Shown here: positions 1 to 64,000 of the stretch, one piece after another
Position numbering within the stretch: position 1 is the first letter of the stretch
How the letters are laid out: every line of letters begins with the position of its first letter
Assembly (NCBI GenBank): GCA_963666345.1
Contig: OY762721.1
Coordinates: 768,001 to 832,000 of the forward strand
From: Desulfatiglandales bacterium
GTDB taxonomy: Bacteria; Desulfobacterota; DSM-4660; Desulfatiglandales; Desulfatiglandaceae
Reading direction: 5' to 3'
DNA length: 64,000 nucleotides
Position numbers and translations under genes: made by a program
Notes under the pieces: generated by a model
Told to the model about the DNA's origin: nothing
What the model saw: the letters and a program-made list of their open reading frames with translations, nothing else
Databases searched by the model: none

Positions 1-854
1 TCCTCGAGGTTCTCGAACATAACCTTACAGTAATCATAGACCGTCTGCTTTGAGGCGCTGGCACTGGCTACCACGGTCGCCTTTACTGCAAATGTCTCGG
101 TTTCATGATCGATACCCTTGTAGGAACCTGCAGGGATCTTAGCCATAACATAATAGGGTTTGCTGGCAACATATTTCCTGATTGCATCGGAATTGATGCT
201 GACCAAGTCCGCGGCAACTGAAGTGGCCGGCTCCTCAATGGCCGATGAGCCCAGTCCCACGCTGTAGAAGAAGGCATCTATCTTTCTGTCGATCAGGGCA
301 CGGGAGGCCTCGCTCTGCTGCATACCTTCAGCCTTTATGTCCTTGTCCTTGTCGATTCCGTAGATATCCAGTACTGCCAGGGCCAGCCCCCTCTGTCCTG
401 ATCCCGGGTTGCCGACATTGACTGTCTTTCCCTTAAGATCCATTACGGATTTAATCCCGGCATCCTTTCGGGTCATAAGATAGAGGTACTCCGGGTGCAT
501 GGAAAAGACGCTGCGGATATTCTCTTTTTTCTTGCCATCCCATTCACCTTCGCCCTTCCAGGCCTGGGAATTACGGTCAGACTGGCAAACGCCGAAATCC
601 AGAAGGCCGCGGTCCACTGCATTGATGTTAAATACCGAACCAAGCGCAGGCCTGCCAACGGCGTTATACTTATCGCCAGCATACTTGTTCATGAGAGTGG
701 CGGTCTGGAGAGCTACCTGATAATATACCCCTGTCACAGAACCACCTCCGATCAGGATATCCTGCTTCGCCTGTGCCTGCTGAGGTGCGCCCAGAGCAAG
801 AAATACCATCATGGCCACCATAAGGGTTGCAAAAAATGCTTTTCTAAGTTCCAT
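1..854 (-). CDS. TAXI-family TRAP transporter solute-binding protein (3' end beyond window edge)
   Basis: Not in the ORF track; translated by hand from ATG 854 with AGGAGG RBS at 861-866: MELRKAFFATLMVAMMVFLALGAPQQAQAKQDILIGGGSVTGVYY...GSVFNINAV...DFGVCQSD...DLKGKTVNVGNPGSGQR. Signal peptide plus TAXI motifs. Confidence 0.9.
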   Translation of the reverse strand, partial: MELRKAFFATLMVAMMVFLALGAPQQAQAKQDILIGGGSVTGVYYQVALQTATLMNKYAGDKYNAVGRPALGSVFNINAVDRGLLDFGVCQSDRNSQAWKGEGEWDGKKKENIRSVFSMHPEYLYLMTRKDAGIKSVMDLKGKTVNVGNPGSGQRGLALAVLDIYGIDKDKDIKAEGMQQSEASRALIDRKIDAFFYSVGLGSSAIEEPATSVAADLVSINSDAIRKYVASKPYYVMAKIPAGSYKGIDHETETFAVKATVVASASASKQTVYDYCKVMFENLE

Positions 855-1280
855 AAGTTGCCTCCTTTCGATTTTCCTTCTTATTAAGTTATTGTTATTA
901 GCTGCACTAACGTCGTTAGACACCTTTTTAAGAAGTTGAATCCTGCCAGGCGTTAACCCAATTCCCAGATAAAAGTAGATTGAGATTCATTATTCACATA
1001 GAAGACGGAATGTATTACGTTAAACAAATATGAAAAGAAATTCAATACTAAAAAGGTAAGTATATAGAAATCAGGTTTATTTGTCGAATAGTATTTCACC
1101 TTCCCCGGCAAAGCAAAGGGCCTAGTACCGGGTCCCTTGGCTGAAAGGTTTTTTTGATTAAAAACAGGATATTTTTACAAATAACGGCCATTTTGACTTT
1201 ACATTTTGAATTACAGGTGTTTAGACTGATTTGGTTGTCGTTGTTTAACGGCATTTCTACTTAAAAGGAGGTCCATTTCT

Positions 1281-3407
1281 ATGGACATTTCACTTGAAAA
1301 GGTTTTCAATCCGAATTCGATCGCGGTCATAGGCGCCTCAGAGGTGGCGGGAAAGGCCTCCGAGAGAAGGACCAGGAGTCTTCTTGAAGGAGGCTACAAG
1401 GGAGAGGTCTACCTCATAAATCCGAAAAGATCGGAGCTTTTCGGCAGAAAGGCCTATCCCAGGCTGACGGAAATCGACGCCGAGGTTGACCTGGTAATGA
1501 TAGTCGTGTCGCCCAGATTTCTTGTCTCTGCGGTTCAAGACAGTGTAAAGATGGGAGCAAAGGGCATAATTATCATAACCGCGGGGCTTGGAGAGACAGG
1601 AGATACCGGAAAAGACATTGAGAAGAAAATCATGGAAGAGGCATCCGGAACAGGCACCTTTGTCATAGGCCCCAACTGCAGCGGGATGTTCAGTGCTGCA
1701 GCAAGCATGAACATGCTGGGTGTGCCGGGTATCGACAAGGGGCCTATCTCGGTGCTCGCCCAGAGCGGAAACGTAATCGATTCCCTTACGCACTACGCCA
1801 GGATGAGGGGAACAGGGTTCAGCAAGATAGTAAGCGTCGGTAATGCCATAGGCGTCAACTTTCATGACTACATAGATTATCTAAAGGAAGACCCGGACAC
1901 GAAGGTGATAATGGCCTATCTCGAGGGCATTAAAGAGGGAGACAGGCTTGTGCGGGCGGTGAGGGGAACAGGAAAACCTGTGATAGCCTTAAAGGTCGGC
2001 CGATCAAAGGCAGGAGCAAGAGCGGCTGCATCTCACACAGGCTCCCTTGCGGGAGATGACGCAATCGTGGAGGCCGCCTTCAGACAGGCCGGTATTATAA
2101 GGGCCACAAACGTCGACCAGCTCTTTGATATGGCGGAGTCTTTCAGTACCTGCCCTATTCCCACCGGAAACAGAGTGGCCATACTTTCAGAGGGCGGAGG
2201 CGATAACTCCATAGCGGCCGACAACGCGGAGACACACGGCATGGAAGTCCCGGTGCTGTCACAGGAGACCCAGGAAAGTCTCAAGCCCTTCCTGCTTGAA
2301 GGGATGTCGGCGGCAAATCCTATTGATTACGGGGGCACGGCCGAAGAAAATCCCGAAATGATAAATGAATGTGTAAATGTCTGCATGGCGGACGAAAATG
2401 TGGATGGAATATTCCTGACCGGCTTTTTCGGCGGATTCAGGGACATCATAGCGCCACATGTGGGAGAGCTTGAGGAGAAGACCTCGGAGCAACTTGCAGG
2501 GCTGGTAAAGAAATACCAAAAACCCCTTTTCCTTCATACAAGTTACGCGGGAGAACCGATAAGATCCCTTGAGATTCTGAAATCAGCCGGCATACCGGTG
2601 ATGGAGTCATCGGAGCGCGCCACACAGTGCCTCAGCGCACTTATGAGATTTTCTCTTTATCGTCAAAAATATAGAGATATTGATACCTCTTCTTTGAAAC
2701 CTGAAAAGAGGCCGGGCGTCAAGGTCATTTTTGACAAGGTCAGGAATGAAAAAAGGACTAATCTTCTGGAGACCGAATCAAGGGGGCTGTTGAAAGCGTA
2801 TGGAATTCAACTTCCTGAGGCGGTCCTGGCACGCACGAGAAAAGAGGCGATTGATGCGGCAGAAATCATGAACCGCCCTGTTGCCATGAAAATAGTCTGC
2901 CCGGATATAATACACAAATCGGACGCAGGCGGAATCAGGCTCAACCTCAGGACTCAGGCCGAGGTTAAAGAGGCCTTTGACGAAATAATGGATGCCGCAT
3001 GCGGACAAACGGCAAGGGACCGCATAGAGGGCGAGCTCATATCTCCCATGGCGGAAAAGGGTCAGGAGTGCATAATAGGCATGATAAGGGACCGGCAGTT
3101 CGGACCCGTAATCATGTTCGGCCTCGGCGGTATATTTGTCGAGGTACTCAAGGACGTCTCATTCAGGGTCGCCCCCCTTGCAGAAGTTGATATCGATGAC
3201 ATGATAAAGGAGATAAAGGGCTACAGGCTCCTGACAGGCGTAAGGGGTGAAACACCAAAGGATGTGGATGCCTTGAAGGATATAATTTCAAAGATATCCG
3301 AGATATCGGCGAACAACCCGGAGATCATGGAAATAGACCTGAATCCGGTGATAGTTCATGAAAAAGGGGCGTCCATTGTGGACTCAAGGGTGATTCTCTC
3401 CAGATAA
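1281..3407 (+). CDS. Acetate/acyl-CoA ligase (ADP-forming), fused alpha/beta
   Basis: CoA-binding N-terminus (SIAVIGAS, IGPNCSG), phospho-His motif AAASHTGSLAG, C-terminal ATP-grasp (HKSDAGG, FGPVIMFGLGG, EIDLNP); AGGAGG RBS. Confidence 0.93.
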   Translation: MDISLEKVFNPNSIAVIGASEVAGKASERRTRSLLEGGYKGEVYLINPKRSELFGRKAYPRLTEIDAEVDLVMIVVSPRFLVSAVQDSVKMGAKGIIIITAGLGETGDTGKDIEKKIMEEASGTGTFVIGPNCSGMFSAAASMNMLGVPGIDKGPISVLAQSGNVIDSLTHYARMRGTGFSKIVSVGNAIGVNFHDYIDYLKEDPDTKVIMAYLEGIKEGDRLVRAVRGTGKPVIALKVGRSKAGARAAASHTGSLAGDDAIVEAAFRQAGIIRATNVDQLFDMAESFSTCPIPTGNRVAILSEGGGDNSIAADNAETHGMEVPVLSQETQESLKPFLLEGMSAANPIDYGGTAEENPEMINECVNVCMADENVDGIFLTGFFGGFRDIIAPHVGELEEKTSEQLAGLVKKYQKPLFLHTSYAGEPIRSLEILKSAGIPVMESSERATQCLSALMRFSLYRQKYRDIDTSSLKPEKRPGVKVIFDKVRNEKRTNLLETESRGLLKAYGIQLPEAVLARTRKEAIDAAEIMNRPVAMKIVCPDIIHKSDAGGIRLNLRTQAEVKEAFDEIMDAACGQTARDRIEGELISPMAEKGQECIIGMIRDRQFGPVIMFGLGGIFVEVLKDVSFRVAPLAEVDIDDMIKEIKGYRLLTGVRGETPKDVDALKDIISKISEISANNPEIMEIDLNPVIVHEKGASIVDSRVILSR

Positions 3408-3455
3408 AACGATTACTATTATAGGATCATCTCCAAAAGAGTTGATCTAAATGAA

Positions 3456-3488
3456 GGATTCGAGGGGTCAAGGGTTCGAGGATTCGAT
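3456..3488. repeat. Imperfect ~8-nt tandem repeats upstream of the four-helix-bundle remnant
   Basis: ggattcgaggggtcaagggttcgaggattcga; roughly reverse-complementary to the repeats at 3767-3809. Confidence 0.65.
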
Positions 3489-3492
3489 TGAA

Positions 3493-3785
3493 ATGCTTAA
3501 AAATTATAAAGAGTTAAACATTCGGCAAAAATCGTATACGCTTTGACCTCCCGAATCAGAAGATCCGCTGTTTCCATACCATCGAATATCGCCTAAGGGT
3601 ATGTGCGATTTCTCTATATTGCAGATGGTTCAGTCTGTGAATTGGAAACCCGGGCCATGATATCAGCTAACTTGGGTTATGTGGAAAAACAGAGGCCTCA
3701 GGAATTAGGAGGGGAAATCGGGGATGCCGAGACAATGCTGAAAGCGATGATCAAATCCTTGGAAACCAAACCCTTGAATCCTTGA
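3493..3785 (+). pseudogene. Four-helix-bundle protein (23S rRNA IVS/bAvd-like family) pseudogene
   Basis: MLKNYKELNIRQKSY / frameshift / YALTSRIRRSAVSIPSNIA*GY / VRFLYIADGSVCELET... The family motif RRxAxSIPxNIAEG has E changed to TAA, and two internal segments are missing. Confidence 0.85.
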
Positions 3786-3809
3786 ATCCTGGAACCCTTG
3801 GACCCTTTC
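3767..3809. repeat. Imperfect ~8-nt tandem repeats downstream of the four-helix-bundle remnant
   Basis: aaacccttgaatccttgaatcctggaacccttggacccttt, inverted relative to the upstream repeats. Confidence 0.65.
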
Positions 3810-3850
3810 TCCCAACTAATTGGGAGAAGAACCCTATTATGGAGGGAAAA

Positions 3851-4615
3851 ATGGATTTTGAGTGCATCATTTACGAAAAGGATAACGGCATCGCGACAAT
3901 CAAACTGAACAGGCCCAGTGTCCTGAACGCGATGAACAGGCAGCTCTGGATAGACCTTCAGGCCGCACTCGAAGACGCAAGAAATGACGCTCAGATAAGG
4001 GTGGTCATAATAACAGGTGAAGGCAGGGCATTTTCAACGGGAGCGGATCTGAAGGATTCCAGGGACAGGAGCATGGAGGACTACAGGGCCTACCTGGTGG
4101 AACTTCAGGAGGCCTCAAGAAAGATCATCCGCTTTGAAAAGCCTACCATTGCCGCCATAAACGGTTACGCGCTCGGCTCAGGCTACGAACTGGCCCTTGC
4201 CTGCGATATCAGGATTGCGGCCGAGGAGGCACAGATCGGCTCCCCTGAGGCCAGGGTTACCTCTTCGGTTACGGGTGGAGCTATGAGACTGGTACAGGAT
4301 CTCATAGGACCGGGCAAGGCCAGGGAACTGCTCTTTACCGCCCGATACATAGACGGCAGGGAGGCGGAGAGGATAGGCCTTGTCAACAGCGCGGTCCCCC
4401 TTGAAAAACTTATGAATGAAGCCTATGCCATGGCTGACAAAATATCGGAAAATTCCGCCTTTTCCATCAAGATGATCAAGCGGGGTCTCATAATGGCACG
4501 CGGAGAGGTGAGTCTTGAAGCGCTCATGGACTATGAGGTTGAGGCATGCCTTGCCTGTGTGTCGACAAAAGAAAGGCAGGACTCGCTAAAGGATTTCGAG
4601 GAGAGAAAAAAATAA
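3851..4615 (+). CDS. Enoyl-CoA hydratase/isomerase (crotonase family)
   Basis: LNRP..LNA, AFSTGADL, AAINGYALGSGYELALACD. Start moved to ATG 3851 behind a GGAGG RBS. Confidence 0.92.
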   Translation: MDFECIIYEKDNGIATIKLNRPSVLNAMNRQLWIDLQAALEDARNDAQIRVVIITGEGRAFSTGADLKDSRDRSMEDYRAYLVELQEASRKIIRFEKPTIAAINGYALGSGYELALACDIRIAAEEAQIGSPEARVTSSVTGGAMRLVQDLIGPGKARELLFTARYIDGREAERIGLVNSAVPLEKLMNEAYAMADKISENSAFSIKMIKRGLIMARGEVSLEALMDYEVEACLACVSTKERQDSLKDFEERKK

Positions 4616-4635
4616 AACCATTTGAGGATCTTGAT

Positions 4636-4842
4636 ATGGCCGGGGTACCAGAGGAAAAAAGGAAGGAAGTAATTATCAACAGGGAATGGTGCAAGGGGTG
4701 CGGCATATGCGTCAGCTTCTGTCCCAAGGAGGTGCTGGAGCTTGACGAGGAAGACAAGGCGAAATGGGCGCATCCGGAAAACTGCATTTCATGCGGTCTT
4801 TGCGAACTGAGATGCCCTGATCTTGCAATCGAGCTTAGGTAA
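4636..4842 (+). CDS. korD: 2x[4Fe-4S] ferredoxin, delta subunit of 2-oxoacid:acceptor oxidoreductase
   Basis: CKGCGICVSFCP and CISCGLCELRCP, directly upstream of the alpha subunit. Confidence 0.85.
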   Translation: MAGVPEEKRKEVIINREWCKGCGICVSFCPKEVLELDEEDKAKWAHPENCISCGLCELRCPDLAIELR

Positions 4843-4853
4843 AGGAGACAAAG

Positions 4854-6002
4854 GTGAAGCCCAACATACGATTCATCCAGGGAAACGAGGCCATCACGGA
4901 GGGAGCCCTTTACGCGGGGCTCAAATTTTACGGGGGATACCCCATAACGCCCTCGACGGAGATCGCCGAGATCCTATCCGAAAGGCTTCCGGCCCTGGGC
5001 GGAAAATTCATCCAGATGGAGGATGAAATCTCCTCCATGTGTGCCATTATAGGCGCGTCGCTTACCGGCCTTAAGGTGATGACTGCGACAAGCGGACCTG
5101 GTTTTTCTCTGATGCAGGAGGCCATAGGCTATGCGGTTATGGCTGAGGTGCCTACCGTTGTCGTCAATGTTCAAAGGGGCGGCCCGAGCACAGGGCTTCC
5201 GACCTCCGTTGCCCAGGGAGATGTCATGCAGGCCAGGTGGGGTACTCACGGGGAACATTCCATCATAACCCTTACAGCGTCAAACCTGCAGGATGCGTTT
5301 TTCATAACCGTTGAGGCCTTTAACCTTTCAGAGACATTCAGGACACCTGTCATACTCCTGTTCGACGAAGTCTTGGCACATATGCGTGAAAAGGTGACCA
5401 TCCCCAAGCCCGGCGATATCGAGGTAGTCGACCGCTTAAGGACATCAGTGCCTGAAGGAACGGACTACCATCCCTACCTGACCAGGGAGGACGGGAGACT
5501 GCCCATGAGCGACTTCGGAGGAGTGCATCGGTATAATGTAACGGGCCTGGTTCATGACATGTGGGGTTTTCCCAGCACCGACCCGCTTGTTGCCTACGAA
5601 CTCATTCACCACCTGGTAGACAAGCTGGAGCACAGGGCCGATGACATAGCCTTTTACAAGGGATACTTTCTTAATGACGCGGACATCCTTCTTATCTCTT
5701 ACGGAAGCGCCGCCAGGAGCGCCCTTCACATGGTGGAGGCCCGGCGCCAGCGAGGAGAAAAGGTCGGGCTGCTTGAGCTTCAGAGCCTCTGGCCCTTTCC
5801 CAAGGACACCGTAAGACAGAAATGCGAGGGTCGAAGCCATATACTTGTGGTGGAAATGAATATGGGACAGATCTGCCAGGAGGTAAAAAAGGCGGTCACG
5901 GAGCCTGAGAAGGTCTTTCTGGCCAATCGGATAGACGGGGTAACAATCGCGCCTGTGGACATACTGAGGGTGCTGAATCTGATTCAGGGAAAAGGGGTTT
6001 AA
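4854..6002 (+). CDS. korA: 2-oxoacid:ferredoxin oxidoreductase alpha subunit
   Basis: GYPITPSTE, QMEDE, TATSGPGFSLMQE, QRGGPSTGLPT motifs. Exact 2-oxoacid not determinable. Confidence 0.9.
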   Translation: MKPNIRFIQGNEAITEGALYAGLKFYGGYPITPSTEIAEILSERLPALGGKFIQMEDEISSMCAIIGASLTGLKVMTATSGPGFSLMQEAIGYAVMAEVPTVVVNVQRGGPSTGLPTSVAQGDVMQARWGTHGEHSIITLTASNLQDAFFITVEAFNLSETFRTPVILLFDEVLAHMREKVTIPKPGDIEVVDRLRTSVPEGTDYHPYLTREDGRLPMSDFGGVHRYNVTGLVHDMWGFPSTDPLVAYELIHHLVDKLEHRADDIAFYKGYFLNDADILLISYGSAARSALHMVEARRQRGEKVGLLELQSLWPFPKDTVRQKCEGRSHILVVEMNMGQICQEVKKAVTEPEKVFLANRIDGVTIAPVDILRVLNLIQGKGV

Positions 6003-6004
6003 GG

Positions 6005-6802
6005 ATGGCTGTAAGCGAATATATCAGAAGACGTTTTTTTCCTCACCTCTGGTGCCCCGGGTGCGGGCACGGTATCGTCATGGCAAACATGATCAGGGCT
6101 ATCGAAGAACTGGGGTTGAAAAAAAACGATGTGGTGGTGGTCTCCGGAATCGGCTGCTCATCAAGAATGCCGGGATACCTGGACTTTCACACTATGCACA
6201 CGCTCCATGGGAGGGCACTGGCCTTTGCGATGGGGGTCAAGATGGGAAGACCCGAGCTCAAAGTGATAGTCCCGATGGGAGACGGGGACGCACTTGCAAT
6301 CGGGGGAAACCACCTTATCCATGCGGCGAGGAGAAATGTGGATTTAACCGCCGTTATCATGAACAACAGCATTTACGGCATGACGGGTGGGCAGTTTTCC
6401 CCTCTTACTCCATTTGGGAAAAAGGCCACAACCGCAGTGACAGGAACCATTGATCACGCCTTCGATATAGTCAAACTTGCCAGCGGCGCAGGGGCCTCCT
6501 TTGTTGCAAGGACATCGACATACCATGTAAAGGAGCTTGCAAAGATTCTGAAAAAGGCCATTACCCATAAAGGGTTTTCCGTGGTCGAGGTAATGTCTCA
6601 ATGTCCCACATATTTCGGAAGAAAGAACCGGCAGGGAAGCGCCTCCGACATGATGAAATCATACAAGGACGGAACCGCTCCGATAGGGTCGAAAAAGAGC
6701 AAGGAGCATCCTGAACTTATCGAAAGGGGCATATTCGTGGAAGAAGAGCGCCCCGAATATGTAGACAGCTATCTTGAACTGGTAAAGGAATGCGAGGTCT
6801 GA
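6005..6802 (+). CDS. korB: 2-oxoacid:ferredoxin oxidoreductase beta subunit (TPP-binding)
   Basis: WCPGCG, SGIGCS, GDGD...NN, YGMTGGQ. Confidence 0.9.
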   Translation: MAVSEYIRRRFFPHLWCPGCGHGIVMANMIRAIEELGLKKNDVVVVSGIGCSSRMPGYLDFHTMHTLHGRALAFAMGVKMGRPELKVIVPMGDGDALAIGGNHLIHAARRNVDLTAVIMNNSIYGMTGGQFSPLTPFGKKATTAVTGTIDHAFDIVKLASGAGASFVARTSTYHVKELAKILKKAITHKGFSVVEVMSQCPTYFGRKNRQGSASDMMKSYKDGTAPIGSKKSKEHPELIERGIFVEEERPEYVDSYLELVKECEV

Positions 6803-6900
6803 AACGGGATATCAAAGGCAAAAGCGGGCGAACGTCTTCTTTCATTCCCGCAACGGAAAATCAAATACCGGTTTAACACCTGATATTGAGGTAGATTAAA

Positions 6901-7449
6901 ATGGATATCATTGGAACCAGGATAGTCTTCAGCGGCTCCGGAGGACAGGGGGTTATAACGGCAGCCATAATACTTGCCGAGGCGGCGGTGATTCACGAGG
7001 GGCTGAATGCTGTTCAGACCCAGTCATACGGGCCTGAGGCCCGAGGCGGCGCCACAAGGGCGGACATCATAATCTCCAAACACCCGGTAAGGCATCCGAA
7101 GGTCATAAACCCTCATCAACTGGTCTGTCTCACCCAGGAGGCATATAACAAATTTTCCCATATCGTAAGACCCGGGGGCATCCTGATCACCGACAGCGGT
7201 CTGGTCAAATCGGCTAAGAAGGTGGATGCGCGTCAGGTGGAACTGCCCATATATGCGAAAGTGATGGAAAAAATCGGCAAACCGATTGTATTTAATATAT
7301 GCATGCTGGGGGCATTTGTTGAGATTACCGGTATAGTAAGGGGAGAATCGGTCATAAAGGTACTGAGTGAAAAGATACCTTCCGGTTTTATAGATTTGAA
7401 CAAAAAGGCCTTTAAGCTCGGCTCAGAGCTTGTAAGGCAAAACATTTAG
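6901..7449 (+). CDS. korC: 2-oxoacid:ferredoxin oxidoreductase gamma subunit
   Basis: GSGGQG, SYGPEARGG. Confidence 0.9.
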   Translation: MDIIGTRIVFSGSGGQGVITAAIILAEAAVIHEGLNAVQTQSYGPEARGGATRADIIISKHPVRHPKVINPHQLVCLTQEAYNKFSHIVRPGGILITDSGLVKSAKKVDARQVELPIYAKVMEKIGKPIVFNICMLGAFVEITGIVRGESVIKVLSEKIPSGFIDLNKKAFKLGSELVRQNI

Positions 7450-7474
7450 ACATCATTTATCTTCGATCTAATAG

Positions 7475-7520
7475 CCTCCCCAGGAACAGCAGCGGATCTG
7501 AGTCCTGGGGGGGATTTTTT
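7475..7520 (+). terminator. Putative intrinsic terminator after the kor operon
   Basis: CCTCCCCAGGA...TCCTGGGGGGG stem with a long loop, followed by ATTTTTT. Confidence 0.5.
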
Positions 7521-7608
7521 ATTCTTTATAAATTTCAGGTTATGCTGACAAACGCCGTTTACCTTCTCAGGCATTTCCGCCTTCAGGATTTATCCGGCAA
7601 AAGGAAAA

Positions 7609-8592
7609 ATGGATTTCATCCGACCGTCAAAGGATTTTCTGGTAAAACTTTCCAGGGATTGGGCAGGGACATGCCTGACCCTGTTCAGGGTAATGATACC
7701 TGTCATAATCATAGTCAAGGCCCTTAAGGAACTGAATCTAATAAGATATCTCACATTCTTCCTCGATCCCGTCATGGAACTTATAGGTCTTCCCGGTGAG
7801 ATGGGGATAGTCTGGGCCACTGCCATGGTAGACACCATATACGGTTCCATCATAGTATTGCTGTCTCTTAACGGCGGGACAATGCTTACAACCGCTCAGG
7901 TGACCATACTGGCCACGGTCGTACTGGTGGCTCACAGCCTCCCTGTAGAGCTGAAGATTGCCCAGAAATCAGGTCCCAAGCTGCCCTTTCAGGCCATATG
8001 CAGGCTGGGGTGCGCCTTTTTTATCGGATGGTTTTTAAACAGATTTTACTCTTATTTCGACCTGTTGCAGAATCCTTCAGTCAACCTGCTTAAACGCGAA
8101 ATCGCCTCAATTTCCGAAAAGGAATCGACCCTTGAGTGGGCACTTGGACAGGCCCGGACCTTGATATACATATCCATAGTAATCTTCGCCCTTCTGGGAT
8201 TCATGAGGATCCTTCAGAAAATAAAGGTGATCGATATGGTCAACAGGCTCCTCAGGCCCATCCTCAGGATAATCGGTATAGGACCCAAGGCGTCCACCAT
8301 TACAATCTTCGGTCTTTCGCTCGGCATCACATACGGAGGGGGGCTGATAATTCATGAGGCAAGAAACGGACATGTGAAAAAGGAGGACGTCTTTTTTTCT
8401 TTGACCCTCATGGGGATATCCCACAGTCTCATCGAAGACACACTGTTGATGGTAATGATAGGCGGGGATCTCTCCGGTATCCTATGGGCAAGGCTGATCT
8501 TCTCCCTTGTTTTTGTGTCTATCCTGGTGAGGACGGCGGCGCGCCTGCCGAGATCATTCTGTGAAAGGTATTTCTGGGGGGACCCCAGATAA
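7609..8592 (+). CDS. Nucleoside-recognition (Gate) domain membrane protein
   Basis: Multi-pass membrane protein with two similar halves (AHSLPVE / SHSLIED; P.M.LIGLP / P.L.IIGIG). Confidence 0.7.
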   Translation: MDFIRPSKDFLVKLSRDWAGTCLTLFRVMIPVIIIVKALKELNLIRYLTFFLDPVMELIGLPGEMGIVWATAMVDTIYGSIIVLLSLNGGTMLTTAQVTILATVVLVAHSLPVELKIAQKSGPKLPFQAICRLGCAFFIGWFLNRFYSYFDLLQNPSVNLLKREIASISEKESTLEWALGQARTLIYISIVIFALLGFMRILQKIKVIDMVNRLLRPILRIIGIGPKASTITIFGLSLGITYGGGLIIHEARNGHVKKEDVFFSLTLMGISHSLIEDTLLMVMIGGDLSGILWARLIFSLVFVSILVRTAARLPRSFCERYFWGDPR

Positions 8593-8615
8593 AACCAGGA
8601 AACAGGACACAAATC

Positions 8616-9851
8616 CTACAGCCGGTAAACGGTCGGTTTTCCCTCTACATCTATGTCGATGCCTATAAAATCACCGGTCCTGAAGCCGTGCAATCTGAAA
8701 TCCTTTATGACCTCTTCATCTCTGTGCTCGAACCAGTATACCGCCCAGAGCGGGTTGCGGACAGTATCTATTCCGTAGGCATCGTGGCTGCACATGTTAA
8801 AGGTAATGTTTTGTCTTGCTATAAAGGTGTCTGATTCGGCGAGAAAGTAATCGATCTTATATGCGGCCTCCCTGAGTGCCCTTGACAGTGTCTTCTGCTG
8901 CTCAGGGGTATCGTCGAGATAATGATTCGCCACCTGGTAGAGATCGTCCGGCACCTCTATTGAAAGGCCCAGCACACCGAAACGCTCGTACCTCAAAGCG
9001 AAGTTTTCAAGCTCCTTTTCATAATCGGTTATGGTCTTCAGAACATCTTCAACCGTGGGCGCATCGCCTTCCGCTCCCAGGATCATATCCTCGCACCTGC
9101 TTATAACGTTTATATAGAAGGCGTGATTGTCCATCACGTAGATAGGCCTTTCACGGTAGTTCCTGCGCTTTCGTATCCTCTTCAACCCGTCAAGCCTTAT
9201 TGAACGCTCGCTTTCCTTCATTTCCAGCGTTTCGATGCTTGATATGTCCTTTGCCTGCACAACGTATATATCACCGTCTTCCGAGACTATAAATTCGATC
9301 TCGCATCTGAAACCGAGGAAATCCTGTATATCCTCCGACATCTGGAGAAGGCGTCTGTCATGAGGGGTCCGGGTGATGAACGGCTGGCCTTTCACCTTGT
9401 GGTTCCTGTCCTGACAGTACCCGAATTCCCAACTGTCACCCAGCATCTTTGCCATGACGCTTCTTCCCTCGATAAAGGGCATGACAATGACCCCCATCTC
9501 TTCAAGATCCAATTCAGGGGCATTGCTGAATCTCTGCTGGCGCATTACGGAAAGCCTGTTTGTCGACCCGGCAAAACTTATTATCCTCTTACGGGCGTAT
9601 ACTATCCCCCCGGTGTCCGCATATGTTTCAAGGGAATCAAAGGTACCCCCCTTAAAATATTCCTCACTGGGATGACCGCTTCTTGCGATGACCTTATAAC
9701 TCTCGGCACACTTGCTGAGAAAGCCTTCCAGTCTGTCAAATCTTTCTTCCCTGAAATCTTCGGCAGGGACATATATAAAATCCGGGACATTGAATTTCCC
9801 TTGCCTTAGTCTCTCAAGAAGTCTCGCCTTTTCCGGTAGATGCAATTCCAT
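8616..9851 (-). CDS. Hypothetical protein with N-terminal PEP-synthase/PPDK-like ATP-grasp motifs
   Basis: 411 aa ORF with AGGAG RBS; KARLL..L..GKFNVPDF, VIARS, EIEF, IYVVQAKDI resemble the PPDK nucleotide-binding domain. Confidence 0.6.
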   Translation of the reverse strand: MELHLPEKARLLERLRQGKFNVPDFIYVPAEDFREERFDRLEGFLSKCAESYKVIARSGHPSEEYFKGGTFDSLETYADTGGIVYARKRIISFAGSTNRLSVMRQQRFSNAPELDLEEMGVIVMPFIEGRSVMAKMLGDSWEFGYCQDRNHKVKGQPFITRTPHDRRLLQMSEDIQDFLGFRCEIEFIVSEDGDIYVVQAKDISSIETLEMKESERSIRLDGLKRIRKRRNYRERPIYVMDNHAFYINVISRCEDMILGAEGDAPTVEDVLKTITDYEKELENFALRYERFGVLGLSIEVPDDLYQVANHYLDDTPEQQKTLSRALREAAYKIDYFLAESDTFIARQNITFNMCSHDAYGIDTVRNPLWAVYWFEHRDEEVIKDFRLHGFRTGDFIGIDIDVEGKPTVYRL

Positions 9852-10157
9852 TTCTCCTTACACGTTATTCATTCGGAAATAATAGATCCGTGAACAGGGT
9901 ATCCAGGGACCGGCCGAAATATTTCAAAACGGACCCGGGGTAGACCTTACAAAAATAAATAATCATCACTATTATGTCACAGCCTGTTATCCTCCCCAGA
10001 AACATTATGTATTTTTTGTAATAATTCAAGCCCCTGAACAGGCACTCCGGTTAGAGAACCCTTTTTTATATTGCATGAGACTCTTAACTGTTTATTTTAT
10101 AATATTGAGAAAATTTATATCTCCGAGTTTCACCTCTCTTCGCTAAAGGTTCCTTAA

Positions 10158-11192
10158 ATGCATAAAGGCCCCTCTATTAATAATGCAACGGCATATAAGA
10201 CGACCGATATTGTCCTTTCCGGGGATATCGGAGGGACAAAGACAAACCTGGCCCTGTTTTCAAGGGGAAAAACAAGACCTGTGCTTAAGTTTTTTCAAAC
10301 CTATCCCAGCAGGAAATATTTATCCCTTGAAAAAATTATAGAGGAATTTCTTCCGGTTAACCCCCGATCTTTAGCCATGGCCTGTCTTGGTATTGCAGGG
10401 CCGGTGATGGACGGAAAGGTAAAAACAACGAATCTTCCATGGGAGATCTCCGAGACCAGGATCATGGAAAAGTTCGGCTTCGGCAAGGCCAAACTCATAA
10501 ATGACCTGACCGCGACCGCTCTGTCCGTCCCGCTTCTGAAACATAAGGATACGGTTTATCTTAACAGGGTCAGGGCGTCAAAAAACGGCAATATCGTTGT
10601 CCTGGCCCCCGGCACCGGCACGGGAGTGGCTTTTCTCTTTAATGACAACGGCCGATACGAAGCATTACCCTCCGAGGGAGGACACGCGGACCTTGCCTCC
10701 CTTACTCAAAACCAGGATGATCTTATAAGATATCTGAGAAATCGATATGGCCGCGTAAGCATGGAAAGAGTCATTTCAGGCAACGGTCTTATCAACATCT
10801 ACGACTGGCTGAAAGAAACAGGACGTTTCAGAGAGCCTGAGGCCTTAAAAGAGCTTCTTGAAAATGGAGACCCTGCAGAGATTATTTCAAAAAACGCCAT
10901 TGACAACAGATATGCCATATGCACCGAAGCCTTGAGGGAATTTGTCTCCATCCTGGGTGCCGCAGCCGGGAATCTCGCCCTTACGGTAATGGCATTGGGA
11001 GGTGTCTATCTGGGTGGGGGCATACCGCCCAAGATCATCCCAGCGCTTTCACAGGGCGCCTTCATGGAATCCTTTGAATATAAGGGTCGTTTCAGTGGAC
11101 TGATGAAGAAAATACCCGTACGGATAATCGTAAACAACAGGGCCGCCCTTTACGGAGCAGCCTGCAGGGCCCTTGAACTTACAGGTTCATGA
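10158..11192 (+). CDS. glk: Glucokinase
   Basis: DIGGTKT, AGPV, LINDL, APGTGTG, SEGGH, GGVYLGGGI. Confidence 0.93.
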   Translation: MHKGPSINNATAYKTTDIVLSGDIGGTKTNLALFSRGKTRPVLKFFQTYPSRKYLSLEKIIEEFLPVNPRSLAMACLGIAGPVMDGKVKTTNLPWEISETRIMEKFGFGKAKLINDLTATALSVPLLKHKDTVYLNRVRASKNGNIVVLAPGTGTGVAFLFNDNGRYEALPSEGGHADLASLTQNQDDLIRYLRNRYGRVSMERVISGNGLINIYDWLKETGRFREPEALKELLENGDPAEIISKNAIDNRYAICTEALREFVSILGAAAGNLALTVMALGGVYLGGGIPPKIIPALSQGAFMESFEYKGRFSGLMKKIPVRIIVNNRAALYGAACRALELTGS

Positions 11193-11229
11193 TTATAATG
11201 AACGCTTATATCAACCATAGGAGGTAATT

Positions 11230-11862
11230 ATGGATTTCAAGGATGTTGTCACCGGGAGGCGGGCGGTCAATTTTTTCGACACGAAAAAGGAAGTGCCTGA
11301 AGAGCTTTTGAGGAAGATGGTGGATCTGGCCTCCAAGGCGCCATCGAGCTTCAATCTGCAACCCTGGAGCATTATCGTCCTGAGGAAACAGGATGAAAAG
11401 ATGAGACTCAGAAAGCATGCCTGGGACCAGCCCAAGGTTAGTGAAGCACCTGTGGTCCTGATATTGCTTGCTGACAGAAACGGATGGCGGGAGGGGCATC
11501 CCTTTGTGGAGAAAAATTTCGGCGAGATGGTAAAGGCGGGCAGCATGAAACAGGAGCAGAGGGACTGGTTCCTGAATGCCTGCAGGGCTCTATACGGTGA
11601 AAACCCTGAAAAGCAGCAGGCCTTTGCCTGTAAAAATACCGCATTTTTCGCCATGTCCCTCATGTTCGCGGCCAAGCACCTGGGACTGGACACTCATCCC
11701 ATGGACGGATTCGACCACGATGCGGTAAGAGATGAGTTCGATATCCCTCAAAACTACTGGATACCCCTTCTTCTGGCCGTGGGATACTTTGACGATACCA
11801 AGTCGCTTCATCCTCCCAAATGGAGGAAGGGGTTTGACGAGATAGTTGTAAGATTCGATTGA
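11230..11862 (+). CDS. Nitroreductase family protein
   Basis: RRAV.FF, APSSFNLQPW, THPMDGFD; AGGAGG RBS. Confidence 0.9.
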   Translation: MDFKDVVTGRRAVNFFDTKKEVPEELLRKMVDLASKAPSSFNLQPWSIIVLRKQDEKMRLRKHAWDQPKVSEAPVVLILLADRNGWREGHPFVEKNFGEMVKAGSMKQEQRDWFLNACRALYGENPEKQQAFACKNTAFFAMSLMFAAKHLGLDTHPMDGFDHDAVRDEFDIPQNYWIPLLLAVGYFDDTKSLHPPKWRKGFDEIVVRFD

Positions 11863-12024
11863 GGCGAGATAAACCGCTGACAACTCTTTTACATTGTACA
11901 TTACGTGTTTTTTTTATTTATATTACAATAATTAAAGCAATCCCGCTGAAGCGGGACAGGCGATGCCTTGATGGTGGATCAGGGCTTGTGCGAAAAGGAA
12001 TAACCCCAGACAGGAGGAAAAGAT

Positions 12025-12816
12025 ATGAGTGCCGGAATAAGTTATTTTTTGACGACTTATGGTTTAAAGGTGATAGGTGCGATCATCATACTGATTCTAG
12101 GTAGAGTCGCGGCGGGAATGGGTAAAAACATCATCGAAAAAATGCTCAGAAAATCCAAGCAGGACGATGCCTTAACCTCTTTTATCGGAAGCATTGTCTA
12201 CATCCTTATCCTCACGTTTGCCGTTATTGCGGCCCTTGCAAAGTTCGGGATCCAGACCGCATCATTCGTGGCGGTCCTGGGCGCGGTAGGTTTTGCCGTC
12301 GGATTTGCGCTTCAGGGCTCCCTTTCAAATTTCGCAGCAGGAGTCATGATCCTCATATTCAGGCCTTTCAGGCTGGGGGATTTTGTGACTGCGGGAGGTG
12401 TAACAGGCGCGGTAAAGGAGATAGGAATATTTACCACCATCTTTAATACCCCGGATAATGTAAAGGTAATCGTGCCGAACGGAAAACTGTTCGGTGATGT
12501 CATCAAAAACTTTTCCTCTTATGACACCAGAAGGATAGATCTGGTTATAGGTATCGGATATGGATCGGACATAGGTAAGGCTATCGAAGTGATCAAAAAG
12601 GTCTTTGATGAGAACGACCAGGTATTGGCGGATCCCGCGCCCCAGATCGCCGTATCGGAACTGGCCGATTCAAGCATCAATCTCGTTGTCAGGCCCTGGG
12701 TCAATAACGCAAATTACTGGCCCAGCAGGTTCGAATTGACCAGGAAGATAAAAGAGGCCCTTGATCAAAACGGCATAGAGATACCATTTCCTCAAATGGT
12801 TGTGCATAAGGATTGA
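12025..12816 (+). CDS. mscS: Small-conductance mechanosensitive channel
   Basis: GFALQGSLSNFAAG, RPFRLGD, IVPNG, GIEIPFPQ. Confidence 0.92.
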   Translation: MSAGISYFLTTYGLKVIGAIIILILGRVAAGMGKNIIEKMLRKSKQDDALTSFIGSIVYILILTFAVIAALAKFGIQTASFVAVLGAVGFAVGFALQGSLSNFAAGVMILIFRPFRLGDFVTAGGVTGAVKEIGIFTTIFNTPDNVKVIVPNGKLFGDVIKNFSSYDTRRIDLVIGIGYGSDIGKAIEVIKKVFDENDQVLADPAPQIAVSELADSSINLVVRPWVNNANYWPSRFELTRKIKEALDQNGIEIPFPQMVVHKD

Positions 12817-13391
12817 AGGGAACCTTTCAGATAACCATGTGCCGGATAAAATCCAAAAAAAAAGGACGCTGCCTCTTCGCTTTGACCTCTCCGCTCCTTT
12901 TCATGTTTTTCTTTTGTTCACTCGCTTATCCCGGCGGTCCTGTGAATAATGAAAAAAGGCACAGGAAGATTCTCAAGATGTATTCGCAATACAAGGATCG
13001 ATCCTTTCCATCCGTATATGATCTTTCCCCTGAACAGGTGTTCAAGATAATGAAAAGGCTTGAGGTTGTCTTTTTGGATATTAGAGGATCTGAAGAGCAG
13101 GCCGTTTCAATGATAAAGGGGGCTATTACCGAGGCCCAATTTTTTGACGAGCTGGATTCATACAAAAACCGGACAGTTATAGCCTACTGCACCATCAGCT
13201 ACAGGAGCGGCATACTTGTGGAAAAATTAGGGAAAAAGGGAATTCACATCATAAACCTGAGAGGGGGGTTGCTTGCCTGGGTACATGCAGGCGGCAGGCT
13301 GCACAAAAACGGAAAAGAGGTCAAAAAGCTGCACGTCTACGGCAGGAAATGGGATCTGGCGCCTGCCGGATATGAAAGCCTGATGTTCTAG
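12813..13391 (+). CDS. Exported rhodanese-like domain protein
   Basis: N-terminal hydrophobic segment, FLDIR, active-site loop YCTISYRS, NLRGG..AW. Start may be 12837. Confidence 0.8.
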   Translation: MKGTFQITMCRIKSKKKGRCLFALTSPLLFMFFFCSLAYPGGPVNNEKRHRKILKMYSQYKDRSFPSVYDLSPEQVFKIMKRLEVVFLDIRGSEEQAVSMIKGAITEAQFFDELDSYKNRTVIAYCTISYRSGILVEKLGKKGIHIINLRGGLLAWVHAGGRLHKNGKEVKKLHVYGRKWDLAPAGYESLMF

Positions 13392-13396
13392 GATTT

Positions 13397-14067
13397 CTAT
13401 CCGGGGCCCCTTCTGCCGTAATAGTCTTTATAGTATGCCATGCCGCAGGCTTTTGCCCTCAGGTTGTTTAAATGACTTATCAGTATATTTTCCGTTCCAC
13501 CGGTCTTGAACTTCATGCCCATCGCGCCCCCCCTGCGGCGAAACGGTTTGCGTTCAAGGCGGAGATAATCCGGCTGACAGCGCCCCTGTCCAGGGAACAC
13601 TCGGCATGCAATATGACGATTGCGCCCCCTTTTGCCCTTTTGGTCCCTTCTGCAATCTGAAGCCCTCTTCCCTTCGGGCCTTCAATAATATTGACATCGT
13701 ATCCGGCCGCCTTTCCGAGCGTGCCGTCCCTTGAGCCCCCGTCCCAGAGGTACCTGGAATAATCATCCTCAAGAACAGGAGTGGAGCCTATAAGGGAAAG
13801 CCTCATTATCAGGCCTAAAAAAAGGATCAGAATATGACCGCGAAAACTTATTGGTAAGTCCTTGTGGCGGAAAATGAAGAAAAGATACATCCCTGCCGCC
13901 GTGATCATTATGGCGATTGCCTCAAGTATCGGCTTTTCAAGGTCCTCCGTATCATATGCAAATGCACCTGAGATAAATGAAAAAGTGCACATGCAGACGC
14001 ACAGCCCGGTGCCTGCAAGTAACAAAAAGGCGGGCAGTATCTTGTCGTTTTGGGTGTTCTTTTTCAA
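13397..14067 (-). pseudogene. Chimeric remnant: GT87/DUF2029-like membrane glycosyltransferase N-terminus joined to a TIGR04283-like GT2 fragment
   Basis: ...EDDYSRYLWDG|GSRDGT...GRGLQIAEG..AKGGAIVILHAE..., then a frameshift in a G-run into GGAMGMKF...LNNLRAKACGMAY. Confidence 0.6.
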
Positions 14068-14503
14068 AACACACTCCGTTTACGCAATAGGCGCGGAGGG
14101 TTCAGGCAAAGGCTGAAAATAGGGGCCTGTTTTTTATGGACAGGGACAATTTTAAAACCTATCTGAAAAAGCCTTGTTTTTCTCAGATTTAATTGCAGGA
14201 CAGTCTTAAAGGACCCGAGGGGTCAGGGATTCAGGGGTTTATTTGACCCACTTATTCTGCCCGATGCATTTCAACCGCCAGGCATATGATCCGGAAGTAT
14301 AACGCGACTTTCTATTTTTGGCCAAATCATATCAAACACAATATACTTAACGGCCTTTTGCTCGACTTTTCTTTCGAAGGTCCGGCTTTTTATTGGTGAT
14401 TTTCATTAAAACAGGTTATAGCAGACAGCATTAACAGCTATAGCCAGGCCCGAACATTCGGAGCACTAAAGATCTACCAACCTAAATTAATAAGAACATT
14501 ATA

Positions 14504-15079
14504 ATGGCAAAGGATAGATACAGTAATTTTGATGAATTAAGAAAATATGAGACACTTCATAAGGACTATAGGATCTCCACCAGCGACCTGGGGTCCGACA
14601 TAACCATTATAGCTCCTCATGGAGGAAAAATCGAGCCAAGGACATCGGACATTGCAAGGGAAGCGGCAAAAGGCAGATATAATTTTTATTCCTTTGAAGG
14701 TATAAAAGGCGTGAATAATGGATCGCTTCATATAACCAGCCACAATTTTGATGAGCCTGAGGCCCTCGAATTGTTATCCAGATCAAGTTCGGTTATTGCA
14801 ATCCATGCCTGTACCGGCAACGAGTCTCTGGTCTATCTGGGAGGCCTTGACAAAGAGCTGGAGGCGATCATAGCTGAAGAATTGGAAGACAGGGGAATAG
14901 ATATCTCAAAAGGGCATACCGGGTATAAGGGATTGCGCCCTGAAAATATCTGCAATCGCTCCGCGACAAACAAAGGGGTTCAGCTTGAAATAACCCGTGA
15001 CCTCAGAGATGACCCTCAAAAGGTCCACCTCATTTGTGAGGCGATACGGGCTGCCTTGGCCAAAATATCCCGAGATTAA
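14504..15079 (+). CDS. Poly-gamma-glutamate hydrolase family protein (DUF867/PghP-like)
   Basis: IIAPHGGKIEPRTS, FEG, LHITSHNFDEP, IH, NICN, GVQLEI. Confidence 0.85.
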   Translation: MAKDRYSNFDELRKYETLHKDYRISTSDLGSDITIIAPHGGKIEPRTSDIAREAAKGRYNFYSFEGIKGVNNGSLHITSHNFDEPEALELLSRSSSVIAIHACTGNESLVYLGGLDKELEAIIAEELEDRGIDISKGHTGYKGLRPENICNRSATNKGVQLEITRDLRDDPQKVHLICEAIRAALAKISRD

Positions 15080-15236
15080 TAAATATACTAACCTGTTAAT
15101 ATAAGAGGATATGAAACAGACGGCAAGGGATCTACAATTTCCACATCAGGCAATTGTATTTCCTGAAAGTTATCAGGCATGAGGCCTGTTTATCCGTTCA
15201 GGCCTCATGCCCAACATTAAAAGAGGAGGTTCAAGT

Positions 15237-16199
15237 ATGGTCCAAGAAATTACAGCACAGGAACTTAACACCGAACAATTCATAGAGGAAAAGGTCAAGG
15301 CGGTCAAGGAGGCCGCAGGGGAAACAACCGCGATAAACGCCCTTTCAGGAGGGGTTGACTCTTCCGTCGTGACAATGCTGGGGCACCTCGCACTTGGCAA
15401 TAAGCTAAGGACAGTTATTATCGAAAATGGCCTGATGCGCCAGGGAGAGCCTGAGCGGGTCTTGGAGCTTTTTCAAAATCTTGGTGTCGCAGTTGAGATA
15501 GTGGACGCACGCAAGGAGTTCTTCTCCGCCCTTGAGGGAATCACAGACCCTGAACAGAAACGCGAGGCGGTCACTCAGACCTTTTATAAAGAGATATTCG
15601 GCCGCATCGTCAGGGAAAGCGGGGCAAAGTGTCTTTTGCAGGGAACCATCCTTACCGATATCGACGAGACCGTCGCGGGAATCAAGCGTCAGCACAATGT
15701 GTTTGCGCAGCTCGGCATCGACCCGCAGGCAACCTTCGGCTACCGGATAATCGAGCCGCTCATTCAGCTCAGAAAGGACGGGGTCAGAAAGGTTGGAAAG
15801 GCCGTGGGGCTGCCTGACGAACTCTTTGATCGTATTCCCTTTCCCGGGCCTGCACTGGCAGCGCGTGTCATAGGGGCAATTACCCCTGAACGCCTGGACA
15901 CGGTCCGCAAGGCGACCGTTATAGTGGAAACATACCTGAAGGATACCTCTGCGTTCCAGTACATGGCGATCCTTCATGAAGACCGCGTGACAGGGATGCG
16001 GGATCACAAGCGGGACTTCGGCCAGCAGATTGAGATTCGCTGCTGGGACAGTGTGGACGCCAGGACGGCAACGCCGACAAGACTGCCTTATGACATGCTT
16101 GAGAATATGGCAGGCGATATTATAGACAGCGTCCCGGGTATCGTCAGCGTCACTTACAACATAGCCTCCAAGCCCCCCTCTACGATAGAGGCGATCTAG
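15237..16199 (+). CDS. guaAB: GMP synthase ATP-pyrophosphatase subunit (no glutaminase domain)
   Basis: PP-loop ALSGGVDS, DPEQKR, LQGT..D, PFPGPALAAR, KPPSTIE. Start ATG 15237 after GAGGAGG. Confidence 0.85.
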   Translation: MVQEITAQELNTEQFIEEKVKAVKEAAGETTAINALSGGVDSSVVTMLGHLALGNKLRTVIIENGLMRQGEPERVLELFQNLGVAVEIVDARKEFFSALEGITDPEQKREAVTQTFYKEIFGRIVRESGAKCLLQGTILTDIDETVAGIKRQHNVFAQLGIDPQATFGYRIIEPLIQLRKDGVRKVGKAVGLPDELFDRIPFPGPALAARVIGAITPERLDTVRKATVIVETYLKDTSAFQYMAILHEDRVTGMRDHKRDFGQQIEIRCWDSVDARTATPTRLPYDMLENMAGDIIDSVPGIVSVTYNIASKPPSTIEAI

Positions 16200-16258
16200 C
16201 GACGATTTGCAGACACGGGAAAGCTCTCACCTTTATTCATGCCTATTGGATATAAGGT

Positions 16259-16730
16259 TCAGCCGAACTTATCTATATTACTTCCTGCCGGTGCCGGACA
16301 GGAACAAAAACCAAGGCACCGGCAGGCCTCAGCATAAGAAACAGCAGGCCCTGTCGCACAGACTACTTTCCTGCCATCCGTCTCAAGGCGTCGGCGATAT
16401 GCCCGGCCGAAGCCATGTTTATCGAACAAGTATCTCTGCGTTGTCACTTCGCCGAAGCGGTCAGGGACCCCCCAGCCGCTTGAGCCAGCGTGGTTGATCT
16501 GCACTAAGGGCCTCGCACGCCGCACTGCCAAAGCCTCCTACCGTATTCCGGTTTTCAACCGTAACCACCCCGCCTGTCTTTGAAGCCGATTTAGCACAAG
16601 GGTTTCCAACGTCAAAAGGCTTTACCGAGCTGTAATGGATTAATTCTACGCTGATGTTCTCCGCCTCCGGTTTTCTTGCCGCATCAAAAGAAAATTTCGT
16701 CATATATCCGGTTGAAAACAGGCCTCAGCC
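16259..16730 (-). pseudogene. Transketolase C-terminal domain remnant
   Basis: LFSTGYMTK...VELIHYSSVKPFD...KTGGVVTVEN...GGFGSAACEAL...LKRLG / frameshift / VPDRFGE...YLFDKHGF. No N-terminal part. Confidence 0.75.
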
Positions 16731-16788
16731 CCAGCCCGTTTACGCCCGCTTGAGACCAATTGGACAGGGCCTGACAGATATGACAAAT

Positions 16789-16808
16789 AAATGAAACCCA
16801 TTTCATTT
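16789..16808. promoter_or_regulatory. Secondary LacI-family operator
   Basis: AAATGAAACCCATTTCATTT; 14/16 match to the perfect operator at 17039. Confidence 0.6.
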
Positions 16809-17038
16809 AAAGAAGTCCTTTTCCATAAAGCATAAAAACACAGACCACAAACAAATTTAAAAAAACATTTTGCCTTTATTTTAAAATCAGGGGCATATGA
16901 ATCATAGAGAAATTAACACCTTATAAATACTATGCTTTTTATGTCAAATCAGACATAAAAGATCTTTTAGCATAAAAAAATGCAATGGAAATATTTTTTC
17001 CCAAAAAGATCTTGACACTGAAAAATATTTAAATAATT

Positions 17039-17054
17039 ATGAAACCGGTTTCAT
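17039..17054. promoter_or_regulatory. LacI-family operator (perfect palindrome)
   Basis: ATGAAACCGGTTTCAT with central CG, just downstream of TTGACA (17012-17017) and upstream of the LacI gene. Confidence 0.8.
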
Positions 17055-17120
17055 TAAGTTATCGGACTGTTCATATTTTGCCTTTAATCAAACACCTTAA
17101 CGACTAGAGAGGTGTTAGCC

Positions 17121-18137
17121 GTGGCAATCACCATAACAGAGCTAAGCAAGATCACCGGAGTAAGTCGTTCGACCATCTCCAGGGTCTTGAACAGGCCCCA
17201 CCTGGTAAAACAAGAAACACGCGATCGTGTCCTCAAGGCATTAAAGGACAACAATTACGTCTACAATGCCCTGGCAGGGGGATTGACAAAGAGAAAGACA
17301 GCAACGATCGCAGTCATCCTTCCAACAATTACCAATCCGGTCTTCGCGCTTTCCACAAAAGGTATTCAGGACAAGGCACAAAAACGGGGTTATTCGATAC
17401 TGCTGGGAAGCACGAATTACTCAGGAAAATCGGAATTCAAGCTCTTGACGTTATTTCATGAGAAAAGAATTGATGGAATAGTGTTCACAGGAACCCCCTT
17501 GAGCAAAGAATCGATAGAAATGACCTCACGCTTTGAAATTCCATATGTCATCACCTGGGAAAAATCTGATGAACAGGGTGTTTCCTATGTGGCATTTGAT
17601 AACAAAAAATGCGGTTTCAACGTCACCGAATACCTGATTTCTCTGGGACACAGGCATATAGGCATGATCGCGGGAAAATTCAGTGAGACATCCAGGGCCA
17701 GCAAACGCTGGTTGGGGTATAAAGAGGCCCTCAGCATGAATAGCATCAATTATGACGAAAGTATCGTCATTCAAAAGGGTTACTCAGTGACAAACGGCAA
17801 GGAAGCCGCCGGAAGGCTGCTTCGTGCGCCCGAACGACCCACAGCCATTGTTTGCGCAAACGACATCCTAGCCATAGGTGCCATGGCGGCGGCCAAAGAA
17901 ATGGGCTTAAAGGTCGGGGTAGACGTTTCGATAACCGGATTTGACGATCTTGAGGTTTCCGAAGCTCTTAATCCGTCCCTTACCACTTTTAAAATTCCTG
18001 CATACCGTATGGGGAAAATAGCCGCCCAGGTACTTATTGAAACTATTGAAGGGGAAATCAATGAGCCCCAGCAATACTTGCTGGAACCCAGTCTGGTCAT
18101 TAGAGATTCAACCGGGCAAGCCAAAGAAGTCGAATAG
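17121..18137 (+). CDS. LacI-family transcriptional regulator (HpsR-like)
   Basis: HTH TITELSKITGVSRSTISRVLN, plus ND.LAIG and SITGFDD. GTG start after GAGGTG. Confidence 0.92.
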   Translation: MAITITELSKITGVSRSTISRVLNRPHLVKQETRDRVLKALKDNNYVYNALAGGLTKRKTATIAVILPTITNPVFALSTKGIQDKAQKRGYSILLGSTNYSGKSEFKLLTLFHEKRIDGIVFTGTPLSKESIEMTSRFEIPYVITWEKSDEQGVSYVAFDNKKCGFNVTEYLISLGHRHIGMIAGKFSETSRASKRWLGYKEALSMNSINYDESIVIQKGYSVTNGKEAAGRLLRAPERPTAIVCANDILAIGAMAAAKEMGLKVGVDVSITGFDDLEVSEALNPSLTTFKIPAYRMGKIAAQVLIETIEGEINEPQQYLLEPSLVIRDSTGQAKEVE

Positions 18138-18271
18138 CTTTAAGCAGTAAGGTGTAGCAGAAGACCCAAAAGAGCAGTCAAGGAAACGCAACGTCAAAAA
18201 ATCAAAACCTATGGCATGAATGGAAAAAGCAGGAACAAATAGCTTTTAACCCTAACCAAAAGAGGAACGAC

Positions 18272-18535
18272 ATGGAAGAAAATAGCAGAAGCCAAAAACA
18301 TGAAAAGGCGGTTCGAATGGCGTCCATCATCTGTATCTTTCTTTTTTCACTGTACTTTGTGAATGTCTTTGTTGGAAAGGCGGCGACAGTTTATGGATGG
18401 AAGATTTTCCAGCTTGGTAATGTAGGGGAATTTCTGCTTTTGGTGGCTGCATCGATTTTTCTAGTTGTTGTCGCTCTTTATCGCGAGGCAATGGCAAATG
18501 ACAAAAATCAACGTAACAGCAACGAGGAGGTGTAA
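18272..18535 (+). CDS. Small two-TM membrane protein upstream of the TRAP genes
   Basis: GAGGA RBS, two hydrophobic helices, stop 2 nt before the dctP start. Confidence 0.75.
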   Translation: MEENSRSQKHEKAVRMASIICIFLFSLYFVNVFVGKAATVYGWKIFQLGNVGEFLLLVAASIFLVVVALYREAMANDKNQRNSNEEV

Positions 18536-18537
18536 TC

Positions 18538-19695
18538 ATGCCTGATGACAAAAAAGAAGCTAGGGAACTGAAATCGGAAGAAAGACGCCGTTTCATGGAG
18601 CTGACAGCCAAGTTCGGATTCACGGCTGCAGTCCTTGCAATGACAACGGGAGTTCTGGGATCGCGTGAGGCATCTGCGGCGATAGGGAAGGAAGAGAAAG
18701 AGAGGCAGAAAGCCGCTAAGCACACGATGAATATCGCCACGGCCTACATTATCGGTGCATCGCGAAGCTACCCTATCATGCAGTTGGACATGAAAGAGAA
18801 CGTCCAGAACATGACCAGGGGCGATGTTTATGTAAAATTGGCCCCAGGCGGCCAGCTCGGTGCCGGCAGCACCCTGGCCCAAAAGGTTCAGGCAGGGACC
18901 ATTCAGGCCGCACAGCATTCCATTTCCAATTTCGCACCCTTCGCTCCGGCCGTTGATCTTATCAACATCCCTTACTGGTGTGGTGAGAATCAGAAATTCA
19001 TGAATCTGGTTACTTCTGAAACATGGAAAAAAGAAATAGAAGCAAAAGTGGCGGCCAGGGGGTTCAAAGTTCTCATGTATGTATGCATAGACCCACGCAC
19101 CGTGGCCATCCGAAAAGGCATTAAAGGCCCCATTAAAACCCCTGACCAGATGAAAGGCATCAAGTTCCGCGTTCCCGGCTCCAAGCTTCTTCAGCTGTTC
19201 TATAAGCTTGTCGGCGCCAACCCCACTCCGGTCGCATGGGGTGAAACAGCCTCCGCAATCAAGCAGGGTGTTGCAGACGCCCTCGATCCATCGGTGGAAG
19301 CTCTCTATGTCTTTGGTTTCAAGGACATCCTTTCCTATGTCACCTTTAACGCTGCGGTGCCTGACTCACAGGTTTATTCCTGCAACCTGAAGTGGCTTGA
19401 GAGCCTGCCCACAAAAGTGCGCGAGGGAGTCGAATTTGCAGGCGAAGTGACAATGAGGCAGAACCTGGCCAAAGTGCCTGCGGCCCGGGCTTTTGCCATG
19501 GCAGAGCTTGCCAAGTCCGGAGTCGAATTTTATGTCCCCACTGCGGAAGAAAAAAAGCAATGGGTTGAAAAGGCCGGGGCACAACTCCCCGCCTGGGACG
19601 ACATCAAAAAGGAACTGGCAGGATCGCTCAGCCTCTTTGATAGACTGCTGGAAGCGGCCAATACGCCCGGTAATTTCTATGTCCACGACGTGTGA
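18538..19695 (+). CDS. hpsK: TRAP substrate-binding protein, HpsK-like (DHPS uptake), with Tat signal
   Basis: Twin-arginine ERRRFMEL. Segments ATAYIIGASRSYPIMQLD, KFRVPGSK, GANPTPVAWGET and QNLAKVPAARA match my recollection of roseobacter HpsK (not searched). Confidence 0.8.
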   Translation: MPDDKKEARELKSEERRRFMELTAKFGFTAAVLAMTTGVLGSREASAAIGKEEKERQKAAKHTMNIATAYIIGASRSYPIMQLDMKENVQNMTRGDVYVKLAPGGQLGAGSTLAQKVQAGTIQAAQHSISNFAPFAPAVDLINIPYWCGENQKFMNLVTSETWKKEIEAKVAARGFKVLMYVCIDPRTVAIRKGIKGPIKTPDQMKGIKFRVPGSKLLQLFYKLVGANPTPVAWGETASAIKQGVADALDPSVEALYVFGFKDILSYVTFNAAVPDSQVYSCNLKWLESLPTKVREGVEFAGEVTMRQNLAKVPAARAFAMAELAKSGVEFYVPTAEEKKQWVEKAGAQLPAWDDIKKELAGSLSLFDRLLEAANTPGNFYVHDV

Positions 19696-19704
19696 TTAAA
19701 ATGA

Positions 19705-19745
19705 TGCGTCCAGCGGCGTATGATCCTTTATTGCTGCTGGACGCA
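19705..19745 (+). other. Intercistronic stem-loop after the binding-protein gene
   Basis: TGCGTCCAGCGGCG...TTGCTGCTGGACGCA with no U-tract; likely stabilises the mRNA. Confidence 0.6.
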
Positions 19746-19769
19746 AAACACAAACGGGGAGAATGTTAC

Positions 19770-20291
19770 ATGAACATGTCACAGGTTTTGAGGACAATCG
19801 ACAAGGAGGGTGAAAGGTATTTACTCCTGCCCCTCTATGCCTTGATCGTCATAGTAATTTTTAGCGAGGTGATGCGCAGATTTGTCCTGAGCTATTCTTC
19901 CATATGGGCGGAAGAAGTGGCCCGATATGCCTTCATATACGTATCGTGGATCGGCGCCTCGGCAGCCATACGGGAACGGGCGCACATCAGGATTGATGTG
20001 ATATTTCAATTTGTCTCCGAGCGGGGCAAGGGAATTATCTTTATTTTCGGAGATATTGTCACCCTTGCCCTAGCGGTGACGGCATTTTACTGGTCCCTCC
20101 ACCCGGTTTTCACCTCACTCCATTTTGATTCGGTTACGCACGGCTTGAGAATCAGCCAGGCATGGTTTCTCGCTGCTGTACCCTTGGGGTTCGCGATGAT
20201 GACGATCCGCCTTATCCAATCCATCATAAGGGACGTATCCGATGTGAGGGCGAAAAGACCCGTATTCAAGGGCCAAAAGCTATTTGATTAG
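19770..20291 (+). CDS. hpsL: TRAP small permease (DctQ), HpsL-like
   Basis: W.EE.ARY, HIRID, four TM helices. Start ATG 19770 after GGGGAG. Confidence 0.85.
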   Translation: MNMSQVLRTIDKEGERYLLLPLYALIVIVIFSEVMRRFVLSYSSIWAEEVARYAFIYVSWIGASAAIRERAHIRIDVIFQFVSERGKGIIFIFGDIVTLALAVTAFYWSLHPVFTSLHFDSVTHGLRISQAWFLAAVPLGFAMMTIRLIQSIIRDVSDVRAKRPVFKGQKLFD

Positions 20292-20302
20292 GAGGTGACA
20301 CA

Positions 20303-21616
20303 GTGCTGCAACAATATTTGATGCATCAACAGGATCTCACCCTCGGATGGGACTTTTATTTACCTTTGATTGCGATGGTTGTTCTTATTGCACTGGCCGC
20401 CAGGATCTGGGTGGTGGTTGGTGTAGGCTCGCTGGCAATGCTCCTGGCAACCGGCGTATTGCCCCCCACACTGATGGGCGAAGCCCTGTTCGACGGAATA
20501 GACTCCTTTGCGCTGATCGCGGTTCCCCTCTTCATCCTAACCGGAGACGTGCTGGTTCGAACGGGCCTGTCGAACAAGCTCCTTGATGTGGCGGAGGCGA
20601 CCATGGGCGCCCAGCGTTCAGGGTTGGGTACTTCTACGGTCTTGGGGTGCGGATTTTTTGCATGCATTTCCGGCTCCGACGCGGCGGATGCCGCAGCGAT
20701 CGGACGGATTACAATCCATCGCCTTGAGGAAAAAGGGTACCCCAAACCTTATGCCTGCGCCCTTGTTGCGGCAGGTGCATGCACAGGGATTCTTATTCCA
20801 CCTTCAATTTCCTACATCATAATCGGGCTGGTTTTAGGAATTTCAGCTTCCACCCTGTTTATGGCCGCAGCTATCCCTGGAGTATTAATTCTTTTGTCCA
20901 TCATGGTAACCAACGCAATAGTCAACCGCTTCAAAAGGTACGAAGATTCCAGTAGAGGCTTCAATTTCAAGTACTGGCTCAAGACCATATATGACGGCAA
21001 ATACGCACTGACTATTCCGATTATCATACTTGGGGGCATATACTCAGGCGTCTTCACTCCCACTGAGTCCGCTGCGGTAGCCGCAGCCATAACCATGATC
21101 ATCGGTTTTATCCAGAAAACCATCGGGCTGAAAGATATTCCCAAGATGCTGGAAACCTCAGCCAAGGTGAGCGGGGTGATTGTTCCCATCATTGCTATGT
21201 CCCTTCCCCTTGCACAGACCCTGGCCTCCCTGCAGGTGCCCCAGTATTTCGTGCATACCATGACTTCCCTCACGGAGAACCCCTACCTGATCATGCTGAT
21301 CATGCTGGGAGTTTTGATTATCGCCGGATGTATCATGGAGACCACGCCGAATATCGTGATCCTTGCACCTATTCTTTTGCCCCTGGCCCAGGAAATAGGC
21401 ATGGACGAGATTCATTTCTGTATCTTCTTTGTAACTGCATTGGGAATAGGGTTTATCACACCGCCGATGGGACTCAACCTGTTCGTGGTTTCGGGTGTTA
21501 CCCGTACGCCGGTTCTGTCCATCTCCCGTTATGCGGTGTACTTTGTAATCACCATGTTGATAGTGGAAATTATCATCATGACCGTGCCGTGGATTTCGCT
21601 GTGGCTGATACGCTGA
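20303..21616 (+). CDS. hpsM: TRAP large permease (DctM), HpsM-like
   Basis: LIAVPLFIL, ISGS, GILIPPS, FTPTE, GFITPPMGLNLFV. Confidence 0.9.
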   Translation: MLQQYLMHQQDLTLGWDFYLPLIAMVVLIALAARIWVVVGVGSLAMLLATGVLPPTLMGEALFDGIDSFALIAVPLFILTGDVLVRTGLSNKLLDVAEATMGAQRSGLGTSTVLGCGFFACISGSDAADAAAIGRITIHRLEEKGYPKPYACALVAAGACTGILIPPSISYIIIGLVLGISASTLFMAAAIPGVLILLSIMVTNAIVNRFKRYEDSSRGFNFKYWLKTIYDGKYALTIPIIILGGIYSGVFTPTESAAVAAAITMIIGFIQKTIGLKDIPKMLETSAKVSGVIVPIIAMSLPLAQTLASLQVPQYFVHTMTSLTENPYLIMLIMLGVLIIAGCIMETTPNIVILAPILLPLAQEIGMDEIHFCIFFVTALGIGFITPPMGLNLFVVSGVTRTPVLSISRYAVYFVITMLIVEIIIMTVPWISLWLIR

Positions 21617-21666
21617 TGGTTGAAAAATAAACAGATAACTAAAATTAATAACAGGAGAAAAGAAAA

Positions 21667-23547
21667 ATGCCATACGGATATAACGGACGCATACTGCATG
21701 TAAACTTAAGCAAAGGCAAATGGGAGATAGAGGAGCCTGATGAGACCTTTTACAGGGCCTATGTAGGGGGATCAAATTTTGCGGGCTATTATCTGTTAAA
21801 GCATATTAAACCGGGCATAGATCCTCTGTCAGATGAAAATGTCCTTGTCTTTGCATGCAGTGCGGTCACAGGGGCCCCCCTTTCAGGATTCAGCAGGTAC
21901 ACGGTAGCGGCCAAGTCACCGCTGACAGGGGGCTTTGGTGAATCAGAGGCTGGAGGCTACTTCGGCCCTGAGCTCAAATTTGCAGGCTTTGACGCCATCG
22001 TTATAACCGGTAAGGCTCAAGGCCCGGTATACCTATGGATAAAAGACGGGGAGGTGGAGATACGGGACGCATCTCGTCTGTGGGGAAAGGACAACTGGGT
22101 TACCCTTGAGAAGATCTGCGAGGAAAATGAAGACAAGAGGATAAGGGTTGCCTCCATAGGTCCGGCAGGTGAGAGAATGATCCCGTTTGCCAATGTCCAG
22201 AACGACCTGGAGCATTTTAACGGCCGCACCGGCATGGGGGCCGTCATGGGCTCCAAGAACCTCAAGGCAGTAGCTGTGAGGGGAAAGAAGAAGATGGAGA
22301 TGGCGGATCCTGACAAGGTAAAGGAGTTTGCCAAATGGCATGTCAGCTTCCTTAAAAAGCATCCGCCCGCAGTGGGTCTGAGCAAATTCGGAACGACCGG
22401 ACTGGTAAAGCCTCTTAATGATTCAGGCATACTTCCCACCAGGAATTTCAAGGAAGGTGTATTTGAGGGGGCGGACAAGATCGATGCCGATGCCTACCAG
22501 AAGGAGATTTTCCATTCTTCGGGCACCTGCTACGCCTGTGCCGTGAGGTGCAAGAGAAGGGTTGAATCGGACAGCGAGAAATACCCGCTTGACAAACGTT
22601 TCGGCGGCCCTGAATACGAGACCCTTGCATCGCTTGGCTCCCTTATCGGAAACGACAACCTGCTGGCGATAGCGCGCGGAAACCAGATCTGCAACCTTAT
22701 GGGCATGGATACGATCTCGGCGGGATGTGCCATAGCCTTTGCAATGGAGTGCTTTGAAAACGGAGTGCTTACGGAAGAAGACACCGGAGGCAGGGCCATA
22801 CCCTTTGGAGACGGGGATGCAATGATCTGGTTGCTTGAGGAGATCGTTAATCAGAGGGGGATAGGCAAGGTTCTTTCTAAGGGGGTAAAGAGGGCGGCAG
22901 AGGAGATCGGCAGGGGAGCCGAGAAGTATGCCCTTCACATAAAGGGTCAGGAGATGGCCTGTCATGACGGAAGGGGTAAGACCGGTATGGCCATGGGATT
23001 TGCGCTTTCCCCTACGGGCGCGGATCATGTGGAAACGCCCCATGACTCAGCCTTTGCAGCAAGCCCGGGGAACCTGATGCCGCTGGGGATGCTTGAACCG
23101 ATCGACCCCTTTGCCGTTGATGAGTCCAAGGTAAGGTTCTTTGTGCTCGGACAGAAGGCATGGGGACTCAATAACTGCTACGGGTTGTGTAATTTTGCCT
23201 CTGTTCCGCTTCATGGGAATACATTTCCAAAGCTTGTAGAGGCTATAACCGCAATAACGGGATGGGATACCAGCCTCCTTGAGATATTCAAGGTGGCTGA
23301 AAGATCAAATGTAATGGCCAGGATCTTTAATAACAGGGAAGGCTTCGGCCCTGAGGACGACAGGCTGGTGAACCGCTGGCACGAACAGATGCCTGCTGGT
23401 CCGATCAAGGGGCAGTATATCGATAAACAGGATTTTAGAAAGGCCATTGATCTGTACTATGAGATGTCGGGCTGGGATGAGGATGGAAGGCCTAAAAGGT
23501 CAAAACTGATCGAGCTCAACCTGGAATGGCTCATGGAAGATAATTGA
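21667..23547 (+). CDS. Aldehyde:ferredoxin oxidoreductase (W/Mo bis-pterin AOR family)
   Basis: KSPLTGG, GRTGMGAVMGSKNLKA, CYAC..RC, PEYET, DTIS, GADH. Confidence 0.93.
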   Translation: MPYGYNGRILHVNLSKGKWEIEEPDETFYRAYVGGSNFAGYYLLKHIKPGIDPLSDENVLVFACSAVTGAPLSGFSRYTVAAKSPLTGGFGESEAGGYFGPELKFAGFDAIVITGKAQGPVYLWIKDGEVEIRDASRLWGKDNWVTLEKICEENEDKRIRVASIGPAGERMIPFANVQNDLEHFNGRTGMGAVMGSKNLKAVAVRGKKKMEMADPDKVKEFAKWHVSFLKKHPPAVGLSKFGTTGLVKPLNDSGILPTRNFKEGVFEGADKIDADAYQKEIFHSSGTCYACAVRCKRRVESDSEKYPLDKRFGGPEYETLASLGSLIGNDNLLAIARGNQICNLMGMDTISAGCAIAFAMECFENGVLTEEDTGGRAIPFGDGDAMIWLLEEIVNQRGIGKVLSKGVKRAAEEIGRGAEKYALHIKGQEMACHDGRGKTGMAMGFALSPTGADHVETPHDSAFAASPGNLMPLGMLEPIDPFAVDESKVRFFVLGQKAWGLNNCYGLCNFASVPLHGNTFPKLVEAITAITGWDTSLLEIFKVAERSNVMARIFNNREGFGPEDDRLVNRWHEQMPAGPIKGQYIDKQDFRKAIDLYYEMSGWDEDGRPKRSKLIELNLEWLMEDN

Positions 23548-23600
23548 TCGGAGTCTGAATCAGTAAAGATAAACGAATAAAACACAAGGGAGGAACAGAT

Positions 23601-24461
23601 ATGTTATTCGGAATTGTTGGAGTCGGAAATATGGGAGGCGGCATTGCCAGAAACCTTATCAGGGCCGGGAAAGATCTACTTATCTATGACATAAATGAAG
23701 AGGCCGCGGCGAAGGTGGCTGAAACAGGACCGACAGGCAAGGTTGCCAAAGGCGTAGATGAATTGGCCGCAGCAGATGTCGTCTTCACAAGCCTTCCCCT
23801 TCCCCAGCATATTGAAGGTGTAATGCTCGGGGATGACGGACTGTTAAACAAGATGAAGAAGGGCTCCACCTATATAGAGGTAAGCACTATCGATCCCAAG
23901 TCAGCCAGAAAACTTTCTGATGCCTGCGATGAAAAAGGGATAGATTTTCTGGAATGTCCTCTGGGCAAGACACCTGCGGCAACGGAAAAGGCGGAAGAAC
24001 CCATCTTTGTAGGCGGAAAAAAAGAGGTATTTGAAAAAATGAAGGACCTGCTCGACATACTAGGATCTGATGCCTACTACATGGGAGAGGTGGAGGCATC
24101 AAGCGCCTTCAAACTCATAAGCAACATGATAGGGATGACCAACCTAGCCGTGCTCGCAGAAGGAATCAGGATCGGAGAAAAGGCCGGCATCGACAAGAAG
24201 ATGCTCATAGAACTTCTGGACGATACAGGCGCCAAGAGCTTCCAGATGGATGTAAGAGGCCCCTGGATAGTTAATGGGGACTTCCAGAATCGCTTCGGAC
24301 TCGATCTCGCCTTAAAGGATGTCAGGCTTGGCTGTGAAATGGCCGACGCCTGGGGAAACGATGCAACTACCATGAAGGTGGCCCTCGACTATTTCAAGAA
24401 GGCAAGTTCCGAAGGCCTAGGAAAAGATGACTGTAACGCGATCTATAAGATAATCAAATAG
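23601..24461 (+). CDS. Beta-hydroxyacid dehydrogenase family, YihU/DhpA-like (putative DHPS dehydrogenase / sulfolactaldehyde reductase)
   Basis: GVGNMG Rossmann motif, catalytic K in FKLISN, ECPLGKT in place of the canonical DAPVSGG. Confidence 0.8.
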   Translation: MLFGIVGVGNMGGGIARNLIRAGKDLLIYDINEEAAAKVAETGPTGKVAKGVDELAAADVVFTSLPLPQHIEGVMLGDDGLLNKMKKGSTYIEVSTIDPKSARKLSDACDEKGIDFLECPLGKTPAATEKAEEPIFVGGKKEVFEKMKDLLDILGSDAYYMGEVEASSAFKLISNMIGMTNLAVLAEGIRIGEKAGIDKKMLIELLDDTGAKSFQMDVRGPWIVNGDFQNRFGLDLALKDVRLGCEMADAWGNDATTMKVALDYFKKASSEGLGKDDCNAIYKIIK

Positions 24462-24573
24462 TATTATTGCACGAATCTGTTTTTCGATCGTCAGGAAAAA
24501 CGCGTCAGAGTCATACAGTTTGCAAAGGCCTTCCCCGGAATCGTCGGCCTGTATCTCGAATCCGGACATACCC

Positions 24574-24618
24574 GCCCGATATTAGGCTTTGAAACTTAAC
24601 CCAAGCCTAATATTGGGC
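24574..24618. promoter_or_regulatory. Paired upstream activator boxes of suyAB
   Basis: GCCCGATATTAGGC (24574-24587) and GCCTAATATTGGGC (24605-24618). Confidence 0.8.
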
Positions 24619-24693
24619 ATTTACTTAATCCTCTTTATCATCTATATTGTATAAGGACATAAAATACAGGATGTTAAGGAAAGCAGGCTCAAC

Positions 24694-24708
24694 TGGCATG
24701 AATGTTGC
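24694..24708 (+). promoter_or_regulatory. Sigma-54 (-24/-12) promoter of suyAB
   Basis: TGGCATGAATGTTGC, close to TGGCAC-N5-TTGC. Confidence 0.8.
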
Positions 24709-24963
24709 CTTTCAATTTATCCGTAAGCATATATTGCCGGTGAGCAATGGTATAAATTTTACTTGGTTTTGCGTTCAGCGACTTTTTAATTAAGACATTG
24801 TTTATATCCAAGGTCGATGCGTTCGTAAAAAGTCAAATTTCGACTACTTATGATAGATACCGCAGTTTCCATATCGAAACAGATAGCAGGTATCCGGTAG
24901 TATTGTGTAAGATTTTATTTTTATCAATCCAAGCAAACACTAACAATTAATGGAGGAGAAAAA

Positions 24964-25242
24964 ATGACGGATTTTTTGATTCATGAAAAGGCTGACACCG
25001 TAGGTGTGGCCACTGTTGACATCAAGGCCGGTGAAACGGCTGAGGGTCTTTACATGGACACCCAGGAAAAAATCACAAAAAAGGCGCTTCAGGACATACC
25101 TCTTGGCCACAAGATCGCACTGAGGGACCACAAGGTGGACGAAGGCGTGATCAAATACGGTCATGACATCGGCAGGGTGGTTGCCGACTTCAAGGATGGA
25201 GAACATGTCCACATTCACAATCTGAAGACCAGGAGGTGGTAA
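24964..25242 (+). CDS. suyA: Sulfolactate sulfo-lyase small subunit (SAF domain)
   Basis: [41 protein letters not shown]. Confidence 0.85.
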
Positions 25243-25244
25243 GA

Positions 25245-26408
25245 ATGAGTAATCGTAAAGTATTAGGGTATCGAAGAGAAAACGGTCGCGTCGGGATCCG
25301 CAACCATGTCGCAATTCTTCCCCTGGACGATCTGTCCAATGCGGCATGCGAGGCGGTGGCAAACAATATAAAGGGAACCAGGGCACTGCCCCACCCATAC
25401 GGCAGGCTGCAGTTCGGTGAGGATCTTGAGCTGTTTTTCCGCACAATGATAGGCACCGGCTCAAACCCCAATGTAGCTGCCGTCGTTGTAATAGGCATAG
25501 AACCTGAATGGACGAACAGGATAGTGGAAGGAATAAGAAAGACCGGAAAGCCTGCCGAAGGCTTTTCAATTGAGCGTACCGGCGATATCGGCACCATTGC
25601 AAAGGCATCCTGGAAGGCCAAAGAATTCGTCCACTGGGCCTCCGAGCTGAGAAGAGAGGAAGTAGACCTGTCCGAGATCTGGGTATCGGTAAAGTGCGGA
25701 GAGTCCGACACTACTTCAGGCCTCGCATCCAACCCTACGGTTGGAAACGCGATCGACAAGCTGGTGGAAATGGGCGCAACCTGCTCCTTCGGGGAGACCT
25801 CCGAGATCACCGGCGCAGAGGATGTGTGCCAGGCAAGGGCAGCCACGCCGGAGCTTGGTGAGGCCTTCATGAAGATTTGGAACGACTATAATGATTTCAT
25901 AAACGAAAACAAGACGGACGACCTCTCAGGCTCCCAGCCCACCAAGGGAAACATCAGGGGCGGGCTGACCACGATCGAAGAAAAAGCCTTCGGAAACCTC
26001 CAGAAGATCGGCAAGAAGTCCAACTACGTAGGGGTTCTTGGGCCGGCAGAGGCACCAACAGGCCCAGGCCTCTGGTTTATGGACACCTCATCGGCGGCGG
26101 CCGAGGCGGTCACCCTCTGGATGGCGGCAGGCTTCGTATGCCATTTCTTCCCCACCGGTCAGGGTAATATCATCGGCAACCCGATTGAGCCGGTGATCAA
26201 GCTTTCAGCCAATCCGCTGACGGTTTCCACCATGGTCGAGCATATCGATTATGACTGCTCAGGCATACTTCGCGGTGAGATGACACTGGATGAATCCGGG
26301 GATAACCTGCTTAACATGCTTGAGAGGACCTGTAACGGCAGAAGAACTTCTCAGGAGGTACTGGGACATTTCGAATACGTGCTCACCAAACTGTACAGAA
26401 GCGCGTAA
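25245..26408 (+). CDS. suyB: Sulfolactate sulfo-lyase large subunit (UxaA family)
   Basis: [53 protein letters not shown]-terminal KLYRSA, all characteristic of SuyB. Confidence 0.88.
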
Positions 26409-26424
26409 GATCTATCTGTTTAGA

Positions 26425-26451
26425 CAATGCGGGGGAATTTCTCCCGCATTG
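26425..26451. terminator. Hairpin between convergent suyB and gntR
   Basis: CAATGCGGGGGAATTTCTCCCGCATTG. Confidence 0.6.
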
Positions 26452-26612
26452 AAACTGAAGCATCGCCTCTCGTCACCTCCTGTCTGCATATGAGTTATGG
26501 TAAGGGTTAAGTTACACGGTTTACAAGATGCCTTGCATCATGGGCCGGTGCGGGATCTGTTATTGAAAAATATATACCTGTAATTGTAAGGGAGGGGATA
26601 ACCGACCAGGAT

Positions 26613-27323
26613 CTAGAAACTGTCGATATCCCATGCATTTTTCAGGTCATCGTAGACGCTTGCGAGATGAAGTTCCATGGCTCTTTTGGCACCCTGTACG
26701 TCATGCTCGCGGATTGCATCAATGGTTGCCTTATGCTGGCGTGCAGACTCAAGTATCCTGCCCGGAATCGAGTGCGTATGCTTGCTGAATGCGGCAAGAT
26801 AGGTAAGGAGGCTCTGCATCAGATCTACTATTATTGTATTTTTTGATATCCTGGCGACACATAGATGAAACTTCCGGTCCAGTTCACCGAACCTGACAAG
26901 GTTGTTTTCCTCCAGCAATATCTTATTTGTTTCTTCGGCAAGAAGGTTCAACTCAGTGATATCCGATTCCTCGCAATTCGCTGCAGCCCATCCGGCAGTG
27001 GAGGTTTCCAGCACTTCTCTAACCTGAAACAGATTCTTGGCCAGATGGCGATTCAGAGTAAGGAGACTTGAAAGCTGACGTGCAACCGTTTCCCCGTTGA
27101 CATCAGCGACAAAGATTCCTGATCGATGCTTTACCTGTAAAATTCCCAGCCCGTTCAAAGTGTTTACAGCATCACGAATAACAGTGCGACTTATATTGAA
27201 ATCGGTCGCCATCTTCCTCTCAGGGGGAAGCCTGTCGCCAGCCTTTAACCGGTGCTGAATTATGTATTTCTCTATTCTACCTACTGCCTGATCTTTGAGG
27301 GACCTTGTTTTTTCCGTGGGCAT
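26613..27323 (-). CDS. GntR/FadR-family transcriptional regulator
   Basis: GDRLPPER..A..FNISRTVIRDA wHTH plus FCD domain (DRKFH, QH, MELHL). Confidence 0.92.
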   Translation of the reverse strand: MPTEKTRSLKDQAVGRIEKYIIQHRLKAGDRLPPERKMATDFNISRTVIRDAVNTLNGLGILQVKHRSGIFVADVNGETVARQLSSLLTLNRHLAKNLFQVREVLETSTAGWAAANCEESDITELNLLAEETNKILLEENNLVRFGELDRKFHLCVARISKNTIIVDLMQSLLTYLAAFSKHTHSIPGRILESARQHKATIDAIREHDVQGAKRAMELHLASVYDDLKNAWDIDSF

Positions 27324-27657
27324 GGTTTTCTCGCAAATGAAATATTGAATCGATTTTTATCGTCTCTAAGGTACGCCGTATAGTTAGCAGAAGATAGTGC
27401 ACCCCGCATTTTCTAGACCAACTGAGCTTACACATTCTGTCTATTTTGGTATACCGCATAGGGCTAGCAGCAAGTTTCTTCACTGTCAAGTCGGTTTTAC
27501 GGAATCTTCTGTTTCAACAGGCTGATTTTATTGTCTTCATGCTCCTTTAATAGTACAACTAATTGAAAATACTATTCAATATAATACGATATAAAATTTT
27601 ATGTTTGGCACCATTTTCACTTGACATGCATACCTGCAGTCTGTAAAGAATATTCAT

Positions 27658-27682
27658 TGGTAATACCATTTTGGTAGCACCA
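27658..27682. promoter_or_regulatory. Tandem FadR-type operators upstream of the sulfatase-like gene
   Basis: TGGTAATACCA (27658-27668) and TGGTAGCACCA (27672-27682) fit the TGGT-N3-ACCA consensus, downstream of TTGACA at 27621. Confidence 0.75.
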
Positions 27683-27752
27683 GATATTTATTTTAGATAA
27701 AGAGATCTTTTACAACCAAAAACATTATTTTATTTCGGGGGGAATAGATACA

Positions 27753-29294
27753 ATGCGTGTTATTCTTATTATATCAGATACCTTTAGGTATGATTTATTG
27801 GCAAAAGAGGGGAAAATGGCCGCCAGCACCCCGGAATTGGATCAACTTATCGAGGATTCGGTGTTTTTCGAACGTCATTACGCCGGAAGCTTCCCCACTG
27901 TTCCGCACCGGTTCGACATGTACACCGGGACATGCGGATTTCCTTACAGGGGATGGGAGATACTCGGACCTAAGGATATTACCCTTGGCGAAATTCTTAT
28001 GGACCACGGCTATATCACGCAACTTATTGCGGATACGGCCAACCTGCTGCGGCGCGGGATGAACTATGATCGCGGCTATCTGGGCTATTATCTTACACGC
28101 GGCCAGGAACGGGATATATACCTCACAAAAATGAACCGCCCTATTGAGTATGTTATTCCTCTTGCCAAGTCTCGCCACACAACCTACTTTCGCGACCACG
28201 CCCAGGTGGATATAGCCAGATGGATCAATGATGAGTGGCTGTGGGAAGAAGACCGCTTTGCGGCACGCACGTGTCAGGTGGCGGGGCGATGGCTTGAATC
28301 AAACTACAAGGAGGAGAACTTCTTTCTGCACCTTGACATGTTTGATCCACATGAGCCGTGGGATCCACCGGAATACTTTGTCGCAAAATATGCCGACCCT
28401 GAATATAAAGGCACACCCATGATGTATCCGAATTACGGCCCGGCCGATATATTTACCGAGGCTGAAATAGACAACATGTCGGCCCACTACAAGGCGGAAG
28501 CTGAAATGACCAGCAAGTGGATAGGCAATGTGATCCGTAAGATAAAAGATGTGGGCATATATGATGAAAGCCTTATCATTTTTGCTAGTGATCACGGCCT
28601 GTACCTGGGCGAGCATAATAGAACCGGTAAGCTTAACATCTCCAAAGATGACAAACGTGGGCCCTGGCCGCTCTATGAAGAGCTGATTCGCGTCCCGTTG
28701 GCCATAAAGATGCCGGGTAACAAACTGGCGGGGAAAAGAATAACTGAGATAGTGCAGCCCGTTGATCTGCTGCCGACTATTCTCGATATTGCAGGCATAT
28801 CGACTGATCAGAAGCTGCCGGCAAAAGCGCTTCTGCCTGATCGCGAAATCATAATGGAAAATCCCGGGATAATCCTAGGCCGCGAGAAAGGCCTGAATCC
28901 CCTTGACGGAAAATCTCTTGTTCCTCTCATGGAAAATGACGCGATTTCATGGGACCGCAGATACGCCTTTTCATCTCAGAAGGTTGGAAGGGTAGGAGGA
29001 CAGACATCAGGGCCTATGCCTGTGCTGCCTGAAGCAGAAGATACAGTAAACTGGATTACCGTTACAGGCAAGCAGCATGCACTGGTAATCGGAGGAAAGC
29101 GGGATGACCTCCCCGAGCTTTACGACCTTGAAAGTGACGGGCGGCAGGCAAATAATATCTTTTCCGAAAAAAGAGAACTTGCCCAGGAGATGGCTGGTGC
29201 CCTCTTCACCTATCTTGAACAGAACAACGTTGAAAGCGACCTTATAGATATTTATCGCACAAGGCTCGATATAGGTGACAAAACCGATGCCTAG
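27753..29294 (+). CDS. Sulfatase-like hydrolase (alkaline phosphatase superfamily) with Thr at the nucleophile position
   Basis: SDTFRYD, GSFPTVPHR...TG, DPHEPW, SDHG, LYEELIRVPL, DLLPTILD. Confidence 0.85.
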   Translation: MRVILIISDTFRYDLLAKEGKMAASTPELDQLIEDSVFFERHYAGSFPTVPHRFDMYTGTCGFPYRGWEILGPKDITLGEILMDHGYITQLIADTANLLRRGMNYDRGYLGYYLTRGQERDIYLTKMNRPIEYVIPLAKSRHTTYFRDHAQVDIARWINDEWLWEEDRFAARTCQVAGRWLESNYKEENFFLHLDMFDPHEPWDPPEYFVAKYADPEYKGTPMMYPNYGPADIFTEAEIDNMSAHYKAEAEMTSKWIGNVIRKIKDVGIYDESLIIFASDHGLYLGEHNRTGKLNISKDDKRGPWPLYEELIRVPLAIKMPGNKLAGKRITEIVQPVDLLPTILDIAGISTDQKLPAKALLPDREIIMENPGIILGREKGLNPLDGKSLVPLMENDAISWDRRYAFSSQKVGRVGGQTSGPMPVLPEAEDTVNWITVTGKQHALVIGGKRDDLPELYDLESDGRQANNIFSEKRELAQEMAGALFTYLEQNNVESDLIDIYRTRLDIGDKTDA

Positions 29295-29406
29295 GGCGTA
29301 AATACAATCAACTGACAGCGATTAATCGTTGATTACGGCCCTCGTAATAACCACATAATTCATGAAAAATGACACCAGCTCATGATTTTACATGTGAAAA
29401 ACTGAC

Positions 29407-29450
29407 GCCCAATAATAGGCACCCGGACGGGTCATTGCCTATTATTGGGC
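29407..29450. promoter_or_regulatory. Paired upstream activator boxes of larA-tctCAB
   Basis: GCCCAATAATAGGC (29407-29420) and its exact reverse complement GCCTATTATTGGGC (29437-29450). Confidence 0.82.
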
Positions 29451-29523
29451 TTTCTTTTCGGTTGTTTATCTGGTATCAAAACAAAAGATATACAATCACG
29501 CACATTTGCAAAGAAGTAGAATC

Positions 29524-29538
29524 TGGCACGTAAATTGC
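29524..29538 (+). promoter_or_regulatory. Sigma-54 promoter of larA
   Basis: TGGCACGTAAATTGC, a consensus match. Confidence 0.88.
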
Positions 29539-29582
29539 TGTATGTATTTTAGAAAAATTTTTTTTTGAAAGAGGCCTTTTTG

Positions 29583-30872
29583 ATGGATGTCGAGCTAAAA
29601 TATGGGAAGGGGTCCAGATTGATCAAGATCCCTTCAAAGGCTAAGGTGACCATGCTGAACCCTGCTACCCTTCCTGCATTGGGAAATATTTCAGGGTCAC
29701 TTGATTCGGCCTTGTCCTCCCCGGTAGAACGGCCCGCTCTAGTGGACTATCTTTCGGAAAAAAGGCCCAAAACCATTTCCATTGCCATTTCCGACGAAAG
29801 CAGACCGGTACCGGTCAAAGCCATCATCCCTTCACTCCTCAAGCATCTCTATAAAGCGCTTCCCGGCCTAAAGCCTTCTGACGTGACGATTGTGATAGGA
29901 GGTGGCCTGCATCCGCCCCCCGATAAAGCGGGTATAGAGAGGATCATCCCCTCTTCTCTGACCCAGGGTTGCAGAGTGACGGCACATGATGCCATCTCCT
30001 CGAAAGTCAGCGATTTCGGAGTAACTACGCGCGGAACCCCGGTACGCATAAATCGGGAATTGGCAACTGGTGACTGCAAGATCTCCATCGGCCTCATAGA
30101 CCCCCATCAGTTCGTCGGTTTTACAGGGGGCGCAAAGGGTGTGGTAATAGGCTGTGCCGCCGCGGAAACCATCGAACATAATCACAAGCTCATGTATGAA
30201 GACAACGCCCAGGTCGGCAGGCTGGAGGGCAACCCCGTAAGGGAGGACCTGAATGAGGCGGGGGACCGGGTGGGGATAGATTATGCGATAAATGTGGTGC
30301 TTAACGGGGATAAAAAGGCTGTTGAACTTTTTTGCGGAGAGCCGAAAGCGGTGCTTAAAAAGGGAGCTGCCGTATGTGCCTCCCTGTACGGGGTAGGGAT
30401 AAAGAAAAAGTTTGATATGGTTATTGCGTCATGTGGGGGTTTTCCAAAGGATATCTGTCTGTATCAGGCCCAGAAGGGGCTAAATCTTGCTTCACATGCC
30501 GTTAGGGAAGGTGGGAAAATCCTGCTTCTGGCCGCCTCTTCTCAGGGAGTGGGAGATGACGTTTATTTGGACTATGTCTCGCGCTTTGCAACTCCCCGGG
30601 AGGTTCTTGATGACTTTGCCGAAAGTGGATTCAAGATGGGCGCTCACAAGGCATATCTGTTCGGAAGGACCCTTGCCAGTTATGATGTTGCGGTGGCCTC
30701 CGAGCTCGATGCCGATGTTCTGAGGACCTGCCAGCTCAAGGCCGTAGCCCCTGACTCTACCATTGAGAAATGGGTCAGGGATTTCGAGGGGCGCCCGCGC
30801 GTCGCGGTCGTCCCCAATGCAAATACAACCTATTTTTACCAGGAAGGACTTGAAATAAAGGGGCAAAAATAA
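29583..30872 (+). CDS. larA: LarA-family nickel-pincer alpha-hydroxyacid racemase/epimerase
   Basis: SDESRP, GGLH, PHQFVGFTGGAK, HNH, GNPVRED, YQAQKG retain LarA catalytic and cofactor residues. Confidence 0.9.
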   Translation: MDVELKYGKGSRLIKIPSKAKVTMLNPATLPALGNISGSLDSALSSPVERPALVDYLSEKRPKTISIAISDESRPVPVKAIIPSLLKHLYKALPGLKPSDVTIVIGGGLHPPPDKAGIERIIPSSLTQGCRVTAHDAISSKVSDFGVTTRGTPVRINRELATGDCKISIGLIDPHQFVGFTGGAKGVVIGCAAAETIEHNHKLMYEDNAQVGRLEGNPVREDLNEAGDRVGIDYAINVVLNGDKKAVELFCGEPKAVLKKGAAVCASLYGVGIKKKFDMVIASCGGFPKDICLYQAQKGLNLASHAVREGGKILLLAASSQGVGDDVYLDYVSRFATPREVLDDFAESGFKMGAHKAYLFGRTLASYDVAVASELDADVLRTCQLKAVAPDSTIEKWVRDFEGRPRVAVVPNANTTYFYQEGLEIKGQK

Positions 30873-31150
30873 GACGGGAGGCCAAAAGGTTTCATCGAAG
30901 TTTGAGCAGGCTTTCAAGAATGAACAATCGAGAAAGAACCGGCTCTTAACTGCCGATTCTTCTAAATCGATGAGGCGAATACCAGAGGCATGAGTTTCTG
31001 CTCACCAGGCCTATCGGGAATGCACAATAATCTTTGGTCCTTACCCGGTTTTTCGGATAAGATTCGGTTTGTAAAGGGGTGCATCTACAATTTAACAGGA
31101 ACGGCTGAGCACTCCGCAGCTTTTCCACTGACGTAAGGAGGCTAGTTACA

Positions 31151-32104
31151 ATGAAAAAAGCATTATTTACTATCTTTGTTTTTCTTTGCGTGTGTGCCTT
31201 CACCATGCCGGCAATGGCGGCAGACAAGTATCCTTCAAGGCCTATAACCTACCAGGTGGCATTTCCTCCCGGCGGCCAATCAGACCTTGAAGCACGAAGG
31301 CAGCAGCCCTACCTGGAAAAAATTCTTGGACAAAAGGTCATTATTCAGTACAAACCGGGCGGAGGGGGATCCATCTGCTGGGCTGATCTTGTAAAACAGA
31401 AACCGGACGGTTATTTCGTAGCCGGTTTTAACGTTCCCCACATTGTCCTTCAGCCACTTGCTCGCGGCAACGCCGGATATGAAACCGATCAGCTTACCCC
31501 TATCGCCATCTTTCAGGCTACCGCGCTGGGTCTTGCCGTAATGAAAGATTCCCGTTTCAAGACGATTAAGGACCTGGTGGAATTCGCTAAAAAGCACCCC
31601 GGTGAAGTCGTTGCGGGTGGTTCGGGCACATGGTCGGGTCCCCACCTGGCATTTCTGCAGTTCTGCACACTTGCCGGCATCGAGATGACCTGGATTCCTT
31701 ATAAAGGGGCAGCCCCGGGGGTAGCCGCATTCCTTGGCAAGCATATTGAGATTACCCTTGCCAATTCCAATGACCTTGTATCTCATAAGGATAAGATTCG
31801 TGTACTTGCAATGGGCACGGAGGAACGCTTCAAACACTTTCCCGACACACCCACTTTTCAGGAGCTGGGCTATGACATGACCGCCAGTGTTGACCGCGGC
31901 TTGGCCGGACCTCCGGGGTTTCCCGAGGAAGCGGTCAAAGTCCTTGAAAAGGCATGCCTTGATATCGCCTCAAAGCCAGAGGTGGTTGCAGCCCTTGAAC
32001 GTGACGGATTCGTGGTAAGGAAAATGAATGCCGCACAGACAAAGGCCTACATTGAAAAGAAGAAGGCACAGTTGCTTCCGATCCTGAAGGCCTCCAAAAA
32101 ATAG
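31151..32104 (+). CDS. tctC: Tripartite tricarboxylate transporter substrate-binding protein
   Basis: Signal peptide, YP.RPI, FPPGG.SD, KPGGGG, KPDGY, PYKG, PTF.E.G. Confidence 0.9.
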   Translation: MKKALFTIFVFLCVCAFTMPAMAADKYPSRPITYQVAFPPGGQSDLEARRQQPYLEKILGQKVIIQYKPGGGGSICWADLVKQKPDGYFVAGFNVPHIVLQPLARGNAGYETDQLTPIAIFQATALGLAVMKDSRFKTIKDLVEFAKKHPGEVVAGGSGTWSGPHLAFLQFCTLAGIEMTWIPYKGAAPGVAAFLGKHIEITLANSNDLVSHKDKIRVLAMGTEERFKHFPDTPTFQELGYDMTASVDRGLAGPPGFPEEAVKVLEKACLDIASKPEVVAALERDGFVVRKMNAAQTKAYIEKKKAQLLPILKASKK

Positions 32105-32133
32105 GTGGCGTTTTAGGCCCTTGTTACTAAACC

Positions 32134-32157
32134 GCAGGGGGGCCTTGGTCCCCCTGC
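32134..32157 (+). other. Intercistronic hairpin after tctC
   Basis: GCAGGGGGGCC-TT-GGTCCCCCTGC. Confidence 0.6.
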
Positions 32158-32179
32158 CTATAATCTAGGTGTAAAAATC

Positions 32180-33730
32180 ATGTTTGATGCGGCTCTTACC
32201 GGTTTACTCAATGTCTTTGAGTTTTGGAATTTTCTCTGCCTCTTCGGTGGGGTAGTAATGGGGATCGTTTTCGGGGCCCTTCCGGGCCTCACCGCTACCA
32301 TGGGCCTGGCCCTGCTTATCCCTTTTACCTTTACCATGACCCCTGCCGCCGGCCTGATAATGCTGGCGGGCATCTATGTGGGTGCCATGTACGGAGATTC
32401 AATCCCGGCAATTCTTATCAACACACCGGGCACTCCCGCGGCTATTGCCACCACTTTTGACGGATTTCCTCTTGCCCAGAAGGGTATGGCCCAGCACGGT
32501 CTTGTGGCAGCGGCCATCGCCTCCGCGTTCGGATCCCTTGTGGCAAATATCGTTCTTGCCACCGCCGCCCCACCCCTTGCCGAGGCATCCCTCAAGTTCG
32601 GTCCGCCCGAGTATTTCTGGCTGGGCATATTCGGACTGACTATTATCGCAACCCTTTCATCCGGTTTTATCTTTAAAGGTCTTCTGGGCGGCACCTTCGG
32701 ACTTATACTCAGCACGGTCGGCATGTCACCCCTTGGAGGGGATGTAAGACTCACCTTCGGCTATCCCGAACTTCAGGCCGGCATAGAACTCATTGTCGCT
32801 CTCATAGGGTTTTTCTGTCTTCCTGAAATCCTGAGCAGTATTATCGGTCAGAGAAGGCAGTCATATTCTTCCCAGAAGGTCGTGCCGACACTTAGCGTTA
32901 TATGGGAAGTAACCACATCTTTGCTCAAAAAACCGGTTCTCATGTTTCGGTCCTCTATAATTGGAACGATTATAGGATTTGCTCCCGGTGCCGGGGGAAA
33001 TATTGCCAGCATGGTTTCCTATAACGAGGCATGCCGTTGGGATAAAAATCCGGAAGAATTCGGAAAAGGCACTATCAAGGGAGTAGCCGCATCCGAGGCC
33101 GCTAACAGCGCGATGGCGCCGGGCTCTCTTATACCTCTGCTTACCTTGGGGATACCCGGCTCTCCTCCTTCGGCGGTCATATTGGGGGCACTCATGCTCC
33201 ACGGCATGAGACCCGGAGTAGAGCTTTTCAGCGTACATGTTGTGACAACCTACTCCTTTATTATGGGTTTGCTCGTTGCTGCTTTTCTGGTAACGATTAT
33301 CGGCAGCTTCGGCTCCTTTGTATATGCGAGGATAATCAATATCCCCGCCAGATTTCTCGCACCGGCAGTGGTGTTCATGACTATTCTCGGGTCCTATGCC
33401 ATCAGGAACAACATCCTTGACGTATGGATCATGTTTTTGTTCGGAGTCATAGGCTACGCCAGCAATAAGCTTAAGTTTCATCCCGCACCGATCGTACTGG
33501 GGCTTATCTTAGGTCCATTCGTCGAAGAGGGACTTGTCCAGTCCATGCTTGCGGGGAAGGCCTCGGGCAGCGTTATCGGTTATATGACCTTAAGGCCTAT
33601 ATCTGCTGTCCTGATCGGGTTGTGCGTCATGTCGGCCGGCTGGCCGTTGTTTGCCTCATGGCGGACCAAAAGACGGGAAAAGGCTAAAGCCTGTGCCTGT
33701 GATGTGGAGGATACTAATGTTAAACGCTGA
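32180..33730 (+). CDS. tctA: TTT large permease
   Basis: GALPGL, AILINTPGTP, FGPPEYF, PLLTLGIPG. Confidence 0.92.
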   Translation: MFDAALTGLLNVFEFWNFLCLFGGVVMGIVFGALPGLTATMGLALLIPFTFTMTPAAGLIMLAGIYVGAMYGDSIPAILINTPGTPAAIATTFDGFPLAQKGMAQHGLVAAAIASAFGSLVANIVLATAAPPLAEASLKFGPPEYFWLGIFGLTIIATLSSGFIFKGLLGGTFGLILSTVGMSPLGGDVRLTFGYPELQAGIELIVALIGFFCLPEILSSIIGQRRQSYSSQKVVPTLSVIWEVTTSLLKKPVLMFRSSIIGTIIGFAPGAGGNIASMVSYNEACRWDKNPEEFGKGTIKGVAASEAANSAMAPGSLIPLLTLGIPGSPPSAVILGALMLHGMRPGVELFSVHVVTTYSFIMGLLVAAFLVTIIGSFGSFVYARIINIPARFLAPAVVFMTILGSYAIRNNILDVWIMFLFGVIGYASNKLKFHPAPIVLGLILGPFVEEGLVQSMLAGKASGSVIGYMTLRPISAVLIGLCVMSAGWPLFASWRTKRREKAKACACDVEDTNVKR

Positions 33731-34163
33731 TCTTATTGTTGGAATATCTTCTTTTGTTTTAGGGGGAATCCTCTACTTTTCGTCACGGGGCCTGAGCAAA
33801 CTGGGGGGAATTTTCGTTAACTATGTGCTCGTGGCAATTTTTCTGCTGGCTGCGGTGATGTTTGTTAAAGGGCTGATAAAGCCGGAAAAGCTTGCCTTTT
33901 TCGAATCGGTTATTGAACGGAACAACATCCTGATCGGAATAATCATCCTGTTTCTTTACCTTATTATCATGCCTTGGATAGGTTTTCTGATATCGAGTTA
34001 TATCTTTTATTTCGCCTTCAACACATATCTTGCGGAAAACCGCTGGAGCAACAGAAATATCCTCCAGTCCATGGCATTGAGCGCGATTGTGGTCACCTTC
34101 TTTTATATCATTTTCCACCACGTGCTGCAGGTCCCACTTCCTGTCGGATCATTTTTTGAATAG
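33717..34163 (+). CDS. tctB: TTT small permease
   Basis: Four to five TM helices, C-terminal L.VPLP.G. Start ATG 33717 after GGAGG. Confidence 0.85.
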   Translation: MLNADLIVGISSFVLGGILYFSSRGLSKLGGIFVNYVLVAIFLLAAVMFVKGLIKPEKLAFFESVIERNNILIGIIILFLYLIIMPWIGFLISSYIFYFAFNTYLAENRWSNRNILQSMALSAIVVTFFYIIFHHVLQVPLPVGSFFE

Positions 34164-34204
34164 GATGACGGGGAGAGAAGATCGGATATGATTGGCGGGC
34201 CTTC

Positions 34205-35752
34205 TCAAAAAGAGGAGGCCCTGTAATCACTTGGGTTCAGATTGAATTTTCTCAATCGGTATTGAAGGGTTGAACGAGGAAGACCCAGGATCCTGGCCGC
34301 ACCGTTTTTTCCGCCTACGGCCCCGCTGCATTTTATAAGAACCCCTTCAATATGCCTGCGCTCTATCTCAGCCAGGGTGAGGTCACCAGCGGCTACAGGC
34401 GTATCAGGGAAAGGGCCCAGCAGGGCGGAGATATCATTTGCATCTATATGATCCCCGGGTCTCAATATTACCATCCTCTTTATCAGGTTCTTCAGTTCCC
34501 TAACGTTTCCCGGCCACTGATACCGGCACAGCATATCGATGGCACCTTCCGAATATGAAGGAGGAAGCCTGTTGATTAATTTCGCCTGGAGGCCGGTCAG
34601 TTTTCTCATCAGAATCGGCACGTCTTCTACCCTCTCCCTGAGAGGGGGAACATGCACATTCACGATATTGAGCCGGTAGAAGAGATCCTTTCTGAATTTT
34701 CCCTCCTTTATCATGAGATCAAGGTCCCTGTTGGTGGCTGCAACCACCCTGAAATCAACCTTGATCGGCCTGCTGTCACCCACCCTTTCAAAGCGGCGCT
34801 CCTGAAGTACATTAAGCATCTTTGCCTGGAGGCTGAGCGGCAGTTCCGAGACCTCATCCAGAAAAACAGTCCCTTTGTCAGCCATCTCAAAGCGGCCGAT
34901 ACGCTTGTCGTCGGCGCCGGTGAAGGCACCTTTTGCATGTCCGAAGAGTTCACTTTCAAAAAGGGATGCAGAAAGCGCGGGGCAGTTTATTTTGACAAAA
35001 AGGTTATCCCTTCTGGAACTGTATCGGTGTATGTAACGAGCCAGATAGTCTTTTCCCGTTCCCGTCTCCCCGCTTATAAGCACGGATGCGTCCGTATCGG
35101 CCACCTGATTCATCAGTTCCATTATATCCTGCATCTGCCTCGAGGAAAAATAAAAGGAATCCTCCTTATAGCCCTCATCGGCATCGGCAATGAGGAAATC
35201 TCTCTGTCTCATCAGATTTGCGTTTATTTTCTTTAGGTGGGTATAGGCAAGCATATTGTCGACCGCAATTGAAACCTGGTTGGTCACATCGGTCAGGACT
35301 TCGGTCAGTTCTTTCAGATAACAGGGAGGTCTTGTAAAGGAAAAATGGATGGTTCCCAGGATTCGATTACGCATGACAAGGGGAAATGCCATGGTCGACC
35401 TGAGACCCGCCTCAAGCATCGACTCTATCGACGGCAGATCGATATAGGATGTGAGATCCTCGATTATGACCGGTTTCATCGACCCGATAACCATGCGCGT
35501 AATAGGACCCTTTGACAGGGGCCTGCTGCCTTTGCATGAAATCCCCTCAGGGTCAATCCCATGGGCCGTTGCAAAATAGCTGATCGATTCGGTTTCGGAA
35601 TCATAAAGATTTATACTGAGCCTGTCATAAGGAAAATTCTTTCTAAGCTCCTTTGCAAGGGCCCTGAAAAGTTCTTCTCTTGTTGTGCGAGTCATTACCG
35701 CATTGTCTATACTCAGCAGAATCTGGTATCGCGCTTCAGTGCTCCAGCGCAT
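34205..35752 (-). CDS. Sigma-54 enhancer-binding activator (GAF + AAA+ + HTH, FhlA-like)
   Basis: GETGTGK, ESELFGH.KGAFTGA, FLDE, WPGNVREL, C-terminal HTH AARILGLPRSTL. Confidence 0.95.
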   Translation of the reverse strand: MRWSTEARYQILLSIDNAVMTRTTREELFRALAKELRKNFPYDRLSINLYDSETESISYFATAHGIDPEGISCKGSRPLSKGPITRMVIGSMKPVIIEDLTSYIDLPSIESMLEAGLRSTMAFPLVMRNRILGTIHFSFTRPPCYLKELTEVLTDVTNQVSIAVDNMLAYTHLKKINANLMRQRDFLIADADEGYKEDSFYFSSRQMQDIMELMNQVADTDASVLISGETGTGKDYLARYIHRYSSRRDNLFVKINCPALSASLFESELFGHAKGAFTGADDKRIGRFEMADKGTVFLDEVSELPLSLQAKMLNVLQERRFERVGDSRPIKVDFRVVAATNRDLDLMIKEGKFRKDLFYRLNIVNVHVPPLRERVEDVPILMRKLTGLQAKLINRLPPSYSEGAIDMLCRYQWPGNVRELKNLIKRMVILRPGDHIDANDISALLGPFPDTPVAAGDLTLAEIERRHIEGVLIKCSGAVGGKNGAARILGLPRSTLQYRLRKFNLNPSDYRASSF

Positions 35753-35893
35753 TGTATCCTCCTTTTACCTTTCGACCCTTCTTCCGTTCTGAAATCAAAA
35801 GGCAATCATTTGTATTTTGGACAGCTGCCAAAAGGAAAGACAATCCTCCTCAAAGAAAATTTCATATAATATTTAATTTTGCTTTAAAATCAA

Positions 35894-35907
35894 GCCCAAT
35901 AATGGGC
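35894..35907. promoter_or_regulatory. Single activator box upstream of the activator gene
   Basis: GCCCAATAATGGGC, the same motif as at suyA and larA. Confidence 0.7.
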
Positions 35908-36185
35908 ATCCGCAAAAACCACTTGCTCGCGTGGTAAAACCACGCGGCTTAATCTCATGGCTGATCCACCCCTTGGTTGAGGCAAAAAAACCATTGCTTT
36001 GACTTCCGCACACACCCCAAGATGCTGGATGCAAGGCGCCTGGGAGCCACAACCCAGGCGCATAACCTATTCGTCGCACAACTACTCAGGCGGGACAGGT
36101 ATTCGCATATATTGACTGAAAAGCGATGGGGCACTATACTATTTATTTAAGCCTCATGGAAAATTTGATCTTAAAGGGACTCCAA

Positions 36186-36404
36186 GTGGAAATTGATGTC
36201 AAGGTATTCATTAATTTGCGTGAAAATCGCAATTCCAAGGCCATCGTTGAGGAAGATTCAATGGCCGTTGAACTGCTGGAGTCCTTAGGTATCCCTATTT
36301 CCGATGTCGGTATCCTGCTTATAAATGATAAGCAGGCCCTCCTCGATCAAAGGCTTCAAAACGGGGACAAGGTAATTGTCATCCCGCCGACAGGGGGCGG
36401 GTAG
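36186..36404 (+). CDS. MoaD/ThiS-family sulfur carrier
   Basis: About 72 aa beta-grasp ending IPPTGGG. Probable GTG start at 36186. Confidence 0.85.
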   Translation: MEIDVKVFINLRENRNSKAIVEEDSMAVELLESLGIPISDVGILLINDKQALLDQRLQNGDKVIVIPPTGGG

Positions 36405-36449
36405 TCATACCTTCAGATCATTTGATGACGAGCCTCTTGGGGTGAATTC

Positions 36450-37223
36450 ATGAGTCTATCCATAAGATATAAAAGGCAGGCAGCCTTTCCAGGTCTGGGG
36501 GAAAATGGACAGGCGCTTCTTGGAGCGGCAAAAGTCGCTATTGTGGGTTGCGGGGGCCTCGGGTCCACCTTGGCAAGCTGCATGGCAAGGGCCGGGGTTG
36601 GAAACCTTACGATTATCGACCGTGACAGCCCGGATATCTCAAACCTGCACCGTCAATTCCTGTTCGATACATCTGATGTGGAAAAGGGTGCCAACAAGGC
36701 CCTGGCCGCAACTGAAAAGCTGCGCAGAGTGAACCCTGAAATAAAAATCTGTGGTTTACCGGAAAGACTTTCAAAAAAGAATTGCGACAAGCTCCTTGCC
36801 GGAAATGATCTTGTCCTGGATGGAACCGATAATTTTGAAACAAGGTATATCATAAACGACTGGTGCCTCAAAAACAAAGTACCCTGGATCTACGGCGGAG
36901 TTGACTCATCCATAGGGATGACCATGGTTATCAAAGCCGTCAAGGGTCCCTGCTTCAGATGCCTCTTTCCGTCACGCGTTGCTGAGGATCGGCCTTCTGA
37001 CGATCCTCAAAGAGGCATTATCAATACCGTTCCCGTTGTTATAGCCTCTTTTCAGGCAACTGAGGCATTCAAGCTTCTTACACAAAGCAATGATGTAATA
37101 GAAAACTTAAGGATAATAGATCTATGGTCCGGTGAATTCAGGACCGTTCAGATTGAAAGAAATCCTGTCTGTCCTTGCTGTTCATCTGAGCCTTCAAACA
37201 TGAACACCCTGCCGGACAAATAG
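36450..37223 (+). CDS. MoeB/ThiF-family adenylyltransferase
   Basis: RY.RQ, GCGGLG, SNLHRQ, DGTDNF, PCFRC, CPCC. Confidence 0.92.
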   Translation: MSLSIRYKRQAAFPGLGENGQALLGAAKVAIVGCGGLGSTLASCMARAGVGNLTIIDRDSPDISNLHRQFLFDTSDVEKGANKALAATEKLRRVNPEIKICGLPERLSKKNCDKLLAGNDLVLDGTDNFETRYIINDWCLKNKVPWIYGGVDSSIGMTMVIKAVKGPCFRCLFPSRVAEDRPSDDPQRGIINTVPVVIASFQATEAFKLLTQSNDVIENLRIIDLWSGEFRTVQIERNPVCPCCSSEPSNMNTLPDK

Positions 37224-37557
37224 CGCATCGCTAATTATTCCCACTCTTTTTCGTAAGCAAATCACCTTACACCCCTTATCTGCTGTTCCAACATGGCAGT
37301 GCATCGGCTTAAAATTCTTATTTTACACATTGTAAAAGATACTGACACCTTAGTTTCACTGATCAAAAAAAGATGCGTCGCATTTCATTTTATAAGCCCG
37401 TTATTCATTTACTCAAAGCCGACAAAATTATTATTGTTTTTCAAACAGGACCGGTAGGTTCGCAAACCAGAGCCAACGGATCATTTTCTCAAGATTTTTA
37501 TTAGACCATAGAGGACGAACCTGACAGATCCGTATCTTTTTGGGGGGATGGTCTTTC

Positions 37558-37572
37558 TGGCATATAAATTGC
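37558..37572 (+). promoter_or_regulatory. Putative sigma-54 promoter of the hdr-like operon
   Basis: TGGCATATAAATTGC. Confidence 0.65.
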
Positions 37573-37814
37573 CGTGTTTAAAAAGTTGGGATCAAGTAAT
37601 TTATAAGTCAGTGCTGGAAACCAAAAGAACTTAAAGTATTTTCATCCAAGATTGCCATTTATAATACTAATTTTCAAAATTTCAGACATCTTGACTTGAC
37701 AAACATCATATCCCTTTATAAAAAGCAGTTGCCGCTTAAAAAGGCACGGCAGTTTTTACGATTTCAGCCCTTGAGGCAATCTCCTGATTAACCAGTCAAT
37801 GCGGAGGTCCTAGT

Positions 37815-39569
37815 ATGGCTTTTACGGTATCCCTCTATGCCTCTCTAACAATATTCCTTTTAGGTCTTATATACAGGATATACATTTGGTTCTTTCGAAA
37901 AACCGGGATCTCTCCCAGAGACCTTACCACCTCAAAAAGGGCCTCTTCCGCCATAAAAGGGATAATTTCCGTAATTTTCAGCGCAAAGATTTTTAAACTA
38001 CTAAAGGCTTTTTTACTCGACATATTGTTTCAAAAAAGAATCCTGCAGGAAAGTTTTTTACGCTGGGTAATGCATATGCTCATATTCTGGGGCTTCATGC
38101 TCCTGCTCATCATGCATGCCCTCGATTCGATATTCTTTCCAGGTTCCAACTCTACGCTGAATCCCTTCTTTTTCCTACGAGACCTTTTCGGGCTCATGGT
38201 AATCATAGGTGTTGCGATAGCCGTATTCAGACGCTTTATTCTTAAGGTGCCAAGGCTGAAATCAAACGGGATGGACAAATATGCCGTAATCATACTCGCT
38301 GTGATCATGTTTTCAGGTATTTTTCTCACCGGGATGAAAATCACCTCCAGAAGCGAATTCATGGTCATGGTCGATGATTATGCAGGACTCGATGACGAGG
38401 AGGAAGTAAAGGCACTGGAAAGTTTATGGGTCAAGGAATTCGGTCTGGTGTCCCCTATAGTGAAAGGACCCTTTGAAGAGGAGACATTAGAGCAGGGAAG
38501 CGGACTGCATTCCGATTACTGTGCCGACTGCCATTCCTCCAACAAATCGGCATTTACAGGGTATGCCTTTGCAAAGATTATAAGCCCCTTTGCAGCGGCA
38601 CTGGATCGGGCCGGATTTGTGGGCATACTATGGTATATACATTTTCTTTCCTGCTTTGCGGGACTGGCCTACCTTCCCTTCAGCAAGATGCTCCATATCT
38701 TTTCAACACCGATGAGCCTTCTGGCAAATTCAGTAATGGACGAGGAAACATCAAGTCCTGAAAATATTGCAACAAGGCAGATCATGGAGCTTGACGCCTG
38801 CACTCACTGCGGCACATGCAGCCTTTACTGCTCAGCCATGATGGCCTACGAGGCAAGAGGGAACAGCTATATCCTCCCTTCGGAAAAGATGGTCGTTCTA
38901 AAGTCCATGGCAGCGGGGAAAAAGCTTACCGAAACCGAGGAAAGGGCAATCCTCGAAGGTATTTATCTCTGCACGAACTGTGACAGATGCACCGTAGTCT
39001 GTCCGTCAGGCATAAATCTGAAGGAGTTATGGATAAACGTAAGAGAACAACTGGTGCAGGAAGGACCTGCCGAGCCGTTCATGCTCTCTCCGCTTTCACT
39101 CGTAAGGGGCTTGAAAAGAGAGCGTGTCTCACCGGACGCATATCCCCTTCCCCTTGAGATGGCAGGCAAGGCGCTTTCAGGAAGATTCGATTCACTCATT
39201 GACGCGGAAGTTTCCATCAACCTTGATCAACCTGATGGAAACGGCCGTCTGCTCGCTGAAAGCACCTTTTCCTACTGTTTCGGCTGTCAGAACTGCTCGA
39301 CCGTTTGTCCCGTGGTTGAAAGTTATGAGAACCCGCAGGAGGAACTGGGGCTCCTCCCCCACCAAATCATGTGCTGTCTGGGGCTTGGACTAACCGAAAT
39401 GGCCTCCGGCGCTAAAATGATATGGGATTGTCTCACCTGCTATCAGTGCCAGGAACACTGCCCTCAAAACGTAAAGGTTACTGACATTCTCTATGAGCTG
39501 AAAAACATGGCCGTTGACAAATTTGAAGCAAAGATGGAGAAAGACGATCAAGCAGGCAAAGCTGCCTGA
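37815..39569 (+). CDS. Membrane-bound HdrC-like protein: NarI/HdrE-like TM domain, CxxCH and two Fe-S dicluster domains
   Basis: About five TM helices with His (WVMHML, IMHAL, YIHFL, KMLHIF), CADCH, then CTHCGTCSLYC/CTNCDRCTVVCP and CFGCQNCSTVCP/CLTCYQCQEHCP. Confidence 0.8.
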   Translation: MAFTVSLYASLTIFLLGLIYRIYIWFFRKTGISPRDLTTSKRASSAIKGIISVIFSAKIFKLLKAFLLDILFQKRILQESFLRWVMHMLIFWGFMLLLIMHALDSIFFPGSNSTLNPFFFLRDLFGLMVIIGVAIAVFRRFILKVPRLKSNGMDKYAVIILAVIMFSGIFLTGMKITSRSEFMVMVDDYAGLDDEEEVKALESLWVKEFGLVSPIVKGPFEEETLEQGSGLHSDYCADCHSSNKSAFTGYAFAKIISPFAAALDRAGFVGILWYIHFLSCFAGLAYLPFSKMLHIFSTPMSLLANSVMDEETSSPENIATRQIMELDACTHCGTCSLYCSAMMAYEARGNSYILPSEKMVVLKSMAAGKKLTETEERAILEGIYLCTNCDRCTVVCPSGINLKELWINVREQLVQEGPAEPFMLSPLSLVRGLKRERVSPDAYPLPLEMAGKALSGRFDSLIDAEVSINLDQPDGNGRLLAESTFSYCFGCQNCSTVCPVVESYENPQEELGLLPHQIMCCLGLGLTEMASGAKMIWDCLTCYQCQEHCPQNVKVTDILYELKNMAVDKFEAKMEKDDQAGKAA

Positions 39570-39658
39570 GGGTGATATAAATTGAGAGGGAGACACAAAA
39601 TCGACCAAACAACTTCATATGGGCCTGTCAAATACCAGGCCGGAGGTTTAATACGATC

Positions 39659-40537
39659 ATGATGAGGTACGCACTATTCATCGGCTGCCAAATCCCCTCC
39701 CGGGTCCCCCAATATGAGACTGCCTCCAGGGCGGTTTTAAAGAAATTGGGCGTCGATGTGGTGGATATAAGGCAGTTTAACTGCTGTGGTTATCCCTTGC
39801 GGAATGTGGACAAGAAGGCGTTTCTTCTTTCATCTGTACGAAATCTGGCCCTCGCCGAACAGAAGGGGCTCGACATGCTGGTTTTGTGCAAATGCTGCTT
39901 CGGAAGTCTCAAAAAGGCTGAACATATGATGAAGGAAGAAGGCGCTTTGCAGGATGAGGTCAGAAAAAGCCTTCAGAAAACCGGTCTGACCTACAAAGGT
40001 GAAACCAGGATATGTCATCTCCTGTCCGTGCTATTTCATGAAGTGGGAGTTGATACCTTAAAGGACAAACTATCAAAAACCTATAAAGGCCTTAATATAG
40101 CCACCCACTATGGGTGCCACGCGCTCAGACCAAGCGAGGTGACCCGGTTTGATGACCCGGTCGCTCCGTCCATCTTCGACAAGCTCGTTGCCGTTACAGG
40201 AGCCAAGAGCGTTGACTGGACCAATAAACTTGAGTGCTGCGGAGCTCCACTCATGGGAATTAATGACGAACTTTCCATGACCCTTACAATGAATAAGGTT
40301 AGAGAAGGTAAAAAGGCGGGAGCCCACTTTTTATGCACCTCCTGCCCATACTGTCAAATTCAGTTCGATACGGTTCAAGATATGATTATTTCCGGCGATG
40401 GAAACCAGGACTACTTACCCTCCATTCTTTTTCCTCAACTTCTGGGTCTTTCGATGGATATCGACCAGGAAGAACTGGGCCTTAAATTGAACAGAGTGGA
40501 TATTACCGAGATAGTATCGTATTTAAACGAGGAGTAG
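39659..40537 (+). CDS. hdrB: Heterodisulfide reductase subunit B
   Basis: Two CCG domains (GC..FNCCG..CKCC; YGCH..ECCG..CPYC), FPQLLGL. Confidence 0.9.
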   Translation: MMRYALFIGCQIPSRVPQYETASRAVLKKLGVDVVDIRQFNCCGYPLRNVDKKAFLLSSVRNLALAEQKGLDMLVLCKCCFGSLKKAEHMMKEEGALQDEVRKSLQKTGLTYKGETRICHLLSVLFHEVGVDTLKDKLSKTYKGLNIATHYGCHALRPSEVTRFDDPVAPSIFDKLVAVTGAKSVDWTNKLECCGAPLMGINDELSMTLTMNKVREGKKAGAHFLCTSCPYCQIQFDTVQDMIISGDGNQDYLPSILFPQLLGLSMDIDQEELGLKLNRVDITEIVSYLNEE

Positions 40538-40540
40538 ATA

Positions 40541-43500
40541 ATGCCACAGGAAAAGACAGGCGCCGTGCTGGTTATAGGAGGCGGTATTACCGGGATGCAG
40601 GCTTCTCTGGATCTTGCAGATTCAGGCTACTACGTCTACCTTGTTGAAAAATCAAGCTCAATAGGCGGGATGATGTCCCAGTTGGACAAGACCTTTCCAA
40701 CCAATGACTGCGCAATGTGAATTATCTCGCCTAAACTGGTCGAGGTCGGCCGGCACATAAACATAGAACTCCTTACCCTCTCGGAAGTAAACAGTATTTC
40801 AGGTGAAGAGGGTAATTTTGAAGTAAAAATAACCCGGAATCCGCGTTATGTTGATCTTGATAAATGCATAGCGTGCGGTCTTTGTGCGGAAAAATGCCCC
40901 AAAAAGGTTCCGAATGAATACGACGGGGGCCTTGTAAAGCGTAAAGCCATATATGTGAAATATGCCCAGGCAGTACCGCTCAAATACGCCATAGATCCTG
41001 AATACTGTATTAAACTTACCAAGGGGAAATGCGGAAACTGCGAAAAGGTGTGCCCTGCCGGCGCTATCAACTATGAGGACAAAAAAAAGGATATCACTCT
41101 TCAGGTAGGTGCTATCGTACTTGCTCAGGGAGGAGAGACTTTCGATCCTTCCGTACACGACACCTTCGGCTACAATAAATACCCCAACATAATCACCAGC
41201 CTGGAATTCGAAAGGATATTATCCGCTTCAGGTCCTTATGGTGGGCACCTCGTAAGGCCTTCGGATAAAAAGGAACCTGAAAAAATCGCATGGCTTCAGT
41301 GCATCGGCTCAAGGGATGAACACCTGGGCGCTAGAGGATATTGTTCAGCCGTCTGCTGTACTTATGCGGTCAAGGAGGCAATGCTCGCAAAGGAACACAG
41401 CAAAACCGGACTGGATACGGCCATATTCTACATTGATATACGAACAAACGGAAAGGACTTCGAAAGGTACTATAACAGAGCCAAGGATGAACTGGGAGTT
41501 CGATTCATCAAAAGCAAAGTCACCGCCATACCTCCTGTGGACGAAACCGGAAGGCATCTGATCAGGTATATTGATGAATCAGGGAAGAGGTGCGAAGAAG
41601 AATTTGACATGGTGGTTCTTTCAGTAGGGTTGGGAGTCACCAAGGAAGGTGTCGAACTTGCTAACAGGCTGGGGATAGAGCTTAACCACTACAGTTATGC
41701 AAGCACCAGCAGTTTCGAACCGGTTCAAAGCTCAGTTCACGGCATCTACGTGTGCGGAGCATTCCAGGGGCCGAAGGATATCCCTTCATCGGTCATTGAC
41801 TCAAGTGCCGCTGCCGGTGTCGTGGGATCTAAACTGGCATCCTCAAGGTGGAGTCTGACAAAAACCAAGATAATTCCCAAAGAGACGGACGTAACCGGAG
41901 AACCAACCCGCATCGGGATATTCGTCTGCTGTTGCGGTACCAACATAGCGGGCATCGTCAATGTGCCGGAGGTGGTTGAATATGCCAAAAGGCTGCCGGG
42001 AGTAGTTTACGCAGAGGAAAATATGTTCAGCTGCTCCCAGGATACACAGGAAAAATTGGCCCATGTTATCAAGGAAGAAAAGCTCAACAGGGTTGTCGTG
42101 GCCGCCTGCACACCCAAGACCCACGAACCGCTTTTCCAGGAAACGCTCCAGAATGCCGGAATAAACAAATATCTGTTCGAAATGGCCAACATCAGGAACC
42201 AGTGCTCCTGGGTTCATAAAGACGGGCCTGAGGAGGCAACTGAAAAGGCCAAAGACCTCGTAAGGATGGCGGCTGCAAAAGTAGCTTTGATGGCGCCGCT
42301 TCAGGAGCCTACTCTGGAAATAAACCAGAGGGCACTGGTGGTGGGAGGCGGTGTGGCAGGAATGAGCGCCGCTAAAAACCTTTCGGAACAGGGGTACGGC
42401 GTAGACCTTCTGGAAAAGATGGGAACCCTAGGAGGCCAGGCGAGGTTTCTGCTCGAGACCTGGAGAGGGGAGGATGCACAAATTTTCCTCTCACATCTTA
42501 TCGAAGATATAGAGGCCGATAAAAACATAGCCGTCCATCTGAATTCACAAATAAAGGGCGTCGATGGTTTTGTAGGTAATTTTAAGACCACCATAGAAAC
42601 CAACGGCGAAGAAAATACTCTTGAACATGGTGTAACCATTATTGCCTCCGGCGCATCGGAACTGAAGCCTGACCAGTATCTTTACGGAAAAGATGATAGA
42701 GTGCTGACGGGACTTGAACTTCAAAGGCGTTTTGTTGAAACGGATGAATCTCTGAACAAAATCAATTCGGCCGTTTTCATTCAATGCGTCGGATCCAGGA
42801 TTCCTGAAAGACCCTATTGTTCCAAGCTTTGCTGCACACAGTCTATAAAAAACGCCCTCAGGCTTAAACAGATCAATCCCGATATGGCAGTGTTCGTAAT
42901 CTACAGAGACATGCGGCCCTACGGCCTGAGAGAGGACCTGTACCGGGAAGCCAGATCAAAGGGCGTCGCATTTATCAGGTACGATTTTGATAAAGAGCTG
43001 AAGGTCGATTCTGAAAATGGTTCCCTGAAGATAAGTTTCACCGACTTTGTCTTGAGAAGACAGATGGAACTAAGGCCGGATCTGCTTGTGCTCGCTTCCG
43101 CAGTGGTGCCTGTAAAAAATGATCCTCTGTCAAAATTTTTCAAGATTACTCAAAACGATGACGGCTTTTTTACAGAGGCCCATGTCAAGCTAAGACCCGT
43201 GGATTTTGCCACAGACGGGGTATTTCTGTGCGGTCTCGCCCACTCGCCCAAACCTCTGGATGAATCGATAACGCAGGCCCAGGCGGCGGCTGCCAGGGCG
43301 GTAACCCTTCTTTCCGCAAAGACAATCTCGGTAAGCGGCACTGTCGCGCATGTGAATCCATCCTTCTGCAGCAGTTGCGGCATATGTGTATCAGTGTGTC
43401 CATATTCGGCTCCAAGATTCAACGAAAAGACGGGCAAAGCGGAGATAGAAGCCACACTCTGCAAGGGTTGCGGGTTGTGTGTCTCTTCATGCCGCTCAGG

Positions 43501-43570
43501 GGCCATAAATCTCAGGGGATTCGGAAACGATCAGATAATGGCTATGATTGATTCCTGTCTGGCAGTCTGA
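40541..43570 (+). CDS. hdrA: Heterodisulfide reductase subunit A-like flavoprotein, selenoprotein (Sec60), 1009 aa
   Basis: ATG 40541 gives [18 protein letters not shown]...[15 protein letters not shown](40718-40720)-IISPKL, in frame with ORF 40955..43570. The TGA sits at the second Cys of the DCxxC motif. Confidence 0.9.
40736..40753 (+). promoter_or_regulatory. Putative bacterial SECIS hairpin
   Basis: CTGGTCG-AGGT-CGGCCGG, a 7-bp stem with a G-containing loop, 15 nt after the UGA. Confidence 0.7.
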
Positions 43571-43918
43571 TAATAAGGAAACGATAAGGGCCGCAAATGT
43601 CTTTTTGTCATGTGAGGACCTGCTGTTTTATACATAAAGACGGATGAAAAAGGCCCACCCCCCGCTTTAAGGATTGAATCCTGCGCCCTGCAATGACAAA
43701 ATCTCCCATATTATTTGCCTTTTTTTTGGCCCGGCCTTCAGGACAGCGCCTTCTATAATGAGATAAACCTGGTAATCCGGCGGGATAAAGATAGTTGCAT
43801 TTGAAAAGAATTATGTGTAAAAATACGGCCTATGGATAAGTAAAGGCTGATGCATCCTTAAAATTCGGAAGCTGTTCTCCCTGAAGCAAAAACGCGAAAC
43901 GATCAAGAGGGTATAGAC

Positions 43919-44971
43919 ATGGAAAGACCACATAATCCCCATACATATATCAACAGAAGAAAGTTTCTGAGGTTATCTGGCATTCTCGGGGCGGGCCTTG
44001 CCGTCGGAGGTATTTTGCCTGTGTCCGCAGAAGCGGTAAAATTCAACACAGATGAATACAAGGTGGACGAAACAAGGTCCGCCATGTCGACAACGGTAAC
44101 AATGATCCTGATACATCCATCCAAGACAGAGGCCCAAGAGGCAATCGGCAGGGCCTTTGAGGAAATATATCGGCTCGAAGGCCTTATGAATCGTTTCGAC
44201 GATTCAACAGCCGTCGGCAGCCTTAACAGACAGGGCTCTCTCATCGGTATTCCTTCCGAGGTACTTGAAGTGATCAGGAGTTCTCTGAGATATCACGGCG
44301 TCACCGGGGGTAATTTTGATATAACCGTAAAGCCAGTGATAGAACTGTTCAGCTGTGCCTCTCAAGGTAAAAGTAGGTATCCTGATAAAAGGGAGATTGA
44401 AGAAGCCTTCGGACTTGTGGGCTCCTCCAAGATCGAGATTAACGGCCGAGACATCCGTTTCAGGCAACCAGGCATGGGCATTACCCTTGACGGAATTGCA
44501 AAGGGTTATATCGTGGACAGGGCATCCGCCCTTCTTTCACGCTACAACATCCGCAATCATCTGATAAACGCAGGGGGGGACATAAGGGCAAGGGGTTCTC
44601 AACAAGGCAACAGGCCATGGAAGGTCGCTGTTCAGGATCCTCAAAAAAAGGGGGAATATCCGGACATAATACACCTGAACGACGGTGCCATAGCAACCTC
44701 GGGCAACTATGAGGTATATTTCGACAGTGAGCGGATGTCACACCACATTGTAGACCCCAAAACCGGACTTTCACCCATGATGAGCACCAGCGTGTCGGTG
44801 CTGGCCAAAACCGCCATGGAGGCCGACGCCTTTTCCACCAGTGTGTTCGTGATGGGACATGAAGCGGGAACCAGATTCATAGATTCAAGACCCGGCTGCG
44901 AGAGCCTTGTCCTTCAAAAGATGGGAAAGGCTTTCAGGTCCGCCGGTTGGTGCGCCCGGGCGGCCATATAA
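43919..44971 (+). CDS. apbE: FAD:protein FMN transferase with Tat signal
   Basis: NRRKFLR, FDITV.P, DGIAKGY..D, NAGGDI, ATSGNYE, HIVDP, ADA.ST. Confidence 0.92.
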   Translation: MERPHNPHTYINRRKFLRLSGILGAGLAVGGILPVSAEAVKFNTDEYKVDETRSAMSTTVTMILIHPSKTEAQEAIGRAFEEIYRLEGLMNRFDDSTAVGSLNRQGSLIGIPSEVLEVIRSSLRYHGVTGGNFDITVKPVIELFSCASQGKSRYPDKREIEEAFGLVGSSKIEINGRDIRFRQPGMGITLDGIAKGYIVDRASALLSRYNIRNHLINAGGDIRARGSQQGNRPWKVAVQDPQKKGEYPDIIHLNDGAIATSGNYEVYFDSERMSHHIVDPKTGLSPMMSTSVSVLAKTAMEADAFSTSVFVMGHEAGTRFIDSRPGCESLVLQKMGKAFRSAGWCARAAI

Positions 44972-46577
44972 ACGACTCTATCTCACTCAACAGTCCATAA
45001 AGACTGGGAGGACTGATCGCACTGGTTGCGATTCCTCCCATTTTTATGGAAAAATTTCTTGCCTGCTCTGCCGGAATAAGGTCCGACTTGTTCAAAACGA
45101 GCAATCTGGGGATATCTCCCAGTCCGAGTCGCGCAAGGATCTTTTCCACCGTTTCCAGATGAACTTCAAGCAAAGGGCTTGTGGAATCGACCACATGCAG
45201 CAGAAGGTCTGCGTCGTTCAGCTCCTCAAGAGTGGCCTCAAAGGCGTCCATGAGGCTTTCAGGAATATCCCTTATAAATCCCACCGTATCGGTTATGATC
45301 GCCTCCCTTTCTCTGGGGAACCGCAGGCGCCTGCTGCTCGGATCAAGCGTCTCAAAAAGCCTGTTTCCCACATTGACCCTGCTGCGAGTCATCGCATTCA
45401 GCAGCGTCGATTTACCGGCATTGGTGTACCCGACGATTGATATAACAGGCAGGCCCCTGTCTTTTCTGAGCCTTCTTCTGTCCTTTCTCTGCCGTCTGAT
45501 TGAGGCGAGTTCCCTGTTGAGCTTTGCTATGCGGGAATAGACCCTTCTTCTGTTTATTTCTAGCTTTGTCTCTCCCGGCCCTCTTCCACCTATCCCACCG
45601 GTGAGTCTCGACATGGCGGTATTTTTGGTGGCAAGCCTGGGAAGCAGATATTTGAACTGCGCCAGTTCTACCTGAATCTTACCTTCCCTTGTAACCGCAC
45701 GTCTGGCAAATATATCCAAAATGAGCTGGGTACGGTCGATGATCTTGAGTTCGGTGATATCCGTGAGGCTCCTTACCTGTGCCGGGGAAAGGTCATTGTC
45801 GAATATCAATAGATTCGACCCGGTCTGAATGCATTCAAGCGAAAGTTCACTCAGTTTTCCCTTTCCTATCAAAAGGGAGGAACCTCCATTTTTTACCTGC
45901 TGAAGGTGCCTGCCTGCCACATCTATTCCGTCTGATCTTGCAAGATCCTCCAATTCATCAAGGCGCTGCTCTCCGCTCCACCTAGGACCTGTGGTGACTC
46001 CGATCAGCACCGCCTTCTCCCTGCCCCTTACAGAGCGCCCGGTCCTGACCCTTGCCAGTTCATCTTCGATAGAATAAATCTTCTCGATGAAGTCCAGTTC
46101 CAGCTGGCCGATGTCAGCGGCGCGGTTCTCCTCCCACCCCCTTACGCCCCTTCCATGTGGAAGGATATTGGCATAACAGATGGCACCCGGCATACCTTGA
46201 TCCCCGACCCTGACGCAGGCCATCAGGTCCAGACCGAGAAGAAGCATGTCGGTTATATCCTCCTGTGATAGAGGCTCGCCTCTAAGGTGCGTGTGGATGC
46301 ACCTCAGCCCCTTCAGACGGCCCTCTCCCTGTCTGAACCTGCTCAGGTCGGGTATCCATATCCGTTTGTCGCTGCCTACTATCACATATGCGATTTCTCC
46401 CTTTCTGGACACCAAAATCGCGACCTGTCTCTTTATTTCGCTGGATATTGCACAGATCTGACGGGTAAGTTCCCTGGAGACTATCTCATGGGGTGAGAAA
46501 CGGCGCCGGTAAAGATTCTGAAGTCTCTTTTGCTGGCTTGCCTTGAGACCGGCTGTCTTGCCGTATATCCTGTCGAT
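44934..46577 (-). CDS. hflX: Ribosome-splitting GTPase HflX (long form, probable ATC start)
   Basis: IHTH, DRT.LILDIFA.RA, GGRGPGET.LE, GYTNAGKS, DTVGFI, NKSD. The frame stays open 54 codons upstream of TTG 46415 to ATC 46577. Confidence 0.9.
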   Translation of the reverse strand: MDRIYGKTAGLKASQQKRLQNLYRRRFSPHEIVSRELTRQICAISSEIKRQVAILVSRKGEIAYVIVGSDKRIWIPDLSRFRQGEGRLKGLRCIHTHLRGEPLSQEDITDMLLLGLDLMACVRVGDQGMPGAICYANILPHGRGVRGWEENRAADIGQLELDFIEKIYSIEDELARVRTGRSVRGREKAVLIGVTTGPRWSGEQRLDELEDLARSDGIDVAGRHLQQVKNGGSSLLIGKGKLSELSLECIQTGSNLLIFDNDLSPAQVRSLTDITELKIIDRTQLILDIFARRAVTREGKIQVELAQFKYLLPRLATKNTAMSRLTGGIGGRGPGETKLEINRRRVYSRIAKLNRELASIRRQRKDRRRLRKDRGLPVISIVGYTNAGKSTLLNAMTRSRVNVGNRLFETLDPSSRRLRFPREREAIITDTVGFIRDIPESLMDAFEATLEELNDADLLLHVVDSTSPLLEVHLETVEKILARLGLGDIPRLLVLNKSDLIPAEQARNFSIKMGGIATSAISPPSLYGLLSEIESFIWPPGRTNRRT

Positions 46578-46782
46578 GGTTTCAGATCCTCATCGATTTG
46601 GTTCATTGGGAGAGACCTTGCTCTCTGAGCCAGGTTCAAAAAAAGCGGCACTATTCTTAATCATAGGCATTGTGGACATTACAAGATATTCTAAAGTCCT
46701 GGTATAATAATCTCTGTCCCCCTTTCAGCGGTAAACCAATGCCCTTCCTTACCTGCCGAAGTCTTCAAGACGGACACAGCAG

Positions 46783-48147
46783 CTAAAAGGAGTCCTCTTC
46801 CTCCACAAAATCCTTGAACAGGGTACGCTCCTTTAAAAAAGTCAACTTAAAAAAGCCGGTCGGCCCGTTTCTCTGCTTTCCTATGATGATCTCAGCTATG
46901 TTCCTGTTTTCAGCATTTTCCGGATGGTACACCTCGTCCCGGTAGATAAAGGCGATAACATCCGCGTCCTGCTCTATTGCTCCGCTTTCTCTCAGATCCG
47001 CCAGTTGAGGTTTCTTATTCGGCCTGTCTTCAACCTTTCTGTTTAACTGTGAAAGGGCCAGCACAGGCACATTCAGGTCTTTTGCAAGGGCCTTCAGCAT
47101 TCTTGATATCTCGGAGATTTCAAGCTGGCGCGACTCGGCGGAACTTCTTCCCTGAATGAGCTGGAGATAATCAACTATTACGAGACACAGATCGTATCTC
47201 TTTTTTAATCTCCTGCATTTTGCCTTCATCCCCAGGACGCTTATTCCTGAACTGTCGTCTATGAATATGGGTAATTCCGAGAGTCTGTTGGCCGAATCGG
47301 TCAAGCCTTCCCAGTCCTTGTCCCTTAAATAACCGGTCCTGAGCTTTGTTGCGTTTATGCCTGAATCCAGCCCGAGCAGTCTTATGCCCAACTGCTGTTT
47401 GGACATCTCAAGGGAGAACACGGCCACTCCCTTCTGTGTCTTTTTGGCTGCATTATATCCGATATTAAGTGCAAAGGCGGTTTTCCCCATACTCGGCCTT
47501 CCGGCGATGATTACAAGATCAGACGGCTGCAGCCCGGCGGTCAGCCTGTCGAAGTCTGTAAAATCAGTTGGGACGCCTGTCACATATCCTTCAAACTCAG
47601 ACATGCGCTCCAGCCTTTTGAAGCTCCCCTTAATTACTTCCTTTATGCTCTGAAATCCCTCTTTTACCTGCTCCTCTGCTATATCGTAAATCGCCTGCTC
47701 GGCTATTTCTAGGATTTCCTCCGTATCGCCCGTGTCCTTGAAACAGGACTCCGATATCATTGAGCAGCTGTTTATAAGCCTTCTCTTGACGGCAAGGGAT
47801 TTAACGATTTGGGCGTGATGGACTATACCTGCTGAGGTGGAGACCGATTCAACCAGAGATGCCAGATAATCGGTTCCGCCCACCTTTTCAAGGAGGGCCT
47901 TGCTGATGAGACGCTGAGACAGGGTTATAATATCGATAGGTTCGGTCTGGTTGTAGAGATCAACCATGCCCTGAAAAACAGATGCATGTGCCTCTCGATA
48001 GAAATCATCCGGCTTCAGTATATCGGTGACCATGTTCATGGCATCGTTGTTTAGCAGAACTCCACCCAGAATAGCCTGTTCCGCCTCGAGATTATGAGGA
48101 GGAACCTTTAAAAACCGGCCTTCTATCTTCTCTTTTGCCTGAGGCAT
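46783..48147 (-). CDS. dnaB: Replicative DNA helicase
   Basis: PPHNLEAEQ, GRPSMGKT, FSLEM, DYLQL, LRESGAIEQDAD, KQRNGP. Confidence 0.97.
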   Translation of the reverse strand: MPQAKEKIEGRFLKVPPHNLEAEQAILGGVLLNNDAMNMVTDILKPDDFYREAHASVFQGMVDLYNQTEPIDIITLSQRLISKALLEKVGGTDYLASLVESVSTSAGIVHHAQIVKSLAVKRRLINSCSMISESCFKDTGDTEEILEIAEQAIYDIAEEQVKEGFQSIKEVIKGSFKRLERMSEFEGYVTGVPTDFTDFDRLTAGLQPSDLVIIAGRPSMGKTAFALNIGYNAAKKTQKGVAVFSLEMSKQQLGIRLLGLDSGINATKLRTGYLRDKDWEGLTDSANRLSELPIFIDDSSGISVLGMKAKCRRLKKRYDLCLVIVDYLQLIQGRSSAESRQLEISEISRMLKALAKDLNVPVLALSQLNRKVEDRPNKKPQLADLRESGAIEQDADVIAFIYRDEVYHPENAENRNIAEIIIGKQRNGPTGFFKLTFLKERTLFKDFVEEEDSF

Positions 48148-48196
48148 TTAACAACCTTTCCGGTTGAACTCATCAGTAAAACGACCCGGATATCAC

Positions 48197-48655
48197 TTAT
48201 TCCTCAGATTTTCCTTCGGCTTCCACTGTTATTTTTAAAGAAGCCGTAACCTCAGGGTAGATCTTCACAGGCACTTCATGTTCACCCAAAATCTTTATGG
48301 GGCCTTCCATGCTGATCCTTTTTCTGTCGATCGAAATCCCTTTGTTTTCCAGTTCCGAGGCGATATCCATAGAAGTAACAGATCCGTAAAGTTTTCCTTC
48401 TTCCCCGGCCTTGTGCGAAAAAGTAAGCACCATTTGCTCCAACTGCCGTTTCAGACCTTCCGCATCTTCTCTGGCCTTAAGCCTTCGCACCTCTATCTTT
48501 TTCCGTTTCTGTTCAAAGGCCTTTATGTTCTGGGCTGTGGCTTCAACCGCAATATTTCTGGGGATCAGATAATTGCGTGCATAACCCTTTGCTACCTTGA
48601 TCACATCCCCTTCAAGACCGAGATCATTCATGTCTTCCTGTAAAATAACTTCCAT
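48197..48655 (-). CDS. rplI: 50S ribosomal protein L9
   Basis: MEVIL, GYARNYLIP, KLYGSVT. Confidence 0.96.
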   Translation of the reverse strand: MEVILQEDMNDLGLEGDVIKVAKGYARNYLIPRNIAVEATAQNIKAFEQKRKKIEVRRLKAREDAEGLKRQLEQMVLTFSHKAGEEGKLYGSVTSMDIASELENKGISIDRKRISMEGPIKILGEHEVPVKIYPEVTASLKITVEAEGKSEE

Positions 48656-48676
48656 ACCTTATCCTCCAAAATTAGA

Positions 48677-49615
48677 TCAGCGATCCATCCTTCTATGGAT
48701 CTTCCTGAAATCTATCCATTGATCAAAAATTCCGGCAAGCACAAGCAGTATCATACAGAGCTGTTGCACCATAATAAGGACATAAAATCCAGCTCTTATA
48801 AGCCTCGGAACATGAAATTTATTCAGGAAGAAAAGACTGATGGACAGCCCGTGAAAAAAATATACCGCTATCATTACAATAAACGCATTGATAGCGAAAA
48901 ATTGTATACCGCCTGATGATAAAAATAAAGCAAAACCTGAGACGATAATACCCCACACCATCTCATCAGGGGCCTGCCAGTGATCAACAGGACCGAAATC
49001 AGGATATTCAAGACCGGTTCTCACGAAAAGGGCCTTTGCCAGAATCACGTTCAACCACACAGCAAAAGCGGTACCTAAAATCATGAGCGAGGGATAAATC
49101 CTGGCCACGATATCCATAAAAGCCTTTATATAGGCCTCAATTGCAGCCGCTTCCTGCGATGGGGCCCCCATGCCTTCGTAAATGGCCACTTCGGACTTCA
49201 ATTGTATTTCCATGTAGTTGAGCAACATTTCAAAGGGACCCGAACCCTTTGACCAGCTCAAAATAAAAAGAAAAAACAGCCCTGTCATCGACATGATGAT
49301 GACAGTGGCCAGCATAGTCTTTCCAAGGGTCAGCCCTTTCCTGAATAACTCACTAAGGACCAGCCCCATGAAGCTGAATTCCAGGCAGAATATAATGACC
49401 TGGGTCTGTCCCGTAAACCTTGCAAACAGGCCCAGAACCAAAGTGGTAAGGACTGCGAGTTTGATACCGTCAAACAGGCCCAGTTTAGTTGAATAATAGA
49501 GGAAAATTAAGGGCGTCAGCAGGCTAATCAGGGGACCGATAAAAGGGACCCAGATGGAGGCCAGGAGCAACAAGGCGGTCCCGCCCACACAACCCAGCAC
49601 ATCTGAAAGTTTCAT
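48677..49615 (-). CDS. DUF2232/YybS membrane protein
   Basis: Polytopic membrane protein ending GIFDQWIDFRK, at the conserved position between rpsR and rplI. Confidence 0.85.
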   Translation of the reverse strand: MKLSDVLGCVGGTALLLLASIWVPFIGPLISLLTPLIFLYYSTKLGLFDGIKLAVLTTLVLGLFARFTGQTQVIIFCLEFSFMGLVLSELFRKGLTLGKTMLATVIIMSMTGLFFLFILSWSKGSGPFEMLLNYMEIQLKSEVAIYEGMGAPSQEAAAIEAYIKAFMDIVARIYPSLMILGTAFAVWLNVILAKALFVRTGLEYPDFGPVDHWQAPDEMVWGIIVSGFALFLSSGGIQFFAINAFIVMIAVYFFHGLSISLFFLNKFHVPRLIRAGFYVLIMVQQLCMILLVLAGIFDQWIDFRKIHRRMDR

Positions 49616-49674
49616 TGGTTTTTGGGATAGGCAAGCCCCATCAAAGCAAACGGCTCTCTGCTAGGGGTTTCAGA

Positions 49675-49941
49675 TTATCTTACGACAGATGTCGTATAAG
49701 GCAGCAGGGCCATATTTCTCGCCCTCTTAATGGCCAGAGTAAGCATCCTTTGATGCTTGGCACAGTTGCCTGAAATTCTGCGTGGAGTGATCTTGCCCCT
49801 TTCGGTTGTAAAATATCTAAGTGTTCTGGGTTCTTTGTAATCAATTACCAGGCTGCTGTCAGCACAAAACCTGCAGATTTTTCTCCTGTGATAGGTCTTT
49901 CTGCCTCTGCCCGGATTTCTACCGTTGTCATTATAGGCCAT
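49675..49941 (-). CDS. rpsR: 30S ribosomal protein S18
   Basis: CRFC, IDYK, TERGKI.PRR.SG.CAKHQR, AIKRAR..ALLPY. Confidence 0.96.
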
Positions 49942-49952
49942 TGTCAACCCCT

Positions 49953-50384
49953 TTATATCTCTTCCTGATTGTCAGCTTTCTGCTCTTCTGTCTCTTCTAC
50001 AGTTTCCACTTCAGCTTCGGTTTCCACTTCAGCTTCGGTTTCTTCCGGGGGAGTTTCCTTGAAACTGGCCTGAAGGGCCTCAGGGTCTACATTGTCGTCA
50101 AGTTTTATTGTCTGATGCTTAAGGACCCTTTCATCAAGCTTAAACTCTCTGTTCATCGGTTCTATGATTTCCGGACTACCGCAGAATTGGAAAAGGACAT
50201 AGAAGCCCTTGTCATGTTTTTTTACCGGATATGCCAGAGTCTTCTTACCCCATTCATCTAATTTTATTGCGGTTCCCTTGTTATTTGAAACAAAACCGTT
50301 GAACTTCTCAACGACCTCTCCGCAGTCCTCTTCACTCAGATTAGGATTAAGAAGATAAAGCGTCTCATAAAAGTTAATAGCCAT
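49953..50384 (-). CDS. rpsF: 30S ribosomal protein S6
   Basis: YET..LLNP, WG.K.LAYP.KK...G.Y, acidic tail. Start ATG 50384 after AAGGAG. Confidence 0.94.
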
Positions 50385-50390
50385 AGATTT

Positions 50391-50450
50391 CTCCTTTCGG
50401 CCAATTTTTGGTTCTCCTCTTCCCATCACCGGCAGAGAAGAACAAGGAGT
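50391..50450 (-). promoter_or_regulatory. Putative rpsF leader (S6:S18 autoregulatory RNA)
   Basis: CTCCTT complementary to the AAGGAG SD, enclosing a 10-bp stem GTTCTTCTCT/AGAGGAGAAC. Confidence 0.5.
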
Positions 50451-50631
50451 ATTTTTGGATGAAATGGAAATAATTACCACTGCTTCGAAACCTTGTCAAG
50501 AAATTTAAGTAACGCATTTTCGAATTTTTCTTAAGATTTTTTAAACGAAATTGATTAATCGTATTGAAAAAAGGCATCCCCGGTTCTATAACTCCTGAAT
50601 GCGAAAAAATAAAAAAGCAAGGTAGAAACAT

Positions 50632-50840
50632 ATGTTGAAAAGGGAGACAGAAGTTGCCAGAAATGCCGCCCTCGAAGCGGGTAAAATTCTGACCGCGATG
50701 TTCGGCAGTATAAACAAAATAGTCCTGGGGACCGTTTACAGCCCTCCCCTTGAAGAACTTTTTGAGGCGGTTTAAGGTCATGGGGCATATCTGAACAACA
50801 AAAAGATAAGTGTTTCAAATACATTGACGCTAGAGGCTTC
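50632..50840 (+). pseudogene. suhB: Inositol monophosphatase (SuhB-family) pseudogene
   Basis: MLKRETEVARNAALEAGKIL..MFG.INKIV|LGTVYSPPLEELFEAV*GHGAYLNNKKISVS. Internal deletion removes the GEE/DPxDGT motifs, plus a premature TAA. Confidence 0.8.
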
Positions 50841-50851
50841 TCAATCCCTGA

Positions 50852-51130
50852 TCACAATTTTCCGTCCAGAACCTTTTTCACCTCTTTTTCATCAAGGCCT
50901 TGGATCATCAACCTCTTTGATTTTGACTTTGAACCCCCTGTTATTTTTATGTTGCCTTTGGCTATCTTGAGCTGCCCGGCGAGAAAGTCGATCAGGGCCT
51001 TGTTGGCCTTTCCGTCAACAGGGGGTGCGGTAAGTTTTATTCTGTAGGATCCTTGGTCCTTTCCGATAATCCTATTTACCGAAGACCGTGGAACAACCTT
51101 CACATTAATTGAGACCCGTGGACCTTCCAT
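50852..51130 (-). CDS. DUF167/YggU family protein
   Basis: V.VVPRSS, APPVDGKAN.ALI.FLA, G.KSK.K. Confidence 0.9.
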   Translation of the reverse strand: MEGPRVSINVKVVPRSSVNRIIGKDQGSYRIKLTAPPVDGKANKALIDFLAGQLKIAKGNIKITGGSKSKSKRLMIQGLDEKEVKKVLDGKL

Positions 51131-51189
51131 ATCTTAGACATCTCATGAATTAACTGGGAAAGCAGGCCGGGACAAAGGGATCATCCCCG

Positions 51190-51489
51190 TCAGCTCAGGC
51201 GTAATGCCAGTTGGAGCAGACTCTGAACCAGGAATGACTGAATGAATATTATGACCAGTATTACAAGGATAGGAGAAAAATCCATGCCACCGAAATAAAC
51301 CGGGATCCTTCGCCTGATAGGATAAAGAACAGGCTCGGTGACGGAGTTTAAAAACCTTACTATCGGATTATAAGGATCAGGGCTTACCCATGATATGATC
51401 GCCCTTCCTATAATTATCCACATGTAAAGGGTAAGCAGTATATCCATGATTTTTGCTACTGCAGCCAGAAAATTTGAAATTACAAACAT
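51190..51489 (-). CDS. YggT family membrane protein
   Basis: SWV.PDPYNPIV.FL...TEPVL.PIRR, DFSP. Start ATG 51489. Confidence 0.9.
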   Translation of the reverse strand: MFVISNFLAAVAKIMDILLTLYMWIIIGRAIISWVSPDPYNPIVRFLNSVTEPVLYPIRRRIPVYFGGMDFSPILVILVIIFIQSFLVQSLLQLALRLS

Positions 51490-51639
51490 GTCTAAACAAT
51501 AACCTCCGAAAAAAATCATATGCACAATATAAAGATGGATCTTCTCCCGATTAGTTGCTCAATCGGCATATCTTTTTTCACACGGTGCAACATATCAGGG
51601 CTCAAGAGAGCAAGGGTCCGAGTGAAAAAAACAGACACT

Positions 51640-52368
51640 TCAGGACACCTTAAATGCGCTTATAACTCCATGACATTTACAGGCAGTTCCGATCAGCCAG
51701 GTTGCTCCATCACCATCTCTGACTGCCCTTTCCGCCTCCAAAAGGTCCCCTACCCTGTAGCCACCCAGCCCGGGGGCGATCTGACGACTTCTGATTACAA
51801 AGATGTCAAACTCGCGGGTTTCAATGTCGGAAAGGTATCGAAAAAGAGGTTTTTCCCTTTTCTCGCCAGTGACCGTACATCGGTCCGGTTCAGGACAGTC
51901 ATCCGGACATAGAAAATCTGCATAACTGACAAGAAGATCACCTTCTTTTCCATGCCAGAATTTAGGCATCAAAGAGGCTATGGTTTCAGGAAAAAGCATT
52001 TTTTCTATGGTAAAACCTTTTGCTGAACGGCATCTGAGCCACTCAAAGGCAAGATGCACAGGCAAGGCGGGAACAATGATGTTTTCGTTTCTCATCTGCC
52101 GAAGATTTCTCTCAAGGAACCTGACGCCGTCCTCCTGGAACCTCTTTACGGGCATCCTTTCAAATTCTCTTAGTGCTTCCTCGCATCTGTCCACAATAAA
52201 GATACTTTCATGGCCCAGTTCGCAGAGGATACTAACGGCCCTCCTGCCGAAATGTCCACCTCCTATTACAAATATCGAATCACTTTTTATATCCTGTCCG
52301 CGGATCTCGGCAGGATAACTCAGGCTGTCGCCTGCCGTTGAAACAACCTTTTTTGTGTCTAGAGGCAT
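51640..52368 (-). CDS. Conserved hypothetical protein: Rossmann-like N-terminus and Cys-rich C-terminus
   Basis: IFVIGGGHFG; CPDDCPEP..CTVTG; TACKCHG. Confidence 0.65.
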   Translation of the reverse strand: MPLDTKKVVSTAGDSLSYPAEIRGQDIKSDSIFVIGGGHFGRRAVSILCELGHESIFIVDRCEEALREFERMPVKRFQEDGVRFLERNLRQMRNENIIVPALPVHLAFEWLRCRSAKGFTIEKMLFPETIASLMPKFWHGKEGDLLVSYADFLCPDDCPEPDRCTVTGEKREKPLFRYLSDIETREFDIFVIRSRQIAPGLGGYRVGDLLEAERAVRDGDGATWLIGTACKCHGVISAFKVS

Positions 52369-52447
52369 AAAATGGGTATAAGCATAATGGATCGTGTTTG
52401 AAACAGGCTCAGGCAGAAAAAAACAGGTCCAAAATATAGAGACGCGC

Positions 52448-52835
52448 CAGAGCAGAATATAAGCCGGGTTTTGTCCCCCTTAGCGGTTACCCGTTTAAGG
52501 GGTAATGGCCATTCATCTAGCCCTGACGTTACCGTCAGGGTCAAGCAACCTACCCGGGAACTCGGGCGGACCACCCTCAAGCGTTCCCCTATTTGGTCTT
52601 GCTCCAGGTGGGGTTTACCTAGCACCTGCCGTCACCAGCAGACCTGGTGAGCTCTTACCTCACCTTTTCACCCTTACCCTTTCAGATACCGGTGGTAACT
52701 GAAAAGGCGGTTTGCTTTCTGTGGCACTTTCCTTCCCGTCACCGGGACTGGACGTTATCCAGCACCTTGTCCTCAGGAGCCCGGACTTTCCTCTCCCCTG
52801 CCAAAGGCAGGGCAGCGGCCATTCAGCCTACTCTG
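52448..52835 (-). ncRNA. rnpB: RNase P RNA (type A)
   Basis: Minus strand contains GAGGAAAGTCCGGGCTC, GGAAAGTGCCACAGAAA, GGTAAACCCCAC and ACAAAACCCGGCTTAT; the two termini pair as P1. Confidence 0.95.
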
Positions 52836-53577
52836 ACGCGCCTTCCACATCGGCGGTCTTTTTGAATTTTTCATTGTCACCCCAGTACATTATTCGCATG
52901 CAATTGGGGCAATTCATAAGGCTGTCTCCTCTGATAAGTTCGTTAAACTTCTGGGGCGGAATACCCATATGGCAAGCCTGGCACACACCTTTTATAACAG
53001 AAGTAATGGCTACCCCGTCTTTATGTTTTCTGATAGTATCGTAACTCTTTAATAGATTTGCGTCAATGTCTTCGGACAAGCCGCTCCTCTTTGCCTCCAG
53101 TTCTTCAAGCTCAAGATCAAGGGCCTTTATCTCCTTCATTATCTTACTTTTGTCCTTTTTAAAGGCCTCTTTTCCTTTCTTCAGAGACTCCTTTCTTGAG
53201 GTACAACTTTTTTTTAAAACCTCCAACTGCTCCATGATTTCCAGGGTACGATCCTCAAACCTGCCTTTTTCCTTGCTCATCGTCTCAATCTCTTTAAGAG
53301 CGGCACGGTATTCCTTATTGTCCCTTATATTTGATAATTTTGAGTTGCTCTTTTCAACCTTGGAATCAATATCCTCTATTTCCAGCTCGATATCGTTTCC
53401 CTCCTTTTTGCAGACATCAAGCCTTTCCATTTCCTCTTCCATTTCACTTTCAAGCAAAAGGAGTTTTTCCTCCAGGGCCTTTATCCGATTTGGCCCCTCG
53501 ACCTTTTGATCTTTGATCTCCATGATCCTGGCATCACAGTCCTGAAGATCGATAAGTTTTTTAATTGACTCTTCCAA
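52828..53577 (-). CDS. Coiled-coil protein with C4 zinc ribbon (DUF164-like)
   Basis: Long coiled coil, CQACHM...CPNC.RI; follows Nif3 as usual. Confidence 0.88.
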   Translation of the reverse strand: MEESIKKLIDLQDCDARIMEIKDQKVEGPNRIKALEEKLLLLESEMEEEMERLDVCKKEGNDIELEIEDIDSKVEKSNSKLSNIRDNKEYRAALKEIETMSKEKGRFEDRTLEIMEQLEVLKKSCTSRKESLKKGKEAFKKDKSKIMKEIKALDLELEELEAKRSGLSEDIDANLLKSYDTIRKHKDGVAITSVIKGVCQACHMGIPPQKFNELIRGDSLMNCPNCMRIMYWGDNEKFKKTADVEGASE

Positions 53578-53674
53578 TCTCTACTCCTTGCGTAAATTTA
53601 TTGACCTTTTTCGTCCAAACCGGGGTACATCCCCATAAACAAGGTCATCGTTTAATTACGATTACTCCATACCA

Positions 53675-54478
53675 TCAGAGGCACATAAAAGGATCGGTTT
53701 CACCTTCGTCGACCTCAAAAACCACCTCCCAGTCTTTAGATCCCGCCAGATCTTTAAGGCGCTCGGCAAAAACCTGCATGGCCCTTTTTTCAGTGCAGAA
53801 ATGACCACCATCCAATACGGCGATTCCAAGGGACCCCGCTTCCAATGCCCTGTGATATCCTACATCTCCTGTCAGCAATACATCAGCACCCTTGCCGCAT
53901 GCCGTCTCCAGAAGACTTGATCCGGCGCCCCCGACCACCGCGACCCTGTTGACGCTTCCGGGCAGCTTGCCGGCGACTCTAATGGTACCCAAACCAAATA
54001 TTTTTTTGACCCTTGCAATAAATTCATGGAAATCCAACCTCCCTGGAAGATCACCGATCCTACCCAAACCTGAGCCATCCGTTTCCGCACTGTCTTGGAG
54101 CGCCCTTATGTCCTGCAGGTCCAAAAGTTCAGCCAGGATATCATTTATCCCATCCTTTGCCGAATCCAGATTGGTATGTGCGGATATAATGGAAATCCCC
54201 TGCTCAAGGGCTGTGCTGATCACCTTGCCTGGGTATTTACTGGTATCTAAAGATGAAAGGGGGGCAAAAATAAGGGGATGGTGGGTAAGCAGGAGTTGTG
54301 CGCCGCATCTTGAGGCGGCCGACACCACTTCAAGTGTCGGATCAAGGGCGATTAAGACCTTGTTCACCTCTGAGAAAGGAGAACCGACCTGCAGGCCCGG
54401 ATTGTCCCAGGGCTCAGCTAATCCGGAAGGGGCTATGCTCTCAAATAAATCAAGAAAATCATTTAGTTTGGGAATCAT
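53675..54478 (-). CDS. Nif3-like dinuclear metal hexameric protein
   Basis: WDNPGL, THHPL, HTNLD, TGD..YH, GH..TE. Confidence 0.92.
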   Translation of the reverse strand: MIPKLNDFLDLFESIAPSGLAEPWDNPGLQVGSPFSEVNKVLIALDPTLEVVSAASRCGAQLLLTHHPLIFAPLSSLDTSKYPGKVISTALEQGISIISAHTNLDSAKDGINDILAELLDLQDIRALQDSAETDGSGLGRIGDLPGRLDFHEFIARVKKIFGLGTIRVAGKLPGSVNRVAVVGGAGSSLLETACGKGADVLLTGDVGYHRALEAGSLGIAVLDGGHFCTEKRAMQVFAERLKDLAGSKDWEVVFEVDEGETDPFMCL

Positions 54479-54512
54479 AAAATATTTCTATCGGCGTACC
54501 ATAAAATTTTAA

Positions 54513-54539
54513 AGGGCGCACCCCTCAGGGATGCGCCCT
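54513..54539 (-). terminator. Hairpin downstream of the tRNA
   Basis: AGGGCGCA...TGCGCCCT, followed by an AT-rich tract on the minus strand. Confidence 0.6.
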
Positions 54540-54612
54540 CTTCAGTTAAAATCTTCTCTTTTTTGAAATTCGCCTTTAATACCATAGGATGTGGGTAATA
54601 ACAATCGATATA

Positions 54613-54688
54613 TGGTGGGCCCACCTGGGTTCGAACCAGGGACCTACCGGTTATGAGCCGGTGGCTCTTCCAGCTGAGCTATGGGCCC
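54613..54688 (-). tRNA. tRNA with CAT anticodon, probably tRNA-Ile2 (lysidine)
   Basis: GGGCCCATAGCTCAG...CCGGCTCATAACCGG...TTCGAA...GGGCCCACCA. Lacks initiator features and lies downstream of rpoD. Confidence 0.88.
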
Positions 54689-54764
54689 CTCCAAAAAGTT
54701 AATAATCAATCTGCTAAAATTATCATTCAAAGTCGTTTTGTCAAGTAAAAATCCGCAGTCAGTA

Positions 54765-56543
54765 TCAGTATTCACTGCCATCCACAAAACTCTTCAGTTT
54801 CTTGCTTCTGCTGGGGTGCCTTAATTTTCTCAGTGCCTTGGCCTCTATCTGTCTTATACGCTCTCTTGTAACACTGAAATCACGGCCCACCTCTTCCAAG
54901 GTGTGATCCGCCTTTTCACCTATCCCGAAGCGCATTCTGAGTACTTTTTCCTCTCTGGGCGTAAGGGTCCTGAGCACATTTCTGGTCTGTTCGGCCAGGC
55001 CGAAATTCACGACCGCGTCACCAGGCGAAAGCACCTTTTTATCTTCTATGAAATCTCCCAGATGGCTGTCTTCCTCTTCCCCGATAGGGGTCTCAAGAGA
55101 TATCGGTTCCTTGGCAATCTTAAGGACCTTACGTACCTTTTCCAGGGGAAATTCCATTTTTTCGGCAATTTCTTCAGGCGTGGGTTCGCGCCCATGTTCC
55201 TGAACAAGATAGCGTGAGGTACGGATAAGCTTATTTATAGTCTCAATCATGTGAACAGGAATTCGTATCGTCCTTGCCTGGTCTGCGATAGCCCTGGTAA
55301 TGGCCTGTCTTATCCACCAGGTCGCATAGGTGCTGAATTTGTAGCCTCGCTGATATTCGAACTTATCAACGGCTTTCATTAGACCTATATTTCCCTCTTG
55401 GATCAGGTCAAGGAACTGGAGCCCCCGGTTTGTATATTTCTTTGCTATACTTACTACGAGTCTCAAATTAGCTTTAATGAGATCCGACTTGGCAAGATTG
55501 GCCCTTTCAAGGCTGGCCTCTATCTTTCTAAGTGTACCCTTCAATTGCCTGTGAGTCATATTGGTGCACTCTTTATATCGGCTTACGATCATCTGTGCAT
55601 CTTCGGCCTTTGTTTTAAGCCTTACCAGTTCGCCTTTTGTCAACCTGAGAGAGGGGACTATCTCATCGTCTTTGGTGGACTTGGGTATCTTTGCAAAACA
55701 CTTGTTCAAATAGCATATCGATTTCCCGCCCGCCATCAGCATGCACTCTGCGATCTGTTTCTCCGCTTCATCGATCTCGGCTACAATTTCTCTGAATCTT
55801 TCTACCATAAGCTCCAGCTGCCGTTTTTCGAGGCTGAATGAATTTACAAGAGAAAGTATATTTTCTTTATTTTTCTTGATCTGGGCGGAAAGTCTCTTCT
55901 TTTTGGCCTCCGCACATTTTCCTTTGGCCATCTCCTGCCTTTTCAACCGTATATCTTCCTGGAAGACCTCCATCTGATCTATGAGATTTATGAGAGATTC
56001 CTTCCTCTCACCAAGCTGGGTGTAGGCATTTTCTTCATCCTCCAGGTCGTTTATTACATCCTTCAGCTTAACTTCACTCATTTTGAGTCTGAACCCGAGT
56101 TCAATGATATGCTCTACGCCGATCCCGCAATCCAGCAGCATGCTCATGGCCTTTTTCTCACCAGCCTCTATCTTTTTGGCGATCTTGACCTCGCCTTCCC
56201 GTGTCAGCAGGGATATACAACCCATTTCCTTTAGGTACATCTTTACCGGATCGGACACCCTGGAGGCGCTGTCAGGAAGGTCGATCCTGTTGCTGTCTTT
56301 TTCCTCAACTTTCTTTTTGCTCTTTTTGGCCTTATCGGCCTTTTCCATATCCGCCTTTGAGGCCTCATCAACAACCATGATGTCCAGCTCTTCGAACACC
56401 ATCATCAGGTCGTCGATATCCTCTTCAGAGGATGCCAGCTCCTCGGACAGATCATCGTTGATCTCCTCGTAAGTTACGTAACCCTTATCTTTGCCAATAT
56501 CTATCAGACGCTTAAGGTTTACCATGTCGGGATTCTTGGCCAT
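54765..56543 (-). CDS. rpoD: RNA polymerase sigma-70 factor
   Basis: [47 protein letters not shown]. Confidence 0.98.
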
Positions 56544-56670
56544 CTATATTCCCTCCTGGATTCATTTATTTCATTTCACAATTAACGATTCTCAACCAAG
56601 AAATTCAAACCGATTTAAATTATAAAAAACCGGCTTAAAGATTGTGAACCTAAATTATCACTGGTTTATG

Positions 56671-58440
56671 TTACTGTGCAGGGCCCTTTGAAAGCATGGA
56701 CCTCTTCATCTTCAAAATTTCGTTCATTCCTTTTATGTCGCCCCTTGCACGAGCCTTCCGGAATGAGATCTCCAGGCCTGAACGCTCTATTTCAATTTTT
56801 ATTTCAGCAATCGCCTGATCTGCTGCCTGATCATCGAAAAAGGATTTTCCGGAAATCGCCTCTCGGTAGAGGATACTGGCCGCCTCACTTCCAAGGTCTT
56901 CAAGCAGTCTCTCCGGAGGAAAGGCACCTTGCCGGTTGTATCGACTAAAAAAGGCATCCGTAATTTCGGTTACCAGAGGATCGGAAAAATAACCCCGCCA
57001 ATTGGTATCAATTAAATCAGCGGCTTTTTCAGGATAGTAGATTATGAGATTAAGCAGATGGTGATCACGACCGAAACTACCTTGAGTCTTAGAAGTTGAC
57101 ACCTTTTCCTCAATCCCCCCCCTTACATCCTTTACCGATCTTTTCTTCAGGGATTTCTTGAATTCCGACCATATTATCTCTTCCCTGATACCTATGGTAT
57201 CTGCAAGGCGCTTGATATAAAGGGCACGCTGAGCCTCGCTTCTTAGTTCGAACAAGGGCGGAAAGACCTCTTTCAAGAGGTCCACCTTACCTTCAAGACC
57301 GGAACCGGAACCAGAGATCTTCTGTTCCAGGTAAAAATCAAAGAGAGTCGGGGCAGATACCAGATGCTCCTCAAGTTTTTCAAGGCCTTTTGCGTTTACA
57401 TATCCGTCCGGATCATAACCGTCAGGCAGCAATACGGCCTTTGCGGAAAGCCCCTCATTGGAAAAATGGGAAAGACTGTTTACAGCCGCCTTTTTTCCAG
57501 CCTCATCCGAATCGAATAACAGCACAGCCTCCCTGCAGTAGCCCTTTAACCTGCGCAGGTGATCGGCGGTCAATGCGGTTCCAAGGGTGGCAACGACCTC
57601 TGAAAGACCGTTATTTATGAGCGCAAGGCAGTCCATGTAACCTTCCACGATTACCGCCCTTTTCTTCTCCCTGATGGATCCGGCTGAGGCATGCAGCCCG
57701 TATAACAGTCGCCCTTTCGCAAAAAGAGGGGTTTCCGGCGTGTTGAGATACTTGGGAAGTGAATCGTCAAGTACCCTTCCCCCAAAACCTACCACCTGTC
57801 CTTTCACGTTGAATATGGGGAAAATTATTCTTCCCCTGAACCTGTCATAGTAACCACCGCTCTTTTTTTCGACAACAAGTCCGGCCTCGAAAGCGATACC
57901 CAAGCCTGAATTCTTGCTTCTGAGATAATTTATCAAACCGTCCCAGCGGTCGGGAGAGTAGCCGATTCTAAATTCGGATATCGTCTTATCTGAAAGGCCC
58001 CTGTTCTTTATATATTTCCTTGCCCTCTTTCCGACATCCGGATGAAACAGGCAGTTCTGGAAATAGAGCGCGGCCGTTTCATTAAGGTTAACAAGGGCGG
58101 ACCTCTTTTTTGCCTCTTTTTGCTCAACAGGGGTTGAAAATCCTTCCTGGATTGTGACATTATATTTTTCTGCAAGATCTCTCACCGCCTCGGGGAAGGT
58201 CTCACTGTGATACTCCATCCAAAAGGTAAAGATATCTCCACCCTTCTTGCAGCCGAAACAGTGAAATGTCTGTCTCTCAGGGCTTACGGTAAAGGAAGGA
58301 TCTTTCTCTGCGTGAAAAGGGCACAGTCCGACATAATTTCTGCCCGCTTTTCTAAGCTGCACATACTGGCCGATAACCTCAAGTATGTCAGCGGCCCTTT
58401 TGATCTCATCCTTTGCCGATTGCCTTGTCAAAAGCACCAC
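56671..58440 (-). CDS. dnaG: DNA primase
   Basis: CPFH...CFGC zinc finger, KYLNTPET, EGYMD, FDSDEAG, DPD. True start may be TTG 58431. Confidence 0.96.
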   Translation of the reverse strand: MVLLTRQSAKDEIKRAADILEVIGQYVQLRKAGRNYVGLCPFHAEKDPSFTVSPERQTFHCFGCKKGGDIFTFWMEYHSETFPEAVRDLAEKYNVTIQEGFSTPVEQKEAKKRSALVNLNETAALYFQNCLFHPDVGKRARKYIKNRGLSDKTISEFRIGYSPDRWDGLINYLRSKNSGLGIAFEAGLVVEKKSGGYYDRFRGRIIFPIFNVKGQVVGFGGRVLDDSLPKYLNTPETPLFAKGRLLYGLHASAGSIREKKRAVIVEGYMDCLALINNGLSEVVATLGTALTADHLRRLKGYCREAVLLFDSDEAGKKAAVNSLSHFSNEGLSAKAVLLPDGYDPDGYVNAKGLEKLEEHLVSAPTLFDFYLEQKISGSGSGLEGKVDLLKEVFPPLFELRSEAQRALYIKRLADTIGIREEIIWSEFKKSLKKRSVKDVRGGIEEKVSTSKTQGSFGRDHHLLNLIIYYPEKAADLIDTNWRGYFSDPLVTEITDAFFSRYNRQGAFPPERLLEDLGSEAASILYREAISGKSFFDDQAADQAIAEIKIEIERSGLEISFRKARARGDIKGMNEILKMKRSMLSKGPAQ

Positions 58441-58717
58441 TCATTGAACCATATAAGAATCAAACCCTGTTTTTTAGTCAGACTTTTCAAGGAAATGCCG
58501 ATGAAGCCGCCTCACGGTCCATTCCTGACGAAACTTCGGGAGCATGTCTGCATCTGCCATGAATACAATAAAAACCGGACAAATTTACAGGTGAAAGGTA
58601 TTGGGAATGGCCCTCATTAACCGAGGAGATCTGCCGCCATATATCCGGGCGGGCAGGATATCCCTGAACCTGGTATCTATGCTTTGTCATGCAGGCTCTG
58701 AAGCTTGATTCATATAA

Positions 58718-59161
58718 TTAACTAAGGAGGTTGCGGGCTATGGTGTTTACTTCCTTACCCTGTGCCTGTCCGGCCATCCTTTCCATTGCAACCTTCATTA
58801 CCTTTCCAAGGTCCCTGGGGCCGGTCGCAGACAGCTCAGCGAATATTTCCTTGAGTATCCTTTCAATCTCTTCGGGGGACAATTGCTTGGGGAGATAATC
58901 ATAAAAAATCCTGATCTCGTCTTCCTCCTTCTGAGCCAGATCCTCTCGATTTCCTTCCCTGAATTCCTTGGCAGCCTCTTTGGCCTTTCTTACCAACGAG
59001 GAAATCAAAGCCTCTATCTCCTCATCTTCCAGTTCACGGCCCTTTTCAACCTGCTTGTTTTTTACGGAGGCCTTAAGCATTCTAATGCATGAGAGCCTCA
59101 TGGTATCCTTGGCCTTCATTGCCTCTTTTAGATCCTGATTTATTTTTTCATGGAGAGACAT
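58718..59161 (-). CDS. GatB/YqeY domain protein
   Basis: DLKEAMKAKD, YLPKQLS, GKVM; GGAGG RBS. Confidence 0.92.
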   Translation of the reverse strand: MSLHEKINQDLKEAMKAKDTMRLSCIRMLKASVKNKQVEKGRELEDEEIEALISSLVRKAKEAAKEFREGNREDLAQKEEDEIRIFYDYLPKQLSPEEIERILKEIFAELSATGPRDLGKVMKVAMERMAGQAQGKEVNTIARNLLS

Positions 59162-59296
59162 AAATCCTCCCTGACCGGGGTTTTATCCAACAGGGCCAAA
59201 ATTACCTTAAAAAATCTGACCGCGGGAAATTCCGCCTTTCATGTTGCGCTGTAACTCTAAAACTTAAATCGAGGTTTTATATTGTCAAGGCCTTAA

Positions 59297-60034
59297 TCAT
59301 GGAAGAGATTCACCTTTTGAAACCTTTATGGCCGCCTCCAGATCCAGCGATCCTTCATATAGAGCCCTTCCCGTTATAAGACCGATCACTCCAAACGTGG
59401 ATAAGGGCAGCAGATCCCTGACATCGGAGATATCCGAAATGCCCCCTGATGCAATTATCGGTATAGTGGTCGACCGAGCAAGCTCTCCGGTTGAATCTAT
59501 GTTAGTACCCGATCTCATCCCATCCCTCTTGATATCGGTATGGATTATCGCCGAAACACCGCTTCCTTCAAATTTTCTTGCCATTTCTATGGGAGAGATG
59601 GAAACCTCCTCTGTCCAACCCTCAAGTGCAACCTTTCCATTCCTTGAATCTATACCGAGAATAATCTTTCCCGGATACCTCTTGCAGGCCTTAAGCACAA
59701 ATTCGGGATCCTTGTATGCCACGGTGCCTAAAATCACGTAGCTGAGACCCAGCTCAAAATACGACTCCAGGTTGACCATGTCTCTTATCCCGCCCCCAAG
59801 CTGCACCGGTATGGGAACGGATTCAACGATCTTTCTTATCACCTTGCCATTGACCGGTTTACCCTGCACGGCACCGTCAAGATCAACCAGATGGAGCCTC
59901 TCAGCCCCCTTTTTCCACCACTGTAAGGCCATCTGTTCCGGGGCCTCGGAAAAGACCGTCACCTCAGACATCCTTCCCTGAAAGAGCCTCACGCATCTGC
60001 CGCCTTTTATATCAACAGCCGGTATTACTATCAA
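59297..60034 (-). CDS. hisA: ProFAR isomerase
   Basis: IPAVD...G.CVRL.QG, HLVDLDGA, GGGIR, TDI.RDG, ASGG, GRALY. Confidence 0.96.
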   Translation of the reverse strand: MIVIPAVDIKGGRCVRLFQGRMSEVTVFSEAPEQMALQWWKKGAERLHLVDLDGAVQGKPVNGKVIRKIVESVPIPVQLGGGIRDMVNLESYFELGLSYVILGTVAYKDPEFVLKACKRYPGKIILGIDSRNGKVALEGWTEEVSISPIEMARKFEGSGVSAIIHTDIKRDGMRSGTNIDSTGELARSTTIPIIASGGISDISDVRDLLPLSTFGVIGLITGRALYEGSLDLEAAIKVSKGESLP

Positions 60035-60037
60035 AAT

Positions 60038-60754
60038 TCAGTCCTTATTCCTTTGCTTTGCAGCTATGCCTTCCAGAATCCCCTCAAGCCCTAGATCTGC
60101 ATATTCCTCTACGGTCAACCATCTGAAACCGGCCTTTAAAAGTGAAGGTGCCTCAAGCAGATTTTCAGAAAGAGACTGCTGAGTCTTATCAAATTTGCTT
60201 CGCCACAAGATACTGCCGTCCCGAGGGTCCAGTATCCAAAGATCAAAGGCCACAGAGGCGGCGGATCTTACACCGTAATCAGTACCCACCCTCTGCCTCC
60301 ATCTATAGAGATACCCGGCAAGCACCGCATCACCGCCGAAAGAACTTCCCACCTTCTGAAGGACCTGGCTCTTGCTCATATTAACACCCTTGTCGGCCTG
60401 AAGGATGCTGTTATATGCCCCCTCAGACTGTCCGGGTGATATAAGCTCAAAGTTCTTCTTTTTAACGATCTTTTCAAAAAGCATCCTGGTCAACGCTTCT
60501 GAATTCTCCATGGATACAGGCTCGGCAACGTATACCGATCCGGTAAGCGAGTCGTGGACGACATCGGGCTGTTGTCCCTGAGCAATAAGAGGCTGAAATC
60601 CGACTACAACCAGTTTGTTTATGGCAGGGATTGAGGCCGTCGACTTAGAATCCCTTCTATTTTTGTGAGAACAGCCTGCCGCCAGAATCATTAGAAAGGC
60701 AAGCACCAGGTTGGTAAAAATAAGGTATCTTCTATTTTCAAATCTCGGTTTCAT
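60038..60754 (-). CDS. Putative lipoprotein
   Basis: Lipobox LAAGC after a hydrophobic signal peptide. Confidence 0.75.
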   Translation of the reverse strand: MKPRFENRRYLIFTNLVLAFLMILAAGCSHKNRRDSKSTASIPAINKLVVVGFQPLIAQGQQPDVVHDSLTGSVYVAEPVSMENSEALTRMLFEKIVKKKNFELISPGQSEGAYNSILQADKGVNMSKSQVLQKVGSSFGGDAVLAGYLYRWRQRVGTDYGVRSAASVAFDLWILDPRDGSILWRSKFDKTQQSLSENLLEAPSLLKAGFRWLTVEEYADLGLEGILEGIAAKQRNKD

Positions 60755-60768
60755 ACCTCCTCCATATC

Positions 60769-61359
60769 CTAAAGAAGTCCCTTTGTGGAAGGAACGCTTC
60801 CATCAAGGCGTTTATCAAAGGATGTCGCATGATCAAGTGCCCTTGCAAAGGCCTTAAAGATCGCCTCTGAAATATGGTGCGGCTCATCACCGGCGATCAA
60901 ATCCACATGCATCGTAATACCTGCGTTAACGACCAGGGCGCGAAAAAATTCCTTGACCAGACCGACATCAAAGGATCCGGTGGTAGTTTTTTCCATTTTA
61001 ACCCTATAGGCAAGCACAGGACGGTTCGAGATATCAATCACGACCCTCACGAGAACCTCGTCCATCGGCAGCGTGACCTCTGCATATCTTTTAATGTCTG
61101 TCTTCTGTCTGAGAGCGTCCCTGATAGCCCTGCCGATACAGATTCCCAAATCCTCTACGGTATGGTGGTCATCGATATCAGTGTCACCGCTCGCCTTTAC
61201 CTCCATATCGAAAAAGCCATGAGCGGCGAACAGGCATAACATGTGATCCATAAAAGATATACTCGTTTCGATATCTGAGTTTCCATTCCCATCCAGATTC
61301 AAAAGCACGGATATATCTGTTTCCTTGGTCTTTCTCTCAATTTTTGCTTCACGTATCAT
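60769..61359 (-). CDS. hisB: Imidazoleglycerol-phosphate dehydratase
   Basis: R.T.ET, DHML, DDHHTVED, PMDE, HHI.EA.FKA, PSTKG. Confidence 0.97.
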   Translation of the reverse strand: MIREAKIERKTKETDISVLLNLDGNGNSDIETSISFMDHMLCLFAAHGFFDMEVKASGDTDIDDHHTVEDLGICIGRAIRDALRQKTDIKRYAEVTLPMDEVLVRVVIDISNRPVLAYRVKMEKTTTGSFDVGLVKEFFRALVVNAGITMHVDLIAGDEPHHISEAIFKAFARALDHATSFDKRLDGSVPSTKGLL

Positions 61360-61552
61360 CTTTCAAATTATCCCTTTTGAGCTTAAGGCATGGCCTTACC
61401 CTAACGTTAACAGACTTATGCGGAAATGATTTAAGGATTTTATTTTACAAGGCATTTACCTCTTAAATCCGGAGAGGTTTATGAAATGGGCTTATGCAGG
61501 ACCTCAAACAGAGAGATTTCAGCACAGGTAAAGCGAAGTTATGCAAAAAAAA

Positions 61553-61628
61553 TGGTGGAGATGAGGGGATTCGAACCCCTGACCTGTACGTTGCGAACGT
61601 ACCGCTCTCCCAACTGAGCTACACCCCC
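61553..61628 (-). tRNA. tRNA-Ala(CGC)
   Basis: Cloverleaf, anticodon loop TTCGCAA, G3:U70 pair, CCA end. Confidence 0.95.
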
Positions 61629-61791
61629 ACGACAGCAATAAGAACAGAAAAAAATGCTGGATTCCCTCTGTTTTTAAATAGCACTAACCGGTTATTATAT
61701 ACAATCTCACATTTTTATCAATCAATATTTGACTTTCCCCGGCAAAAATATTTGACTTTTTCCCAAAACATTAATAGAAATATATTTTTGT

Positions 61792-61868
61792 GCCCCCGTA
61801 GCTCAGGTGGATAGAGCACCAGATTCCTAATCTGGGTGCCGCATGTTCGAGTCATGCCGGGGGCACCA
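61792..61868 (+). tRNA. tRNA-Arg(CCT)
   Basis: GCCCCCGTAGCTCAG...CCAGA-TTCCTAA-TCTGG...TTCGAG...GGGGGCACCA. Confidence 0.95.
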
Positions 61869-61877
61869 TGTAAATTC

Positions 61878-61912
61878 AAGGGCTTACAGTCTTTGCTGTA
61901 GGTCCTTTTTTT
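61878..61912 (+). terminator. Intrinsic terminator after tRNA-Arg
   Basis: AAGGGCTTACAG...CTGTAGGTCCTT followed by a T-run. Confidence 0.7.
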
Positions 61913-61993
61913 ATGAAAATTATCTCGACTGTAAAGCTAATCCGGAAATTGATTTAACGGTTTAATCAGCAAAAGAAAGGTTTCTCAAAAGGC

Positions 61994-63319
61994 CTAGACG
62001 TCTTTCAGACGCATGTTTGAAGGTGCCTTTGATAAGATTTCGCCGAATTCATCCAGACATTCTGAAATTTTCTCAAAATCCCTGGTCCTGGCAATCGGAA
62101 TATCATCCACTCCATGATTGGAAAGTCTGTCAAGGACATACTTTATCGTTAAAGAATCGGTGTCCATGGCGGGTTGAAGCCCCATCTCCCTGTCATCCCT
62201 AGTGCTCACCTCCGATATTATTCCCGCCTCCACAAGCTCTGACACGACCTGTCTTGTACAATGGATAGGGATCTCCAGCTCCTTTGATATGCGGGACTCC
62301 GTCCACGGCTCTTTACCGCCTGAAAAGTTCTTGATCAGGAGCTTGACTATACCGAGCGCCATAAGCCTTTTAAATCTTTCGCTTATGCTGCCGCATTCCT
62401 CCTCGAACTCATAGGTCTCCACATTTTGATGCGCAAAGCAGACCTCAGCGCCGAAAAGGACTATGAGCCAGCTGATCTGCAGCCAGAAGAGAAACAAGGG
62501 TATGGCGGCGAAACTGCCGTAGATCGCATTATACTTGGCCACATTGATCTGGAAACTGATGTAGACCCACTGAAATAGCTGAAACATGGTCCCCGCTATT
62601 ACACCAGCCAGGATTCCGGAAGAGAAATGCACTTTCGTATTGGGCATGAAGACATATATAAAACTGAACAGCAACCAGATGACACAATAAGGAAGGGCCT
62701 TCAGAACAAACATGATAACAGGTGCCACAACTCCCAGTAGCGCCACCTTATTAAGGATCAACTCGGCCTGGCTGGTAATCATTACAGTGACCGAACTTGA
62801 CATCACAAAGAGTATGGGACAGATGAGCATGAGGGACAGATAATCGCTTACCTTTCTTCCGATGCTGCGCGGCTTTGTAACACCCCAGATATGATTAAAT
62901 GAATTCTCAATGTTGGACAGGACCTTTATTACCGTCCAGAAAAGGATAACCATCCCCACGCCCGCGATGATCCCTCCCTTGGTATTTTCAAGAAGTGCCT
63001 GAGAAAATTCTATCACCCGGGCCACAATCTCCTCATGGCCTTCAAGCTTCTTCATGAGTTCGGCTTCAAGCGTGTCCTTGAAGCCGAATCCCTTTGCTAT
63101 TCCGAATATCATTCCGGCCACAGGCACAATCGAAAGAAGCGAATAAAAGGTCAAAGCGGATGCCCTGAGCTGCAGTCTGTCCTGTCCGAACCCCTTGAGC
63201 GCTGCCATAAAGATCCGAACGGTTCCAAGCAGGCGATATCGGAAGGGAGGAAGATCACCCTTGCGGATCCTCCACAAATCCTTTTTAAAAAAACTTGAGA
63301 TCTTTGATATTCTATCCAT
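61994..63319 (-). CDS. YihY/BrkB family membrane protein with C-terminal wHTH extension
   Basis: ASALTFYSLLSIVP, IE..FN.IW, MPN.KV, IYGSFAA.P.FL.W. Start ATG 63319. Confidence 0.9.
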   Translation of the reverse strand: MDRISKISSFFKKDLWRIRKGDLPPFRYRLLGTVRIFMAALKGFGQDRLQLRASALTFYSLLSIVPVAGMIFGIAKGFGFKDTLEAELMKKLEGHEEIVARVIEFSQALLENTKGGIIAGVGMVILFWTVIKVLSNIENSFNHIWGVTKPRSIGRKVSDYLSLMLICPILFVMSSSVTVMITSQAELILNKVALLGVVAPVIMFVLKALPYCVIWLLFSFIYVFMPNTKVHFSSGILAGVIAGTMFQLFQWVYISFQINVAKYNAIYGSFAAIPLFLFWLQISWLIVLFGAEVCFAHQNVETYEFEEECGSISERFKRLMALGIVKLLIKNFSGGKEPWTESRISKELEIPIHCTRQVVSELVEAGIISEVSTRDDREMGLQPAMDTDSLTIKYVLDRLSNHGVDDIPIARTRDFEKISECLDEFGEILSKAPSNMRLKDV

Positions 63320-63590
63320 GATCAACCTCTGAGAATTATGACCTTTTAAAAATAAGATTATAGAAATATAGCCGTCACAGGCATATATGGTCAAGTCCGT
63401 AAAATCAATCGCCAAAAATAAACATCTGAAACATCATAGTATGAGATTAGACCGCTATTTATGATTAATACCCCTTTTTTTACTCAAAAACTTAATTTTA
63501 TTGCCTCCCTCCCTTGATTAGCGGGGAAAAATAAATTACCTTAGTGCGCGATATTTGCATCAATAAATCTCACTCATGGGGGATAAATTA

Positions 63591-64000
63591 ATGGCGGAAA
63601 AAGATCTTTTGGACGGAAAACGGATTCTCCTGGTAGACGATGAACCTGACGTGCTGGATACACTTGAGGAACTCCTGTCCATGTGTGACCTGGAAAGGGC
63701 ATCCAATTTTGAAGAGGCAAAGGGACTTATGGAAAAAGGCCATTTTGATATGGCCATATTGGATATAATGGGGGTAAACGGCTATAAACTCCTTGAGATA
63801 GCCAATGAGAAGGGAATCTCTGCCGTAATGCTGACCGCCCATGCCCTGAGCCCTGACAACATAGTGAAATCCTTTAAAGAAGGGGCCGCCTCTTACGTGC
63901 CTAAAGATGAAATGGTCAATATAACGACCTTTCTACATGATATCCTGGAGGCAAAACAAAAGGGAAAAAGCTCATGGTGGCGATGGTATGACAGGCTCTC
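63591..64000 (+). CDS. Response regulator receiver protein (runs off the window)
   Basis: Translated by hand: MAEKDLLDGKRILLVDDEPD...AILDIMG...VMLTAHA...YVPK. Confidence 0.9.
   Translation, partial: MAEKDLLDGKRILLVDDEPDVLDTLEELLSMCDLERASNFEEAKGLMEKGHFDMAILDIMGVNGYKLLEIANEKGISAVMLTAHALSPDNIVKSFKEGAASYVPKDEMVNITTFLHDILEAKQKGKSSWWRWYDRL

What the first reader, a model, noticed from the sequence alone, without database searches (positions are those of the whole stretch)
17039..37223. Candidate new anaerobic DHPS/sulfolactate desulfonation system (HpsKLM, DhpA-like, AOR, LarA racemase, SuyAB)
Seen: one 20 kb block encodes an HpsK-like TRAP, an AOR, a YihU-like dehydrogenase, SuyAB, LarA with a TTT transporter, a sigma-54 activator and MoaD/MoeB. 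Established: HpsKLM import DHPS; SuyAB cleaves (R)-sulfolactate to pyruvate and sulfite; described routes use HpsN/O/P or DhpA plus the NAD-linked aldehyde dehydrogenase SlaB, with SlcC/ComC for enantiomer interconversion. None of hpsNOP, slaB or slcC/comC is in this window. Inference: DHPS goes to sulfolactaldehyde (NAD), then to sulfolactate (AOR, ferredoxin), is racemised by LarA, and is cleaved to pyruvate plus sulfite for respiration. Two known steps would be replaced by metalloenzymes.
Basis: partly seen in the sequence, partly recalled or inferred. Interest (0 to 1): 0.9.

Follow-up and report, generated by a model that had tools for sequence, protein, structure and literature searches.

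The report
Anaerobic DHPS and sulfolactate desulfonation island
A sulfite-respiring bacterium carries genes to import two common organosulfur compounds (DHPS and sulfolactate) and split off sulfite, and it appears to use a tungsten-type aldehyde oxidoreductase and a nickel-cofactor racemase for two steps that known pathways do with ordinary dehydrogenases.

Summary
All genes named are present at 17.1-37.2 kb. Three were not mentioned: a LacI regulator, a GntR regulator and a sulfatase-like gene.

- **Transporter:** the TRAP binding protein is a close homologue of crystallised Ruegeria HpsK. All eight DHPS-contacting residues are conserved.
- **SuyAB:** SuyB is 65.5% identical to the SuyB of the annotated Cupriavidus hpsNOP-suyAB cluster.
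- **LarA:** it scores above cut-off for LarAH5/Mar1, a "malate racemase" whose discoverers doubted that malate is its native substrate. LarAH5-type genes lie near suyAB in 10 of 80 related loci.
- **Mutual exclusion:** within those loci LarA never occurs with ComC, nor AOR+dehydrogenase with HpsN.
- **Regulation:** suyAB and larA-tctCAB share a sigma-54 promoter and an upstream palindrome. The palindrome recurs in 13 of 16 related promoters.
- **Whole genome:** it has dsrAB and larBCE, no ComC and no SlaB-type enzyme. It does hold an HpsN-like paralogue elsewhere.

Best reading: DHPS is oxidised to sulfolactaldehyde, then to sulfolactate (AOR), racemised (LarA) and cleaved by SuyAB to pyruvate and respired sulfite. 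The enzymology is untested.

The AOR idea was floated for Desulfovibrio DF1 in 2018, where the recombinant enzyme was inactive. I found no paper on a LarA-type sulfolactate racemase. This scan has noted the idea before on other DNA. Verdict: new variant of a known pathway.

The parts
17112..18137 (+). LacI-family regulator, probably the repressor of the hpsKLM-aor-dehydrogenase operon
   Evidence: LacI HTH plus periplasmic-binding-protein domains. LacI genes flank the orthologous TRAP in L006 (53%), the Vibrionaceae loci (30-33%) and C. pinatubonensis (32%).
18538..19695 (+). HpsK: periplasmic DHPS-binding protein of a TRAP transporter, with an RRxF (Tat-type) signal
   Evidence: DctP family. 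517 bits, E 2e-154, to R. pomeroyi HpsK, PDB 24GC-GF. Residues matching Tyr75, Ser125, Asn128, Arg184, Arg207, Trp230, Asp272 and Gln274 are all conserved. Sequence.
19692..21616 (+). HpsL (DctQ, 19692-20291) and HpsM (DctM, 20303-21616), the TRAP membrane subunits
   Evidence: Pfam DctQ and DctM. 60-81% orthologues sit beside suyAB in L002, L021, L023, L030 and the Vibrionaceae loci.
21667..23547 (+). Single-subunit AOR-family tungsten/pterin oxidoreductase; proposed sulfolactaldehyde:ferredoxin oxidoreductase
   Evidence: AFOR_N plus AFOR_C. 412 bits to P. furiosus AOR 1AOR over the full length. 64-70% orthologues are adjacent to the dehydrogenase beside suyAB in 7 of 80 loci. A DHPS-induced AOR lies next to DhpA in Desulfovibrio DF1.
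23601..24461 (+). DhpA-like NAD-dependent beta-hydroxyacid dehydrogenase; proposed DHPS to sulfolactaldehyde
   Evidence: NAD_binding_2/11 domains, below every NCBIfam equivalog cut-off. 405 bits to PDB 9k2j, only 92 bits to YihU 6sm7. 67-76% orthologues are always paired with the AOR.
24574..24708 (+). suyAB control region: two palindromes (24574-24587, 24605-24618) and a sigma-54 -24/-12 element (24694-24708, TGGCATGAATGTTGC)
   Evidence: The same palindrome-promoter spacing is seen in 13 of 16 related promoters.
24964..25242 (+). SuyA, the small (SAF-domain) subunit of (2R)-sulfolactate sulfo-lyase
   Evidence: SAF domain. Overlaps suyB by 7 bases. 42-82% orthologues lie directly upstream of suyB in 78 of 80 loci.
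25236..26408 (+). SuyB, the large subunit of (2R)-sulfolactate sulfo-lyase
   Evidence: GD_AH_second plus GD_AH_C. 81-95% relatives, many named (2R)-sulfolactate sulfo-lyase subunit beta by JGI. 65.5% to SuyB of the annotated C. pinatubonensis hps cluster. Identity distribution is bimodal.
26613..27323 (-). GntR/FCD regulator; lies inside the block, probably not part of the pathway
   Evidence: No close orthologue at this position in the related loci; best hits 24-43% elsewhere.
27753..29294 (+). Sulfatase-family (alkaline-phosphatase superfamily) protein; role unknown, probably an insertion between suyB and larA
   Evidence: PF00884. Found in 0 of 80 and 0 of 19 related loci. The sequence reads TVPHR where I recall C/SxPxR in sulfatases, and there is no signal peptide.
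29407..29538 (+). larA control region: two palindromes (29407-29420, 29437-29450) and a perfect sigma-54 element (29524-29538, TGGCACGTAAATTGC)
29583..30872 (+). LarA homologue of the LarAH5/Mar1 group; proposed nickel-pincer-dependent sulfolactate racemase (longest ORF starts at TTG 29565)
   Evidence: NF052595, 542 bits against cut-off 462. The equivalents of LarA1 D72, R75, H108, H174, K184 and H200 are invariant in 20 aligned relatives. Synteny. larB, larC and larE are in the genome.
31151..34163 (+). TctC (31151-32104), TctA (32180-33730) and TctB (33651-34163): TTT transporter, proposed sulfolactate importer (SlcHFG-like)
   Evidence: Pfam. 58-62/80-81/54-61% orthologues lie next to comC-suyAB in L025 and next to larA-suyAB in L127. 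SlcHFG is a putative sulfolactate importer in T. muris.
34205..35752 (-). GAF-AAA+-HTH_8 sigma-54 enhancer-binding protein, the presumed sulfolactate-module activator
   Evidence: 48-62% orthologues lie next to suyAB or larA in 26 of 80 loci.
35894..35907 (.). Single copy of the palindrome, upstream of the activator gene
36126..37223 (+). ThiS/MoaD-like sulfur carrier (36126-36404, C-terminal GGG) and ThiF/MoeB-like adenylyltransferase (36450-37223); possibly pterin-cofactor supply for the AOR
   Evidence: A ThiS-like gene directly follows the AOR in L009 and L010.

Best explanation
The block is a two-module island for dissimilating C3-sulfonates in a DsrAB-bearing anaerobe.

Module 1 (LacI regulator, hpsKLM, aor, dhpA-like)
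- HpsKLM imports DHPS, probably both enantiomers.
- The NAD-dependent dehydrogenase oxidises DHPS to sulfolactaldehyde.
- The AOR oxidises sulfolactaldehyde to sulfolactate and reduces ferredoxin.

Module 2 (suyAB; larA-tctCAB; sigma-54 activator)
- The TTT transporter imports free sulfolactate.
- The LarAH5-type nickel-pincer enzyme interconverts (S)- and (R)-sulfolactate.
- SuyAB cleaves (R)-sulfolactate to pyruvate and sulfite.
- DsrAB then respires the sulfite.
- suyAB and larA-tctCAB are driven from two sigma-54 promoters. Both carry the same pair of upstream palindromes, presumably bound by the GAF-domain activator encoded next to them.

Shown by sequence and comparison:
- the identities of HpsK and SuyAB;
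- membership of LarA in the LarAH5 family, with an intact active site;
- presence of the cofactor genes larBCE;
- the shared promoter architecture;
- recurrence and mutual exclusivity of the gene sets.

Inferred:
- the substrates of the dehydrogenase, the AOR, LarA and the TTT transporter;
- the effector of each regulator;
- the role of MoaD/MoeB.

My odds: the island is a DHPS/sulfolactate desulfonation system, about 0.9. LarA is the sulfolactate racemase, about 0.7. The AOR is the sulfolactaldehyde oxidoreductase, about 0.55.
For: **HpsK**
- 517 bits to R. pomeroyi HpsK, which binds R- and S-DHPS at 5-9 nM.
- All 8 ligand-contacting residues are conserved.

**SuyAB**
-.

**LarA**
- NF052595 at 542 bits, above the 462 cut-off. 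Catalytic and cofactor residues are invariant.
- LarAH5/Mar1 has a KM of 55 mM for malate and kcat/KM of 0.39 s-1 mM-1, against 185 for Mar2. Its authors suggest that malate is not the native substrate.
- Their Table S1 lists COG2721 (19 genes for 15 LarAH), TctC, TctA and a GAF-AAA-Fis regulator as the group-5 context. That is exactly the context seen here.

**Synteny**
- LarA (48-60%) is directly upstream of suyA in 9 of 80 SuyB loci and 5 kb upstream in one more.
- L127 reads larA-suyAB-tctCAB plus the activator.
- In a sample of 400 genomes of the phylum, 9 have a LarA at 46% identity or more. Seven of these lie within 12 kb of a SuyB orthologue. One of the other two is cut by a contig end.

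**Mutual exclusivity within 10 kb of suyB**
- 10 loci have LarA, 17 have a ComC-like gene, 0 have both.
- 7 have AOR+dehydrogenase, 13 have HpsN, 0 have both.
- L002 and L006 keep HpsO/HpsP orthologues (46-53%) but have AOR+dehydrogenase where HpsN stands elsewhere.

**Regulation**
- The palindrome gives 11 strand matches against 2.1 expected, reached in 0 of 100 shuffles.
- The sites lie within about 120 bp upstream of both sigma-54 elements.
- The same arrangement occurs in 13 of 16 related promoters.

**Genome**
- dsrA scores 574 bits. LarC, LarB and LarE are above cut-off.
- There are no Ldh_2 hits. The only full-length aldehyde dehydrogenase best fits methylmalonate-semialdehyde dehydrogenase.
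- No HpsP orthologue was found; the best match is 28%.

**Published precedent and field data**
- In Desulfovibrio DF1 a DHPS-induced AOR is encoded next to DhpA.
- Contigs from four marine-sediment RNA libraries of one study lie at 95-99% identity on hpsK, aor, the dehydrogenase, suyAB and tctC. This is only a weak hint of expression, because such libraries can hold DNA.
Against: - No enzyme here has been assayed.
- The only published test of such an AOR found no activity with sulfolactaldehyde, lactaldehyde or acetaldehyde (DF1 enzyme made in E. coli).
- AOR+dehydrogenase accompanies suyAB in only 7 of 80 loci, and in 0 of the 19 loci fetched from the phylum sample.
- AORs at 62% identity or less sit in unrelated contexts in 10 of the 12 fetched. 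One is flanked by LacI and the dehydrogenase, and one by LacI alone.
- The genome has an HpsN-like paralogue: 48% to annotated C. pinatubonensis HpsN, 36% to its own HisD. It lies in a LacI-TTT-sulfatase-SDR cluster at 3.66 Mb and could oxidise DHPS without the AOR.
- At whole-genome level LarA and ComC are not exclusive. G079, G237 and G148 have both, and 3 of the 17 SuyB genomes have neither ComC nor a LarA gene beside suyAB.
- G375 has the LarA-TctCA module with no SuyB orthologue found, in a 480-contig assembly.
- LarAH5 does racemise malate in vitro.
- In the window suyB and larA are separated by two unrelated genes.
- The count of sigma-54-like motifs in the window is not above chance: 4 found, 3.99 expected.
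- Related genomes are not independent samples.
Confidence: 0.6

Rival explanations
1. LarA is what its NCBIfam name says: a malate (or tartrate-like dicarboxylic 2-hydroxyacid) racemase serving whatever the TTT transporter imports. Its place near suyAB reflects a shared regulator or chance. SuyAB then receives only (R)-sulfolactate.
For: - LarAH5/Mar1 racemises malate in vitro and was negative on the other substrates tested.
- The NCBIfam equivalog is named malate racemase.
- TTT systems typically carry carboxylates.
- G375 has LarA-TctCA with no SuyB orthologue found.
- 3 of the 17 SuyB genomes manage without ComC or a LarA gene beside suyAB.
Against: - KM is 55 mM for malate, and the authors themselves doubt it is the native substrate.
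- COG2721 is associated at 100% with group 5.
- LarA is directly upstream of suyA in 9 loci, probably in one sigma-54 operon.
- The same palindromes stand before suyA and larA in the window.
- LarA takes the position that ComC holds in L025, and the two never co-occur within 10 kb.
- No malic enzyme or malate dehydrogenase lies in the block.
Confidence: 0.15
2. The AOR is not a pathway enzyme. It is a general aldehyde scavenger, or acts on another aldehyde. Sulfolactaldehyde would be oxidised by the HpsN-like paralogue, by the single aldehyde dehydrogenase, or the dehydrogenase here would act on something other than DHPS.
For: - The recombinant DF1 AOR was inactive on sulfolactaldehyde.
- An HpsN-like paralogue and one aldehyde dehydrogenase exist elsewhere in the genome.
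- Most AOR relatives sit in unrelated contexts.
- Characterised AORs are broad-range aldehyde detoxifiers (passages in PMC13328260).
Against: - The AOR lies 50 bp after hpsM and 53 bp before the dehydrogenase, on the same strand.
- The AOR-dehydrogenase pair is conserved at 64-76% identity beside suyAB in 7 loci that all lack hpsN.
- In L002 and L006 the pair stands with HpsO/HpsP orthologues where HpsN stands elsewhere.
- The DF1 AOR was DHPS-induced. It was made in E. coli, and I recall that E. coli is a poor host for tungsten cofactor insertion.
- HpsN homologues in sulfate reducers can be cysteinolate dehydrogenases instead.
Confidence: 0.3
3. The UxaA-type pair is a sugar-acid dehydratase and the whole block catabolises a non-sulfonated hydroxy acid.
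For: - Pfam and NCBIfam see only the galactarate/altronate dehydratase family.
- RefSeq calls the relatives 'UxaA family hydrolase'.
- The genome holds three further UxaA-family genes, one beside a distant LarA-like gene.
Against: - 65.5% identity to SuyB in the annotated C. pinatubonensis hpsN-hpsO-hpsP cluster, and 67% in Paracoccus.
- Orthologues are sharply separated from the 30-36% paralogues.
- The DHPS-specific HpsK is in the same block.
Confidence: 0.03

Closest known systems
DHPS fermentation pathway of Desulfovibrio sp. DF1 (DhpA, SlaB, SuyAB, DsrAB; Burrichter et al. 2018, PMC6278857; passages read)
   Same: Anaerobic route DHPS to sulfolactaldehyde to sulfolactate to pyruvate plus sulfite, with the sulfite respired. 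It uses an HIBADH-family DHPS dehydrogenase encoded next to an AOR, and SuyAB.
   Different: - DF1 has the NAD-dependent SlaB, shown active. No SlaB-type gene is in this genome.
- DF1 uses an ABC importer. Here it is an RpHpsK-type TRAP.
- In DF1 suyAB is on another contig. No racemase was proposed.
- I could not compare sequences with DF1 proteins, as none was on hand.
Aerobic HpsKLM-HpsNOP-SuyAB(-ComC) pathway (C. pinatubonensis, R. pomeroyi; annotated cluster L124; Grimontia locus L063)
   Same: Orthologous HpsK (517 bits to the crystallised protein), HpsLM, a LacI regulator and SuyAB.
   Different: - HpsN (4-electron, NAD) is replaced in the cluster by dehydrogenase + AOR.
- The HpsO/HpsP DHPS inversion is absent (best 38% and 28%).
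- Inversion is proposed to occur at the sulfolactate level by LarA. The host is a DsrAB anaerobe.
- The 2026 HpsK study places RpHpsK-type proteins in Alpha-, Beta- and Gammaproteobacteria with HpsNOP.
SlcHFG-SlcC-ComC-SuyAB sulfolactate pathway (Chromohalobacter salexigens; Taurinivorans muris, PMC10507020, passages read)
   Same: TTT import of sulfolactate, conversion of (S)- to (R)-sulfolactate, SuyAB cleavage, and sulfite respiration in T. muris.
   Different: The two-dehydrogenase 'racemase' (via sulfopyruvate) is missing. The genome has no Ldh_2/ComC. A single cofactor-dependent LarA-family enzyme stands in its place.
LarAH5/Mar1 'malate racemase' of Desulfitobacterium hafniense (Desguin et al. 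2020, PMC7583248; passages, Table S1 and one row of Dataset S2 read)
   Same: Same NCBIfam family above cut-off. Same signature: HQF, YQAQK, GAHKAYL(F/W). Same genomic context: COG2721, TctC/A and a GAF regulator.
   Different: Only malate activity (KM 55 mM) has been measured, and sulfolactate was never tested or mentioned. I did not compute identity to Dhaf_4417 because its sequence is not a stored record.
Pyrococcus furiosus AOR (1AOR) and the sulfonate-binding PfASOR/WOR5 (PMC13328260, passages read)
   Same: Full-length single-subunit AOR fold family. A WOR acting on sulfonated substrates has precedent in PfASOR.
   Different: The window's AOR is far closer to classical AOR (412 bits) than to WOR5 (216 bits). 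No WorS partner gene is adjacent. The proposed substrate, sulfolactaldehyde, is new for the family.

Membership tests
SuyAB, (2R)-sulfolactate sulfo-lyase | Two subunits: a small SAF-domain protein plus a roughly 390 aa UxaA C-terminal-type protein, translationally coupled | tested here: met
   92 aa SAF subunit plus 390 aa GD_AH subunit with a 7-base overlap.
SuyAB, (2R)-sulfolactate sulfo-lyase | Orthology to SuyB of organisms where the enzyme or pathway was established | tested here: met
   65.5% to SuyB in the annotated C. pinatubonensis hpsN-hpsO-hpsP-suyAB cluster and 67% in Paracoccus versutus. Orthologues at 65-80% are separated from paralogues at 41% or less.
SuyAB, (2R)-sulfolactate sulfo-lyase | Fe(II)-dependent release of sulfite and pyruvate from (R)-sulfolactate | not testable with these tools
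   Needs an enzyme assay.
HpsK (DHPS-binding TRAP protein, RpHpsK type) | DHPS-contacting residues Tyr75, Ser125, Asn128, Arg184, Arg207, Trp230, Asp272, Gln274 | tested here: met
   All 8 are conserved in the printed alignment to 24GC. The residue list comes from PMC13335735.
HpsK (DHPS-binding TRAP protein, RpHpsK type) | Genomic link to DHPS catabolic genes | tested here: met
   66-78% orthologues lie next to suyAB in 14 of 80 loci, 12 of them with hpsN.
LarA superfamily, LarAH5 group | Score above the curated cut-off of NF052595 | tested here: met
   542 bits against 462.
LarA superfamily, LarAH5 group | Two catalytic His, the cofactor-binding Lys, the Ni-ligand His, and Asp/Arg (LarA1 H108, H174, K184, H200, D72, R75) | tested here: met
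   H116, H181, K191, H207, D77 and R80 are invariant in 20 sequences. Alignment to Mar2 6D6Z.
LarA superfamily, LarAH5 group | Cofactor biosynthesis genes larB, larC, larE in the genome | tested here: met
   LarC 459 bits, LarB 297 bits, LarE 294 bits. All are above cut-off and scattered in the genome.
LarA superfamily, LarAH5 group | Physiological malate racemase (the family's given name) | not testable with these tools
   The published KM of 55 mM and the context argue against it. Needs an assay with sulfolactate.
AOR / tungsten oxidoreductase family | AFOR_N plus AFOR_C domains over the full length | tested here: met
   258 and 416 bits. Residues 3-619 align to 2-601 of 1AOR.
AOR / tungsten oxidoreductase family | Tungsten-bispterin and [4Fe-4S] ligands; tungsten dependence | not tested
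   Ligand residues were not mapped. MoaD/MoeB-like genes are nearby.
DhpA (DHPS dehydrogenase of DF1) | HIBADH-family NAD enzyme encoded next to an AOR in a DHPS cluster | tested here: met
   DF1 arrangement from PMC6278857.
DhpA (DHPS dehydrogenase of DF1) | Sequence orthology to DF1 DhpA; DHPS oxidation with NAD+ | not testable with these tools
   The DF1 sequence is not on hand. The closest solved structure, 9k2j (405 bits), is deposited only as '3-hydroxyisobutyrate dehydrogenase'.
SlcC/ComC two-dehydrogenase sulfolactate racemase | A ComC (Ldh_2 family) gene in the genome | tested here: not met
   0 PF02615 matches in the 96.7%-complete single-contig genome. 0 tblastn hits with two ComC-like proteins.
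SlaB (NAD-dependent sulfolactaldehyde dehydrogenase, GabD type) | A succinate-semialdehyde-dehydrogenase-type Aldedh gene | tested here: not met
   There is only one full-length Aldedh gene. It best fits methylmalonate-semialdehyde dehydrogenase (396 bits) over SSADH (280 bits), both below cut-off, and lies at 3.91 Mb.
HpsN (DHPS 3-dehydrogenase) | A non-HisD member of the histidinol dehydrogenase family | tested here: inconclusive
   None in the window. A paralogue at 3.66 Mb is 47-48% identical to HpsN-type proteins and 36% to the genome's own HisD. Such proteins may also be cysteinolate dehydrogenases.
Sigma-54 enhancer-binding protein regulon | GAF sensor, AAA+ sigma-54 interaction domain, HTH_8; -24/-12 promoters with upstream binding sites | tested here: met
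   Domains. Promoters and palindromes.

The most novel reading that the evidence does not exclude
The LarAH5 clade, now named 'malate racemase', is in fact a family of nickel-pincer-dependent 3-sulfolactate racemases. That would settle the native substrate of Mar1, left open since 2020. The AOR clade paired with DhpA-like dehydrogenases is a sulfolactaldehyde:ferredoxin oxidoreductase. Together they would give anaerobes a DHPS/sulfolactate route in which four of the six electrons needed to reduce the released sulfite arrive at ferredoxin level. A conserved sulfolactate-sensing GAF activator would switch the route on through a GCCCAATATTGGGC enhancer.
Probability: 0.4. Interest if true: 0.75.

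Novelty: new variant of a known kind. Interest (0 to 1): 0.66.

Why it matters
DHPS and sulfolactate are among the most abundant organosulfur compounds. They come from sulfoquinovose and from algae. Their anaerobic breakdown feeds sulfide production in sediments and guts.

- **New enzyme function.** A one-enzyme, nickel-cofactor sulfolactate racemase would be a new function in the LarA superfamily. It would explain why 'Mar1' is such a poor malate racemase. It would also correct a curated family name that genome annotation now propagates.
- **Energy yield.** A ferredoxin-linked sulfolactaldehyde oxidation would change the energy budget of DHPS fermentation. It would make the pathway depend on tungsten and nickel supply.
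- **Annotation marker.** The conserved palindrome with its sigma-54 promoter marks sulfolactate regulons in Desulfobacterota genomes.

All three points can be tested directly with available substrates and published cofactor-loading methods.

Tried and rejected
**Literature searches**
- 'sulfolactate' + 'LarA' gave 8 papers. I opened two, where 'Lara' was an author name or part of a reference entry. The rest I saw only as a listing. None links the two.
- 'sulfolactate racemase' / 'nickel-pincer' / 'sulfolactate' matched 174 papers, 30 listed. No listed paper has the phrase, and none holds both of the other terms.
- 'sulfolactaldehyde' + 'ferredoxin oxidoreductase' + 'tungsten' matched 271 papers, 20 listed. 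Only a glycolysis review holds all three. I did not read it.
- The 2026 sulfoquinovose review has none of 'ferredoxin oxidoreductase', 'racemase', 'SlcC' or 'DhpA'.
- The D. vulgaris sigma-54 regulome paper has nothing on suyAB.
- No paper in the library holds '9K2J'.

**Searches that led nowhere**
- The metagenome scan with the single LarA protein returned only 4 loci. It is too few for a survey starting from LarA.
- A sigma-54 motif count alone is not above chance: 47 found against 51.9 expected at 2 mismatches, and 4 against 3.99 at 1 mismatch. Only position and the linked palindrome carry weight.
- The generic promoter/terminator scan gave counts near the shuffles. I used it only because it exposed the palindrome.
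- AOR relatives in the phylum sample form a continuum from 62 to 43% identity with no clear orthologue break. Of the 12 fetched, 10 sit in unrelated contexts. AOR orthology therefore cannot be set by identity alone.
- Whole-genome complementarity of LarA and ComC does not hold. Only the local complementarity, within 10 kb, does.

**RNA-library contigs**
- No contig lay on the GntR and sulfatase-like genes, and almost none on larA.

**Other**
- Earlier notes of this scan were looked up. Nothing was held for this genome under 'sulfonate'.
- I did not compare LarA with Dhaf_4417 directly. That sequence was seen only in a paper's supplement and is not a stored record.
- The supplementary sequence-network files of PMC13335735 were not opened. 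They may list Desulfobacterota HpsK contexts.

Full report
**What is there**

ORF listing and Pfam/NCBIfam scans give this order, all on the + strand unless marked.

| Coordinates | Gene |
|---|---|
| 17112-18137 | LacI regulator |
| 18538-21616 | DctP/DctQ/DctM TRAP transporter |
| 21667-23547 | AOR |
| 23601-24461 | HIBADH-family dehydrogenase |
| 24964-26408 | SAF-domain protein (92 aa) plus UxaA-type large subunit (390 aa), overlapping by 7 bases |
| 26613-27323 (-) | GntR/FCD regulator |
| 27753-29294 | sulfatase-family protein |
| 29565-30872 | LarA homologue (probable start ATG 29583) |
| 31151-34163 | TctC, TctA, TctB |
| 34205-35752 (-) | GAF-AAA+-HTH_8 sigma-54 activator |
| 36126-36404 | ThiS/MoaD-like protein ending in GGG |
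| 36450-37223 | ThiF/MoeB-like protein |

It omitted the LacI, GntR and sulfatase-like genes. None of the 50 window ORFs scanned carries a Histidinol_dh, Aldedh or Ldh_2 domain.

**The well-anchored parts**

*HpsK.*
- The TRAP binding protein scores 517 bits (E 2e-154) against PDB 24GC-24GF.
- These entries are Ruegeria pomeroyi HpsK, which binds R- and S-DHPS with KD 5-9 nM (PMC13335735, passages).
- That paper names the residues that contact DHPS: Tyr75, Ser125, Asn128, Arg184, Arg207, Trp230, Asp272 and Gln274. All eight are conserved in the printed alignment.
- Bilophila's S-selective HpsK is only a distant match at 54 bits.

*SuyB.*
- It has relatives at 81-95% identity, many named '(2R)-sulfolactate sulfo-lyase subunit beta' by JGI.
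- It is 65.5% identical to the protein at the SuyB position of the annotated Cupriavidus pinatubonensis cluster LacI-hpsN-hpsO-MFS-(hpsP)-suyA-suyB. It is 67% identical to Paracoccus versutus.
- In 400 sampled genomes of the same phylum, matches fall into two groups: 17 genomes at 65-80% and all others at 41% or less. The window's gene is a true orthologue and not one of the genome's three other UxaA-family paralogues at 31-36%.

*Host genome.*
- It is one contig of 4.16 Mb and encodes DsrA (574 bits) and DsrB.

**LarA**

- NCBIfam places it in NF052595, 'nickel-dependent malate racemase, LarAH5 family', at 542 bits against a cut-off of 462.
- The equivalents of LarA1 D72, R75, H108, H174, K184 and H200 are invariant in an alignment of 20 relatives taken from suyAB-linked loci.
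- larC, larB and larE are present elsewhere in the genome, each above its cut-off.
- The family's only characterised member is LarAH5/Mar1 of Desulfitobacterium hafniense. It has a KM of 55 mM for L-malate and kcat/KM of 0.39 s-1 mM-1, against 185 for Mar2. [quoted passage not shown]
- Their Table S1 gives the group-5 gene context as COG2721 'altronate dehydratase' (19 genes for 15 LarAH), TctC and TctA (26% each) and a GAF-AAA-Fis regulator (16%). This is the context of the window, and COG2721 here is SuyAB.
- Neither that paper nor the 2024 follow-up contains the string 'sulfo'.

**Comparative genomics**

I fetched 10 kb on each side of the 80 best SuyB relatives in one-genome-per-species contigs (589 relatives confirmed). 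I then searched them with the 17 window proteins.

| Gene(s) near suyB | Identity to window | Loci of 80 |
|---|---|---|
| LarA directly upstream of suyA | 48-60% | 9, plus 1 at 5 kb (L009) |
| AOR + dehydrogenase, adjacent | 64-70% / 67-76% | 7 |
| Close TRAP (DctP) | 66-78% | 14 |
| Activator | 48-62% | 26 |
| Sulfatase-like gene | - | 0 |

Pfam annotation of eight loci and a search with annotated HpsN/HpsO/HpsP and ComC-like proteins show the logic.
- Grimontia celer (L063) reads LacI-TRAP-HpsN-HpsO-HpsP-SuyAB-ComC.
- L002 and L006 read SuyAB-TRAP-AOR-dehydrogenase-HpsO-HpsP.
- L003, L010, L014 and L015 read activator / LarA-SuyAB-dehydrogenase-AOR. L003 and L014 also carry a TRAP.
- L009 has the same genes, with LarA 5 kb upstream of suyA.
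- L025 reads ComC-SuyAB-TctCAB, with TctA 81% identical to the window's.
- A metagenome contig (L127) reads LarA-SuyAB-TctCAB plus the activator.

Within these 10-kb neighbourhoods:
- 10 loci have LarA, 17 have a ComC-like gene and none has both. L010 has a more distant Ldh_2 gene 9 kb away.
- 7 have AOR+dehydrogenase, 13 have HpsN and none has both.

This is the pattern expected if LarA displaces ComC(/SlcC) and dehydrogenase+AOR displaces HpsN. Related genomes are not independent, so I give the counts without a test.

**The test starting from LarA**

- Among the same 400 genomes, 9 hold a LarA at 46% identity or more.
- Seven of them have it within 12 kb of a SuyB orthologue, three of these directly adjacent.
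- One (G199) has it 5 bases from a contig end.
- One (G375, 480 contigs) has LarA-TctCA and no SuyB orthologue found.
- Two further SuyB genomes have a divergent LarA-family gene (31%) directly upstream of suyA.
- At whole-genome level LarA and ComC are not exclusive. Of the 17 SuyB genomes, 9 have Ldh_2, and 3 of those also have LarAH5. Three have neither ComC nor a LarA gene beside suyAB.

**Regulation**

- A perfect sigma-54 element (TGGCACGTAAATTGC, 29524-29538) precedes larA. A one-mismatch element (24694-24708) precedes suyA. The motif count in the window is not above chance: 4 found, 3.99 expected.
- Within about 120 bp upstream of each element lies a pair of 14-bp palindromes, GCCYAWTATTGGGC, at 24574/24605 and 29407/29437. 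A fifth copy lies upstream of the activator gene, at 35894.
- In all there are 11 strand matches against 2.1 expected, reached in 0 of 100 shuffles.
- In the related loci, sigma-54 elements stand before larA in 7 of the 10 LarA loci, before suyA in 9 loci and before tctC in 3 loci.
- The same palindrome, mostly GCCCAATATTGGGC, lies 87-111 bp upstream in 13 of the 16 larA or suyA promoters examined.
- So suyAB and larA-tctCAB of the window belong to one conserved activator regulon, although two unrelated genes separate them. The hpsKLM-aor-dehydrogenase genes follow the LacI gene and show neither element.

**What the rest of the genome says**

- No Ldh_2/ComC.
- Only one full-length aldehyde dehydrogenase. 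It best fits methylmalonate-semialdehyde dehydrogenase and lies in an unrelated cluster at 3.91 Mb.
- No HpsP orthologue (28%), and only a 38% HpsO-like SDR.
- Against the idea of simple replacement: a second histidinol-dehydrogenase-family gene at 3.66 Mb is 47-48% identical to HpsN-type proteins and 36% to the genome's own HisD. It lies in a LacI-HpsN-like-TTT-sulfatase-SDR cluster. Such proteins can also be L-cysteinolate dehydrogenases in sulfate reducers (PMC12814064, passages).
- SuyB, LarAH5-type LarA and close AOR relatives (E 1e-150 or better) were not found in the 6 sampled genomes of the same family. An integrase and an IS21 transposase lie 4-8 kb upstream of the window. The island may therefore have been acquired.

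**Mechanism proposed**

1. HpsKLM imports DHPS.
2. The dehydrogenase makes sulfolactaldehyde, using NAD+.
3. The AOR makes sulfolactate, reducing ferredoxin.
4. TctCAB imports free sulfolactate.
5. LarA equilibrates (S)- and (R)-sulfolactate.
6. SuyAB gives pyruvate and sulfite.
7. DsrAB reduces the sulfite.

HpsK looks able to take both enantiomers, and sulfoglycolysis yields the S-forms. Because SuyAB is R-specific, an inversion step is needed, and neither known solution (HpsO/HpsP, SlcC/ComC) is encoded. By my own count, the six electrons from DHPS to acetate plus CO2 match the six needed for sulfite reduction. This agrees with the DHPS fermentation described for DF1.

**What is known already**

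- Burrichter et al. 2018 found a DHPS-induced AOR encoded next to DhpA in Desulfovibrio sp. DF1 and named it a second candidate for sulfolactaldehyde oxidation. Enzyme made in E. coli was inactive, and its role was left unclear.
- The sulfolactate pathway known in anaerobes uses SlcHFG-SlcC-ComC-SuyAB (T. muris).
- A 2025 paper still lists only HpsO/HpsP and SlcC/ComC as the stereo-inversion solutions for these compounds.
- My searches found no paper on a LarA-type sulfolactate racemase.
- Earlier notes of this scan proposed the same idea on other genomes. I treat these as leads, not evidence.

**Weak field data**

Contigs assembled from four marine-sediment RNA libraries of one study lie at 95-99% identity on hpsK, parts of dctQM and aor, the dehydrogenase, suyAB and tctCA. 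Such libraries can contain DNA, so this is only a hint of expression by a close relative.

**Verdict**

It is a new variant of the known DHPS/sulfolactate desulfonation pathways.
- The LarA step is, as far as I could search, undescribed. It is directly testable and would settle the open question of Mar1's native substrate.
- The AOR step was anticipated in print but is unproven.

Noticed in passing
window 26613-29294: A GntR/FCD regulator and a cytoplasmic sulfatase-family protein sit between suyB and larA. The protein reads TVPHR where I recall the C/SxPxR formylglycine motif, and it has no signal peptide. Neither gene occurs in any of the 80 + 19 related loci. The genome has five more sulfatase-like paralogues (one at 60% identity), at least three of them next to TTT transporter genes.
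   Followed up: partly
own genome C1:3903000-3918000 (L088): A second cluster with parallel architecture. It holds a fused TRAP permease, the genome's only full-length aldehyde dehydrogenase (methylmalonate-semialdehyde type), an HIBADH-family dehydrogenase, a hydroxyproline-dehydratase-like protein, a UxaA-type protein (36% to SuyB) and a distant LarA-family gene. It may be another dehydratase-plus-LarA pair for a different hydroxy acid.
   Followed up: partly
own genome C1:3652000-3671000 (L122): A cluster of LacI, HpsN-like dehydrogenase (48% to annotated HpsN), TTT transporter, sulfatase-like protein, SDR and a 3-hydroxyacyl-CoA-dehydrogenase-like protein. Its substrate is unknown; DHPS, cysteinolate or a sulfated diol are candidates.
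   Followed up: partly
window 37558-43570: A one-mismatch sigma-54 element (37558-37572), without the palindrome, precedes three redox genes. These are a membrane Fe-S protein with a nitrate-reductase-gamma-like part (37815-39569), a CCG-domain HdrB-like protein (39659-40537) and an HdrA-like flavoprotein (40955-43570). They may be a ferredoxin or quinone electron-transfer complex. A link to the island is untested.
   Followed up: no
window 1281-7449: An ADP-forming acetyl-CoA synthetase and a three-subunit 2-oxoacid:ferredoxin oxidoreductase lie about 10 kb upstream of the island. They would fit pyruvate to acetate plus ATP. Association with the island is untested.
   Followed up: no
own genome C1:759900-763530 (L090 9904-13530): An IS21-family transposase and an integrase-domain protein lie just upstream of the window, with another AOR-family gene and an HdrC/TfrB-like gene nearby. 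Together with the absence of SuyB, LarAH5-type LarA and close AOR relatives in 6 same-family genomes, this suggests horizontal acquisition.
   Followed up: partly
L102 8069-9343 and L103 7865-9142: Two genomes of one genus carry a much more divergent LarA-family gene (26-28% to the window's LarA in the alignment, HWF instead of HQF) directly upstream of suyA. It may be a second, independent recruitment of the LarA fold to suyAB.
   Followed up: partly
L009 5881-9616 and L003 19890-20750: Transketolase N-terminal-type genes, an NAD-epimerase-family gene and an extra HIBADH-family dehydrogenase lie inside or beside the larA-suyAB-aor clusters. This may link them to a sulfosugar (transketolase-type) pathway.
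   Followed up: no

Follow-up and report, generated by a model that had tools for sequence, protein, structure and literature searches.

The larA gene in the 64,000-nt stretch of DNA analysed here (the window) probably encodes a nickel-pincer 3-sulfolactate racemase. Together with an SlcHFG-like importer encoded by the three genes that follow, this enzyme would supply the presumably (R)-specific sulfo-lyase SuyAB with substrate for sulfite respiration. We observe the gene content, an intact catalytic set, cofactor genes, a common promoter and enhancer layout, and conserved synteny. The initial annotation had advanced the same sulfolactate reading, and all of its computationally checkable points came out as first proposed, whereas the activity itself is what we infer. 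The open reading frames lie where it had placed them, with larA followed by tctC, tctA and tctB across positions 29583-34163 (Table 1).

Table 1. Positions of genes and regulatory sites in the larA and suyAB region of the window.
Feature	Position	Strand	Description
Feeder genes	18538-24461	+	TRAP dctPQM, aldehyde:ferredoxin oxidoreductase (AOR), HIBADH-type dehydrogenase (DhpA-like)
Second UAS copy	24574-24618	+	76 nt upstream of suyA sigma-54 promoter; arms 16 nt, 94%
Sigma-54 promoter, suyA	24694-24708	+	TGGCATGAATGTTGC; 1 mismatch; upstream of suyA
suyA	24964-25242	+	predicted (2R)-3-sulfolactate sulfo-lyase small subunit; GD_AH domains (suyAB)
suyB	25236-26408	+	predicted (2R)-3-sulfolactate sulfo-lyase, UxaA-type large subunit; GD_AH domains (suyAB)
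Inverted-repeat enhancer site (UAS), larA	29407-29450	+	GCCCAATAATAGGC-N16-GCCTATTATTGGGC; 74 nt upstream of larA sigma-54 promoter
Sigma-54 -24/-12 promoter, larA	29524-29538	+	TGGCACGTAAATTGC; 0 mismatches; 45 nt before larA ATG
larAH5	29583-30872	+	429 aa; candidate 3-sulfolactate racemase; Pfam Lar_N + LarA_C, NF052595, synteny with suyAB
tctC	31151-32104	+	slcH-like periplasmic solute-binding protein; PF03401, 8.9e-43
tctA	32180-33730	+	slcF-like large membrane subunit; PF01970, 4.3e-142
tctB	33702-34163	+	slcG-like small membrane subunit; PF07331, 9.3e-14; start uncertain
Enhancer-binding protein	34205-35752	-	GAF / sigma-54 AAA+ / HTH_8; proposed activator of both promoters

The larA gene is read from its ATG, in a frame that already opens at a TTG at 29565. 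Pfam searches find both LarA domains in the product, PF09861 (3.7e-44) and PF21113 (8.5e-13). The NCBIfam model for LarAH5 (NF052595, an equivalog named "malate racemase") matches at 542 bits, above its cut-off of 462, and the next family, LarAH6, reaches 362 bits, which is below its cut-off of 500. The catalytic motifs reported in the initial annotation are indeed retained. When aligned to Mar2, the protein keeps all catalytic and cofactor-binding residues (D71, R74, H110, H175, K185, H201, Y294, Q295 and K298), and none of these nine varies among the 13 relatives aligned. The LarA reference positions used for this check were D72, R75, H108, H174, K184, H200 and K298, and the roles considered were those of the two catalytic histidines, the lysine that tethers the nickel-pincer nucleotide (NPN), and the Arg and His cofactor ligands. 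By family, the product is predicted from its sequence to be an NPN-dependent 2-hydroxyacid racemase with an intact catalytic set.

Two motifs near the substrate site, SDESRP (residues 70-75) and PHQF (residues 174-177), had been singled out as changes. Both are present, but they are signatures of LarAH5 as a whole rather than local novelties. Among the 16 other relatives examined, each of which either exceeds the LarAH5 cut-off or shares 56% or more identity with the window LarA, D-E-[TS]-R occurs in 15, with DQTR in the one exception (relative L066), and H-Q-F occurs in all 16. The signature of group 5, consisting of the Q/F loop, Q297 and G-H-K, is likewise present on comparison with Dataset S2 of PMC7583248. 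None of larB, larC and larE lies within the window. The initial annotation had placed them elsewhere and had made its reading depend on their presence in the genome, where a profile search recovers all three above curated cut-offs: larB (NF033503, 297 bits, cut-off 175), larC (PF01969, 459 bits) and larE (TIGR00268, 294 bits, cut-off 150).

The regulatory boxes said to be common to larA and suyAB are borne out, in that the same inverted repeat and a sigma-54 promoter precede both genes at a spacing of 74-76 nt. The two enhancer sites are inverted repeats of one 14-nt word, and the arms at larA are 15 nt long and 100% complementary. The 15-nt sigma-54 pattern is not enriched in the window when up to two mismatches are allowed (47 found versus 52 expected); the larA and suyA promoters are the sole sites in the window that pair a match of 0-1 mismatch with the inverted repeat. 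A palindrome of the same word is located at 35894-35907, upstream of the start of the activator gene. All parts of a sigma-54 regulon were found, including rpoN in the genome in addition to the -24/-12 promoter, the enhancer-binding protein and its upstream sites. In relatives, activator orthologs (54-64% identity) lie on the strand opposite to larAH and upstream of it, and words similar to the enhancer site lie upstream of larAH in seven relatives, where the layout of sigma-54 promoter and enhancer site is kept. Because larA shares a switch with suyAB, its product most likely converts sulfolactate to the enantiomer that SuyAB can cleave.

At E <= 1e-120 the genome yields a single match, the window SuyB. 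JGI labels its homologs at 82-87% identity "(2R)-sulfolactate sulfo-lyase subunit beta", which is an annotation only, and SuyA is 47-82% identical in relatives. Here 3.2 kb lie between suyAB and larA; this interval contains a GntR gene and, immediately upstream of larA, a gene of the sulfatase family. Neither was found beside larAH in relatives, and thus the two look like a local insertion. In close relatives, larAH, suyA and suyB form a contiguous unit.

Linkage to suyAB was counted in samples in which related genomes and contigs are non-independent. At metagenome loci with at least 55% identity, suyA or suyB lies on the same strand within 700 nt downstream in 32 of 35 evaluable cases. Linkage was found in 8/26 loci at 45-54% identity and in 0/4 below 45%. 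In the tree, the window LarA falls inside a group of 29 rows (support 94), 28 of which are linked to suyAB and one of which is unevaluable. Relatives at 56-62% identity from a genome collection have suyA(B) downstream in all five evaluable loci. Across a phylum sample of 401 genomes, LarAH5 exceeds its cut-off in 12, a SuyB ortholog is present in 18, and both occur in 8. The other 11 LarAH5 genomes of this sample comprise seven with suyAB within 11 kb, three without it, and one in which the contig is cut; the nine next-best LarA homologs (388-411 bits) have no suyAB nearby (0/9). The link is not universal, being missing nearby in 3 of 10 evaluable LarAH5 genomes of the phylum and in 18 of the 26 metagenome loci at 45-54% identity. 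Some larAH loci that lack suyAB adjoin glutamate mutase genes, an RraA-like aldolase or other transporters. LarAH5 is also absent from 10 of the 18 SuyB-bearing genomes, and a ComC-family gene stands beside suyAB in just one of those 10, so many SuyAB users need neither racemase or use another. There is no tidy either/or pattern of LarAH5 and ComC among these 18 genomes.

The enzyme types encoded by the feeder genes upstream of suyAB are named in the DHPS pathway of Desulfovibrio sp. DF1 (PMC6278857) and co-occur in the clusters of relatives. The genome carries a DHPS-oxidation gene set as well as dsrA. Metatranscriptome contigs from marine sediment, 90-99% alike and drawn from four runs of one study, cover suyAB, tctC, tctA and tctB as well as parts of larA; these give a weak hint of in situ expression, as DNA carry-over is possible in RNA libraries.

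The comparison of the transporter with SlcHFG, made in the initial annotation, agrees with the gene order. The three TTT genes, close to those for sulfolactate use, run tctC-tctA-tctB, which matches the order reported for slcHFG, where the tctB-type gene is likewise downstream of the tctA-type gene (review PMC5812351). The SlcHFG systems of Roseovarius nubinhibens and Chromohalobacter salexigens have the same three components and also neighbour sulfolactate genes. The likeness is one of components and gene order, and sulfolactate is the presumed ligand of the window TctC. No sigma-54 site (with up to two mismatches) and no terminator were found in the gap between larA and tctC. For tctB, the start options are a TTG at 33651 and ATGs at 33702 and 33717, with 33702 or 33717 probable.

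Sulfolactate is malate in which -SO3 replaces the distal -COO. In the proposed mechanism, it would enter the cell through TctCAB, or alternatively be made inside from DHPS via sulfolactaldehyde by the products of the TRAP, DhpA-like and AOR genes. The racemase would transiently oxidize C2 to give sulfopyruvate on the NPN cofactor and return the hydride to either face, thereby interconverting (S)- and (R)-sulfolactate. Cleavage of the (R)-isomer by SuyAB would yield pyruvate together with sulfite, which would then be respired through DsrAB. The GAF-domain activator, for which sulfolactate is the probable effector, would bind the common inverted repeats and turn on suyAB and larA-tctCAB together. 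Substrate, transported ligand, effector and stereochemical need are what we infer in this scheme; shared regulation, synteny and the lack of an alternative racemase all point to sulfolactate.

On the last point, the Ldh_2/ComC family (PF02615) has no matches in the genome, which is 96.7% complete. Passages in published accounts state that SuyAB is specific for the (R)-form and that the isomer to be expected in nature is (S)-sulfolactate, and they report a two-dehydrogenase "sulfolactate racemase", SlcC/ComC, in C. salexigens and in Taurinivorans muris, where slcHFG-slcC-comC adjoins suyAB (PMC11193023, PMC10507020). The job proposed for the window LarA, conversion of (S)- to (R)-sulfolactate via sulfopyruvate, is the same, and in both cases a TTT importer and suyAB are encoded nearby. 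However, SlcC and ComC are two NAD(P)-dependent enzymes that pass through free sulfopyruvate, whereas LarA would be a single enzyme of another family with a bound nickel-pincer hydride carrier. With no Ldh_2 gene found in its genome, the window system would work alike without being a member of that class.

The sole characterized member of LarAH5 is Mar1 (Dhaf_4417) from Desulfitobacterium hafniense, assigned to group 5 by Desguin et al. 2020 (PMC7583248). It belongs to the same NCBIfam family as the window LarA and has the same signatures, namely Q and F following the second catalytic His, a Q preceding the catalytic Lys, and G-H-K in helix 14. The two also have COG2721, TctC/TctA and a GAF-AAA-Fis regulator as common neighbours. 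They differ in that Mar1 has D-M-T-R-P where the window LarA and its Desulfobacterota relatives have D-E-[ST]-R-P. In Table S1 of PMC7583248, COG2721 "altronate dehydratase", the SuyB family, is listed 19 times for 15 group 5 LarAH genes, alongside TctC, TctA and GAF-AAA-Fis regulators. The closest solved structure by sequence is that of Mar2 (LarAH6) from Thermoanaerobacterium thermosaccharolyticum (PDB 6D6Z, 7S91), which aligns with E = 1e-68 over residues 2-421 (6D6Z). Mar2 shares the catalytic Asp, His, His and Lys and the LYQAQK and GAHK motifs, but in the loop that follows the second catalytic His it has Y-K rather than Q-F, and it reads D-I-T-R instead of D-E-S-R. Its group associates with malic enzyme, not COG2721, in the same table.

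An unlikely alternative is that LarA racemizes malate, or racemizes or epimerizes a similar C4 hydroxy-dicarboxylate, for instance tartrate. That dicarboxylate would then be the cargo of the TTT system, and suyAB would be linked to larA because anaerobic use of organic acids is regulated jointly, not because the two enzymes have a substrate in common. The family model bears the malate racemase name, di- and tricarboxylates are the classical TTT cargo (PMC5812351), and the window LarA shares Q297 and G353-H355-K356 in its pocket with the true malate racemase Mar2. Mar1 does racemize malate in vitro, but as a low-affinity enzyme, with a KM for L-malate of 55 mM and a kcat/KM of 0.39 per s per mM, compared with 0.38 mM and 185 per s per mM for Mar2 on malate. 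The authors who described Mar1 questioned malate as its native substrate and put forward tartrate or 2-hydroxysuccinamate instead; 3-sulfolactate, the native substrate proposed here, is not among the substrates named for Mar1 in the accessible text (PMC7583248). Also against malate, no malic enzyme, malate dehydrogenase or fumarase was found among the annotated genes at 10158-48147. Moreover, a UxaA/SuyB-type enzyme would find no leaving group at C3 of malate, although an enzyme of this type is the constant neighbour of the family and is here an ortholog of SuyB-annotated proteins among DHPS-pathway enzyme types.

It is less probable still that LarA serves the sulfonate island with another 2-hydroxy acid, such as glycerate or lactate further downstream or a sulfonated hydroxy acid set free by the sulfatase-family enzyme encoded directly upstream. 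Some LarA homologs are described as promiscuous on small 2-hydroxy acids in the part of PMC11770544 available, and sister-clade larAH loci without SuyAB pair with TauE sulfite exporters and 2-oxoacid:ferredoxin oxidoreductases. However, the sulfatase and GntR genes do not accompany larAH in relatives, Table 1 of PMC7583248 gives no lactate racemase activity for Mar1, and sulfolactate is the sole 2-hydroxy acid intermediate in the described route from DHPS to SuyAB (PMC6278857). That larA is an inactive or cofactor-less relic, as the non-adjacent larBCE genes and the several LarA paralogs in the genome might suggest, is very improbable given its intact catalytic and NPN-binding residues, the presence of larB, larC and larE above cut-offs, its perfect sigma-54 promoter and the RNA-library contigs that cover parts of it.

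No description of a LarA homolog acting on sulfolactate was found in the literature. The authors of the group 5 listing drew no link to sulfolactate, and the string "sulfo" occurs 0 times in PMC7583248 and PMC11770544. Because the NCBI family is already named "malate racemase", the sulfolactate reading amounts to a reassignment of the native substrate of a known family. On balance, we lean towards extending it to the whole LarAH5 clade, including Mar1, as a family of 3-sulfolactate racemases, with the GAF activator as a sulfolactate sensor and TctC as a sulfolactate-binding protein. If true, this would be the first nickel-pincer enzyme to act on an organosulfonate, and a single protein would replace the SlcC/ComC dehydrogenase pair. 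It would also account for the use, by anaerobes that respire sulfite, of (S)-sulfolactate and (S)-DHPS set free from plant and algal sulfoquinovose.

The initial annotation read a LarA homolog and a TTT transporter at 29583-34163 as a putative sulfolactate racemase and uptake unit, and this interval does contain four plus-strand genes, larA and tctCAB. Racemization and import of sulfolactate is also the best reading of the evidence as it now stands. Judging from sequence, larA probably encodes a 3-sulfolactate racemase that depends on NPN and is accompanied by an SlcHFG-like importer, and a sigma-54 activator most likely controls larA-tctCAB together with suyAB in an island for DHPS and sulfolactate respiration. 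The window (G000:C1:768001-832000) belongs to a genome assembled as a single contig of 4.16 Mb, and the features of the island and of the genes next to it are listed in the table below.

Features of the putative DHPS and sulfolactate island and of neighbouring genes (window positions)
Feature	Position	Strand	Remark
LacI regulator gene			first of the upstream genes, before the TRAP transporter
TRAP transporter	18538-21616		upstream of larA
Aldehyde:ferredoxin oxidoreductase	21667-23547		upstream of larA
HIBADH-type dehydrogenase	23601-24461		upstream of larA
Inverted repeat	24574-24618		upstream of the suyA sigma-54 site
suyA	24964-25242		upstream of larA
suyB	25236-26408		upstream of larA
GntR/FCD regulator gene	26613-27323	-	divergent, between suyB and the sulfatase-family gene
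Sulfatase-family gene	27753-29294		between the GntR/FCD gene and larA
Inverted repeat	29407-29450		upstream of the larA sigma-54 site
larA	29583-30872	+	LarA homolog, 429 aa; open frame from TTG at 29565
tctC	31151-32104	+	
tctA	32180-33730	+	
tctB	end 34163	+	start probably 33702 or 33717
GAF / sigma-54-AAA+ / HTH_8 enhancer-binding protein gene	34205-35752	-	downstream of tctB
ThiS-like, ThiF/MoeB-like, then Hdr/Qmo-like genes	36126-43570		
Sigma-54 element, one mismatch	37558-37572		upstream of the first Hdr-like gene

The LarA homolog carries the Lar_N and LarA_C domains (Pfam). It scores 542 bits on the NF052595 model ('nickel-dependent malate racemase, LarAH5 family'), whose cut-off is 462, and falls below the cut-offs of the LarAH6, LarA, and LarAH10 models. 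By sequence, its nearest solved structure is Mar2 (6D6Z, E = 1e-68), a match that suffices to fix the fold. The catalytic and cofactor residues D71, R74, H110, H175, K185, H201, Y294, Q295, and K298 are all present and are invariant across a 13-sequence alignment of relatives. The larB, larC, and larE genes, which had been expected elsewhere in the genome, are indeed there, one of each above its cut-off and scattered over the chromosome, so the objection that the genome might lack them falls away. Several further Lar_N matches are present in the same genome.

The SDESRP and PHQF motifs, previously taken as changes near the substrate site, are present but are typical of the LarAH5 family rather than particular to this gene. 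We compared 16 other relatives, each either above the LarAH5 cut-off or at least 56% identical; 15 carry D-E-[TS]-R (the exception, L066, reads DQTR) and all carry H-Q-F. The published group 5 signature includes Q/F at the H-Q-F loop positions (PMC7583248). Positions at which suyAB-linked LarAH5 proteins differ from unlinked ones (E221 and Y358, for example) were rejected as specificity determinants because the differences follow the tree. What looked like an in-frame stop in one relative's larAH (L021) proved to be the gene's normal stop codon, which tblastn had read through.

The genes upstream of larA resemble a known pathway. In Desulfovibrio sp. DF1, DHPS is oxidized by an HIBADH-annotated dehydrogenase (DhpA), SlaB, and possibly a ferredoxin-coupled aldehyde oxidoreductase, after which SuyAB splits sulfolactate (Burrichter et al. 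2018, PMC6278857), and the same enzyme types adjoin the TRAP transporter in the window. Homologs of the window SuyB (82-87% identity, including a Desulfovibrio protein at 86%) are named '(2R)-sulfolactate sulfo-lyase subunit beta' by JGI, which is an annotation and not an assay, and the window suyB is the sole match in its genome at E <= 1e-120. Sulfite respiration is possible in this organism, since dsrA is present (574 bits, cut-off 393); a weaker DsrA-family match of 99 bits just downstream is possibly dsrB.

A racemase would fit the stereochemistry of this route. SuyAB is described as acting only on (R)-sulfolactate, whereas sulfolactate and DHPS in nature are believed to occur mostly in the (S)-form. 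SlcC together with ComC inverts the stereocentre by way of sulfopyruvate, and the slcHFG-slcC-comC cluster of Taurinivorans muris adjoins suyAB (PMC11193023, PMC10507020). A profile search of the window's genome found no Ldh_2 (ComC-family) match. As in SlcHFG TTT systems, tctB lies downstream of tctA (TTT review, PMC5812351). The idea that SuyB-bearing genomes carry either LarAH5 or ComC was not supported or contradicted, because the pattern is not clean: LarAH5 is found in 8 of 18 SuyB-positive genomes, and in the other 10 an Ldh_2 gene lies beside suyAB only once (G207), far off in four, and is absent from five.

Two other LarA pairings were observed. One recurs in a single genus of the phylum (G079:C1:3094764-3099308, G146:C18, G391:C3, and G293:C5), where a different LarA homolog, whose LarAH5 score of about 285 bits is below the cut-off, is separated by 2-3 kb from an Ldh_2-family dehydrogenase gene and does not adjoin suyAB. 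The other is a second pairing with a split UxaA-type dehydratase in the window's own genome (G000:C1:3914287-3917161; L018, 768-3642): genes for a small subunit of 102 aa and a UxaA-family protein of 395 aa are followed by that of a 421-aa LarA homolog, which passes NF052515 ('NPN-dependent isomerase, group 22') with 512 bits against a cut-off of 400.

Conserved gene neighbourhoods tie close relatives of larA to suyAB. In our genome collection, suyA(B) is located downstream of larAH in all five evaluable loci (56-62% identity; Nitrospinaceae, Desulfobacterales, Desulfobulbaceae, and Desulfopila MAGs), directly in four and 3.8 kb off in one. A sixth locus ends at a contig edge and was left out, and a seventh, at 35% identity, has no suyA(B) downstream. 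Among 401 genomes of the phylum, a homolog above the LarAH5 cut-off occurs in 12 and a SuyB ortholog (65-100% identity) in 18; both occur together in 8, where about 0.5 would be expected if they were independent, which related genomes are not. Of the 11 LarAH5 genomes other than the window's own, seven have suyAB within 11 kb, one has a contig ending at larAH, and three have no suyAB, only UxaA paralogs of 38-39% identity elsewhere in the genome. No suyAB was seen in the examined flanks of the nine LarA homologs next in score (388-411 bits).

The association follows sequence identity in metagenome loci, taken as the best 80 of 459 confirmed matches with 15 set aside for too little flank. At 55% identity or more, suyA/B lies within 700 nt downstream on the same strand in 32 of 35 evaluable loci, the same number that have it anywhere in the locus. 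At 45-54% identity the count falls to 5 of 26 (8 anywhere), and below 45% there are none among four in either position. In a FastTree phylogeny of 78 full-length proteins, the window protein is placed in a group of 29 rows (support 94) comprising 28 that are suyAB-linked and one unevaluable; the linkage label requires six changes on this tree.

A sizeable share of the wider LarAH5 family does not lie beside suyAB, which counts against the sulfolactate reading, as does the fact that ten of the 18 SuyB-bearing genomes have no LarAH5. At some of the unlinked loci the neighbours are glutamate mutase genes, an RraA-like aldolase gene, other transporter genes, or TauE together with 2-oxoacid:ferredoxin oxidoreductase. 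In two sister-clade loci without suyAB (L119:1908-7039 and L165:7360-13858; 53-54% identity), the genes flanking larAH encode a TauE/SafE sulfite exporter and subunits of 2-oxoacid:ferredoxin oxidoreductase, with a class-I fumarase-like gene also present in L165; this arrangement may represent another sulfonate route. Two more distant LarAH5-scoring genes (L063:237-7298 and L067:2333-10669; 39% identity) adjoin tctC/tctA and the glutamate mutase genes MutL and MutE, which suggests that the substrate of this branch differs from that of the window enzyme. In another genome (G375, L059:2423-4693), larAH5 (54% identity) occurs with GntR and tctCAB; nifU/nifS-like genes and two sulfite-reductase-like genes with NIR_SIR domains lie about 5 kb away, and the only SuyB match in the genome is a 38% paralog.

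The main rival reading, a malate- or tartrate-type racemase, seems unlikely to us. It draws on the shared pocket residues, the curated family name, which is malate racemase, and the in vitro activity of LarAH5/Mar1 from Desulfitobacterium hafniense, whose KM for malate is 55 mM with a kcat/KM of 0.39 per s per mM (Desguin et al. 2020, PMC7583248). The corresponding values for Mar2 are 0.38 mM and 185 per s per mM (PMC7583248).

The neighbourhoods reported for group 5 list 19 COG2721 'altronate dehydratase' genes for 15 LarAH genes, together with TctC (5), TctA (5), and GAF-AAA-Fis regulators (3) (Table S1, PMC7583248). SuyB belongs to COG2721. D. hafniense, D. desulfuricans, Desulfomicrobium baculatum, and Desulfomonile tiedjei have suyAB candidates (PMC6278857) and are also group 5 species (Dataset S2, PMC7583248). 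Sulfolactate is cited as an electron acceptor of D. hafniense DCB-2 in a 2026 review (PMC12890257). The word stem 'sulfo' is absent from PMC7583248 and from a 2024 follow-up (PMC11770544). Our literature search, which covered papers outside subscription-only access, found none describing a sulfolactate racemase of the LarA kind.

Regulation provides further support for the sulfolactate reading, and the boxes said to be common to larA and suyAB proved to be a sigma-54 promoter and the same inverted repeat at both. A perfect -24/-12 element, TGGCACGTAAATTGC, is located 45 nt before the larA start, and a one-mismatch copy lies upstream of suyA; as a class, sigma-54 patterns with up to two mismatches are no commoner in the window than expected (47 against 52). 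Inverted repeats of the same 14-nt word, with arms of 15-16 nt that are 94-100% complementary, lie 74 and 76 nt upstream of the larA and suyA sites, and a single palindromic copy of the word precedes the activator gene. The larA-tctC spacer showed no sigma-54 site (up to two mismatches) and no terminator-like site, and rpoN is present in the genome. Seven relatives have a sigma-54 promoter 40-71 nt before the larAH start with GCCCAATAWT-type words 70-95 nt further up, and in six of them the activator gene lies upstream of larAH on the opposite strand; the contig of the seventh (L024) gave no activator match. From this layout of promoter and repeat, here and in the relatives, suyAB and larA-tctCAB very probably form one regulon of the GAF/sigma-54-AAA+ activator, which would probably respond to sulfolactate.

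The window differs from most relatives in its 3.2 kb gap between suyAB and larA, which holds gntR and the sulfatase-family gene, and in that each half has its own promoter and enhancer copy. Neither intervening gene was found beside larAH in the relatives. The usual sulfatase motif is C/S-x-P-x-R; the sulfatase-family protein here reads T-V-P-H-R, and thus may not be a formylglycine sulfatase. It has no obvious signal peptide. Beyond the activator gene, the Hdr/Qmo-like set encodes a membrane Fe-S protein, an HdrB-like CCG protein, and an HdrA-like flavoprotein, and is preceded by the sigma-54 element TGGCATATAAATTGC.

Four marine-sediment metatranscriptome runs from a single study yielded contigs (90-99% alike) that span suyA-suyB, sections of larA, tctC with almost the whole spacer between it and larA, and sections of tctA and tctB. 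These contigs give only a weak hint of expression, because DNA carry-over is possible and transcript ends are invisible in contigs. No RNA contig covers the region of GntR and the sulfatase or a large portion of larA, which carries no information because contigs cannot show absence. Small-share DNA runs from marsh, sludge, and soil are no guide to habitat.

The C3 sulfonates derived from sulfoquinovose represent a large sulfur-cycle flux and end as hydrogen sulfide in anoxic sediments and guts. To our knowledge, the only known remedy for (S)-sulfolactate is the SlcC/ComC dehydrogenase pair. If our reading is true, a single nickel-cofactor racemase would fill the (S)-to-(R) gap in a genome without that pair. 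It would also answer the question of the native substrate of LarAH5/Mar1, left open in 2020, correct the curated malate racemase name of the family, and extend nickel-pincer chemistry to sulfonates.
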